From positions 176,727 to 240,726 of the forward strand of contig NW_004797705.1 of assembly GCF_000002075.1 (NCBI RefSeq): a stretch of DNA of 64,000 bases, given 5' to 3'. Shown here piece by piece: positions 1 through 64,000 of the stretch. A program made the translations under genes and the position numbers. The notes under the pieces were generated by a model that was given only the letters and a program-made list of their open reading frames with translations, was not told where the DNA came from and did not search any database. Source of the stretch: Aplysia californica (lineage: Eukaryota). The stretch's first letter is position 1. Each line of letters opens with the position of its first letter.

Positions 1-56
1 ATATATAAAGAAAAACAAGACATTATGAGAACTAATAATTTGTGGTGGATACATTT

Positions 57-1382
57 ACTGTCAAACCTGCCATGACGGCCAGCCGTACAAACGGCTACTT
101 TCCAATTCCCCCCTTGCGTTTTTTCAATACACATTAACTGTGTTAAACGATCACCTGTCCAACGCAGCCGCGACCACCTTTTCAACGCGGCCGTGACCAC
201 CTTATTTTATCAACTCATGGCCATATTTACCACCCCAAGACGGCCAGGCATGTCTTGCATCGCCCGATGCTCTGTCATAAATTTGTTATCGGCCCTTGAC
301 GCAGTGGATAGGCCATCATAATCCATTCACTTGTCGTTATGTTCTTGTTTGTTCCCCCAATGAATGTTTACCCAGGTTGACCCAATGGGTAACAATAAAT
401 TTTCAAGTGCTGATGAGAGAAGCATGTGATCTGTGATAACCTATAAAAGCCTCGCCTGCAACTCGTACACAAATCGTATCCGAGGTGACTGGTCACCTTT
501 TTTGTTTACCTTTTATAGTAACAAAGTAACTATGGACATTAACGTGAACTTTCTGCAGAAGCGTTGGTTGTTCTCTGAGTGGTTGTGACCCACATGTTTG
601 TTTTACCACGGCACTCGGTCTTCATTGTCTTACATTAATTAAATCCCCTTGCACAAAATCAGCATTTACTTACTTTATTCTTCCGCTTGTAGCGGTGGGT
701 GTCGCGGGGAGACACAGACGTCTGTCTGAAGCAAGGTGAGTGGCCTGTAGGAGGGACATCCCGTGAGCTCTGAGGGTGTCTGCTACAGATTCACTCCAGC
801 ATCGCCTTTATTCTTTTTCGTTGTCCGTTTTCCTCGCTAGGTCGTTTTCCATTTTGATCGGTCCGTTTGTGTCTCCTTTTATTTTCTTGAGCAATAATAA
901 TATCCACTGTCGGCCTGCTAAGCCAGTCGCAGTTTCACCTGAGCCCCGTTAGCCAGCAACATTTCAGGGTGACCCGGGTCGGCCTTCACGGCTAGCGTAA
1001 CGCCTCAGTGACTTAAGTCACACTGTACTTCACCCAAACCCAGCTATCCCCTACTTTGTTGAACTGTTTCCTTCTCCCACGATGTGGACGAGAGGTACAA
1101 AATAAACAGCAAAGAAAAAACTAACCCCCCTAAAAAAAAACTAATCATCAGAACAACAACAAAAAGAACCCTTCTTTCCACCCCTCCACCCCCCTTTTTC
1201 AAAAGAAAACAAAAACCCATTTGAATTCACCTTTTTACGGCATTCCAGCCCCGGTTTCAACCTCAGAGGGGAATGGTTTGCTTTCTTTATTTAGATCAGT
1301 TCTGCCTAAAACGGCCACCTGTGTTATATATGGCTATTTTTCTCCTTGACAATGGGTGGCCGTGTTACACCGGTCCGACTGA
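57..1382. mobile_element. Non-autonomous pogo/Tigger-like DNA transposon (degenerate TIRs)
   Basis: Left end tactgtcaaacctgccatgacggccagcc matches the reverse complement of the right end (ttcagtcggaccggtgtaacacggccaccc). Subterminal ACGGCC repeats; no transposase ORF. Confidence 0.6.
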
Positions 1383-1509
1383 ACATAAATATAGTCGAAA
1401 TTCGCATGAATTTTTTTTTTAATGAAAAGGGAAAGTGCTATTACAATACCTGAGTAGAGCATGCAGCGGAAGTGAAAGTAAAAATGATACTGTTACTGAT
1501 ACTGACGTA

Positions 1510-3241
1510 CAGCAGTCTCCGCCTAAGATCCCGGTGCTCAGGAGCAAGGAAAATGTTGGATCTTAGCCGACCAACCCAGGGAAGAATCTACGGTGACCCA
1601 TGTTAAGGCTCACAACCGGTAACATGGTCTCCCTCCACTCTAAAATGAACAGATGTGACCCCTGGGTGGGTTTATGAAATATATAGCGAACAAAGAGTGG
1701 TCAACCTTGATGACCAATCACAGTGACATGAGGCATGCCACTCACAGTGGCATGAGGCATGCCACGTACACTTAATCCTATAGAAGTGAATCTCAAGATC
1801 TATGCTATTCCAGTTGCCCCTCCCCTTTACCTGCCCAAAATTTATAGCGTTCCAGCTCTGACCGAGTTCCCCCGCCTTTGACATTACGCACCATTACGTT
1901 GTAATACAGTGGAGTCCACTTCTAACGAGTCCTGAAATAACAAGAAGTCTGTTGTTAAGACACTATTCTAAAACCCGTTTTTTCCCTTCTTTATCTTAGT
2001 AAATAAAATACTGCTATAGCACAATCAGACAAACACGCAAATCGGTTATAGCGGAATATTGCTGCTGCTGTGCACAGCGCATAGAGGCCAATTATACATA
2101 ATGTAAAATTTCGTCAGTTGAGAAACTTGTTGGTGATCTAGCAAAACAAAATATGGGAGAGCCCATATGTGTCAACAATGAAGGCTGCAGTGAATGAGGG
2201 AGAAGGGTATGGCATGTACAGACAAGCAGAACACATTGCGTGATAGGCCAACCTTGTCTAGATTGTCTAGGCCTACCATACCTCTCACTTCTCTGATATG
2301 GAGAGATCACAGTGCTGTGATGGATGGAATGAGAATGTGACGTGGGCAGGGTTTGGTGTGTACCCAATGTGTGCAAGCAGACAGAAAGCACCACAGGGTG
2401 TGGTAGGGTGGGGGACAACACAGCGGGCAAGTTAGCCTAGAACCCTTTCCTTCTGGTCGCAAACGCCGAGCTGTCAACATCGCTAGCACTAGAGAAAGAA
2501 ACTTGATTCGATTTTTGATCAAGTAAGACCTAGAGGTCACGTTGAACAAAATCATCATCAGGGGAGATAATAAAAAGGTACAAACAGAACACCGAACTCG
2601 TAGATTAGGCCTACATCATCATTTCCCTTGAGTTTATGACTGGATCCCTTATAACGAGAATCCTGCTAAAACGGACATTTCGCACAGGATTCCACTGTAA
2701 CACCAATTCAAATTTTTTCTGTTTCGCAAATTCAGGAATATCTAGAGAAAACTGCTGCAATAATCAGGGAAGAGCTCACAGATCGATGTGATCCCACCTG
2801 GAGCAAAAATGTAGGCCCTACCCACCCTGCGAGTGATGTAATTTTAGGCAGAGAGCTCAGACGCGAGTTTGATGTTTCGGGAAAACAAACGCGTCGGTCA
2901 GTTCACACTTCGGAGTGATCCCGTCTGGGGCAAACATTGTACCATTTCATAGAGTGTTACAACGCTTATGTGATCACATTCACGAGAGTCGCTGATCTTT
3001 GAAGCAACTGGCAGTTCATCAATGTCAACTTTTCACTCTTGGCTGTGCCCGACCACGTTTTTGTTCAGTAAATTATGATCTGAAATGCGGGATCTTAGCC
3101 GACTGTAGACCTTCAGAGTGAGTGAGAGCGGGATCTTTGTGGTGACTTTTGTATAGTAAAAATTCTGTTTTCTTTAAACAGCGGGATCTTAAATAAGCAA
3201 ATTGGGATTGTAAGCCGTGGGATCTTAGGCGGAGACTTCTG
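1510..3241. mobile_element. TA-flanked non-autonomous pogo/Tigger-like element
   Basis: TIRs CAGCAGTCTCCGCCTAAGATCCC / GGGATCTTAGGCGGAGACTTCTG, TA on both sides, repeated GGGATCTTAG subterminal motif. Confidence 0.85.
1907..2697. mobile_element. Tigger-like MITE nested in the 1510-3241 element
   Basis: TA|CAGTGGAGTCC ... GGATTCCACTG|TA, with internal TAACGAG-type subterminal motifs. Confidence 0.65.
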
Positions 3242-4764
3242 TATTTATATTTTTTAGGGAGTGCTTATTTAGGCCACATATGGCCTAAATAAGGTAAGGG
3301 AGGGGGGTTTAGCTTATAAGGCCACACATGCTCAAACTACCCTTTTCAGGCAACTGAGTTCGTTCCACTTTCATAATGGTGCACCTTTCTCATTTAGTAC
3401 GGTTTTGTCTCAGTGTACAACTTATAAATCATAACCATAATGAATATTGTAAAGAACAAAGCACAATACGCAAAATTTTGCTCAATCCCAATGGTTTGAA
3501 TGAGGGCCAGATTTTTCCTTCATGGAGGGGCAAAAGCTAGGCTACCATTTTGGCACACTTTGGTCAAGTGAAAAAGTCAAATCCTCCGAATGGACTTCCG
3601 GGTTAAATTTGGGGTATAAAAAGAGTGTACACTACGTGGCTGAGTCAAAGTTACACTATCTTTGCTTGAGTGACACTCTCTCGTACTGTCTCGTAGTAGT
3701 ACATGTAGGGTAGTAGGCCTAGCAGTAGTAGTAGCAAAGATCGTGTAGAGAATATTTGGTAGTAGATTCTATCTAGTAGGCAGTTTAGTGAAAGTGCTCA
3801 GGGCGAATCGGCCTCGATAAGCCCCGTAGACTTTTGTGATCGGCCACGAAGCCTCGTGTTTTGATGGGTCTAGATCTAAACAACTCAGTGTTATTCGCAC
3901 TGCCACATCCGACAGGCCTAGATCTACATCTTTTTAAAAGGAAAAGAAAGATCATCAAAATGGTTGAATTCGGTAGAACTAGAACTATTAAAATTTGCTT
4001 CTGAAAACAAGGCAATTTTTATACAAAGGCCATTTTTATAACTCGATGAAATAAAAACTACTGGTTGTGTACTGTGTTATTCTGTATAAAAATAAATTAT
4101 GAAACTTCAGGACGTATTATTATTTACCAGCATCTTTTGATGCCTGAGCTGTAGAGGTTGAAGTTATCACAACACTAATAGATCTAGTAAGAGGGTTAGG
4201 TAATAGGGCTTTCCGTAAAAAATGCATAGATCTACAAAAGCCGAACCACCGAATCGACCGGGCACCTCGCTCTCCCCTGCACACTGTGATAATGTGTTGC
4301 TGCGGTATCGCATTATTCAACTATTAATACGTGCGACTATGGCAATTGGGATGTACTGACTGAAAAAAATTCAGTTTTGTTTTTATTTTACCATATATTT
4401 GACTTTAATAGTGCAGGCGATAGCAAGATCTAGATTCCCTGTCTAGAATCAGTAGTAGCAGACCTATGCTAGAAGCAGCCAGAGAGCCTACAACTGCTAG
4501 ATCTAGATCTAACTTATTATTGCTATGCCTTTGGGCTTTGGAATTGAAATAAAACGAATTGCACAGTTCTAGTTACTTTTAGATTCAGCAAGTAACTGTA
4601 TTTCCAGAGTCAATAATAACAAATCTCAGCATAACAATCACTTTTACTTGTATTAGAATAATTAGATCCAACTTTTTTTTCTAAAATCTGTTTTGCGCAA
4701 ACTTAATATTTTCACTACTTGTAGAGCACAGAATTTACATTGTAAGCATCTGCTCAGTCTTTTA

Positions 4765-4892
4765 NNNNNNNNNNNNNNNNNNNNNNNNNNNNNNNNNNNN
4801 NNNNNNNNNNNNNNNNNNNNNNNNNNNNNNNNNNNNNNNNNNNNNNNNNNNNNNNNNNNNNNNNNNNNNNNNNNNNNNNNNNNNNNNNNNNN
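4765..4892. other. Assembly gap
   Basis: N run. Confidence 1.
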
Positions 4893-5073
4893 GATTTCGG
4901 GATATTTTTAAAACTCTTTTTTTCAACATGTCATAAAATCAAATTGTGCCATTTTCTTTGAAAAGAATAGCATTAGCAGTGGACTTTTTAGACAGCGAGT
5001 CTCTGATTCAATATTTTTTTTTTTAAATATGCTAATCAATGAAAATTGCAAATTGATAATAGTTTAGTCCTGT

Positions 5074-5968
5074 AGAGGATAGGTGGACTCTGGGGTCTGC
5101 AGAGGGAAATACTAGGTTTTAGGATGTGAACCCCGGAGTCACCATAGTGAAATAAGGTTTGGTTTAAGTTTAAGTAAGGATTGGTGGACCCCAGGGTCAA
5201 CGTAGTGATAAATAATCAGGTTTAAGGTGGACCCCGAGGTCTACCTAGCGAAATACTAGGTTTTAGGACAGGTGGACCCCGGGGTCACCGTAGTGAAACA
5301 AGTAGGTTTCTTTAAAGATTGGTGGACCCCGGGGTCAGCGTAGTGAAATAAGTAAGGTTAATTTTAAAAGGATTGGTGGACCCCGGAGTCACCATAGCTG
5401 TAGAGGAATAAGAAGGTTTAATTAAGGATTGGTGGACCCCCGGTACACCTTGATTAAACCTACTTATTTTACTACGGTGACCGCAGGTTCCACCTATTCT
5501 AAATACCTAACTAGTATTTCGTTAGGTAGACCCTGGGGTCCACCTTAAACCTACCTATTTCACTACGTTGACTCCAGGGTCCACCAATCCGTTAAAATTA
5601 AACCTAGATCTACATGTATTTATTTCACTACATTGACCCCAGGGTCCACCAATCCTTAATTAAACCTAGATCTACTGATTTCACTACGTTGACCCCGGGG
5701 TCCACCAATCCTTAATTAAACCAATATCTACTTATAATTTTGCTACGTTGACCACGGGCTCCACCAGTCCTACTATAAAATAAACTGAGATCTACTTATT
5801 TCACTATGTTGACCCCGGGGTCCATCAATCCTTAGTTAAACCTAGATCTACTACTTATTTCACTATGCTGACTCCGGGGTTCACATCCTAAAACCTAGCA
5901 TTTTGTTAGGTAGACCCCGGGGTCCACCTATCCTTTTGGCTAGATAGACCCCGTAGTCCGCCTATCCA
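5074..5968. mobile_element. Foldback element made of ~55-60 bp tandem units, forward in the left half and inverted in the right half
   Basis: Unit ggtggaccccggggtcaacgtagtgaaataagtaggttt repeats from ~5074 to ~5450; its reverse complement repeats from ~5450 to 5968. Confidence 0.8.
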
Positions 5969-6596
5969 CTTCCTTTATAATAACTGAAAACAATACATGC
6001 CAGTTGTAATGAATAGTGAAGAAAAATGCGGGGAAAAAAAGACAATGAGGTAGACTATAATTTGTCCAAAAAATTGCAAGTGCAAGTGAAGATCATAAAA
6101 TAATTTTGTTATTTTCTGGTCATCTTTCCCGGTTTATAAAAAAATTCCAGTGGGCCTACTACTAGATCTATGTATCTGAAGAACATTTTGCTTGCCTTTA
6201 TTAGCTTTTTTTCAGGTACATGAAAGCATAGAATATATATAGTTTCACACATATATATATGCACAATACTTTGAAAAAGAAAGATAAGGTCATTCTTGTT
6301 TTGTTTTTTTACGGAATCCGTTTTACGTTGAGAAAAGCGGTAAAAACAAGTTAAAAATTTTTAAGAATGCCCATAATATTAGTATTAGGAATCCGAAATT
6401 ACTACCTAGTTGGCTTACTCTTTAATAACCATGAGCAGTTAAGAAAAAAAAAGACAATGATATAGGATTTGTCTAAATATGACCATTAGCAATAAAGATG
6501 TTGCCCATTTTGTCCAATTATCCTTGTAGGTAAAATCACCCTGCACTGTACCTCAATAAGCACAAAAGGAATATTTCTGTGACTTTGTATAAAGGT

Positions 6597-6810
6597 GTGG
6601 CCTAAATAAGGTAAGGGAGGGGGGTTTAGCTTATTTAGGCCACAGGTGTGGCCTAAATAAGGTAAGGGAGGGGGGTTTAGCTTATTTAGGCCACAGGTGA
6701 GGCCTAAATAAGGTAAGGGAGGGGGGTTTAGCTTATTTAGGCCACCTGTGGCCTAAATAAGGTAAGGGAGGGGGTTTAGCTTATTTAGGCCATATGTGGC
6801 CTAAATAAGG
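6597..6810. repeat. Tandem array of ~4 copies of a 51-bp self-complementary unit
   Basis: GTGGCCTAAATAAG-gtaagggaggggggtttag-CTTATTTAGGCCAC-aggt; unit starts at 6597 and 6648. Confidence 0.95.
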
Positions 6811-8371
6811 TCACCCTATCCCATTTTTTATTGACTCTGATGAATTTAGAGCATGGCATGGCTTTGACTGATCACTGCATGGTTGCTGTGGCAATGTCAG
6901 ACTGAATTTCAACTGCTCAGCATTTAAAGACTTTGTCTTGTCACTTTTCAAAATGGCCTGTATGGCGGAGTCTTACGCGACAATTTAATTAAATTATTAT
7001 TAGTAGGCCCAAGTGAGTAAAAGTCTAACTTGGTTATAGATCGCTAAATTACATTCAGTTGCACAAATTAGATAAATATTACTCATGATATCATCAAGTT
7101 TTAAGGACTTAACCATGTCAGATAGGATGGTCAATTTTGGGTACACGTATCTCCTTCAACTAATATAATATGTCCTACATCAAGGCTTACAATAAAATAT
7201 TAACTGGAATTTATTGCTCATTATCCTATTACAGTAGAGTCATTTAAATCAAATCTGCAGGGCTGCCGGATTTGCTTCAGTTTTGCCGAGTTTTCATTTT
7301 AAAGGCTCAATAAGATTTTATTTAATCAGGGATTTTATTGTATTATTTTTATGGGGGTTTGCAGCTGTTTTGTCGATTTCCAACTTTTTTATGCAGCCAC
7401 TCAATTTCTAATAGTAATAGAAAGTAATGATGATTTTGTTTTGCAATTTTGGAATTATAATAATGTTCGAAGGCTTCTTGATTAAATTTTGAGGCTCGTA
7501 TGATCCATGCTTTAAAGTTTATGCCTGTGAGCAGCGTTTCTTGACTTGACAGTATAACGTCTTACTCTGCTGAGTGTTTTGTCTTGCAAAAACCAGTGAA
7601 CTGGCTGATAGGCAAGATGACACTGCTGTTTATCTGTAGAGGGAATCATAATTTTTTTGAATAGTACTGTCTTGAAGAGGAAAAAAATGGCTGCTAAAAT
7701 GGCCGTCTGATAGGGACACATAGTTAATGTTATATATATATGACTTCGCCAGTCCATTAAACGATGTTCCACTATGTTTTTATTCTACCTGATGGTCTGC
7801 CACTGGACAAGTCAAACAACTTTTAAGGTAAGGTCAAGGGTTTGGGGTAAAGTTAGCATTTGGGTCCTAATTGCCACCTTTTATTGACACAGCACAGGTT
7901 GACAGCAGTTATTCAAGCATCCCTCACAGTGAAACAGATTATTATGGTGGACTGTCAAGTGGACAAGCACCAATAACATTATGGCTGAGGTTTAGTGCCT
8001 TGAAAGTGGCAGAGATTTCACTATCGCCAGGTGTTAACACTGTAGTCTGGCTAAAATTTGCGTGAAAACAGGACACTTTACATAATGAATTTAAACAGAT
8101 CAGATCTGTAGTAAAGTATGTGTGGGCATGGATGACTCAAACACATCAGGAATTGACAAATATATATTTTTGACAACCTTTTTTCGGGTTAACCGATACA
8201 AAAATTAATGAGATATCAGTCGTGGAAAGGCAAACTGCTCGAGCTATCCATGATTTCGAGTTTTCTGTGTTTGTGTTATATCTGTGGCTGATGTTCTGAG
8301 TTTTTGTTCCTTATAGCCCCATGTAATCGGTGACCGTCTTTCTTTGTTTACCATCAGGCCTACAAACTGAA

Positions 8372-8883
8372 ATGGATGAGATTTCTCCAGAGGGAGAGAT
8401 TATCAAAGGCAACAGAGATGTACAAGATCTAGATCCTTTGAAGCAAGAGGATGCTTTTTCAAAGAAGAAAAAGAAACGGAAGCCCCTTAAGGAACAGCTA
8501 AAAGATCCTATCTACAAAAAGAAGCTTATAAATTCTTTGTGTATTTCCCTTGTTTTTCTTACTTTGGTGAGTATGTCTTGCTTTGCTAAAATTCTTACTG
8601 TTGCAGTGGTAATAAGATCTAAAAATCAAGTATCTTAAGTATCTTAGGGTATTGGATGTGAAATAAATACAGTCGAACCTGTCCTAGATTTAGTTTCAAG
8701 GGAGCCATCGAAATGTGTCTTAGACATTTTTCATCTTGGACAGAGGAATTGAGTGGGAAGATGAGTGTTCCCAGAAGGCCAGCGATACATGGTGGGATCA
8801 AGGTCCAAAGGCTGATTCTGTTTCTACCTAGGCCTGACCATGAGGTTAAGAAAATAGGCCTACATACTGTATGAAATCACAGA

Positions 8884-8966
<83 letters not shown>

Positions 8967-11900
8967 TTTGAAAGAATATAATGTTATGTTTATTAAAAAA
9001 GGTGGGATCCAGATTTTTGTTCAAATAATTCATATAATATATCCTTTCAAGTTTAGCATGCTTTGCTGCATTATCTTGTAGTTTCCACAGTCTTTTTGCT
9101 TTTGTTTTTCACAGGGCATGTGTATTGGTATGCATGGCCCAACTTTTTTAGACCTTCAGATCATCACCAACACAGATGTAGAGAGAGGGGCTGCATTTTT
9201 TACTGCTGGATCTATTGGTTACTTCATCGGATCCGTGGCCACTGGAGCTGTATATAACTATGTAAGAATAAACCTCCCTTGTTTCTTTTTTTTGAATGAT
9301 GTGTACCTTGTTCCCTCCTCATATTTGCTACCTTATGCCTCATGAATTCATAAACGTCTGAGGATATTTCTCCTCCCCAAGTTCTTCTTAGATGCCACCA
9401 AAATACAATTACTGTACTTTAAACCATGGGAGAAAGGGCAAATAGCTCTTTAAGAGGTTATGTTGCAAGGATTGGTTTGATGACAAAGGCCTATATTTAT
9501 AAGGCTGAAAGGAAGGTGGCGTGGAAGGTTTTAGTCAGACACATTTATTACTAGAGGCCAAGTACTGTTATTTAGCTCGTTCTTTACCTTTTCATCCCTT
9601 AATACACGTGTTCCTCTGGTGAAGTATAGATGAGTGGATTTTTCATAGAAGGAGTAGAATTAACAAGTGTAAAGGACTTTGCTTTATTTTGATGAGACGA
9701 TGCCAAAGAGAATGCTGAGAAAACGTAAATACTCTCAGTATCCAACCTTTTTTCCCATCATAGTCAGCACAAAAAGGGCTTTATTTTATAAAATCATGAA
9801 CTTGTTTTCGTTTTTCTCGTTGATTAATCATAGTTTGTAGTTTTCAGGTCCAACTGAATTTATTTTTTTTTCGACATGTATCCCTATTTTATCCTAATCC
9901 TAATGACTCTGTCCAATATTTTTGTTGTTGCTGTGTTTTTTAGGTGATTACTTTACATGCCTTTACATTAATGACATGTGCTGGCTCCATTGCCACTGCA
10001 GTTAAAAGTTAAAAATAGCAGAAGTGACAAGTATTTGACTTCTTTGTCTTTGCGAATAGTGCTTTGGAGATCTTCAGTTGACTTCATTCTCTTTTTTTTT
10101 TTCAGGTGAGCCAGAGTTTATTACTCTTCATAGGATCAACATTTCTAGGGGTGGTCTGCTGTATAACTCCATACTGCTCCCCATACGCTTTGATGATTTT
10201 TATCCGTGGTGCTGGGGGTGTGGCTTGTGGCTTTGTGGACACAAGTGAGTTGTTTCTACAAGTGGCCTGGTGCCTGAATTTTTCTTCTCCATTTTTATTT
10301 TTGCTGTTTTATGTGTAATCTCAGGGGTGGGTATGGTTTACTTCTTATTCTCTGTATGTTGTAATAATTATGTTCTCAAATGCTCTTTGAAAAGGTTTTC
10401 TTGGCCCTCACAAGAACTAGGGTTTTAGTGTTGATATTCCCTAGGTATCCTTGTCTGCTTTATAAAGTTTTGACATTATATTTTTAAAATGGGGTCTAAC
10501 AGGGTCTCTCAATGTAATTTTATTTTGATCAATTATTTCAAATTCTGAAATCCAGCCTGCATGTATATTTCTCCACTTGATACCGACAGAAGAAAATGGA
10601 ACACAGCGGACTGGGCCTTAAGAAATAAAATGTATAAAGTTTTGATTAAGTACCAATGCTTTGTACATAACGTGAAAAATTAATGTTTGAGTATTTCTCA
10701 TGAAAAACGAGAATGGGACGTCAAGTTTTCTTTCATTAGCAAACTATAGTCATTATAGGTTGATCTGCTTGTAGAAAATAGAGACAATGCTTTGAATTTT
10801 GAGTTAACTTTTTTTTCCCCTTCTGTTATTATTTCTAATATTTGTGAGGCATCATGGTGAAATCAGGCGCTCGTCAAAATAACGAAATCGGAGAATCAGG
10901 CGTATTTCCATCAGTTAAGCAATTTTATCAAATTTTAGCTTTTTGGCTCAACCCATTTTGTATGTCCATATAAAAACATATTTCTGTGTTAGGTTTATTG
11001 AAAAACATCTATTAAGGTAAATGCAAAAAAATATGTCATTTTTCAGTTTTTAAGTACTCTTTAGCTATTGGAGTTACCAAACTTTGGCGGCCATTTTCTC
11101 GCTTATTTCACCAATGAAACCAGTCGACCTCACCTTCTTCAATCGCAAATATCTTGACTGTTATTCATGATAAATGGATGTTTTTTTTATTGAAAGCAGG
11201 GCAAATGAATAAGCTTTCAGATGATACCAATTACTCCACATGCCTAAAAATTGACGAGTGCCTGATTCCACCACGTTGTGACACATTTGTTAGTTTGGCT
11301 GAAGGAGGACTGCCCACCTTTGGGAATTTGGCAAAATTGTTACAATTTTTTTTCTTCAATTTTACAAAACTATTGATTGCAATACCCCCAATTCCAATTT
11401 CTGAGAATTCCATTGTTATTTGACTACCTATCTTTTAAAGGAGAAAAACAATTAGACACCAATAGTCTTTGTCACTTCATCAAATGCAGCTGTCTAACTT
11501 TTGAACACCTTCTGTATATTGAGCCCTTGTTGCTGCTCAGCATCACTTAGCCCTTATAAAAATGTTAGTTGTGCCAAATCCAGGAGTTAAGCAGGCATTA
11601 GGTTTACAAGATGTAAAGAAATTAATTCCTTCGTTTTTGCATTAAGTTAACATTGTAAGCAAATAAGAGACTTAAGCTTGTAACATATTATGTCATTCCA
11701 AAGGTTTCTTTTGTTTTTCCGAGCAATAACTACCCCTTCCCCCACTTTTTTTTTTCTTAACGCAATAATGATGAGTCCCAATAGATGAAGTCCCTGTTTA
11801 CACTACATTTATCCTTTTATCCTTGAACTTCTAACCCTGTCTTTGACAACTCAGGGAAAAGGACTATCTACAGTGGGCTCCCCTCAAACGCACGTTTTCG

Positions 11901-14900
11901 TCATCTGACGGGTTTTTACTATACAATTTAGAAGTACAAACAAAGGCGCACCGGCAGTGGAATTTTAGTTGCCGCGGGGGGTTCCCCGCTGGGCGCCTTA
12001 TCACGTCGGGGTCACGGGGGTCAGCTCCCTGTCGCCGCTCTGTCTGGGCCGACCTAATTTTTGGTACTTTTCAACGTACAATTTAAGGTGTATCCTTGTA
12101 TTTATGGTAATTCTCATTTAGTGCATCAAAAGCACGCATTTCTGCTCTTGAGACTTAAAAAAGAACGGACGTTGTAACTTGTCTGGTTATTTCGTTAGAC
12201 GCGCTGGAGTCGGCAATGCTAAATTGTAATTTTTTTTTGGACTAGCGTGAATGAAAAAAAATCAATATAAAAAAAAGGCATCGTCAAAATCTGTCGAACT
12301 TTTGGAATATGAACGACATAACATTGGTGCAGATACTCAGAAAAGATGGTATCTGCGCTTATAATAGAAGGCTGTAATTTTACAATTTTATCCATCAGGC
12401 TCACAATTCGCTATGAAGTAATTCCTCCAAATACAACTTTATGTATCTAATATAATCGTGAATATTCGCATATTTTCTCGAAAGTTTATAAAAGTTACCA
12501 TGAAGTTTCTCTATGAAAAGTACAAATCGATTTTAGTGCTAGAATACATCTTCAACGTAGATCTAATACACGAACAGTATCCATTACACTCCAGAAATTC
12601 CTTATTTTCCTTAAAACGCTAAGTCCAGGTTTTGTAAGTTGACTGAATAATAGGGATGACTTCTCGTAATTGGGTTATAAGAATAATTTCTAGCTTTCCA
12701 GGGACACTGAATCAGCACCAGACTTTTCCAGCTTTTTTTTCGTTTCTATGACCATTTGCAATAACTTACAATGTGACTGATTTCTTTACATTCATAATTG
12801 TGTCCGCACATATTTTCTACACAAAAACTAAGAATGAATGTTTCAACTGTCATTATTTTTATTCCAAACAAGAAGTTTATCTCTACCCATATATTTACAC
12901 GGTTTTGTGGGTTTTTTAATCGCTTATATTATATCTTTTTAGTTGTATGCAGGCTGCCACAGACACAGCATGATTCATGAACAAACGCAGAGTAACGTTC
13001 TTTTGTTTAATAGTAAAATAAGAGCTAACGCTGATCGTCTTTAGTTAAAAAATGCAGATGTGCATCTTTCTTCTCTTATAACTTGACTATTACTACTAGC
13101 GCAGATTTAAGATTTCTCATGGTAAAAGATATGATATTCTTAGTCAGTTTAACACAGATTTTGGAGAGATCTGTCGTGCCTTTTTAAAATTAACAATCAT
13201 TTATTCATAAGTTTGTAACTAAAATAGGACAGATTTGGTACTCTACAAACACTTGTCTAGAGCAAAAACTAAGGCACAGAGACTAACCATTCTAACGCAG
13301 AATAAATCTCAAGACATTGAGCTTTTAGTACATCTGCGTAATGGTTTGCTATGTGGGATGGGGAAGAAGTTATATCGTTTTAAACATAGTCAAAAATGCG
13401 AACTTCCTGACCGACAGCGGCAAAGTCGCTTCAGGGCTCATTATCCCTGTGATCCCGAGCCGGGGAGCTCCGACGGGCTGCTGAGTCCTGCGAACTAAAA
13501 GTAACAGAATCGGGCGAAAAGTGACGCCGTGAAACGCATGTTCACTCACTCTAAACGCGCGTTCCAATACTCGAAACATGCCGGCGGGTAGAGCTTGATA
13601 AAGGGAAATGTTTGCTCCAATCTTCACAGCTTGCATAAGACAAGCCTAGACAACCAGATATTTGGTGAGACTGACCCTCACGTAGAACAAAGAGAGTGAT
13701 GGACAGCGTTTTCACACCCAACTTTCCACTGACACATAGATTTAGGACAGGTCTGTGAAATGTTGGGGGGTTGGGGGGACTAAAATGTTATTTAATTGGT
13801 CACTGGAAATGCATCTTTGAGAGAAGGTTTCTGACTGGTGTTTGAGTGACTGCGTGTAATGTTTAGTTAGACCTATATAAGGGCTATGATGCGCAACACG
13901 CATGAATGCTGTAAAACACTAGATAAGCCTCTAGGATTAAAGATTTGTCAAGTAAGCCTAATCAGCTGGGCTCGAAAAACTTATAACGTAAAGAAATGTT
14001 TCTCTGAATGTAGAGTTTTATGATTCTGATGTCGTCCATGAATTTACGGTCGGGGGTGGTCGCTTGGAAAGCCACGTGGCTGGGTCGTCGTTTCTATGAC
14101 TATCACCAACAGTTTCTCCTTAGGCTATCAGTTCCCGCCAATTACATTGAGTCTGTTTTTCTGCAACCCCCTTTCAACGCCTCTTAACCGCTGTCAGGGA
14201 ATCCTTCACAAAACAGTCACGTGTCGTTACATTATCAACCAGTTGCCCCCACCCTCCAAGGGGCATCACTACAATATCAAGGAATTGAGACGACTGCGTC
14301 CATTCCTCAGGTTCATGTAAATGCACGCTCCGTTTAAACACACGCTAAGGAGGCCTCCCGAGCACCGTGCGTTTAGGCAGAGACTACTGTATTTTGGTAT
14401 AACAAATTTTAAAGCCAGATTACTGGTACTAATGTTTTGTTAGTTGATGACTAAAACATGTGCTGGTGGGTGGGCAGCAGTGCTGGAGTGTGATACCTCG
14501 TGTCTGTACATAATTTTTTTTAACCGGCCCTCTGACTTTGACAAAGGTGTATGATTTATAAAGTAAAAAAATGTTTTGTGATTCACTGTGTGATCTTTGC
14601 TTGAGTTACTGTTGTTACTTCTGTGACACTTTTGAATAACATACTACCTGTGTACCTATTTTGGGAAAGTAACAAAGATTTTTGCCCTCTCTGCTCATGT
14701 TACTTTTCAGTTTTATAAATTACTTTCTCAGCTCTAACACTAGGCACTTGTTCCCCAAGAAATAATTCCATGAGCTGGTCCACACTTGTTCCATTCCCAT
14801 CCTGCTTCTGTATGTGTGGCATCGTCATCCCATTAGGCTCTCATCAAAATTATGAAATATCAAAAGGACCAACATTTTTTTTCTGACTGTTGCACATGTT

Positions 14901-16515
14901 TGTTATTACAATTCCTTTTTTTTTTACTTGGAGTACCGCCTTCTGTGTCCATTTATTAAAATTTCTTTTTGGATTTTACCAGAAAAATATTGATCAATAG
15001 CTCTAAAAATGTAAATTAGCAGTTTCCAAAAACACTCAAGCTTTGGAAGTCACCAAACTTTGGTGGCAATTTTGTCACTAATTTTCCTCTGGCACCAGGT
15101 GATCCCTACATCCTTCAATTGCAAATATCTGGACTTTTATTCAGATCGATGGGTAAATTTACAAGATTTAAGATGATACCAATAACTCCATATGCCTAAA
15201 AACTGAAGAGAGCTTGAAAATGTTGTTTTGTGACACATTTGATGTGCAGGATAGTGCCTTTCAATTTGGCCATATTTTCTTAATTTATTCTGAAAAGATT
15301 CATATATATATATGCTGATGCCTCATGAGAGAGGAAAGTAAATGTATTCTGTTTTCCTTCACAGCTGGAAATGCAAATCATATGCAGATCTGGGGAAATG
15401 AAGGTCAAGTACTGATGCAACTACTCCATTTTTGCTTTGCCCTTGGAGGCACCATCTCTCCCTTGTATACAGAGCCCTTCCTCGCGCCCAAGGAAGACGA
15501 GGAAAATTCAAGTACAGTCAGTTTGAACATGATTACAGTTACAACTGTTGGTCCATTGAATGCTAGCTCCAGTGGATACGGCATTTTACCTCCGAGTAGG
15601 AACAGCTCACAGAACTTCAATTTGACATCACCTTCTGTGGGAACTGAGAGAACGACTCATGTTGCCTATGCTTTTCTCATAACAGGAATATTATGTGTTG
15701 CATCAGCCATACCATTTCTGGTAATTTATGTTAAAGAGAAACTGAAAGAAAAAAAGAAAGGGAAGACTGCTGAGGAGACTCTAACACAACGTGACCTACC
15801 TCGCCCGGTTCTAGTGTTTGTTCTAGTCACTGTGTGCGCTTTTTATTTAGTGTACTGTAGCGTAGAAGACACTTTTGCTTCTTTCCTCATGACATTTCTT
15901 GTAAAACAGTACGATTTTGTATCCAAATCCAAGGGAGCTTATATAACAGCGTTTTACTGGGCTTCTTTTGCTGTGTCCAGATTTTTAATGATATTTTTGT
16001 CAAAAATACTAAGTCCTGTGAAATTGCTAACACTTTGCTGTAGTCTCATGGTTGTGTCATTTGCTGGATTTTATATCAGTGCTACGTTTAGTGCCATCAA
16101 GGCTCTCACTTTTTTTGCAGTGCTGGCAGGATTTAGCATGTCAGCTGTCTTCCCATCAGGCTTTTCGTGGACAGAGCAAGAACTGTTGAGAGTGACCGGT
16201 CGTGTTTCTTCCTGCATTTTACTCTCTGCTTGTTTGGGCACTATGGCTAACCCCATGTTATTGGCTTATCTCATGGAAGAATTTTCCAATATGTGGTTCT
16301 GTTACCTTTTAGTAAATCAGACTGTCCTGTTGTGCGTTCTGTTTATATTTTTGCTGATTTTCAATAGGTGCTACCTGAATGTAAGGTATGGAAAACTACA
16401 AATGACACCAGATATCACTATTGATGTGGAGCTTGAAATAAATCAACCGTTAAGTTCTGAGAACTTGGGCAAAGTACAAAATTGTGTTGACCCATTGGAT
16501 GAAAAGATCCGTTAA
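8372..16515 (+). CDS. MFSD4: MFS transporter, MFSD4 family (sodium-dependent glucose transporter 1 / NaGLT1-like), ~543 aa, 4 coding exons
   Basis: Exons 8372-8566, 9115-9261, 10106-10244 and 15365-16515 join in frame at GT-AG sites. Family motifs GMCIGMHGPTFLDL, GNANHMQIWG..MQLLHFCFALGGTISP, YWASFAVSRF and SMSAVFPSG are present, with about 12 hydrophobic segments. An acceptor at 8357 implies an upstream 5'UTR exon. MFSD4A vs MFSD4B not resolved. Confidence 0.9.
8670..8962. mobile_element. Short pogo-like MITE remnant ending in a (TA)n microsatellite (~8887-8962)
   Basis: TA|CAGTCGAACCTG ... AGACTG|(TA)n in an MFSD4 intron. Confidence 0.55.
10843..11288. mobile_element. MITE with ~35-bp imperfect TIRs; second degenerate copy at ~14960-15240
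   Basis: tgtgaggcatcatggtgaaatcaggcgctcgtcaa vs ttgacgagtgcctgattccaccacgttgtgacaca. The internal block accaaactttgg(c/t)ggc...gcaaatatct...gatgataccaat is shared with 15048-15240. Confidence 0.7.
11871..14389. mobile_element. TA-flanked pogo/Tigger-like non-autonomous element carrying a ~1.6 kb nested insertion (~11941-13531)
   Basis: Ends TA|CAGTGGGCTCC...GGCAGAGACTACTG|TA. Segments 11871-11940 and 13532-14389 are colinear with 17204-18205. Confidence 0.85.
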
Positions 16516-17203
16516 TGTTTTGTGATACTTATGAGTCTTTCTTTTTTTGTTTTGTTGGGGAAATAAGAGTACTGTCGGTGAAATTGTTTTAATGCTGTCA
16601 ACTGCAGTATTAATATTTATGTTTCAAAATCTTTAATTTATGCAAGCTTTGTGCCATATTTTAGTGGCATTTCATAATGTTAGACGAAGTTTAACATATT
16701 GTCAATTGCATTTAGCTCTAGTTCATTTTTTGTCTTTTAAAGATTTAAACATTTTCATTTTTTAGATTGTGTGAGGGTCTGTGGAATAGTCCAAACGTAA
16801 TAAACTTTCTGCAGATATCTTTTTGATAACATCTTCATGCTACTTGGAATGAGTTTGCTGCAAATATTTTTTAAAGAATATACAAAGACACTACTGTGAT
16901 TTGTTTTGCCAAAAAATCCATGATTTTCATATTCACATAATGTAACAGACGAGGTATCTGTGATAGCCCTTTTTATCTTTCGGTTCAGTTTTATGACTCG
17001 TAAACCTGAGCCCCCTAAATGCAAAGGGCCTTACTCTGTTTAGCACTCAGGATGAGAAAAATGAAGAACAAGAAAAGTGCATTGCATTTTTTCTTTTTCA
17101 AAGAGTTTTAAACATTTTTTTAAAAACAACTAGTCGCTACTTTTCTTATTCCTACTTCAAAGTACCATTTGGCAGTGTGACTTAGTATGATGTGTATGTA
17201 ATA

Positions 17204-18205
17204 CAGTAGTCTCCGCCTAAAAGCACGCTCCGCTCAAATGCATGCTTTCATCGTCTGACAGGTTTTTTTACTATATAATTTAGACTACAAACGCACAGTC
17301 ACTTCCTCTAAACGCACGCTCCCATCCGTGAAACACGCCGACAGGTAAAGCTTGAAAACGGGGAATTTCCACTACAGCTACAACCTGCACAGCTTGCATT
17401 AGACAAGCATAGAAAACCGGATATTTGGTGAGACTGCCCCTCTCGCCGAACAAAGAGAGCGATGGACAGCATTTTCACACCCAACTTTCCACAGACACAA
17501 AGGTCTAGATCTCGGTCTAGGGCTGGTCGGTGAAATGTTGGTGAGGAGGGGACTGAATTGTTTTTTGATTGGTCACTGGGAATGCATCGTTGAGAAAAGG
17601 TTTCTGACTGGTGTTTGGGTGACTGCATGTAATGTTTAGTTAGACCTAGGCCTGATGCGCAACGCGCGTGAATGCTGTAAAACATTAGACAGGCCTCTAG
17701 ATCCCAAGTAACCCTTATCGGCTGCGCTCGAAGAACTTATATTCTTATAACGTACTTGTTCAATGAATCACAAGAGAAATGTTTCTCTGAATGTAGAGAT
17801 CTATGATTCTGATGTCGTCCATGAATTTGCGGTCGGAGTGGTTGCTTAGAAAGCCACGTGGCTGAGCCGTAGTCTCTATGATTATCTCTATCTCCAACAG
17901 TTTACTCTTACAATGCTATCTGTTCCCGACATTTTATAGTTCATATTCATTACATTGAGTCTGTCTTTCTCTCCCCCCCCCCCCAACGCCTTTGTATTCT
18001 TAACCGCTGTCGGGGAATCCTTCACAAAACAGTCACATTATCGGCCAAAGTGACCTCCACCCCAAAGGGAGGTCACTAGAATATCAAGGCAATAAAATGA
18101 TTGCGTCCCTTTCTCCCTTTGCAAAGGTACATGTAAACGCTCGCTCCGTCTAGACACACGCTAATGAGTCCTCCCGAGCACCGTGAGTTTAGGCAGAGAC
18201 TACTG
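17204..18205. mobile_element. TA-flanked pogo/Tigger-like MITE, ~1 kb, same family as 11871-14389
   Basis: TIRs CAGTAGTCTCCGCCTAAA / TTTAGGCAGAGACTACTG with TA TSD. Confidence 0.9.
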
Positions 18206-18979
18206 TAGCTGAATAAGGAAATTTAAGACTCATTACACGATTTTATATCCACCTCCAATGGGACGAAGCATTGAAGAATCTAACAGGCCATGTTCATGGA
18301 CTTGTCTTTAGGGATTCAAATAGGGGTTCCAGGGCACTGGACTTGAGCATGAGACTAGCTGAACCTGCAGAGTGGCCCCCTTTGATATTGACAGATCCCT
18401 TGCTTAGAAAGTCACAGTGTTATAGGCTACATAATTGTAACAGGAAAAATTATAGGAGTAGAAAAATAGCACTAAAGACAACCCAGCTTTTTGAAGTTCC
18501 TTTTCATTTTTATTATGTTTCTGTATGATTTTTTTTGTGTGGAATTACTTAATTTTAAAATTATAAGTGTTGCTACTTCAGAATCCCATGGTGGAATATT
18601 GTTGATCTGGAATTCAGGTATGTTAAATTACAAGCCCATTTTATTTCATTGTTCTGCTAATTGTGATCGGCTGCTGGATCTCTGTCTGTGTCCTGTTCAT
18701 GAAAACACTTTAGAAACTAAAGTAGTGGACACTGGTAACGAATATATACCCTTTTTGTTTGTGCACTCTGTTCTAATCTACACCATAAATGAGGTTGAAT
18801 TCCATTTCTGTTTCTGTATCTGAATGTTCATTGAGTTACTCTTTCCCATGTGCGGTGGATCCTTCTTATTTTTTTGGCATCTATTAGTTGTTCAGCAATT
18901 CTTGTATGGTTTTCAAATTTCACATTTTGCTTTATTCTATTGCCACTTTATGTTTTCAAGATATAAATATAATAATGTA

Positions 18980-20919
18980 CAGGGTGATCCCAAAAAAAAT
19001 TTACAACTTTTTTTCTAAATATCTCACGCAAATGTTGTTCTAGAAAGATGAAACTTGGAACAGATAAACTTCATTCAAAAGGAATTTGTTTGACATAAAA
19101 TTCATACAGAAGAAACTTATTTTGGGAACGGAAAAAGCATAAAGAAAAAAAAACACCCATAAATGTAAAATGCGCCAATTTAATAATTTTAAAAAAGGCA
19201 CTCTTGCAAGGAAAGTCATGAGACAATTTATTTGATTTTCGTCTTCTTTTTCTCTATAACATTTAATTGTTCCAACCTTGTGACATTAAACAATATTTAA
19301 TTTCTCTTAGGGAGTTAAAGAACTAACATTTTTGTTCTGGAATTTCTAAAACAATTGCTCCACATGTCCTCCTTTGGACTCCAAACATCTTTTAACGCGT
19401 CGTTTGAAATGCTCGATGACCGTCAAACACAGTTCCCGCAGACTGTTTCTCACTTCATCACCGATTGCTTGTTTCATAATTTCAATGTTTTCAAACTGGT
19501 TTTGAAATATCTTGTCCTTCAGATAGCTCCACAAGAGAAAGTCAGTTCAGGAGAATGCGGAGCTCAAATGTGTTCACTTCTGCGACTGATCACATGATCT
19601 CCAAAGTGGTCAGCTAGCCATGTCATTGATCTGACAGAAACATGTGGATTGACCCCATCTTGCATGAACCACTGGTCTTGGCGATCCAAGTGCCGGTGTC
19701 TCCCCAGATCCGTCCAGAATTTCATCAGCACCTCGATATATATATCGGTCTGTGTTCACAGTTGCAACATGTCAGTCCGCGTCTTCAAAAAAAAAAGGAC
19801 CCTCCAAACCATGAGTGCTGAAAGCCAGCCGCACTGTATCCGTATGGAGTGGCTTCTGGAGAGGGTAGGGAGGTGGGTGGAATGCCCAATTGCCAATAGA
19901 GAGCATCTTTGGAGTTTACATATCCTGAAAGTTGAAAATGCGCTTCGTCACTGAACTAGATGTCATCTAAGAAACTCTCGCCTTCTCCAAGGCGGTCGAG
20001 GAACCACGGACACATTGCCATCTTCTGTCCTCGGTCAGTCTCGCGAAGCATTTGCCTAACATGAATATATGGTATGGGCGTAAGTTAAGATCTACTTTTA
20101 GAATACGGACTGTCGATATGTATGAAAGTCCTAGTTGCAGGCATCGTCTGCGGACAGATGTCTCATTAGATTCAGCGACTGAGTTCTGCACCCTGACGAT
20201 GTTTAGAGGGGTTTGAATGGTGCGCGTTCAACCTGAAGCGGTCGCTTTTTCTGGAGATTTTTTGTTTTGATTTTTTATACACCCAAACTGGCGGAACTTT
20301 TTTTACCCATAACATCAAAGAAGGTCTTCATGGCCCTTTAGCATTCTTCCCATGCCTTGAGCGGAACTTACGAAATATCAGGGATGGTGATTTTGTGGAG
20401 AGGTCATGTTCAGACAGCCACAAAAAACAACTGTGTCACGGCTATTTTTGTGTTTGTTAAAATACATGAACGATGTTTTTAGTTTTGTTTTAGGCTTAAG
20501 CGGCAAAGAAAGTGAAAGTAGAGTAAATCTAGAAAAACAAGGCAATCGGATTGATTTTAGTGCCTTGAAAACTTCGAAGAAAAACTAGATCTAGACCATA
20601 GATTTACTATAAATTTACTATGGGTAAATCAAGTGCAGATAAGTCTCAATCAGATGAAGAATATATGTTTTCTCTGCACTTTCCTTCATCTTCCTCTCTA
20701 ATAATATTGAAAGAACATTTTAAGTAAAATCTAAGCGAAATTTCATATCCCTTAAATAGTTTGGGCACAATGCGTGTCTAAAATTAGTGTGTCGAGTTCA
20801 GACCGATTTTTCCCTCCGGCTCGCGGCAAGCCAGGTGGACACTAGTGCACTGCTGCGGCAAAGCAGGGTGAATTGGGTTGAGTCCAAATTTTGAGAATTA
20901 AAAATTTTTTGGCACCCTG
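18980..20919 (-). mobile_element. Decayed Tc1/mariner transposon, probably DD41D (rosa/Visitor) type; transposase pseudogene ~20400-19346
   Basis: Minus-strand fragments FSDEAHFQLSGYVN, WFMQDGVNPH, I*APHSP and DFLLWSYLKDKIF...GGHVEQL with stops and frameshifts. Ends TA|CAGGGTGATCCCAAAAAAAATTT and AAATTTTTTGGCACCCTG. D-D spacing inferred across a small deletion. Confidence 0.85.
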
Positions 20920-23188
20920 CCAAAACTCTATCAAAGATCAACTTTCAGCAATACCAAAAAGCAGTTTAATGTTATGGTCAAAGCTTACAATTTTCTTGCT
21001 TTTCATGATTCCTGATGGTAACATCACAACAAAAACTAGTTTTTGGTCTGTAAAAATAATAAAAAGTATACAAACAGACTAAAGTGGAGTGAATTGCTTG
21101 TGACACCAACAGTATGTCGCACTGTTCTTAATTTACTTTAGATAGCCCAAATACTGTAGTACAAATGTATATACCTTGGTAATGGAAAAGCTTCAGCCTG
21201 ACTGACCACAGGTATGCTATTTTTTACAGTGAATTGTTATAGATAGATGTAAATTTTTGCTATGACAGTGACTGAAGTCCTTTTTCATTTGTGTCTTTTA
21301 GGTTACTGGTATTTGTGATATATTGATCATTTGAAGTATTAGTATTAGATCTAGTAGTATTTTTGTTTTGTTTTTAACTTACATTAAGATGTTTTTACAA
21401 TTCTGACAGATCTGTCTCCTCTTTCTGCTTTTGCAGAGATATTTCTTCCATTCTCTAGTATAAGTATATTATAAGTCAATGAGAGAGGCGCCAGTATTTT
21501 TTTTTCTATCCTTTTGATGTTTTCAAGTTGTTTGCTTTTAAATGAATTTCACCTTTTGCTTTTTACAGATGTGTAAAGAACTATAAAATGTAATTGTATG
21601 TTATTGATATAGAGCACATGTAGGCCTACTGAACTGCTTTTTAAGAAAAGAACTGGATTTTATGAATTATGAAAATGTTTTCGGCAATGTTGCTTACTGA
21701 AAAATTACAAATTTTATTTGCTTTTCCAATTGCCAAAATGTGGTCTGTGTATTGTATTTTTACTTTCGAGTCATTTTACCTCTTTAGGCTGGTAATTGTG
21801 AATGACTCATCATCATATAACATTTTTGGGATTACTTATTACCATTATAACTGTGCTGGTCACTTCAGAAAACTTGTGAGTTATGTGAGATTATGTACAA
21901 CGATGAGCTGTATAAACTTTCCTTGAGAATTTTTGCTTCATATTTTAAACAACTACAACATCTATGGTCCTTCTGAGCATTTTTTTGGTGCTAGGAACCA
22001 AGAAGTAATGAAAATATCTGTTGAAAGATGGTGCTTTTTCTTTCATTGTATATATATACAGCTTTGTGCAGCAGTAGCGGAGTAAGTTCCCTTTCACTTT
22101 CAGAAGTTTGAGCTCAAAGTCAAAGTCAAATATTTGCAAATCATTTTTCTCACCTTTCTGTAGAAGTAGAATAATATTTTCTTTCAGCACAGAGTCTGAA
22201 CTGCCACATCTGGTGCATGCAAGAGACCCTAGTGGGGAGAATTTTTATAGAGTATCTGTCTTTCTGCTAAGATGTTGTATCCCTCTCAGTCCAAGTGGGC
22301 TCTGATAAACAGGGTCAACGCCCACCTCTTAAATGATCTAAATTGTGTTGTTAACGGTAACAGCATAAAAACACCTACATTAAAAACAAACAAAAACCAG
22401 AGTTCGTACAGGGGTCCACTTTTAAATTTGCAATGGTTCACAGACATACTATACTTATACACTGTGATTACCGTGTCTAATAATAAGATGCAATATTCAA
22501 CATCAACACACAAGAGGGGAGACAGGGTTATAAAGTGTCTTTTTGACTTCTTACTTGTACTTTTTCTAACATTTTGCATGTGATGTAAATAAGTTTTGTA
22601 TTGAAATGCTACATATCATTGAAGTATTCGTGACAGGGAACTTGTAACAATTGTAACATTCCTTCAGAATTAATGTTTACGAGTTTTTTCTCTGTATCTC
22701 TAAAGCTGACTTTTACCTTTATCATTTTATGATGTCTCTCTTTAAAATTTTATTGTCATGTGATTTGAATTTACAAGAAGACAGGCTTATATTTAAAGAA
22801 TGTTTGCCATTGTCTTTTAAAATTTTAAATAGTGTGGGTTATTCTGAATTTTAAGTCTTCTGAAACTGTTCTACATAAGTCAGAGTTTGGTACTGAGCTG
22901 TCAAATCTTGTTGTGCCGCCTCCCCGTTGTACCGCCAGCCCCGCTTACAAGTTACTGCCAGATTTTGCCAATATACAAAAAGGGTCCCCTAAACATAGTA
23001 TTTGCGCCTTTACACCACCGTCCCCCTACTGTCTCAGTTGTAGAGTCCTTATAAGGCTACTCTGTAAATCTACCCCACTGTACCGCCAATGAACTGGCCG
23101 CCAGAAGTACACAGTACACACTAGTGTAGACTGTATAATCAAAGTTCCTGGATAAAGCACAATATCTCATTACATAGCGGGAGAATAT

Positions 23189-23420
23189 GGTCTCTGTGTT
23201 GTAATGGTTAGGTTGTTGGGCTGACAACCAAAAGTTTATGGGTTTGAACCCATCATTGACCTGTCATGTCTTTGAGAAAGTCATTTCACTCCAATTTTCC
23301 TCACTTTACCCAAGTGGGAATGGATACCAGACTGGCTATAGACAGTGAAAGATCTGGTCAGTCTGTTGGTATTTGAGCATGTAATTGGCTGATTGAGCTT
23401 GCACTGTATGAATGTGCTTC
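23189..23420 (+). mobile_element. tRNA-derived SINE (CORE-like central domain), degenerate
   Basis: A-box-like taatggttagg, B-box-like gggtttgaaccc, then tgtctttgagaaagtcattt...ttttcctcactttacccaag. Homologous to 63645-63870. Confidence 0.7.
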
Positions 23421-23847
23421 CTTTTCCAAGTGTTCTAGGGTCTGCTGGGGTCATTTTGCTCTTTGCCAGAGAGTGTGAGCTCTTGTACTGGGTTTTGTTT
23501 ATTTTATTTTTTTAGCCCAAGCAGAATAACAAACAACTTGACAAGAGAGGAGGGATGCACCACATTGAAATTATAGGCTATTCTCATTGTTCACAGTTTT
23601 GGAATTGTCAAAAAATAAAATTTTCAGGCAATTTTTGGCATTGAAGTTTGCTGTGAGAGTTTCATTTATGGACAAAACATATAATTCGACAGTTTGCCCA
23701 TTTGAGCAACAGTAGGAAATAGGCAGAATGTTAACTTAATCTTGGAGAAATGGTGAAACTGTATACGTTCAAAGCCCTTATCAACACTATTAGGTTATTT
23801 AAGAGGCAGGACCTTCGAGTTTAACATAAATTCTGAAAGGATAGAGC

Positions 23848-23972
23848 CAAATGGAAAATTCATGGTAGGTACCTTTCCCAAGAACATAACATCAGACCAA
23901 GCTGAGGCTCAAACCCTTGAACCGGCAATCTCACGATTATGGGTCCGCTAGCTTCGCTACAAGGCAACCAAC
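23848..23972 (-). mobile_element. tRNA-derived SINE fragment
   Basis: Colinear with 47120-47252 (gagccaaatg..aaattcatg..ctttcccaag..tcacgatta(t/c)gggtcc). Confidence 0.65.
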
Positions 23973-24063
23973 GCCACCTCTTAATCTTGGCATAATTCCA
24001 GAAAAAAACCAGCAGTTTAAAACAATACATGATACACATAGGTATTTTAAACCACACCTCTCA

Positions 24064-24193
24064 ACCTCAGAGCTTTCTTGTCGTATCTCCATTTTTCAAC
24101 AGTGAAAATGTAAATTTTTCTAAAGTTCACTCTTTCTTATAAACTGTTTTCACTGTAATCAAAAATTGGGATATGACAAGAAAGCACTGAGGT
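24064..24193. repeat. Small palindromic MITE-like hairpin (~130 bp)
   Basis: acctcagagctttcttgtcgtatc...acagtgaaaa vs ttttcactgt...gatatgacaagaaagcactgaggt. Confidence 0.75.
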
Positions 24194-26603
24194 CGCGACC
24201 TTACAAAGAAAAAGAACTTACAGTATGAATTCTGGGATTCAAAGTTCAAAGTGTACATAGTATAGTACAATTACAATGGGCCAGAACGGGAGCTCTGGAC
24301 AAAGTTGACATTTTTTTCATTTATTTAATATCTAAATTAAAGGGATTCTAATATAGATCTAATCATAGGCTAAAAGAAAAAACAGACGTGGCAGACAATT
24401 TAGAAAAATAAAAACTCACAGCGCTGACATGTTTTTTCAGTAATCTCCCTAAAGATCAGTCACTTAAACCTGTGCCCACCATTTGGAGTATACTTGCCAC
24501 AAAATCCTCAATTAAAACCATTATCAAGCACAAAGTTGGCCACAAATAAATCACAACAGAATTCTCATTCAGACCCCTCGTCATCATAATTTTCGTCTAG
24601 ACAACTGGAAATCAAGCAACTCCTTATCTTTTTCCAAACCAATAAATAAAAGTTTGCAAAATTGAACTCACTCAATTATATAGCTGAGTGAGAAATCCTT
24701 CCATGATACAAACTAAAATTTAGGAATAACTTAAAAAGAATAGACATCTCACCCAAAGCCTGAGAACAAGTCATCTGTTTCAGTTACAGTCATACTACAT
24801 TGTACTTAACAGAATCACTGTACAAAGTTTCTTGTAAAATTGGCATACAACAGAAACCCTTGAATTTTGTTTCCTTTTCTATCCTAAACAAATATCCTCT
24901 TAAAAGTTAAAAAACCTAATAGTGCTGATAGGGACATTAAACTTAAACCATTTCACCACCTAAACAGAGACTCTTAAGGACGCAAATTACCATAACTGAA
25001 ACTGGCATCATAATATAAAGCTACCTGTAGTTCATGTTTATATGCATGTCTGAGTAATGATCTAAAATATTGTTCGTCGAGTTCTAAACAGTACAACATT
25101 TGGCAAATTTTTAAAAACCTGGATTAATATTCTTTTCTTTCAAATGAGCCAGACACGATTTTTATAATTGTCTGAATACATTTTATTTACAAAGTCACAA
25201 ATTTACACACATACACTTCCATTTAATATTCATTATTGTCCAGTAATCACACAGCATACATATTGCACAAAGAGTGTTCATTTCAAGCAAAGCAAATTCT
25301 TCTCTAGTAAACTTGGATAACGAACAAGTCCTGCTAAAATAGGAAGTGAAATTCCAGCCAAAAACTTTCAGAGCATCATTACGTAAGTGTAAGAAAAGGC
25401 TGCTCTGCTCGTCAGTAGATCATATTACCCATGTGTGGAATCAGTAAAATTGGAAATATGAAGTCATCCAAATGTCTTAGAAATGTTGCGTCACTGTGTA
25501 GTCTGAGTAAATATATATACAAACAATAAACTCTGAGATGGCCATTTTGTATTATATAGTATTTCCCTGAAATACATTTCCATATATATGAATATGAGAA
25601 ACAGAGCACTTAAACAGCAAACACATAATTACTATTAAAAAATTACACTCTGTAGTTTCTCTCCAGAATTTATACCACAATGGATTAACCTTCACTGTCA
25701 CAAATAAAAAGCAAATTATTTTCTAAATAAGTTCATTTTAAATTTACAGACAACTAAATGTTCATGCTCTCTCTCACAATTTCCATGCAGAATGCATAGC
25801 AAATCAATAGAGATGGATTTCATCTATTTAGAAATTCTGTAGGACCAAGTGAAAATAAATTTAATTTATGCCGATACCCGAGATCCACATGTGGCAAAGT
25901 GGATGTGATTCTGAATATATAGAGGTTGTGCATTCATTTCCTCTTCATAATCAGGACACACAATCTTTGGGACAGACAATCTTTCACATTAATTTTTTTT
26001 TAAAGAGAAGAGCCTCTTTGGATAATACAGTAAACATCAACTTCTGACAAAAGACAACATGAGCAGTGGCAAGTGAAAACTGCAACAGCATGATTACTGC
26101 CTGGCCAAAAAATAGTGTGACAAAGACAGTGAACCTGGTAGAATTGGAACTAAAGAGTAAATTTTGATAGCTTTGCCATATTTTTTTCTTCACTTTTTTT
26201 TAAAGTGCTTGTTCTGTACAGAAAAAACAAGTGGAAGGAAGAGTTAACATTACATTTACAATGGAGGTAAGCTTTGACTGTACCAACATCGACGGTGCAT
26301 TTTATCTGGGTGTGAATTCAGTCTCACAGGAGCAACGCAGAGTCAAGCTGTCTCAAAATAGTATTTTGAAAATATTTCATCAGCTCTGTACCACTCAATC
26401 ATTTGTGAGGTACTAGGGACCTCCTATCCACTGGGAAAAAAATCCTTGAGCACACCACATCAAACCAATAACAGGACAAGCACTACTGCCATTTTCAGAT
26501 CAGCTAAAGAATGCATCGAACAACAATGGAAGTCCAGGAGGTGTTTTCTCGTTAAAGAAGGCAAAAAATACTTAATTTCACACTGCTGGCAAGGTTACAA
26601 CTG

Positions 26604-29600
26604 TTAGGAACTTTGGCCAGTTTTTACAAACGGAAGATTTCTCAAGTGCTGTAAAATATCCAGTCCACTGCTCCATGGCACAACAGAGGCCTCAAGCTTT
26701 GACCTTGGCACTGGCTTATTCTTCTCTGCCATTTTCTCTATCACTTTGTGAAGCTTGAAGCCAACTCGTGGCATTAAGAAGTCCTGTGGCCTTAGGGCCA
26801 GACCTGGACATAAATCATTAAATCCATCGCCAACATAAATGACGTGATGATATGTGACACCATGCTGCTGTCTTTCAGAGATGAACTCATTCAGTATATG
26901 CCCTTTACACAAATTGACAGTACTGAGGGGACACCAGTCTTGGGTGTGGTACTGTTCTATGATCAAGCAGCCATTGTCCTCAAATCTAGCAGGGTTTGTA
27001 AATGTCCGGAACAATGAAGACAACTGATTCTTTTTGAGAATATGGTCAATGAATACAGAGTTGGAGTCAGAGATAATAATGTGTTCGAACGATGTGCTTT
27101 TCCGTGTGAAGTGTAAGAGTTCTTGAATGCCCTCTGTCAAGCTAATTTCAGACATGCAGTTCAGAATGTTTTCTGGAGTACTCCCATTTCTGTGAAGATA
27201 TCTGAGGATTGCAAAGATGATTTAGATCTAGAATCTAGTGTTTTACCAACATAACACACACTGGATAAGGGATTTGCAAAAACTTTAAATAGACCTATAT
27301 TTAGCCACAATGAACATATCAAAACTATTTTACGGAAACATTTTTGTGACCTTTCATGTCCTTTCCCAACAGCTTTGCGGGTTACAATTGACAATTACAG
27401 TTGACTTTGTTTAATATGAACCTGTTTAAAACAAAATTCCTGTTAACACAAAAGGATTTCAAATCCCCACTTTTCCCCCTCTTTGTTTTATGCATTGCAG
27501 ATTCTTAACACGATCAAAATTTCTAACAAATCTGATAAACACAATGGAATTTTGGGTTGTTTCATCGTTCCTCCCACCTAACTATCCCCCTTCCTTTTTT
27601 GCTCACAATAGACTATCCTTGTCAATAAATGTACATGTCACCCAACATGCATTCAATACGGTAAAACGTCTCATCAAATTTCTTGTACCCTATACTTATT
27701 CAGAAGGTGGTGAGAGAATGGTTTTGTTTTGCGGGACCAGGAGACGAGACATCGGGAAGCTGCCATCCCTTATCTAATCAGAACCTCTCTTTTTAGATTA
27801 TCAATTTATCTTTATTGCAGCTATGACTTATAATAAATTCAGTGTTTCATAATTTGTATTTGTTTTTAAACTGAGTGGTAGCACAGAATACCACCAAGCA
27901 AACAGCTGCAACCTCCCTTGAAACTCAATCTGTGCAGTCAAGGCATCCATCTGAGGTTGACAAAATTTTCCTTTTTTTTAACTGCAAAAGGTTGGCAGCT
28001 CTGCATGTGTAATTAAATACTAAAAATAGGTCTAGCATCTGATCAGAAAAGTAAGAAAAGAGTCATCATCATCATCATTGCCTTTCTCACCCTGGGTCAG
28101 GATATAGGCCACGAACACTCTCCACCTTTCCCTATCCTGGGCTAGTCGCTTGATGTCACTCCACGTCTTCCCACTTTTCTGTACATCCATTTCTGTGACT
28201 CTTCTCCAGGTTCCACGAGGTCTTCTCCTTGATCTTTTACCCTATGGGTTCCAATCTAACACTTTTCTTGTTATGTAGCTGCTTGACTTCCTGAGAGTGT
28301 GTCCAATCCATTGCCAACGTCTTCTTCCCACCTCATCTCTGACCGGGCTCTGTCTGGTTCTTCTTAATACTTCCTCGTTGGTGATCCTGTCTGTCCATTT
28401 GATCCCCAGCAGCCTCCTCAGACACTTGTTCAAGAAAACCTGGATCCTCTTTATGCACCTATGGGATGCGTTCCACGTCTCACATCCATACAACTAGACT
28501 GACTTCACATTTGACTTGAAAATTCTAAGCTTTGTATGTAATGAGATATCCCTGGTCCTCCAAATCCTGCTCAAAGAAATAAATGCAGCCTGTGCCTTTC
28601 CAAAGCGGGACTTTATTTCAGCGCCTGTACCTCCCTGTCTGTCAATTATACTCCCAAGATAGCAGAAGGATTCGACGTCTTCTATTGCATTTCCTTGTAC
28701 TGTGACCTGCTCCTTTCGCGGTGCATCTATCCTTAGGACTTTCGACTTTCCGGGGTGGATCCTCAATCCAACAGACTCTGATAGGCTGTTAAAAATTGTT
28801 GTCTTTGCTTGCATCTGTTCCTGATGTGTGCCAGAAGCGCCAAGTCATCTGCAAAGTCCAGATCGTCCAAATATGTCCATGGGGTCCACTGTACACCGTT
28901 TCTGTGTCCTCTGGTGATTTCCTTCATCAGCCAGTTGACTGCCAATATGAAGAGGAACGGTGATAATAAACATCCCTGTCTCACACCAGTCTTGATGTCA
29001 AAGTTGTCAGTGAGCTGGCCATCATGTACAACCCTGCAACTGGTCTCTTTGTACAAGCTCTCGATGAGAGTCACCAACTTCTGTGGGATTCCGTGGTGTC
29101 TCAGTATCTTCCATAGGGTTGCTCGGTCTATACTGTCAAAAGCCTTCTCATAGTCAAGGAAGTTAACGATCAGCTGGGAGTTCCACTCCAGGGACTGTTC
29201 CACAATAATCCCCAGCGTGGCAATCTGGTCAGTGGTTGAGCGATTTTTCCGGAAACCAGCCTGTTCATCCCGTAGTCTTGGATCCGTTGCTGTCTTGATT
29301 CTCTCCAGAATGATTCTGTTGAAGACCTTACCTGGTATTGAGAGAAGAGTGACCCCTCTGTAGTTGCTGTAGTTGCTGAGATCCCCCTTTTTGGAAGCTT
29401 CACAAGGTGTACTTCTTTCCAATCTTTTGGGAACTTGTTCTCATTCCAGATCCTGGTAAACAGTTGGAGGAGGATGACTGACGTCACATTGGCATCTGCT
29501 TTTAGGGCTTCAGGTGGAATCTGGTCAGGACCGGCTGCTTTACTTTGTTCAGCTTCTTAATGGCATCCAGAATCTCTTGTTTTGAAGGAGCATCACAGCA

Positions 29601-32095
29601 GATTGGTAACTCATTTTTTGCTGGCAGGATGTTTGGTGGGTTACTCGGTGGTGGTCTGTTCAGGAGACTGTTGAAATGCTCTACCCATCGTTTGGACTGG
29701 GCTTCCTTTCCAAGAATTGTTTTCCCCTCTTGATCCTTTACTGGTACTTCAGGTTTCCCGTATTTTCCAGGAAGTGTCCTCGTGGTCTGGTAAAGGATTC
29801 GCATGTGCCCTCCTACCGCTGCTTCCTCTGCCTTCTCCGCCAGCCTATTCATGAATTCTTCCTTGTCTTTTCTTAGTGATTTCTTGACATCTTTAGCTGT
29901 TGTCCTGTACTTCTCATATGCATCTGCTCTTGATCCTCTTGTTCTACTTGCATTCGCTTCTGCCTTCAGCTGTCTTCTTATCCTAATTAAATCCAATGAG
30001 TGTTGGCTAATCCATTTCTTGTGCTCCCATTTCTTCACACCAAGTACTTCTTGACAGGTTGATGTAAAGACTTCTTTGACCTTGTTCCAGTGTGTATCCA
30101 CCTCCCTGTCTTCCTCACCAAGATCTGCCAAGGGTTGGTGTTCTGGTTCCATGCTTTTTCAGACGAAGCTTGAGTTTTGCTAACAGCAGATGATGATCTG
30201 ATCCAACGTCTGCCCCTCTGTACTTTGACATCTTCCAGTGAACGCCTGAACCTACGAGAGATACTAAAATTATCGATCTGATTCTCTGTCCCTCCATCCA
30301 GTGATACCCAAGTAGCCTTGTGGATCCTCTTATGGGGAAAAACAGAGCCTCCGATGACAAGACTGTTGAAAGCACAGAGGTTTGCAAATCGCTCACAGTT
30401 CTCATTCATTTGTCCCAGGCCATGTTGTCCCATGATTCCCTTGTAACCTACGTTGTCCTGACCAATCTTGGCATTAGCATCTCCAATTATGATGTTGACA
30501 TCTTTCTTTGGCAGTTTGTCGATGACCCCCTGGAGCCGGCAGTAAAAAGCATCCTTGTCATCATCCGAAGCATCGTTTGTTGGGGCGTAGATCTGTACAA
30601 CGTTCATGTTGATGCTCTTACTTCTGGTAGTGAACGAAGCCATGATGATCCTCTCCCCGTGTGGTTCCCATCCTCTAAGTGACTTCTGCCCATACTTACT
30701 CAAAATAATTCTAACTCCCTCCGCATGGTGCTTGTCTTCCCTCCCAGAATATAATATTTGTTCCCCCGAGCTGAGCTGCTTCTGTCCAGACTGTATCCAG
30801 TGGGTTTCGCTGACTCCTAGTATGTGCAGCCTGTATCTTTTCATCTCTTGTGTCACTTGAGAACTCTTTCCTGCTTCATACATAGTGTGAACATTCCACG
30901 ACGCAATCCGGAGAGACTTGTTCGACAGAGAAGGTTTTGGGTCAGAAGAGTCCTTTCGGCTATGTCCGCTGTCCTTCATTGTTCCTGCTGATGCAGAAGC
31001 TCCTCCGTCTCCCAAGATGGAAAAATTATAAGGCATGTTTGTTCGTGTCTCCATAACTTTTCTTTTTTACTGGGTCAGGTAGTTGGACCTCCGCAAACTA
31101 TCATTTTTCGGGAGACCAGACCTATGCACCTTTAGTCGCCTCTTACGACACGCAGTATCACGGCAAGTGTATTCTTTACTCCCCCATAGTAAAACTATGG
31201 GGCCCCCCACCTGCGGGGGCAAAGAAAAGAGTAGCATCTCCTTTTTTTGTTCTTTTCATACAAACCTTGCTTAACACAACATATCTAGAACACAAAGAAA
31301 TTCTCTGGTGTGGAGATGTTTTAAGTTATAAAACTTTACTACTCACGTTATTCCAGTATTAATTTTTTAAAACCATGTATATAGCAACATTTAGTTCAGC
31401 CTTGACTTGTGCACATAGGCACTTGGAGAAGCCTTCAAAGTATTCACCCTGTGTGCCAGCTACACCAAACACAATGTGTTCAAACACAAGCTTTAAAGTT
31501 GCAATGATTTTTCAAAATATTAAACAAACTATAAAAGAAATCCAACAGCAAATGACAAACCTCAAACACTAGCAATTAAAACAGTCAAGCATGATCTGTC
31601 AAAATCTCACAACGTTGGTGCTTTCAAACTGTGAATCATATTTTGTGTGCGACTCATTATGGCTCCTATTTGTGACAATAATGGGTCATTATTTTTAACT
31701 GTAACATGTAAAACATTTAGTAAATAAATAAAGGTCGCATTTTTGTCTTTGAAAAAAGAATTGGAAGTCAGATGTACGTTAAATTAATGATTACATGACA
31801 CAGACTGTTTGGTGTTCCCATAAGGAATTTTCCCCCCATTTTCAAATCATCTGAAGATCTGAAATGATTGAGAATATAGAAAGAGCAAAGCATGGAACAC
31901 TTACTTGAAAATTTCACCCATATAATTCGTCCAACCATCATCTTGATACAAACTGGATATTTCTTCTGGTAGTTCCCCATTTGGTGCCAATTTTCTTACA
32001 TATAAATCACTGTTTTCATCTACAAGGGTGTGGTCGAAGTCAAATACCATCAGCACTTTCTGAGCTACAACACTGCGTTCATTTTCTTCGGCCAT
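26604..32095 (-). CDS. PHOSPHO2: Pyridoxal phosphate phosphatase PHOSPHO2-like (HAD superfamily, PHOSPHO1/2 family), 262 aa, 2 coding exons
   Basis: Exons 32095-31905 and 27201-26604 join in phase (GEIFK|YLHRNG). HAD motif I VFDFDHTLVDENSD, IISDSNSVFI, NLCKG and YVGDGFNDLCP are present. Cap loop GWTNYM resembles PHOSPHO2 more than PHOSPHO1. An acceptor at 32097 directly precedes the ATG. Confidence 0.9.
28064..31221 (-). mobile_element. Full-length but inactivated RTE-clade non-LTR retrotransposon (APE endonuclease + reverse transcriptase) in the PHOSPHO2 intron
   Basis: Fragmented ORF 31054-28242: ASWNVHTM, GVSETHW, GDANAK, NQIDN and SDHH (endonuclease); NYRGVTLLS, DYEKAFDS, GVRQGCLLSP and LDFADD (RT). 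3' (ATG)n tail; 11-bp TSD AAGAAAAGAGT at 28053-28063 and 31222-31232; several frameshifts and an internal deletion near 30135. Confidence 0.97.
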
Positions 32096-32943
32096 CCTGA
32101 CAAAAGATAAGAAAAATATATATATCTTTATTAAATGAACACATTCAATATTTTTGGGCTCACGTCAGTGACAAGAAAACTAAGGAAAAATTTGAAAGAA
32201 AACTTTTATGACTGAATGAGATTTCCAAATTTTGAAACTTCAAACACTACTCATATATGTATATATATATGTAGATGTAATAAACAATATCACAAGATAG
32301 ATATAGACCATAGAGCACCCTCAAGCAGCTCCTTTACAATAAACTCCAGCAAGTCTAGCTTTCCAACAAACCTAAGCTTCCAAAATAGCAGCAATGAGCC
32401 TTAATTTTTTATGTGGCAAACAGAACCATTGAAACTCTGAGGACGGAGGTATGGGTGACACAATCATTTTTATAAATAAATTTATAAACCTATTCTCTAG
32501 CATTTTGGAACCAGTCGTGCACAGATATCTCCAACATGTCCGAGGTTGACAAATGGGTTCGACACATCCACAATTCAAGTAAAGTGCGATAATGAATGGT
32601 ATAATTGTCGGAAAAATAAATCGCTACCATCGTGTTTGTTTGTTTGAGTAAAGAGAAGCACACCGACACAATAATGGTCATTTGGTACTGGGAAAAGTAA
32701 GACAGACAGAAACAACAGAGGGAAAATAAAGAAGTAGGACCTACCAATGGCCCTCTCTACCATCATAAAAAGTACCTGTTATCAAAAAGGATAGAAGAAG
32801 GATGGATCATTAAGGAAAATAGTGCTGCTGATCAGTGATACAAAGAAAATATAGTAGCTCAGTCAGGGAATGGCAAATTGTTCCAGCTATCCATGAATTC
32901 AAGTTCAGTGTGTTCAAGTTATCTGTGCTTGACTACAATTAAA

Positions 32944-33351
32944 ATGGAGTCCGCTTAAACAGAATATGGTTAATCTGAAAAGAGCAGTAAACCGAAAAAA
33001 AATAAATCCCCGAATTTTTTTCTGTTTGACCTTGTCAGAACAGTTGTTGTTGTTATTGATCCAGCAACAGCTGGGCTCTCACCGTCCTGTCCAATGCCAT
33101 GTAGTGCGACCTTGTCAGAAAACTATTAATTAGCTAAAATGCTCCCCTTTCTAAACCGAAAAGAGTTTCAATGGTTTTGTCGTCTCAACCCTCAGAAAAC
33201 GCAAATCACAAAGTCATAGTACACACTTCAAGATGGCAAAACAGGAGAAAGAGACATGAAAATGCATTTGTATTGAATGCAGACCAGAGGCATCGCCAGA
33301 GTGCTGTACTGTTTGCCTACGTGTATCACATACATCAGTAGGCCTACATAC

Positions 33352-33382
<31 letters not shown>

Positions 33383-33467
33383 AGTGACGCAAAGATGGAG
33401 GTATGTTGGGAGAACTTCGGTTGGTCATGCATAGACTATTGTCTGGAATAGCAGGTTACATATATAA

Positions 33468-33534
<67 letters not shown>

Positions 33535-33875
33535 CCCTTAACATGAGCACAGTGCTTTTCATGACATCATTGGCATTGATGAGCTTTCTTACTCACTCCT
33601 CTTCTCCTCTTCTCTACTTTTCCGTCTGTGTTCTGTGTGATTGTTTGGCAGAAGCAAGCCAACAATATCGATAAGAAAACATATTGAGCACAGCCTGCAG
33701 CTCAAAGACAAGAGTTACTGAAAGGGAAGATGAAAAAAACTTTCATACATGAAATTTGCCGCAAGCATGACACTCTCATCCATACATTGTCGAAAATCAT
33801 CGCAATATGTGCAACAACCTAAAAATTACTGAAAATCTGACGTTCTCTCAGATTTTGGTTTAAGTGGACTTCATG
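32944..33875. mobile_element. Tigger-like MITE with internal (TA)n
   Basis: atggagtccgcttaaacagaa vs ttttggtttaagtggacttcatg|TA. Confidence 0.6.
33041..33107 (-). mobile_element. 67-bp 5'-truncated retroposon end with (AAC)n tail
   Basis: Perfect 13-bp direct repeat GACCTTGTCAGAA at 33028-33040 and 33108-33120 flanks an insert with a gttgttgttgtt tail. Confidence 0.7.
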
Positions 33876-33877
33876 TA

Positions 33878-34676
33878 CAGTCCATGCTGGCTTTAACACT
33901 TTGCCGTCACATCTCGCCGATCAACAAGCAGGCCAAACTTCCTCTCGCGTCATAAAACGCTGATCGGTGATGTTTACCGCCCAGTTTCTTTGGATTTCCC
34001 CCAAATGCCAGTGATGGCAAGGGTTTTTACTTATGAGCCTTGTGATGGCAAAGTGTTAAGCACGGTCATAGGGAGAAAGCATAAGCATGCTTAACTCTGA
34101 GGCGTGCTTAGTGCAAAGTAGACATAATCCAGAGATTTTCATGTAGAAAATTTCCTGAGTTATTTCCCTCTGTTTGTAATTTTATTAAGTTGTGGTCGCG
34201 CAAAAGTGTGCGCTGTCCTTTTTGCCCGTCATGGTAGTTTTTGTCTGCTTGTTTGTTTTGTGGTCGAATGGGAAAGGGGCAAATATGAAATCGCAGCCAG
34301 CCCCACTTTCTCCTCTCCCCGACTCTCTTTGTATTTTTTTCGTAAGTGGGTGACTTTGCCCTGGGCAAGATCCTATGTCCATGTAGGCAGCTGTGTGCAT
34401 CTCTCTGCCTTCCTCTCCGGAAGTGAGTGCGTGTGTGTCTCCATCACTTGCGTTCTTTGTGTTTCTCTTTGCTGCAGTGTAGACTGTGTTCGAACTTCGA
34501 TGGGTCATCATGAAAGAATTGACTGTTTTGTAAATGAAGCGTGCCCAAAGCCAAAGTTACCGTACTTAAAGGCGTGTTATTTCATGTAGCAAAAATTCTG
34601 TAAGAGCCATTTAGTGTGCTTGGGTCTGAAACGTCAACGTGCTTTATGCCACCGTGTTTAAAGCTGGCACGGACTG
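33878..34676. mobile_element. TA-flanked pogo/Tigger-like MITE whose left TIR is interrupted by a piggyBac-like MITE
   Basis: TA|CAGTCCATGCTGGCTTTAA[insert]GCACGGT vs ACCGTGTTTAAAGCTGGCACGGACTG|TA. Confidence 0.8.
33897..34055. mobile_element. piggyBac-like MITE (TTAA TSD)
   Basis: TTAA|CACTTTGCCGTCACA...TGTGATGGCAAAGTG|TTAA. Confidence 0.9.
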
Positions 34677-36588
34677 TACTTTACTCCAATCTGCCAGGAT
34701 GACATGCTTCATGGCATTCGCATTTACCTCCTTTCACCAGAACAATACAAAGTGAGTTGTTTTTATTTATATTCTTATTATTTTCAGCACAAGGACTTGT
34801 CTACACTACTCCTGTGGAAGGGTTCCAGATGCTGGTTTAGTTTTTATGTTCTGATCTTTCTTGGTCAAGCTAACTAATACCTGTCGCCTCCCGCACTTGA
34901 GAGCTGGCCCGCCCGTTAGTGATTTTACTCGCCTTGCGCGCTCAGCGGAGTGAGAGAAGGAGGCGAGTTTTGTCGCCAGGAGTGCTCAGTGACAGGGGCC
35001 TTATGATGCCCGAAACGAAAAAAACGGGTGAGAATAGTAGGCTGTTGTTATTCTCACCCGGGGTGAGAATAATATCCAGTTTAAAATCCTCACTCCGTTT
35101 GCCTTTAAACTTTAACTCATTCGCTACGCCGAGCCATGGGGGGCAGCGCGGCTAAAGTTCCGTCAGTACACTAAGCCGCCCCCGGCGGCTCAACAACCGA
35201 TCTTCAATTTAAGCTTAGATTCTATTCCAATCCACAAATCCATGTGAAAATAAAGGTCAAAATATAATGTTGACTTCCGGGTCAAGCACTTCCACTGAAA
35301 ATTGGAAATTTAGATTCAGTTTTGAAACCTGATTTCGTAGTTTGTTCGACTTTGTTTTATCGCGATGCCAAAATTATAATAGCCCGGACACCAGTCTTAG
35401 TAATTTTACACAACAAAATCTATCATTATTTTGCCCACTAAAGAAATGTAGGACTCTTTTTTTATAATATTGATACGATTGGACTCACATTGCCAATGCA
35501 CTGTTATTGAGAAATCAATATTTTTGAGTGCTAGATCTAGATCTAGGTCTAGATCTAAATTGTCAAAAAAAAATTTCTCCCCAAAATCACTACTTTTTGA
35601 TGAAATTACACAAAAAGTGCCACTCAAGACATGTATAGGTTTATTCCAAATGTAATTCTAAATAATTCCATATAAGATACGAGTGGGGTTTTCTCTGTTT
35701 GTGATCGTTTTTCAAGAATATAAATTTTTTTCTCAATATAATATGTTATGATCCAAATGTACAAATATTATAGAATGAACGTAAATAACTGCAAATTTTT
35801 CAATTTTTTCCAGTTCTAGATTCTTATTAATTTATGATTATTTTGATGTATCATTTGACTAGATTTCTCTAGATCTAGAATCTAGGTGCAAACATATTTA
35901 TTGAGTTTCTTCACCAAAGATTATTAATTTTTTATTTTCAAATTTTATCCGCATCCAATCAAAATTGTGTTGCATAATCGTCTCTTACAGGAACCAAAGT
36001 TGAAAAATACATAAATAAACTAAAAACATTACAGATGTATTCTACAAACCATACTGAAAATATTGGTATATAATACGTTGATATTATTTGAATTTGTGGC
36101 CCCAAAGACTTTTTAACTGCTCGCTAGTCATCATCTCATTCGCCCTCCCGAAAAAAATTCGTCCACAAGCCGAAAATAATACGTAGCGCATGATGAGTTA
36201 ACTTCAACTTGGAAATGGAAATCCTGCCGCTTGCCACCAATGGAACACTTCTTCTGACAATATGAGACTGGTTCTCTTTCACCATTCAGCTGATTCGATG
36301 GAATCTTATTCTTTGCTTCTACTAGATATCTAGTCTAGTCTTAGTATAGATCTAGAGTGAAGACTATTACTTAACTCTTAGGATCTACTGTTACTGTCAC
36401 TGTCAGTACTGTCACGATCCCGATGCACTTGCCGTTGCCTCTACTCAACTGTTCATCAATTCAGACCATGATTATGAACCAGCCGCAATCCCCCGTCGGC
36501 TTCTCTTTTATTAGATCTCGTCTAGAATCTAATTCTTTTTGTTGTTTTTCTTTGGATGAAATACGTGGTAGACCTAGGCCCTACTCAC

Positions 36589-36877
36589 CTACTGTCAGTT
36601 TGATTACAGTTTGTTTACACTTGACGGACACTGTTCCCCCAGGCCGGCCAGGCACAGAGGCAGCAATGGTAAAATAAAAACAACTCAATGTTTACTTCAT
36701 TTTCGTTTCGCTTTTATTTGACATTCAGAATTTTATAAAGGCAAAGGAGGAAACGACGTCATTGGTTACATTCGATTGTTTGCCTGGTAACAGCTTCCTC
36801 GGGGTTCATGATGGCGAACTGAGCATTGCTTCTGCTACGATAAAATTTTGTAATATATTGTAACCTCTGAGTTCATC
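36589..36877. promoter_or_regulatory. Putative bidirectional promoter of PHOSPHO2 (-) and CFAP210 (+)
   Basis: CRE-like GACGTCA (36755-36761) overlaps ATTGG (CCAAT box, 36761-36765). RFX X-box-like GTTTGCCTGGTAAC at 36778-36791 lies ~90 bp before the CFAP210 ATG. A consensus minus-strand donor AG|GTGAGT at 36589/36588 is a candidate end of a PHOSPHO2 non-coding first exon. Confidence 0.6.
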
Positions 36878-39800
36878 ATGGCCACTGTGATGCATGGAAG
36901 GCGCAAAGGGCAACAGAGGGGTAAGATGACAGCTAAAATAAATAAATTTCTATCTATATTTCGGTTGAGTCCTGTAATTTAGTACTCTGGTCTGATAGCA
37001 ATTATGGCTTGTTGATTGATACGACTCTATTTCACACCACAACAAAACAAAATTCATTTGCTGGCACTGTCCTTTGGCCCGACTTCTAACAGGCATTCAA
37101 TTGATTCCTTTTATGCTACTGTAGAAAAATTATAGGTGGTTTGACAGCCCGTACAACTTGAAACACTAGATCCATCAATATATTATCATGCCAATGCTTC
37201 CTTTACTTTATATCAATCATATTATTTATTATTACATGTCATTCATAGGCCTACTTTATCGCTGCCTTTGCTTTCTAATGTCTGCATTAGGTTTAGATTT
37301 ATATTTACTATCACATTCTTTTATACTACTGGTGTTCCACGTTAGATTCCTAGGAGTTAAACTCCAATAATTTCCTTTGCCAAATGCCGCGCATCTAATC
37401 AATGAGTCTTAAAGCTCGCCATCGATTTACATTGACATTGAGATATATATTTATCTTGTCTGATACATACTTTGATTATATGGCCTCTTCATTCTATTTT
37501 TCTCTGAGTGGACAAAATCTGAAGTAATTTTGTTAGTGACTTCTATTTTTTGGTTTCATTATTCATCTCAAGATCTTTATGAATTGCCCAGCCTTTGAGC
37601 ACCTGCTGAAGCTCGTTCTGTTTTGGAAAGTATAAAACTTGCTTCATTTTCTGGGCCAACTGCACAAATATATACCTCCATTCAAGTCCTAAAATTCGAA
37701 CTTTTAAAAGGGAGCAGTATGTGTAACACTGCTGTGGAAGTATTGAAGGAGAATACTATATGAATTTCAGAGGATAATGAAGCAAGGATGCGTGCAATCA
37801 GACTTCTTTAAAGCATGTTGATATATTTTTTTTAACAGCTATTTCTTGGAAGGAAATTAAATCAATTGAGGTAGTATTTGAAGAAGCCCATATAAAACGA
37901 TCAGGAAAAGACAAATGCCATTTCTGGGACACATGAATAGACATATATTATAAAGGCCTTCAACATCTACATTTTCATTGACAAAATTAATGGCAAACAA
38001 AGCAAGGGTATGTAGACCCAGAGCAACTTAATTGGAGACCCTTAACACTTTGCCATCACAAGGCTCGTAATAGTAAGAACCCCTGACATCAAAGGCAAAG
38101 GCATTTTGAGAAAAATCCCCCAAAACTGGGTGGTAAACATTGCCGATCTTCGAGATGTGACGGCAAAGTGTTAGCAGATGGGTGGCAGGGAAAGTTCAGG
38201 ATCATACATTTTTTAGAAAGCATCTGATCAAAGGAACAAATGGAGATTCATGATGGCAGATCAGGCACTTGATGATGATGATGATTTTGAAACAACACTC
38301 TAATCAGTGTAGGCCTATTTGTTAAGTAAATGCTAATGCTAGCCTGTGTACTTTGTCATGTTGAATGTTTCAACAAAAATGTAGAAAATGAAGTTTGTAG
38401 CTTAATTACTTATTTTACTGGCTGCTGATCATAAATTTGACCCTTAGAACCAATATTTTTCAAATTGCAGTTGACTCTGGAGGCCCTAAAAATGTTGGGA
38501 GAGGTACAATGATGCTTCCAGATGGCACAGATTTGCGCCAGGTCACTGTGCTCAGTAAGGCTGATTGGGAGAGGATTGAGCAGGAACTAAATCGAAAACA
38601 AATTCAAGATGAGATGGTGCGCAAAATTCGTGAAGACAGAGAGGAACAGAAAAGGAAATCTAAAGAGATTATCAAGAATTGGGGCAACACCATTGCAGTA
38701 AGTAAATTAAAATTATTTCTTCTTTAAATGATTACTCTGAGTTGCAATGAATTCTGTTTTTGAATATATGGTTTCATTTGTAATGGTAAATACAATTAAG
38801 CTTTAGTAGCTCAAATTTTCTTTATTAAATCTTCTTAACATGTGTTGACCCCATTAAATTTGGAAAAAATTATTGTTCTGAAACCAAAAATTCATTGTAT
38901 TAATAGACTGAGAGATACACATGCATGTGGTCAGAGGAAAAATTTGTATTCTGCTCTAACATACCAGATACCATTTTGACAAAAGAATTTTTAGGTAAAC
39001 TTAATCCCAGTTCAGTTTAGTAAAAATGCCACTTTCTAAGACTTTGGAGATTGCTTCTAAACATTCTCAATTTCTTTGATGATATGAATAATAACAGTCA
39101 AACCGAAGAAGTTGAGATCTTTAAAAAAAGCGGGGCCACTTTTAAAAGAAAAATATTATGCAATGATAAGAGCCTAGTCATTTAGAATTACATCACAGGT
39201 GCATACCTTTATCTGTACGCATTGATGTAGAGGAAATTGAATTAATATAAATTTCTAAACTTGTTGATCTGCACTAAGTTTCAATCAAATTCCACAATGA
39301 TGTAAATTTTACAAAATGCTGAAAATCTCAGGGCCAAAGGCAGAGGAAACTGGAAGCCCGGAGAGTCAGAGAAGAAAAGGAAGAAGAGGAAAGGAAACAG
39401 ATTGACCTTGAAGAAGCCAAGTACCAAGCTCAACAACGAAAAGAGGCCATTGAGAAGGCAAAAACACAACAGTATTACCAGACTGACCGAGTCAAGAACT
39501 TCCATGTAAGGCCAGTTAACCAGTATAACATAAGCTTTCTTTAGTTTCTTTCTTTTTGATGATTGCATATTTTTATATATTCCAGCCTTAACCCTCATCC
39601 TGCGGGAGCCGGGTTTATGTAGCCCGATAAGCCTATTTCGGCACCTCGCCTGCGTTCTGGTCCCGAGTCAGTGTAGCTCCTGGCTCAGCGCACGCGCAGC
39701 GCACATCCTCTTACGTGTCATTCGGGTCCCGAGTCGGATCCCCATTCACGCAGNNNNNNNNNNNNNNNNNNNNNNNNNNNNNNNNNNNNNNNNNNNNNNN

Positions 39801-40648
39801 NNNNNNNNNNNNNNNNNNNNNNNNNNNNNNNNNNNNNNNNNNNNNNNNNNNNNNNNNNNNNNNNNNNNNNNNNNNNNNNNNNNNNNNNNNNNNNNNNNNN
39901 NNNNNNNNNNNNNNNNNNNNNNNNNNNNNNNNNNNNNNNNNNNNNNNNNNNNNNNNNNNNNNNNNNNNNNNNNNNNNNNNNNNNNNNNNNNNNNNNNNNN
40001 NNNNNNNNNNNNNNNNNNNNNNNNNNNNNNNNNNNNNNNNNNNNNNNNNNNNNNNNNNNNNNNNNNNNNNNNNNNNNNNNNNNNNNNNNNNNNNNNNNNN
40101 NNNNNNNNNNNNNNNNNNNNNNNNNNNNNNNNNNNNNNNNNNNNNNNNNNNNNNNNNNNNNNNNNNNNNNNNNNNNNNNNNNNNNNNNNNNNNNNNNNNN
40201 NNNNNNNNNNNNNNNNNNNNNNNNNNNNNNNNNNNNNNNNNNNNNNNNNNNNNNNNNNNNNNNNNNNNNNNNNNNNNNNNNNNNNNNNNNNNNNNNNNNN
40301 NNNNNNNNNNNNNNNNNNNNNNNNNNNNNNNNNNNNNNNNNNNNTATTTTCATCATCAGTTAACACACTCCCGCGGTATTCATGGCGAAAACACACGTTT
40401 CCCGGCGCGCGCGCTGTACACCAACAATACACACTGAGTGACCCCGGCGGCCTGCCCGGCGAGTCCGACGTAATCGGTTGCTGATAAGATACGCATCTGG
40501 GCACAGACGCAGGATAAGAGTTAATCTTCTTTATATCACTATATATTCATCCATCAAGTTATCACTATGTACCACTTTAGTTGTTTTATTTCTATAAGGA
40601 TGTCTGAACCATTTTTCATAATGGGACTATCATTTATTTATTAGGCCC

Positions 40649-40709
<61 letters not shown>

Positions 40710-43700
40710 ATGTTCTTGAGTTTGAAAGGACACAGCAATATTTTTATTAAATTCACAAGGCTAAATGTAGTTATGCTATCTGTTTTTCAAATACAATATA
40801 CGAAGGACGTCGAGAAAGTAAGTACCGTTATAAAATAATTATAAAAGAAATAATTTTCCCAATCAAAACAATTTATTTTTGAATACCTCATATACATGAC
40901 TACTTCTCCACGTAGTCACCAGAACTGTTGAGGCATTTGTCGTAACGTGGGATGTACTTCTGAATGCCCACATCGTAGAAAGCTGGCGCCTGCAATGTCA
41001 GCCAATGTCCAGTCTCTCCTGTGAGATCAGCGTCTGAGTCGAAGTCCTGCACGGCCAAAAACTTTTTCAAATGCAGGGACAGATGAAAGTCACTCTGAGC
41101 CAGGTCTGGGCTGTACGATGCGTGCTTCAACTGTTCCCATCTGAAGGAGGCGATCAGGTTTTGGGTCTGTGCAGACTTGTGAGGATTTGCATTGTCGTGA
41201 AGCAGAACAACGCCGTCGCTAAGCATACCGCGTCTTTTGTTTTGAATAGCTCTACACAGTTTTTTAAGTGTGTTGCAGTACACGTCAGAGTTAATTGTCT
41301 TCACACTTCCCCAAAATTCTACTAAAAGAACTCCTGGCCTGTCCCAAAACACTGTACACTTGACTTTTTTTCCTGACGCGGCCTGTAGAGCGATTCAAAA
41401 CAAAAGACGCGGGATGCTTAGCGACTGCGTTGTTCTGCTTCACAACAATACAACTCCTCACAAGTCTGCACAGACCCAAAACCTGATCGCCTCCTTCGGA
41501 TGGGAACAGTTGAAGCACGCATCGTACAGCCCAGACTTGGCTCAGAGTGACTTTATCTGTTCCTGCATTTGAAAAAGTTTTTGGCCGGGCAGGACATCGA
41601 CTCAGACGCTGATCTCACAGGAGAGACTACACATTGGCTGACATTGCAGGCGGCAGCTTTCCACGATGAGGGCATTCAGAAGCGCATCCCACACTACGAC
41701 AAATGCTTCAACAGTTCTGGTGACTACGTGGAGAAGTAGTCATGTAAAAGAGGTATTAAAAAATAAATCGTTTTGATTGGGAAAATTATTCCCTCGTACA
41801 TGTTTTTAAAAAAAATTATACTTTCCATTTTCATTAGTATTTTCAAATATATAATTTCAGAGTGCGCTGACCCTCACTGAGGTTCTCAAGGAGCGTGAGG
41901 CTCAAGTGGAACTGAAGCAGTTGAAGGAACAGGCTATGAAAGATCAGGACAAGGAATACATGAAGATTGACTTGGAAATGTATGAGAGGAGTATCCAGGC
42001 AGATCAAGCAAAAGCAAGAGCTCGAATGGAGGCAGCTAATAGGACAGCTGACTTCCANNNNNNNNNNNNNNNNNNNNNNNNNNNNNNNNNNNNNNNNNNN
42101 NNNNNNNNNNNNNNNNNNNNNNNNNNNNNNNNNNNNNNNNNNNNNNNNNNNNNNNNNNNNNNNNNNNNNNNNNNNNNNNNNNNNNNNNNNNNNNNNNNNN
42201 NNNNNNNNNNNNNNNNNNNNNNNNNNNNNNNNNNNNNNNNNNNNNNNNNNNNNNNNNNNNNNNNNNNNNNNNNNNNNNNNNNNNNNNNNNNNNNNNNNNN
42301 NNNNNNNNNNNNNNNNNNNNNNNNNNNNNNNNNNNNNNNNNNNNNNNNNNNNNNNNNNNNNNNNNNNNNNNNNNNNNNNNNNNNNNNNNNNNNNNNNNNN
42401 NNNNNNNNNNNNNNNNNNNNNNNNNNNNNNNNNNNNNNNNNNNNNNNNNNNNNNNNNNNNNNNNNNNNNNNNNNNNNNNNNNNNNNNNNNNNNNNNNNNN
42501 NTACAGCCCTTGGTGCTAGTGATTTTTGTGTGTCTGGCCTATTGTCCTACAAGCACATTGCTCACTGAGCTGTCTAGTACCAGCTCCAGTCTCCAAGTTA
42601 TGACAGTTTTTGTCACAATTGGTGGCTGTTGAAAAACCTTCCCAAGGAGCCAGAATTAATATGGTTTTACCCTTGTTCCATAACATTTCAGTTTCATTTT
42701 GCACTAACCAGTTTTCACAATGAAAATTTGGTGCTTTTAAAGTGTTTTATATGAAAACAGGAAATATGGGGTTAGTACAAGAAAGCTTGTGATATATCAC
42801 CTTCTTTTCGGGTAACTATCATATCCTTCATTTTAAGACTATCACCATATTTAACTGATAGAAGTTTCTTCAGTAATAGTTATGCAGGGGTTTAATTTTT
42901 TGAATTTTGCAGGAGGTGTAAGCCGGGGCAGAACTATTTTTCTTCTCAATTTAACCTCCAGTATAGCCATGCCTACATGTACTTAAGATTTCTTAGGTTT
43001 TTCTATCGCTATCCTAAAAATTGGGTGCTTTTTCCTCTTCATTTTACACTCCGAAGTGTGAAAACCTGAGAACAAGCTCATCTTTGTTCTTTGCTCATAC
43101 CCACATAAATAAAAAATCTCTCATCCTTTCAGGTCCTCAGCATCGATTGTGTTCTTTTTGAAAAAATTCATAAGTTGTGTGATCCTTATAATGATTTTGC
43201 ATACTTTTCATAAATTTCATATAATCTGAAAAGTGCACCAAAGCATGCAAAGAAGACCCATGCACACACTCCATGTACACAGGAGTATCTTGATTTTGTA
43301 GTTAAGACATTGTTCAGACATCTGCACATTTGATCCCTGGCTTGGCCTGAGAGAATCTTTCTTGGGAAAAATAGTGTACGGTTCTTTAATATCTCCTTTT
43401 TATTTTTCTGTAACTAAAGTATACATATTGGGTGTCCTCCACGGGGATAGAGATAGTTAATTTGATGAAGACAGCCTGCCACGTTATGTCATGAAAGTCT
43501 TCATCTGGAAGGAATTCAAGACTATACACTATGTACACAAATAATTAGTGTTTTTGAATTAGAGGGTTTTTTTTAGCGACACCCCAGGGTACAAGCGGAA
43601 GAAAAAAGTAAAGTAAGTTTTTAGCTCAATATTTTGAAAGTACTGCAATTAATTTCTCATGGTCTGTTCATAGGTTATAAAGGACTTCACTGTACAAGCT

Positions 43701-46700
43701 TTGTTTCAGTGTTCCATTATTTTACAACTGGTTTTCTCACCTTGTGTTTTACTAATAATTGTTTGATTTATCATTTTAAGACTTTCTTTTTTGCTATTTG
43801 TTGTTTACTAGCCATATCTTATTGGATGTAATCAAATTATCAAATAAACAAATGTACATTGCCTCCCTTCAATCTGTTTCTTTTTTCTTTTCTTTTCCTT
43901 TTCAATAATAAAAAAAACAACAACAATGTACCAGTGTAGAAAAGTGTATTCCTCTACAACAACCCCCCCCCCAATCTTCTAAGACCATTTTGGTAAGTCC
44001 TATGACCCCCCACACCAGCTATCTTTCCCCTTATGCCATGAAAGGCTTTTACTAAATAGTAGTATTCTCTGTGGCAACCACAGGATTCATGAGCACTTGA
44101 AGTCTGGAGAAAAACTGAGAGTGGAAGACGACAAAGAAGGCGATGAGCTGAAGAAGTTGGCTGTGCAGTTTCAGATTGAGAAGGAGCGGCTAGAGAACAT
44201 CAGGCGTGAAGAGAGGAAATCACTCATGAAGGAAAACGTGCAGCAGATCCAAGATGTGGAGAAGATGAAGATCCTACAGGAGCGACAAGATGAGGTGCGG
44301 TTTTACTTTTCTTTCACTTATAATAGGAACTTGGCAGGGAATGATATTGACTATCTGATATTATTGATAATAGTTGGCTATGAGAAATAATGACAAAATA
44401 TGCTTCACATAATCAGATGTCAAGCCTGGATTCCAATTCTATACAATGCATGCTTTTATTTTGGACTTTTTTTAACATGACTCATGGATTTGTTTTTATT
44501 TCAGGAAGAAGATGAAGAGTGCAGAGTTTTTGCTGCCGCAAAGAGAAAGATGATGAAATTGAGGGCTCAAAAGGAGCAGGATATCCATAAGTAAGTGAAT
44601 TTATCTGATTATGCAAAAGCTGTGCAGTATTCAGTTGTCATATTGTTTGATTGCATAAAAGCAAATAACAAAATACATAACATTCTGGTAGAGGGGGTGA
44701 GGTATGTGTGTGAGGGGGAAGGCGGGGGGGGGGGGGGGTGGGGGGGGAGGAGTTGTTAGCTGTGTATTGACAAGTGGGAACCTGTCACCAACTAACTATG
44801 ATAATGATCTAAGATTATTTATAAAATGAAAGTGACTCGCCAAGGATTTTTCCATGCATGGTTTGGTGTTCCTCCAGCATGTACATCACTAAGCAGTTCC
44901 ACTGTACCATCTAATTAAGTCCAAAATATTCAAAAGGAAGTCTTATTACCCAACTCAGGAAAAGCAATGAAATTCTGGAGACTTTTGGGTGGGTTTTTTT
45001 TAACCCTATTCGAACGCCCTGGGGTCATTTTGTACCCCCGGGGTTGTATTCTTCACATTTTAGAATACTTCTAGTGCAAAGATCTCTTTGAAACTTTCAG
45101 TATTACTCAAAAATAGTGCAAAGATCTCTTTGAAACTTTCAGTATTACTCAAAAAATTATTTTGACAGACTGCTATGCAAAGCGTACGGATCGGATTAAC
45201 GAGTTAATTTCCTGTTTGGAAAGTTGTGGCACAGAGTTCCCCACATTTTATGGATCCGATAGTAAAACACGACGTACAGATAGGGTTAAACTGCTACAAG
45301 CCATTATCTTAGAAAGTTGATGATATGTAAAATTCATGCTCAAATGAAGACTGAAAGAAAGATGTCTCTGGATTTATTCTTATTTGAACTTACTGAATTT
45401 TCTAAAACAAGGAGCTTAATGTTTTCTAGTACAGTAAATTTTGCTACCTCTTTAGGACAGAAATAGTCGTGGTTTATGTCTAGAAATAAAAATTGATTTT
45501 TTTCAGTAAAAGACTTATCCTTTAGTTCTTTTTCTGTTTTAGTTAAACTATTGATTCTGAAAGTTGTTCTATAAAATTCAAAGAAACATGATGTATTGAA
45601 AAATGACTGTTTCTGTTTTCTAATTTTAGCACAAAGCAAGCCCAGTTGGAGCGTATCCGCGAGAAACTTGCTGCTCAGATGAAGCAGAAGATCAGTGATG
45701 AGGAGGACAGGATACGTAAAGCTGTGGAGGAGAGTGAAAAGAAGAGAATGGATGAGGAGAGGGCAAAGGAAGAGAAACTTCTGAAGGAAATCAAAGAACA
45801 AGCAGAACACAGAAATAAACAGGTAAAGAGCTAGAGATAATACTTAAAAATCAAGGAGGTGAAAAACTTGAATATGCTTGGCTCCCATATATATATGGGA
45901 CTGATTGCTATACGCTTTTTTGACACTTTGACTACTTTTTACCTTTATTTAGGATATTGGTCTTAAATTTCACTCTTTTAAGCTTCTGTGCACAATGAAA
46001 CTATGAGTTGCTGTGTTTTGATAAGGGGAAACATAGTAGCCTGCTAAATTCGAAACATGGGACACTTTTTTTTTTTAATATCGTTTTTCAGGTGCAGCCA
46101 TGTGAAACATTACTGAAAGAAATGCCAGCTGAAAAAAATAGTCTTGACACCCTAAAGCTTTCTCAAAACTGAGTGAAATAAGCAACCATATCATTCTTAC
46201 CGTAGTTAAAGACAAGCATCAATGAACTGGTCTTGAAAAGCAGTTTACTATACTCTCCTTTCTTTTTCGTCTGCTGCCACTTATCTGGTGGCTGCTCGCT
46301 GTTACCAAATTTATTTTTAAATTTATTCCATCATGAATGTACAAATTATTTATACTTCCTTTAATCCTTTATGCTCCCCTGCAAGTTGCTAGCTGTGGGC
46401 CTATATTTTTCGATCTACAACACAACACTGTGTTTTGTATGTAGCTGATTTTCCTATATAATAGAACCAGGTTTCAGGATTTTTAAATTATCTTTTCACT
46501 GATAGATTACATTGGTACACTGGAAAGTGTTTTTTCCAGCTAGATTAAGGAATGGTCTTTAATTTTACTCAGTTTAACAGACGAGGGCATGCTTGATCTG
46601 TGCCCTTGTTTGAGAATACAAGGTTGTTGACCCTACCTTCCTGTATAGTAGCTTATCCACTGATAGTCCTTTCATAATCTCACCATAGAACCAGACACGT

Positions 46701-48868
46701 TGTTTTGAAAGAGAAACATAATGTACTTTTGGAGACACCCCCACACACACACACCCTATCCACTTCTTTCATTCTATGGATCAATATCTATTTTCAGTTG
46801 AAAGAAAAAGAAGCACAGAAAAAGAAGTCCAAGATGGAAGAACTGGAGATGTTGGAAATGCGTCGAGCTGCTGATGAACTCTTCAGACAGAATGAAATAG
46901 ACAAGATGATGCGCCGTAAATCTCAAAATGATGATCTACGGAACTTCCTGATTGACCAATATGTGAGTCACTTCATAGTCATAGAAATAGCTGCCTATTT
47001 GACTTGTGACTCGCTTCCTTTGAATGGTGAAATGGTATAGAGGTTTAACACTCCTGTCAACACTTTTAGGTTGTTTAAGAGATAGGACCTCAGAGTTTAA
47101 TACCCATCTCCATAAGGATTGAGCCAAATGGGAAATTCATGTCCACAATATAGTGCCTTTCCCAAGGACAGAATGTCGGACCGAGCTCAGGCTCGTACCC
47201 CGAACACGCAATTTCACGATTACGGGTCCAGTAGCCTACCCACAAGGCTACCGATCGTTTTCTTTGCCAAGAAGAGATGTTCATGTGTGTGGATACAACT
47301 GGCATTTTTGCCTTTAAAAAATAATTCAAGTTTAATCTTTTTATACCTTGAAGAAAATACTAAGTTTATTAAGTCTGTTTGAATTTACTAACGTGCAGTG
47401 GATGATTTTGTTATCGTCCCTGCTACTTTCATTCATGTCTTGAAGGAGAAGAATGAGTTATTGTAGTGTCTAATTCCCCTTTTTTAATATTAAAAGAGAT
47501 TTTACGGGTAAATGTTTTTGAAGGCTGCCGATTTATTGTGATGAAACATATTAATGGTATACAATGGTACCAGGTTTCTAACTTTCATAAGCGTTATAAA
47601 CTGCCCAGAATAGGCAACTGATTGAAGAGAGTCTTGAGCAGGTCTTATCCTTCTAGTAGCTCACATCTGTTGTCTTGCTTTGCCTCCAAAACTAATAACC
47701 ATTATTATATCTTGGTGCTTTAAAAAAAACAACAACCCTCAAACCATGTCATGGAAAGGGGGCTCAGTAGCTCAAAAGTCAGTTTTGTAGTCTTTCCTTT
47801 GAACATTTCTGCTTCCTGATGAAATTTCACTGTTATCAAACGTTGTTGCTGCTATTTCAGAATGAACGCGTGGACAAGGAGGAAGACTCAAAGAAGGCTC
47901 AGCTGGCCCTGGACAAGGCAAATGTTGAGCTCATTGAGAAGGAGGAGGCTCAGTTCCAGGAATATGCGAGAAAGGTAGGCGTACGTTGTAATGGATGGTC
48001 TCTTGCTTCAGATGTTTGGCTTTTCTCAGTGAAGTTTTTCTCAACCTTTTTTATTTGTTTCTCTTACTCAATCCACAACCATCATCTTTCTTTGATGTTT
48101 GTTGTTCTTGTTTTCTTCTTTTATCTCTTTCCATTCACCAACTGTACTCTCAGACTATGCCTTACAAAATGTTGTACATTGTATACGCAGTTGTTATAGT
48201 TTCATAACTGCCTGTCTACTGCCACTAAGTGTGATGAACCTTGTGACTTTATAAATAAAGTCAATGATTGTGTAAAACCCAAAACTCACCAATGACCCAC
48301 AGCTGCATGGATTACTGGTATTCGCTGCACTCATTGATTATTGATGAGTTGTCCTTGTAAAGGGCCACATTTATGATATAACATATGACTACACCCTGTA
48401 AAAACTAACATCAGAGTATAGAAAAGGGCTGCTGGAAATCTGTTCATATTAAGCCTATGTTCCGCTCGCTCTATAAATGTAGTACTCCTAATCCCAGTTT
48501 ATCTAGTATTTGTTCTTGCCTAGTTCTTTCCACTGATTCGGTCACCTACTAAAAGTGTTGACAATGCCATAGGCTACATGGAAACAGGAAGTTTACTTCA
48601 TTTGTCATGTGTCACTCTTGCCCAGGTGATTGACCACAGCAAACAGGGTGGCCGCAATGTCTACCCTCTGGAGAAAGCTGCCCGTGAGGGAGCGGGAGGT
48701 GGTCTTGGCCCAACGTTCCCCGGAAAGGGCGGGATCCGGCCCAGCTACATGGTGTCGGACAAGTCTGGCGTGCAGATGCCGCATTACCAGCGCGATTCCA
48801 CCAATGAGACCAAGCAGCAGATTCATGGCAAGAACCCCAGCAAGAACAGACTAGGGTTTGTGTGGTAG
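36878..48868 (+). CDS. CFAP210: Cilia- and flagella-associated protein 210 (CCDC173), coiled-coil axonemal protein, ~550 aa, 10 visible coding exons
   Basis: Exons 36878-36920, 38471-38697, 39332-39505, 41861->42057 (runs into gap), 44084-44294, 44505-44590, 45630-45822, 46798-46962, 47861-47974, 48626-48868, all phase-compatible. Motifs HGRRKG, LPDGTDLRQVTVLSKADWERI, WGNTIAGQRQRKLEA, YYQTDRVKNFHSALTLTEVLKERE and C-terminal RLGFVW match what I recall of CCDC173. AATAAA near 49047. Confidence 0.92.
38046..38170. mobile_element. piggyBac-like MITE, inverted copy of the 33897-34055 family
   Basis: TTAA|CACTTTGCCATCACA...TGTGACGGCAAAGTG|TTAG. Confidence 0.85.
39592..40520. mobile_element. piggyBac-like non-autonomous element spanning an assembly gap
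   Basis: TTAA|CCCTCATCCTGCG ... CGCAGGATAAGAG|TTAA; GC/CpG-rich interior. Confidence 0.8.
39754..40344. other. Assembly gap
   Basis: N run. Confidence 1.
40648..40707. repeat. (TAT)n microsatellite
   Basis: Direct read. Confidence 0.95.
40801..41796. mobile_element. Mariner (DD34D) derivative made of two inverted copies of the transposase 3' part
   Basis: Minus ORF 41352-40900 (FWDRPGV..LHDNANPH..YSPDLAQSDF..GDYVEK) mirrored on plus from ~41383 to ~41790. Ends TA|CGAAGG and CCCTCG|TA. Confidence 0.92.
42058..42501. other. Assembly gap hiding the end of CFAP210 exon 4
   Basis: N run begins inside the coding exon. Confidence 1.
45004..45285. mobile_element. piggyBac-like MITE with an internal 42-bp tandem duplication
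   Basis: TTAA|CCCTAT...ATAGGG|TTAA; duplication starts at 45072 and 45114. Confidence 0.85.
47120..47252 (-). mobile_element. tRNA-derived SINE fragment
   Basis: Reverse strand shows A-box/B-box-like sequence then gtccttgggaaaggcact; matches 23848-23972. Confidence 0.7.
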
Positions 48869-51044
48869 ATCTGGGACCTCAACTCTTCAGTCGGGTCAGG
48901 ATGCTTTCTTCATGATGCACCGTTAAATTTAGAAGAGGATTCTGTAATGGTTTTGACATTTCAAACCATGAGGTTCAGAAACAACAAAACTAATTGTACT
49001 GCACAAAAAATATAATATATTATTGTGAGAACAAGTTTTCATTTCAATAAATAGTTTCCATCTCAGCATTCAGTGTTCTCGTTTGAGGACAAAAGTGAAA
49101 AATACATTGTCTTATCACAGTAAACATTTGAGAAAATATAACTATTCATACCCTTGGGAAAGTTTGTGTTACAAATACATTGTCATGAAATAGGTATCTT
49201 TGATGGAATCCAGTGGTTGTGAGGCCTGTCATATCTGATGTACATATATATTGCATAGTCAGAAGCCACTTTACAGAACTATGTCTGCTGCAGATGTGTT
49301 AGTTTTCTACATGTAAGATACTTATTTTCTGTCAATGTTTATCTCTATTTTGAAAAAACACACTCTTAGTATCAGTTGGTGAAGAATTCGCTTTGTTTTG
49401 CATCATTGTTTAAATAATGTTTATTAAACTGATTGAGTCTGTTTGGTACTGTCCATACTCCATGAGTTATGTGGGGAGTATCACGAAGCTCATATATATA
49501 TAAGTGCACTTGAATAATATAAACATACGGTGGGGGGGAGAGAGAGAATGCTTTATTTTCACATTTGTAACTTGCGTTTTCATGTTTGATAGTCTGGCTT
49601 TTGAATTTTTGTTATTTTTATCCAAGGATGGTTTTGTAGCAGTCTTTTACTTTCGGACACAGAAAATCTGGGAGTTTGTTTAGGATTTTAAGAATACTTT
49701 TATCTACGTACTTGAAAATAAACCTCACAAACACTCATATAATTGCATTTTATTTTTTATGGTATAATTTTTTTTATCCTGATGCCCGGACTATAAAATT
49801 GATTATTTATACATTAAATAAAGGATTTGTGAGGCACAAAAACAGCTACAGAAGACTTCATTTAACACAAACTACCCCAACATGAATCCTGTATTAACAT
49901 GAACAAACTCAAAATTTGGTTTTGAAATTCTTCATTATTTCATGTTTCTCCACACTGGCTTACATGAAAGAAATAAATTCAAAACATCCTGACTGAAAAA
50001 GAAGATTCCTCTCTATGTGTGACATATTTTCCAATCCAAACCCCTCCCTATTTCTCGCCATGCTTCCCCACAATCACTCTTTATGCAGTCAAAGTATAGA
50101 GCCTTCAGTTGGAAATGGGCCATAGGGCCTATATGTCAGTCTGCACAATACACTAGCACTAGCACAGGAAAACTTGTAGTGGTCGCATCTCAAATCCTTC
50201 GCAAATATGAGGTCTACTTCCTATTTACATTCTTCTTTCTGGAAATGTGTAGGTTTATTATAGTCTTCACTGTCTTGGATTGCCTATTCTCAATCATTTT
50301 CCAACATTAAGATGGTGAAATCATATGCATGAATTGCTTGCAAGTAAAGGCACACAGGTAAAGGTATCCAAAAATTTCCCCGCAACACCACAGGCTATTT
50401 GTAAACGACACTTGGAGGGTTAACTGATTCCATCCATTCGGCCGCTGACAGCGGCTCTGAGTTTTTCCGCTGCATCCATTTGACCGCTGTGAGCGGCTCA
50501 GCGAAATCCGAAACAAATGTGCACTTGTTAACTTAGTTCTTACTTTTTAAGTTGTCGAAAGGAAGTAGAACTTGTAAACAAACCTGACCTCAATCTCTGA
50601 GCGCCAAAATCGATCGAAACTCTGCGAAATTCTTGCAAAAATCGTTGTTTTGTTGTCGCTATGTAGGCTAGATCTAAGGGTAAATAACACGGAGCCTGGT
50701 ATAAGAAAAAGGCCCTTCAAAGAAAGATATTCAACTAAATTTGTGAAATTCTTGCATAAATGTGTGCTAGGGTGGTATCGCTACAATTTTGTGTTGATTC
50801 CTTTGGATTATAAGGACATGTAGAGCTGAGAAAATTCGGTAAGTCAAAATTTTCGAAGATGTTTTGCGCAATTTTTTTTCCTCATTTGTTTTTGTCTGAC
50901 GAAAAATACAATACAAACAGATCTTTGTTATTGATATAAACAGATTCCTCTATTGATTCCCATCACTTTGGTATATGACAATACATATATAGAGTAACTT
51001 AGAGCTTCACAGTAATGCATTAAATAGAGGCACCTGAGGTTTAA

Positions 51045-51972
51045 CTCACTTCAGACGGTTCACACAACAGTTGCGTGACCCCCGCCGCGACGCTCGCGAC
51101 GGGTCTCACAAGCCCTGTGTGACCAACTTTGGAATATTTTTTTCGCTCTACAAATCACGCACGGATCGCGAGACCCGCCTGGTACCCTTGTTTGGCCAAG
51201 CCTGAGCTACTTAGACTTCGTTTCGTATCTCTGGGTCCATAGTTTTTAAGTTATTGAAGGTGAAGGACAGTGACCCCAACTGGGGTTGAACAGACCGGAA
51301 CTCGCGCTTTGTTTTTTTCTATACAGCTGATAGTAATCCGACAGTCGCGTCGTAATAACGGTCGAAGAAGTCCCATGAACAAGAATCACATAATTTCGCC
51401 GTTTTCTATACTTATGTACGTTTTACTAGTTCTAGTGTCTCAGAATATGATGTGTCTAATAGTTATGATCCTGGATATGTACCCGAACACGGCCCGAGTC
51501 GTAGTTCTAGGGCTAGATCTAGCACTAGTACCGGTGTTGTTTTTCGCGCAACGAAATCACAACGTCGTGCCGTACATCTGTCAAATGTAATTCAGTGTAT
51601 GGGTCTGAATCAATGCACAGACCAGCTTTTATATTTTCACCAAACACTAGCACATGCATGTATACAAATCAAACCAGAACACTTTGAACTTTTATTTTTG
51701 TTGTTGTAGTGAATTTCATTCTACTTGTCACGTCTCTGGAAATTTTTCGGAAAATCCAATTCATGCCAATTTTTAAAAAATCATACAAATTAAAGTATTA
51801 GACTTAGACAACTTTAGTTTTTTGTGTTAGATTAAGCTTGAATGTTACTTTACTGTGTCAAAAAATAATTACATTAGGGTAATTCTGAGAGTTGTGGTGA
51901 TTTATTGAAATACCCCCAAAAACGCCAGTCTTCAACGCTTGTGACTGGTGAAAGGGCCCAGTCGCAAGTGAG
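51045..51972. mobile_element. piggyBac-like non-autonomous element
   Basis: TTAA|CTCACTT...AAGTGAG|TTAA; CpG-rich interior, no transposase. Confidence 0.8.
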
Positions 51973-54900
51973 TTAAAACTGAACAAGGAAAAATAATTCT
52001 GTCCAGAGTCTGAAAAAATCATGGACGGAATCAGTTAAGTACGTACTGATGACACCCCCTTCTCAGTCAGTTTTTTTTTTAAGAACTTGTGAGACCGCTC
52101 TGTTCAGTTCTTTACACGATTAGAAACAACCAAGTGAAACATAACCAAAACCTTTGTCACTTTAATTCCTATTCTTAGATCGTTCACTTCGGTCAAATCA
52201 AAGTGAGTTTTGAAAGACTAACTGATTATGGCAAGAGCAGTTTTGGACCATCCCCAGAAGCATTCCATGAGCTAAAATTAAAAATAAAAACAGACTTCAA
52301 ATAAAAGTGTTTTGACAAAACAACCAAGAAACTTTTATTTCCTTGAAAAATCACATACAAAAGGTATTTAAAGCATCACAGTCATTTGATACCAAGTTTC
52401 AAAAGAATTAAAACAACAATCCAATTCCAACATATAGAATATAACAGCATCATACTAAACACTGAGAAAAAGTTATGCCTGATTGTTTATAATAAAGCTT
52501 GTACTTGTGCATAAATATTACATACAAACATACTCAAGACACACCTACTACTAATTGTTCATCATGTACATTTCACAACACTTAAAACACAGGATATTTT
52601 TGTCTTTCAAACCACTTATTACCACAAACACTATTATTAATAGAGTTAAAATTGTAACATTCTAATTCTTTCAGACATTAACGAGTCTCCGAATTGCACA
52701 TTTATGCACCACTAAGCAAACAGTCAACAAAATTTGCATGTCCATTACTGGCTCATCTTCAAGCCTTACAACAATCTCAAAATACGTTATGCAAAAAATA
52801 GGGTAAAAAATAATTCCAAAAACATTGACATAAAAGGGGGAAAAATATCATGCATACAGGGACTCTATGTTCAAACATACCAAAAAAATGTCAAAGGATC
52901 ACAAAAATATAATAATATAATGCTGAAATTAGAATTCATGTAAAACCATAAGTGCCATAGATCTGAGCTCTACTGAAACAGTTCCATATATTATGAGGTA
53001 AGTATCTTTCCTTGTACACAAATATTTTTTTGAAAGAAAGAATATTATGAAGAAGTTCTAAAGTGTCTATTGCCATGCCATTTTCAACACAGGAAAGAGA
53101 TGAACTACCCAGTCATTTAAAAACGAATTGCTGTATGCTGAGGATCATATTTCTCTTTTGCCTCATAAAATGTAAGCTATATCACTGTTGATCCTTTTCT
53201 GCTCCTAAAAAGCTGGGTATGGAATTATATGCAGCTTTAAACGTTGCTCAATCCAAAACGGAAAAAAGAGAGCCAATGACATGCTACTTTCCAAAGTTCA
53301 TGAACATGATTCAATGGGATCTTGAGCTTGTTTTCATACAGTATTCAATTCATAACACTTCTTGATGGTTCAGCTTCCACTGAAAGCATGAACACTACCT
53401 TAAGAAGAATGGATGCATGGGCCACTAACATTCCTCACTTTGAACCAAAAATCCGGTAAAATGACAAGTTTTACATTAAGACACTTTACACATTAAGGAA
53501 TTGGGTTTAGGAATTTTAAAGAATTTGAATTAACAAAACAGTCAAAATGATACATTACTGGGGCTCCTCAGTTTTGTTACAGCAATGGTATTCATTCGAA
53601 ATAGAACTAAAATGAAAATAATTAAAACAAAGTTTCTTCCGAAATAATTAAAATGCCCCTGTTCGAACAAGCTATCTTGTAAATTTAAACCCTTTTGAGC
53701 CTTGGCATAAACATAGACCTGACTCTTTCATCTAGGGTTAAAGCTGGAAAGAATGGGCCAGGGAAATAGAATATATACATGTATGACAGATGAAGCTGGA
53801 AAAGAAAACAACAGAATACATAAAAGAAATAGCAGTCTGAGTAGAAAAGAATGCAAAAAAAGTTTTAGAAAGAGCAAACAAGACACAGATTTCTACATCA
53901 TCACAAACCTTTTTCATTCAACATTCTACAGGTACAGTGAACATGAACAAACCACTGACCTCAAAAAGTCGGAATCCCCTTTACATCATGCAGAGTGCTG
54001 AGATCCAGTTATACGAATACAACTACTATTTTCAAACAAGATAAAAGCTTATAAACATGTGATATGTATCAAGACTGAATGCTCAAGTGTTTCATTTTCA
54101 ACAAGGGAGTACAGAAAAAGGCCCACTTCTTAGTGACTGAATTGAGTGGAGGATAAGAATATGGCAGTAAGAATAAGAATTAAGATCCATGGTTATTCAG
54201 GTGTACCATTTGATCAACTTCTCAGTAAGTGCCCACCATTTAGTACGTCTAAGAGCAGTTTATGGTGAGTTATGCAGTACTTTAATCTGTACAGCCTACT
54301 GCATAAATCAATTTCTATTACATTTCAATTACCAAATATCAATGAGAAAAGCAGGTGCAGCGACAACTTGAAGGGTAAAAAGTACTTGTTACTAAGAACC
54401 ACCATATCTTTAGTTTGACAAAATCTGTTATGGGCATCCTTGAAAAGTGGGGACAGTTTAGACCAAACGTCATTCAAGTCAGAAACGGTAACAGTACACA
54501 GAAAGTGTATTTCATTTCTATAAATAATATGTACTTCAGGTATATTTGAGTATTTCAAATACTGACTGGTGCAACTGAAATTTTATTATTTTTCAAATCT
54601 CTTCTGTTGTGGATTTGAGAAAAGTGAATTGTTGGCAGTCAGAGCACTGTCAATGAGGGTTCTTAAAAAAGTACACGGAATACATCAACCACCATACAAT
54701 CAATCATAGAACTCGGATTTTCCACTCTCTCTGCACACTCACATATTTAGAAACCGAAATGGTCTCTTAGCAGAACAAGACATAATTTGATCTTCAGATT
54801 GAACACTAAAATGCAAAGCAAGAAATGATCTTCACAGATATAGAATTATAGACCCTACATATTATATATCAGTATACAAAACTGAGTTAGTTCAAAAAGT

Positions 54901-55937
54901 ACAGGAGCACATTTAACTAGAAGTCATATCATATTGAGCAAAAACTGATGTCACATGGGACAAAAAGAGAATGAAAACAGAGGCACAATGTCCTTGAAGC
55001 GGCTTGCAAATGAAAAAATGGATTGTGATTGTATGACATCACACAACAGCTGTTGACAAGATGAAAAGTTCTTGACTATTTTCAAACTACAAAGAATGTG
55101 TAGTCCAAGTTTGAGCATCAGCTTTGGGTCAGTCTATCAAGCAAAGCATTAACTTTAACAAAAATAGTAAATTAGCAGTCAAGTGGACAGAAGTAGCTGG
55201 TTTGTGGGCTCTCTGGTATGGTCTTCTCCATTTCCTCCGCTCTAGCATTTTTGTTATCTTAATCTATTCCGCATGACATGTTGTTATAGGACTGACACCC
55301 CATCAATTTCAACCCAAAATGTAATGATGGTGATGATGAAGATAAAGAGTATTCAAAAGTGTCTAAAATATGACACAACATATAGCAGTATGATCTGTGC
55401 AGGGTGGCGAATGTGAAGCCCACACTGAGGTGTATGCCACACAAGCATGAAAAAGAACAAGATATTGATATGACAATGAAAGCGGCATTAGAAACTACAT
55501 TTCAACAGTAGCTTCTAGCTATTATATTTACCCTTAGTAGACCACTATTTTGGGTAAATAATGTAGAGCTTATATGTGATGTATTTTTGTAGCACAGAGG
55601 CATGTACATGTACAGAGTGCTGTCCCCACAGACTGACAAGTTTTCTCCTTGTGCACAATCCAGCCTCGTCTCTGAAGCATCTAGAAATGCTCACTGCTCC
55701 TTCTACCCTTTCCGCCCTTCTGTGGCATTCACTCTGTCAGACTTGAACAATATATAGTTGTTTACTGAGCTCTTTGGTTAAGCCACTCAAAGGTTATTTA
55801 AAACATTTACAACACGGTGGGATAATGATTGACCTCATAAAAGCAATGTGACTGATCACAGATGGCAAGAACTTGATGTCACTTCACTTTTAATGTTGAA
55901 GAAACATGTTGATAGGTTAATGACATCAAGAAGCCAA

Positions 55938-58900
55938 TCAAAGCATCTTCTTGAATTCCGGCATTCCTCTGACTTTCACTTCATGCAAAGCGTCATCAGT
56001 TATAAAACTGTAAAGAAAGAGAGAGACAAAAAAGTTTGTCAACCAGATGTCTGGGTCAGGAAAAACAAAAGTACAGAAAAAATGAAATCTTAATTTTCAG
56101 AATTTCTACAGAAATCTATGTTTAAATCATATATAATTAAGGGAAAACATTATATTTTGAAAAAAAAAAAAGAGAAACATTGAAAAAAAAACACACAAAA
56201 TTTCAGGGTTTATGTTCTAAGGACAAAAAGTCCAGCCAAAAGTCAGCAGGCACGTAACTTTTTCCTATTCGTATCTATCTTTGGAAGTTGAGAACACATT
56301 TATTTGTTATGAGATGTCAAAAACAATCAAGTTAGAGTGATTGAGTGTGAATTCATAGCACCAATTATATCAAATTAAAAAACAAAAAAGTGTTGCCATT
56401 TGGATTTAGAAAGATTTCTGGAAAGTTTCAGGACACAGCTTTATAAAAAGTAGGCAGAGATAAAGTCCACACAGTAGAACACTGACTATAACTGAGGTAA
56501 AAACATTCACACCAGAACATACGAGATTTAAAAAATTTGAGAACAGCAGGAAAAGCTCTTAAAGACAGAAAAAAATTAAGATGAAAATGTCATTACCTGT
56601 ACCACAGTAAGTTAAGTGGAACAGTTCCGGCATGCCAGATGGCGTGAGCATCAAACGTCCACAGCAGCGGGGGGAAGTCGCCCAACTCCAGCAAAAGTAG
56701 AGCGTTGAGGCCCAGCATCACCAGCACACCTTTCCACCAATGTGGCTTTTGTTTGAGGTGATAGAAACACCACACAACCCAGCCAACTGCATTGACAGCT
56801 CCTGTGGTTATTTTATTTGAATTTGTTAGTCTTCAAATCTATTAGCGTTACACAATATGCTTTTAATATAACCATCTGTCTATAAGAGATAAAAGAATAA
56901 GAAAACAGCTAAATCATCTGAAACGTTAATATAAACGGCGCTCGTTAAAAAATTATATTTTCATAATATAATATGCATTAAGACAAACCAAGCTGACTCT
57001 AAGCTTACACACATCAAGCACCTCAAGCTAACAAGAATGTTTGTCACTTTGCCCATTATTCTAAAAGAGTAGAAGAGGAATGGCACATATATCTAAAGCT
57101 GTGACTGTGAATTCTTCCTCCCTCTCAGTACAATGACATTTCTTCTTTGATGAACACGAGCTGGATGGCTAAAAATAAACCAATATCAAACAAGTTACAA
57201 AGAAATGTACCACCCTGCACTTTTAGGAGAAAGGAGGTAACTTGGTCAATTTTGAAAAAAGACTGCTGGTCGGCAAGTCTGCTTTTTTTTTTTTGTTATC
57301 TTGGAAGAAAACTCCAAAAGCAACTTCTGACACCAGCACAAGAGCAGCTCAGAGGGGGGAAGAAAACAACTAGCTCCAAATTACCACCTAATCCTCTGCA
57401 CAACAGAAAGTTTTAATCTTACTCCAGTCCTCTGAGTAAATACAACATCACATACCTACAGCCACATTGACGATCATGTTATATCCATAGTCAAAATGAA
57501 TAAAGGCCAAGTAGTAGATGTGGTAGCTGTACAGTCCAACTAACGCTGACCCAACAAGAAGAAGCACTTTTATATGGCTTGTACCTGCAACCCTTCAATC
57601 AAGAAGGAAAAAAACAGAGAAGTACAGTGGAAACTGGATATGATAGGGATGGAGGGACCAGAGGAAAAGTCCTCTTATATCAGCTCCCTGTTAAATCAGA
57701 AATGCAAGGGAAGTAAGCATTTATGGACTAATCCAGCTGTTATTCACCGGTAGTTTCTCATGGCCTGCACATGACACATTACGCCTGAGTGTAGCTAGGC
57801 TTAGGCCTCGATTGAAGTCTGCAGCACACCGCAGCCCTCTCTCGCTTCATCTGCTGCATGTGCTTGCAGTGGCGTGGCTTGCGTGGTCTTTTTTACACAT
57901 AGTTAACGAACCTATGTCCCAGCTATAACCGATTTGACTCCGAAGAGGCCCTGTTATAGCCGATAACTTTTAATATAGACAAAGAGTAGGAAAAAACAGG
58001 GATTTTAAAAATCCCTGTATTACCGGGCCTGTTATATATCGTTTCCACTGTAATATGTATGCACTGAAATGTTCATGCGAAACAATAACTCAAAAATAGT
58101 TATTAAATGGGGCTCATTAACGTAGCGTTTTCCTAAATGTGGCTCTTGGAGTTTGAGATTGTCCAAAACAAAACACGGATTAATGTATTCACTAAAATGA
58201 AAAGCTGTGAGTTTGACAATTAATGATACCAAAAAAAATATTAGTATTGCTAAAAAATTAAATCAGGAAAGAAGTTGAAATTACAACAACAAGGTATGGA
58301 AAACTACTCTGGTGCCAGAAAGACAATTTTTAAAAAACAATCAGAGTGAAAAAAGCACATTGTCAACATGAAACCAATGAAGAAAAATTTATGTTTTATA
58401 TTTGTCTAAATTAATAAGGAAAATTAAAAAGAAACTTTTAAGTAAGGACATTTCCCTACTGTTGTAAATACACTGTAAACCTCATTATAATAATGAAAAA
58501 ATTATGATTTCTAAGTGTAAATATGTTTGTACATTGACTGACACACTTAGAGCAAAGTAATATAGAATCTCGTACTTAAACAACACAGGACCAAAAAGTT
58601 GGTGAAAAACTGCAAAAGAGTGACAAGAAGTAAACATGAGATAGTTATTATAAAAGTATAATCTGCGTATCACCCAAAAACATAGGAAATATAAAAATAA
58701 AATCACAGAAAAGGTTACCTGCAGATTAATGAAAATAAATTGAACAGGACCAGTCCAAAGGCACTGAAGTAGTCCATTTTCTATAGGAGAAAAGTACAAG
58801 AAGTTAATATACAGAAAATAAATGCAACAGAATACCCCTGGATTGAAATAAAATATGAAAAAAACCTTAAACAGGTTCCAAGTGGAAAGCCCTCAAAACA

Positions 58901-61541
58901 GCACTCACAAAGTTGATGTAAATATGGGGGAAAACTGCATCATAACGTATCATATTATTTACACACTTGTGTCATTTTTACTTCTTAAATTGACAAACTT
59001 AGAACACAAGCAACATTGGTATCACCAATTCTCTGGGTGTTTTGTTTTTTACTTCAACTTTTGTGTCACTTATAATTAATAAGATGGTGCAGGGTAAAAA
59101 ATAAAAACCTAACCAGGGAATCCTATAACCATACATTACAAAATAGATAAAAGCTGAAGAACAGACATTGAAGTAACATTTTCACAATTTAAAATGACCC
59201 CTAGGACACTTATAAAAGACAAAAAATAGCATATCCAGAGACTTGTAGGGGAAATTATTTCACTTAAGTCTGTAATTTAATGCATCATAATTCTAGGAAG
59301 TCTCTGAAAAACATATCCATTCTGAGCTAGATTAGAATTATACTCAGTACCCATTCATATCATGATAAATGAGCATAATATTTATCAAGTTTCCTATTTT
59401 ACCTCAGTGGTTGGGGTGTCCCTGGTGTGAAAAACTGAAGCACAAAGCCAGGTCACAATTCCAATCTTGGGAAAAGAAAAAGCATTCGATTTACGAGAAG
59501 AAAAAAATACATATATTCTGTCTCTCCTCTTCCCAACAACCTGTGACAGTCTCTCTTAATGAAATTAGAGTCCTGAAAGTTCCTGCTATTATAGAACATA
59601 GAATCAATGGATTTATTCCTTCTCGTACAGTACTCCTGTACAGCAATGTCTTTGTTTCATCCTTACAAGACTTACGTTAAATTTTTTAAGGTAAAACTTT
59701 GAGCCTTATACAAACAGCATAACATGGCACATATTTTCACTCTTCTGAAAAATTTCAACCATCAATTTCGGACCAATATAAACAGGTTTTTAAGACTATT
59801 ACCTTTCACTTATGTGGGGGGGAGGGGGGGGGAAGAAAGCGTGCCACATTTTGACCTAACAATGTATAGCCCTAATGCACACTAGAAAGGAGCGCGGAAA
59901 ACTGTACTTAATAGTCTTGTATGACAACTACTGTAACTTTTAACAAGTAGGCATAATAGATTAGATCAACACCATAACTGATCTTTAACTTATACAACCC
60001 CACCCCCCCCCCCCCCCCATCCCTCGCCCCACCCCCACATCTCAACTGGACACCCACGGATATTTCAGTACCCAGAGTGAAAATGGTAAGAAGAGTGAGT
60101 ACAAAAGCTAAGAAATACAAACTAACAATCTCAGTAGTACTTCTGGACAACAACTTATTATTTAAAATAAATTAAAGTTCAATTTACCAAGGCCATTAAA
60201 TGCCAGACTCTGTACATTGAAGCTGATGAAGGCACTTTAGCTCTGTAGTAGAATATAGCCAAATGGGACAGAGCATTCATCAGCGAAAATATCATCGAAG
60301 CCGGTTCTTGTACACCTGCATAGCGAACAAAAGGCCACTGAAAACAAGAACATACACAAAAATTAAAAGTATGGCAGGCAGGGATAACAATTTTTGTTAA
60401 ACATATGCTGCATATTTGTCAAGCCTACTCCAGGAAAGTATCAGGGTACAAAGCAAGAGGAAGACCAAGGAAGATCTGGATTAAGGGTGTGAAGGATACC
60501 ATGAAAACATTCAACATCCCATCCACCCAGGCCATCAAACTTGCTAGAGACAGGAAGCTCTTTCTCCCCTCGACGCCCAAGAGTAGAGGTACAAGAGGAC
60601 AGATAAAGTAAAGTAAATTTGTCAGAAGTAGAGGTGTTAAGTAATTTTAAAATCATCAGCACAACACAATTTTATAAATGATTTAAAACACATTCAACTA
60701 TTATTGAAACATCTGAATAATACAAACATTTACAGTGTAAACCTCATACTGAGCTAACTTCAGACATCTGTAAGAGGTGAGGTTTAGAAAATATTAGAGA
60801 AGTTTTGTTTTTCTGTCCCACAAGATAAGATCCCTTTCTTCACCACCTATAATGTAATGACAAATACAAACAATGGCAACAACACACTTTTCACAAATAC
60901 TTCAACTTTAACAGCTTATTCCATTTAACAGTTGTATTTTTAAAAATGTACAGTAACTTAATGATTGTGTGTACGCATACTTATTATATTACACACAAAA
61001 ATTGATAACGCCCACTGGAAACATCATAAAAAAATTTATTCTTTACAACTTTCTTTGAATATATCACCTTTATTAGATTTTTTTTTTTTTCAAACTTATA
61101 CTTTGCTTACTTTTAAGAAGAAAAAAAATCAGTGTTTATTCAGAGATCATGTAGAGTTAGTCTATAACACAATAAAACAATATTTTTTTTAAATAAAAAA
61201 ATCCACAGTGGTACAATTGTTGTGATATTCACCTTTCCATAGAATTGAGGGACTTCACTCCTGTCCCGTTGATATGCATCAACTGTGGTCCACATACACT
61301 GATACTTGCACTCGTCTTGGCAACTCCACTGAAGGAACTTCATATAGGCAGGTTGACTGAGAACAAATTCTGTCAAGTTGGAGCAGTTGGCTCCAGAGCA
61401 TCCTTGCACACATTTCCCAAAAATATATGATCTATCTCCATTTGAGGCCAAGGAAAAGTCGACGAATGTTGTGAAAACTATCAATGTGAATATGATGCAC
61501 ATGAAGAATGGCACACTGGAGACATGGTTTACAAGCGTCAT
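55938..61541 (-). CDS. PGAP3: Post-GPI attachment to proteins factor 3 (Per1 family GPI phospholipase A2), 331 aa, 7 coding exons
   Basis: Exons 61541-61233, 60337-60188, 59465-59403, 58780-58719, 57592-57456, 56801-56597, 56007-55938. Motifs ASNGDRS, WSCQDECKYQCMW, QFYGKWPF, QEPAS, FHTRD, EKMDYF, FDYGYNM, LELGDFPP and DAHAIWHAGT; ends in KKML. Acceptor at 61568 implies a further upstream 5'UTR exon. Confidence 0.95.
57625..58050. mobile_element. Tigger-like MITE in a PGAP3 intron
   Basis: TA|CAGTGGAAAC(T)GGATAT ... ATATCGTTTCCACTG|TA. Confidence 0.85.
60400..60616 (+). mobile_element. 3' end fragment of an RTE-like LINE
   Basis: Translates as KVSGYKARGRPRKIW (RTE C-terminal R-G-R-P..W motif) followed by a short (TAAAG)n tail. 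Confidence 0.65.
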
Positions 61542-62354
61542 TTTTTATCTGCGACGATGGTTGGTTCCTGAGATGAAACAGATAAATTTTAGTCTTGACA
61601 TGATACTTTTTGCTGTCAAAACATATAGATCTATATGTTAATCTTCTTTGCATTGATCAGATTTCAATGGTATGTATGAACAAGGCTCGACTTTTTTAAC
61701 TCCTTGTTTTTCTTCTCTTGCTTGCTAAGTCTCAGCAACATCCCACAGAGGTCTTTCAACTCACAACTAATTAAAAACTGTACATATATAAAGTCAAATT
61801 TTCTATAGCTCACCATATCCTTCACCTTTCACTTTCATTCAGGGTCACTCAGAAAGGGTTTCTACTTTGAAATAGGCAAATGGTTAAATTAACACCAGGT
61901 TGAGATCAAATATATAAATACGGAAGGACTGTGCCCTACCAGCCAACCTGGATAGAGAATGTCTGCTTTTCTCTGACTTTCAAAAGCCAAAATGTTTTAG
62001 TTTTAGACAAGAGTGAAACATGTACACGTGAACTCTGAAAAAAGTAAAGAGGCACCAGTAGACTGTGGTACTGAGGAAAAAAAGGATAAAAACTCCAGAA
62101 TGAAAATAAAGTAAAATTTAATAATAAAATAAAAATAATAATAATAATAATAATATTAATGATAATAATGCATATATATATATAGTACCTACACCGTGTC
62201 CCTCTCGCTCTAGAGCACTCTCGTCTGTATCCCTACATAATACATCCTCGATATATATATATATATGTATGGAGCACAAATTCCCACTCAACAGCAAGCT
62301 CTATTCGTTTTACAACCTATATTATTTATAGTATCACCCCTGCAGACCATAAAA

Positions 62355-62595
62355 CATTCAGGAACATTCTTGACTTCATGGGAAATGTAGGGCAAGCAGC
62401 TGATTAAGCACTCAAACACTCACAAACTGACAAGATTTTTTTGCCGTCTACAGCTGGGTCATTCCCGGATGAAGTGAAGAAAATTGAAGTAAAGTGCCTC
62501 TTCCAAGGACGTAATTGCTGGGTCTTAGACAGGCTTCGAACCCACAACCTTTCGGTTGCAAGCCAAACAATAAGACAACCTACCACCACCAGTCG
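62355..62595 (-). mobile_element. tRNA-derived SINE
   Basis: Reverse strand has gggttcgaagcc (B-box) and gtccttggaagaggcacttt; homologous to 63645-63870. Confidence 0.75.
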
Positions 62596-62920
62596 AAATT
62601 TGTCTAGGATGGCCACCCATTATCCATTGTAGAAAACTTGGTGCCTTGACATGTGAAAGTCTTCAACAGTGTCATTATGATATATTTCTAAAAACCTAAA
62701 GGGGGTAGGTGGGGGAGTGGTCTTTTGCATGTGATTGTCTAGGACAGGTACAGGGTCGAGTAGATTTGACTTTGCACAAATATGTTATTTGACAAGTAAA
62801 AAAGAAAATGTCATCTATGTCGCAAGCAATCCACTTCAGTCCAAATTTTGACAATCTTCTATTTTTACACCCTCTGAAAGTTTTATCAAAAATGCACCTT
62901 TCAATATCACCAAATGATAT

Positions 62921-63501
62921 ATGTGATGAAACGTAGACAGACGCAAACTATTTTTAGGTATGGCACCCATCTTGTTTGACGTCACAGCAGGATTCCCCTC
63001 CGATCACGTGACTACATCTAAGTATCAGCCAACCGCATGGCACCAAAGATGGAAGTGTCTATGTTATAACGCTTAATCTACACCACGCTATCGGAAGTTC
63101 TGATGGCCGAATAGACAGCGCGTCTGTGTTAGAAGTCATGCAATGATTTTACGAGCGGTTCGATTCCGGTCCCGGGCTCTTTTTTTTTTTCTCTTTTCCT
63201 CCTCCCGATTGACCAATAGTCCCATAAATTATAATTTGTAAAGCTGCTTTGAAGTTCGTTCGGTTTTTTTAAATGTACATTAGTGATGAAGAATGCAGGG
63301 GGGGGGGGGGGGCTAGATCTAGATCTAGATCTAATCCTCCAGCGTCTTTACGGCAATTTTCATACATTTCCATCTTTGGTGCCATGCGGTTGGCTATACT
63401 TAGATGTAGTCACGGTGATCGGAGGGGTATCCTAGTGTGACGTCAAACAAGATGGGCGCCATATCTAAAAATAGTTTGCGTCTTTCTACGTTTAATCGCA
63501 T
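62921..63501. mobile_element. Foldback MITE with ~135-bp TIRs and a tRNA-like segment in the loop
   Basis: 62921-63058 is the near-perfect reverse complement of ~63364-63501. Confidence 0.9.
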
Positions 63502-63644
63502 TTACCAAAATGCAGTTTGATGGTTATGGTCAAGTTTCTGGTATCTTGTAGTTGTAGTTCCTTTCGTCAAAGTCCACAATCAATTTGTTTACATCCAGAG
63601 AAGAAATCCGGAAGTCTTAAAGACCAAATAGGCAACACAAATAA

Positions 63645-63870
63645 TAATCGAGAGGTTGCGAGGTCGGGGGGTTCGAGCTGCGGGCCCAACGTTGTGTCCT
63701 TGGGAAAGGCACTTTAAACTAATTTTCCTCACTTCACCCAGGAGGGAATGGGTACCCGGCCATAGACAGCGAAAAATCTTGTGGTATGTCAGTGAGTGTT
63801 TTAGCGCCTATAAATGGCTGCTTGCACTGTAATGAATGCTTCCCAAGAAGTTGAGTTTGTTTCAGAAGAA
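63645..63870 (+). mobile_element. tRNA-derived SINE (CORE-like)
   Basis: gggttcgagc B-box, then gtgtccttgggaaaggcacttt and ttttcctcacttcacccagg..aatgggtacc. Confidence 0.75.
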
Positions 63871-64000
63871 ACCCAAAATATTTATGCTCGATGGGCAAGT
63901 TGTTCTAGATTTAGTAAGTGTAAGTGAGTAGATCTAAAAGTAGCCTTTTAAATTAGATTTAGAAATCTAGATCTAGTAGGCCTCCTCAAAGTCAAGGGAG

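Follow-up and report, generated by a model that had tools for sequence, protein, structure and literature searches.

An ancient head-to-head pair of a PHOSPHO1/2-family phosphatase and CFAP210 in Aplysia californica, with a probable common compact promoter

In the window analyzed here (the whole stretch of 64,000 nucleotides), Aplysia californica carries a gene for a PHOSPHO1/2-family phosphatase (− strand) and CFAP210, also known as CCDC173 or FAP210 (+ strand), arranged head-to-head, the phosphatase gene being intact and single-copy. Comparison of gene order indicates that this pair dates to the protostome–deuterostome ancestor, and we consider it rather likely that a compact bidirectional ciliary promoter has been common to both genes since that ancestor, being rarely split by rearrangement.

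The phosphatase comprises 262 amino acids encoded by two exons (32095–31905 and 27201–26604, − strand), whose GT/AG joints yield an open spliced frame; its translation agrees residue for residue with P0001, the RefSeq protein of Aplysia. It matches PF06888 (E 3e-53) at the only such locus of the genome (n = 1) and contains all four HAD motifs, I to IV, which places it in the PF06888/HAD family. The open reading frame 26604–27155 noticed in the original prediction is the last exon alone; the exon with the catalytic DxDxT motif lies 4.7 kb upstream, past a LINE. Searches for tRNA genes and Rfam families between PHOSPHO2 and CFAP210 returned no matches, and no gene intervenes. Thus, the predicted divergent arrangement without a gene in between was confirmed by the spliced frames, an intron seen in RNA, and these searches, and the host, which had been supposed to be a protostome, is one. 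The features of the locus are as follows.

26604–27201, − strand: last coding exon of PHOSPHO2, with HAD motifs II to IV and the stop codon (Pfam match, spliced frame)
28100–31221, − strand, limits approximate: decayed LINE in the coding intron of PHOSPHO2, presumably RTE-like, with endonuclease and reverse-transcriptase pieces (open reading frames; Exo_endo_phos match under the curated cut-off)
31905–32096, − strand: first coding exon of PHOSPHO2, with acceptor, ATG at 32095, and HAD motif I, DFDHT (spliced frame, RNA joint)
32097–36588, − strand: 5′UTR intron of PHOSPHO2, 4492 nt, GT..AG, repeat-rich, removed in the RNA data (splice joint present in an X4 run contig and in a single X23 polyA read)
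36589–36618, − strand: non-coding first exon of PHOSPHO2 as seen, the true start possibly being further up (30 nt past the splice joint in an RNA contig)
36619–36768, no strand: ~150-bp interval separating the two 5′ ends seen in RNA, candidate bidirectional promoter (RNA contig records)
36754–36791, + strand: conserved module with a CRE-like site (36754–36761), an RFX half-site-like motif (36764–36769), and an X-box-like site (36779–36791) (cross-species alignment, motif scan)
36769–36920, + strand: CFAP210 exon 1, with the observed 5′UTR from 36769 and ATG at 36878 (spliced frame, RNA)
38471–38697, + strand: CFAP210 exon 2 (PDB match, exon mapping)
39332–39505, + strand: CFAP210 exon 3 (exon mapping)
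39754–40344, no strand: assembly gap in CFAP210 intron 3, with no coding loss by homology (flanking exons contiguous in orthologues)
40849–41790, no strand: inverted pair of mariner-type transposase fragments in CFAP210 intron 3, with 408-nt arms 93.6% alike
41861–42057, + strand: visible part of CFAP210 exon 4, running into a gap (PDB match, exon mapping)
42058–42501, no strand: assembly gap that by homology hides ~9 coding bases and the exon 4 donor (orthologue exon ends)
44084–44294, + strand: CFAP210 exon 5 (exon mapping)
44505–44590, + strand: CFAP210 exon 6 (exon mapping)
45630–45822, + strand: CFAP210 exon 7 (exon mapping)
46798–46962, + strand: CFAP210 exon 8 (exon mapping)
47861–47974, + strand: CFAP210 exon 9 (exon mapping)
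48626–48868, + strand: CFAP210 exon 10 with the stop codon and family-specific C-terminus (PDB match, exon mapping)

CFAP210 has 10 exons (36878 to 48868, + strand) with 547 visible amino acids and no internal stops. Database searches were run exon by exon, the exons being joined solely for the frame check. In PDB, the sole matches of exons 2, 4, and 10 were CFAP210 or its sea-urchin counterpart, a TPH protein (E 1e-27 to 6e-7). In Pfam, single exons did not reach the threshold of PF13868 (TPH), and hence the identity of the gene is drawn from PDB and from the orthologous loci, where the corresponding neighbors of the phosphatase do carry PF13868. Exon 10, single-copy in Aplysia, encodes the family-specific C-terminus, and together with the length of ~550 amino acids and solved-structure matches to CFAP210 only, this agrees with the predicted orthology, as do ordered exon matches in six genomes. 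In five orthologues, exon 4 ends 11 nt past the last complete codon seen in Aplysia, at a phase-2 intron, and Aplysia exon 5 opens in phase 2; the assembly thus lacks ~9 coding bases and the donor, the two sides being in frame by homology. Both assembly gaps are compatible with one continuous CFAP210 gene.

The head-to-head pair is kept in Mytilus, Owenia, Lingula, Ptychodera, Branchiostoma, grouse, and meerkat, that is, in seven out of 11 informative look-ups and on both bilaterian branches, with identical orientation in every genome that has it. The gene models of Xenopus are likewise head-to-head, 457 bp apart (PMC5245798, supplement). The neighbor of the phosphatase matches eight to ten Aplysia CFAP210 exons in order in five genomes, and the first five in Mytilus; the meerkat call rests on the Pfam label, strand, and position, with no exon matches. 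The distance between start codons ranges from 0.3 to 5.3 kb (e.g., 313 bp in Owenia and 905 bp in Lingula) without an intervening gene. The pair is lost in the damselfly Ischnura, the barnacle Amphibalanus, and medaka; in the latter two, the head-to-head partners of the phosphatase are SDHB and a BSD-domain gene. Weak exon matches in the barnacle locus lie inside a called BCS1 gene, look low-complexity, and were not counted as CFAP210. In the sea urchin Diadema, no gene was called within 10 kb of the locus, and in two metagenome contigs with CFAP210, which the tree could not place, the 3.3 kb (L026) and 8.9 kb (L036) preceding it showed no phosphatase. The outer neighbors vary by phylum (MFS/PGAP3, Reeler, LicD/PHGDH, tandem copies, KLHL23), the exception being PHGDH, common to Lingula and Mytilus; a whole-locus tblastx search for common flanking genes was too noisy and was set aside. 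Since the pair is kept in both protostomes and deuterostomes, it predates their split. This holds for a comparison of bilaterian genomes, with meerkat, grouse, and Xenopus standing in for human among vertebrates. The predicted linkage since the bilaterian ancestor thus stands, but it is not universal.

The observed RNA 5′ ends of PHOSPHO2 (~36618, − strand) and CFAP210 (36769, + strand) are ~150 bp apart, as judged from contigs, which do not show true start sites and of which run X4 is RNA by our guess, with very few raw reads over both first exons; the start codons are 4.8 kb apart. The module of a CRE and an X-box-like site upstream of CFAP210, a composite pattern defined after the sequences had been inspected, aligns in five invertebrates from four phyla (molluscs, annelids, brachiopods, hemichordates), and a CRE half-site lies at most 170 nt from the CFAP210 start codon in five out of six invertebrate bilaterians (background 0.03 to 0.16 per 170 nt). 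With strict X-box criteria, the scan gave no match in Owenia or Mytilus. No copy of the module was seen in the bird and mammal stretches, where the starts may be misannotated. X-box sites are also present upstream of CFAP210 in the metagenome contigs with no phosphatase seen nearby, and thus the motif may serve CFAP210 alone. A CCAAT box, present in Aplysia only, was rejected as a part of the module. Overall, the 5′-end distance and conserved motifs speak for the shared compact promoter region that had been proposed.

The phosphatase had been taken for PHOSPHO2, and the family assignment holds, the one-to-one relationship less so. In the best tree, vertebrate PHOSPHO1 and PHOSPHO2 group together with the Aplysia gene outside (support 91/90); the alternative, one-to-one grouping with PHOSPHO2 is not rejected (p-AU 0.30), and the identity to meerkat PHOSPHO2 is 43%. 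The invertebrate gene is thus probably co-orthologous to both vertebrate genes, with PHOSPHO2 being the positional orthologue. It had also been described as a vitamin-B6/phosphoethanolamine-type enzyme. Human PHOSPHO2, when purified, acts as a phosphatidic-acid phosphatase (bioRxiv 10.64898/2026.07.31.742009), so that phosphatidic acid may be the substrate instead of vitamin B6, and the latter label is uncertain.

We suggest that one very small bidirectional promoter has probably served the pair since the last common ancestor of protostomes and deuterostomes. It would follow the ordinary ciliary-gene logic of CFAP210, with RFX X-box-like sites, adjoined in spiralians and the hemichordate by a CRE for CREB/ATF/CREM-type factors, and would start the phosphatase transcript in the opposite direction, adding a modest rise to broad basal expression once the ciliary programme turns on. 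Separation of the genes would require a break or insertion within ~150 bp, damaging at least one start site, and hence the junction would persist while outer neighbors are replaced and transposons accumulate in the phosphatase introns. Its direct basis is the gene structures, the spliced UTR exon, the 5′-end distance, the orientation, the motifs, and published co-induction in Xenopus, from which we infer motif binding, two-way action of the motifs, and promoter sharing as the cause of pair retention. The losses in Ischnura, Amphibalanus, and medaka count against this explanation, as they show that the pair can be dissolved.

Published expression data bear on whether selection for a joint function adds to this. 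In Xenopus, PHOSPHO2 and CCDC173 are both in the 9-hour core list of multiciliated-cell genes; the 6-hour list contains CCDC173 and lacks PHOSPHO2, which is likewise not among the genes shared with the Rfx2-knockdown list (PMC5245798). Spermatogenic expression of PHOSPHO2 has been reported for human, lemur, and mouse (PMC12328211), and the gene is differentially expressed in non-obstructive azoospermia (PMC7844508). Moreover, Phospho1/2 are evolutionarily co-retained with the ciliary phosphatase PALD1, and a ciliary role has been proposed on this basis (PMC8054476), so a link of Phospho1/2 to the cilium had been suggested before, whereas the original prediction was not aware of one. The place in the core list, the spermatogenesis and azoospermia data, and the co-retention, along with the activity of the human enzyme on phosphatidic acid, favor functional coupling, in which the phosphatase would work in motile-ciliated cells and sperm, e.g., in phosphatidic acid, phosphocholine, or phosphoethanolamine turnover for ciliary membrane growth, or in local phosphate release, the linkage being kept since joint induction with an axonemal gene brings a benefit. 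However, the mRNA of human PHOSPHO2 has been called ubiquitous, and PHOSPHO2 was not found in the accessible part of a human motile-cilia signature that contains CCDC173 (PMC7331728); its partners in barnacle and medaka are different, a literature search for PHOSPHO2 knockout or localization data yielded none, and promoter leakage alone predicts co-induction. The best reading is that PHOSPHO2 is partly co-induced in ciliated cells; we regard the coupling as doubtful, and equally tentative is its fullest form, a bidirectional CRE–RFX module more than half a billion years old tying a lipid/phospho-metabolite phosphatase to the motile-cilium programme, with the enzyme putatively supplying the growth of ciliary or flagellar membranes.

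Simple inertia, that is, close genes in slowly rearranging genomes whose short interval is rarely hit, without any promoter constraint, is less plausible still. The invertebrates that keep the pair belong mostly to slow-rearranging lineages, the losses fall in arthropods and a teleost, and a second junction, PHOSPHO2–PHGDH, survives between the brachiopod and the bivalve; yet all remaining outer junctions turned over between phyla, the ~150-bp interval is kept in a repeat-rich 927-Mb genome next to introns of 4.5 to 4.7 kb, and the non-coding module is alignable between mollusc and hemichordate. The notion that the adjacency arose separately, or that the neighbor is another TPH-domain gene, could appeal to the several ciliary proteins spanned by PF13868 and to the meerkat call, but it is refuted by the in-order, exon-by-exon matches, and the PDB matches to CFAP210 only, the single-copy state of both genes in Aplysia, and the constant orientation make it extremely improbable.

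PHOSPHO2 is an orphan enzyme with a debated substrate, and a probable ancient common start with an axonemal gene provides a testable guilt-by-association lead to motile cilia and sperm; if the membrane-supplier reading is true, PHOSPHO2 would gain a physiological role and become a candidate in disorders of sperm or motile cilia. As a compact case, the locus also lends itself to the question of why ancient pairs persist, and the natural splits in the insect, barnacle, and medaka allow comparison of expression with and without linkage.

Similar to other CFAP210, TPH-domain microtubule inner proteins of axonemal doublets, the Aplysia protein is alike in length (~550 amino acids) and exon order and shows nothing unusual. 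Among the PHOSPHO1/PHOSPHO2 HAD phosphatases, Aplysia has a single gene, probably outside the vertebrate group. It is uncommon for a short promoter module to align among molluscs, annelids, brachiopods, and hemichordates. Enrichment of RFX motifs at the promoters of ciliary genes extends from cnidarians to humans (Quigley and Kintner, 2017, PMC5245798), and the X-box-like site beside the start of a motile-cilium gene conforms to this, but in Aplysia it has a CRE partner at a conserved distance and lies between first exons that point in opposite directions.

About 600 conserved ancient microsyntenic pairs (CAMPs) have been reported, 54.8% of them 5′–5′ in human, with HSPE1–HSPD1 as a co-regulated 5′–5′ example (Irimia et al., 2012, PMC3514665). 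The main text of that study, which our search covered, does not mention the pair; we also found no paper treating PHOSPHO2 and CFAP210 as a pair, and no match in the supplements of PMC2871058, PMC4745085, and PMC3889689. Like CAMPs, these unrelated genes are adjacent across bilaterian phyla in 5′–5′ orientation, with conserved intergenic sequence, losses in lineages that rearrange fast, and less than 1 kb between 5′ ends (~150 bp in Aplysia; a figure from Aplysia RNA, Owenia and Lingula start codons, and Xenopus models), and they may be co-expressed. What sets the pair apart is the unequal breadth of its partners, the enzyme being broadly expressed and the other a motile-cilium protein, and a promoter module alignable across four phyla. 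Thus, the pair is a new example of an already described class of ancient head-to-head pairs, and its kind is not surprising.

The divergent arrangement originally noticed, a PHOSPHO2-like gene on the minus strand and CFAP210 on the plus strand with no gene between them, was confirmed by the gene structures and by an intron joint covering the interval; the host is a protostome, as had been supposed, namely Aplysia californica, the ORF at 26607-27200 matching the RefSeq Aplysia PHOSPHO2 protein at 100% identity. The locus comprises:

32095-31905 and 27201-26604, minus strand: PHOSPHO2 coding exons (two exons, GT/AG ends)
36754-36791, upstream of the CFAP210 ATG: CRE-like site, RFX half-site-like hexamer, 13-bp X-box-like site
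36878 to 48868, plus strand: CFAP210 coding exons (ten exons, 547 visible residues, no internal stops)

Joined by script at the GT/AG ends, the PHOSPHO2 exons yield an open 262-aa protein equal to the RefSeq Aplysia record, with HAD motifs I to IV all intact when checked against the motif definitions; the Aplysia assembly has no other PF06888 locus. A decayed LINE lies inside the 4.7-kb intron separating the coding exons.

CFAP210 was searched against databases one exon at a time, never as a joined sequence; PDB matches of exons 2, 4, and 10 are only CFAP210 chains and a sea-urchin doublet-microtubule TPH protein, exon 10 is single-copy in the Aplysia genome, and a 2781-nt contig beginning in exon 1 is about the size of the full transcript. 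Of two assembly gaps, 39754-40344 lies within intron 3, its flanking exons being contiguous in every orthologue, and 42058-42501 truncates exon 4. In Owenia, Lingula, Mytilus, Ptychodera, and Branchiostoma, exon 4 ends 11 nt past the counterpart of the last full Aplysia codon, at a phase-2 intron; in Aplysia, two of these 11 nt are readable before the gap, and exon 5 begins in phase 2. By homology, the second gap is predicted to hide about nine coding bases and the exon-4 donor, with both sides in frame. Intron 3 also carries two mariner-type transposase fragments (40849-41790), an inverted pair whose 408-nt arms are 93.6% alike.

The two ATGs are 4783 bp apart. The minus strand has a strong donor at 36588 and an acceptor one base ahead of the phosphatase ATG; in public data aligned to 31700-37400, this joint, with GT..AG ends and 4492 nt skipped, is present in a single contig from run X4 and a single polyA read from run X23. 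The sequence from the phosphatase ATG to its non-coding exon is thus all intron, leaving no intervening gene. The X4 contig reaches 30 nt into this exon, to about 36618, and the CFAP210 contig starts at 36769, so the observed 5' ends are about 150 bp apart, these being ends of contigs, which do not define start sites; the RNA status of X4 is a guess, and the three polyA runs give few raw reads over either first exon. Within the first PHOSPHO2 intron, many partly matching RNA reads pile up at 32630-32760, 34390-34530, and 35900-36150, which are high-copy repeats transcribed elsewhere in the genome. Inverted repeats of about 100 nt, 77% alike, flank the candidate shared promoter, one in each gene's first intron (33962-34060 and 38041-38148), and are probably copies of one common short element.

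Phosphatase neighbours were looked up in eleven named genomes, and a TPH gene was found directly upstream, in divergent orientation, in seven of them, across both bilaterian branches:

Owenia: 313 bp between coding starts
Lingula: 905 bp between coding starts
Mytilus: 5.3 kb
Ptychodera: 4.7 kb
Branchiostoma: 1.2 kb
sage grouse: 0.4 kb
meerkat: 4.5 kb

The Aplysia CFAP210 exons align in order on this neighbour in all of these except meerkat, where its identity comes from Pfam label, strand, and position because exon 2 falls beyond the fetched flank. The predicted linkage is absent from Ischnura, from Amphibalanus (L040:4228-8495), where the phosphatase is head-to-head with an SDHB-type gene, and from medaka (L041:746-6325), where the partner is a BSD-domain gene; the phosphatase behaves as if prone to borrowing the promoter of a neighbour. 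Diadema, with zero called genes within 10 kb of the phosphatase, was counted neither as kept nor lost. Two unlabelled metagenome contigs, taxonomically unplaced, show no phosphatase within 3.3 and 8.9 kb upstream of CFAP210. Human CCDC173 (CFAP210) and PHOSPHO2 we take to be divergent at band 2q31.1. Both are included in a deletion-patient gene list (PMC3704668), and published Xenopus models place PHOSPHO2 (minus) and CCDC173 (plus) 457 bp apart (PMC5245798 supplement). Because the pair occurs in spiralians, a hemichordate, amphioxus, and tetrapods, invariably 5'-5', gene order indicates that it dates to the protostome–deuterostome ancestor.

The outer neighbours, an internal control, differ among phyla, except for PHGDH after the phosphatase in Lingula and Mytilus (L002:12057-17714 and L003:18179-21517; same strand, exons up to 85% identical); this CFAP210-PHOSPHO-PHGDH block, common to a brachiopod and a bivalve, was seen in neither Aplysia nor Owenia. 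Tandem duplicates of the phosphatase, always on the far side from CFAP210, occur in Ptychodera (two copies seen, L006:10001-17326) and Branchiostoma (three copies seen, L007:10001-16663). Sage grouse has another TPH gene (277 aa, L005:1-1569) immediately downstream of CFAP210 and co-directional with it; its weak CFAP210-exon matches make it possibly a partial duplicate. The Aplysia pair is flanked by convergent genes, a Per1-family (PGAP3-like) gene beyond CFAP210 (61140-61541, minus) and an MFS transporter containing a single ORF of 396 aa on the phosphatase side (8330-16515, plus). In human, PGAP3 and PHOSPHO1 presumably share a chromosome with HOXB, and CCDC173-PHOSPHO2 is close to HOXD; with the PGAP3-like flank, these positions would fit one ancestral linkage group.

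Owenia, Lingula, Mytilus, and Ptychodera share the order and spacing of the promoter module, which in these species lies 80 to 170 nt before the CFAP210 start codon. A CRE half-site lies within 170 nt of the ATG in five out of six invertebrate bilaterians, where 0.03 to 0.16 per 170 nt would be expected. A strict X-box scan was positive in Aplysia, Lingula, Ptychodera, Branchiostoma, and the two unlabelled contigs, the background rate being about 0.1 per 320 nt; it missed the degenerate versions of Owenia and Mytilus. The composite pattern, composed after the sequences had been seen, has one match in the window (0.01 expected). A CCAAT-like word was ruled out as a module part, as only Aplysia has it. 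RFX motifs occur at motile-cilium promoters from cnidarians to humans (PMC5245798), and hence an X-box is expected for CFAP210 and alone is no proof of an effect on the phosphatase.

Vertebrate PHOSPHO1 and PHOSPHO2 fall into a single group (91/90) in a 30-protein tree, with amphioxus adjacent and protostomes outside. A grouping of invertebrates with PHOSPHO2 alone is not the best tree but is not rejected (p-AU 0.30); the Aplysia gene is best read, from this phylogeny, as PHOSPHO1/2 in its unduplicated state, PHOSPHO2 being the copy that vertebrates kept beside CFAP210. As to the suggested vitamin-B6/phosphoethanolamine-type activity, PHOSPHO2 has been described as a PLP phosphatase, PHOSPHO1 acting on phosphocholine and phosphoethanolamine (PMC8054476); a 2026 preprint reports that purified human PHOSPHO2 is mainly a phosphatidic-acid phosphatase (bioRxiv 10.64898/2026.07.31.742009), which may be the substrate instead of vitamin B6.

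Promoter sharing as a structural constraint is the most likely reading, and we consider it fairly probable. Both start sites would be interleaved with one small module, a break separating the genes would have to fall in about 150 bp, and insertions would be accepted only within the flanking introns, the pattern seen at the Aplysia locus. Pure inertia, which leaves the conserved module and the turnover of outer junctions unexplained, is improbable; coincidence or misidentified genes are excluded.

Selection for a genuine ciliary function of the phosphatase is less likely than promoter sharing, if more plausible than inertia, being compatible with expression and co-retention data. Such a link is not as new as originally supposed: May et al. 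reported co-retention of Phospho1/2 with the ciliary phosphatase PALD1 and floated a ciliary role as a possibility (PMC8054476). On co-expression, both genes are among the core multiciliated-cell genes of Xenopus at 9 hours; among the matches listed, only CCDC173, and no PHOSPHO2, appears in the 6-hour list and Rfx2-knockdown overlap (PMC5245798) and in the human motile-cilia signature (PMC7331728). PHOSPHO2 is expressed during spermatogenesis in human, lemur, and mouse (PMC12328211). Its expression in human tissues, described as ubiquitous, weakens the case for a ciliary function, as do the lineages with a different head-to-head partner swapped in. These data fit broad PHOSPHO2 expression plus a weaker ciliary-cell induction that would act via a shared promoter.

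We found no paper describing the PHOSPHO2-CFAP210 pair or its promoter module, and published pair lists may already include it; the pair offers a testable lead on the orphan enzyme PHOSPHO2. Some 600 ancient pairs of head-to-head genes separated by short intervals make up an established class (PMC3514665), and the PHOSPHO/CFAP210 pair, likewise ancient and head-to-head, is a real and well-supported example of it.
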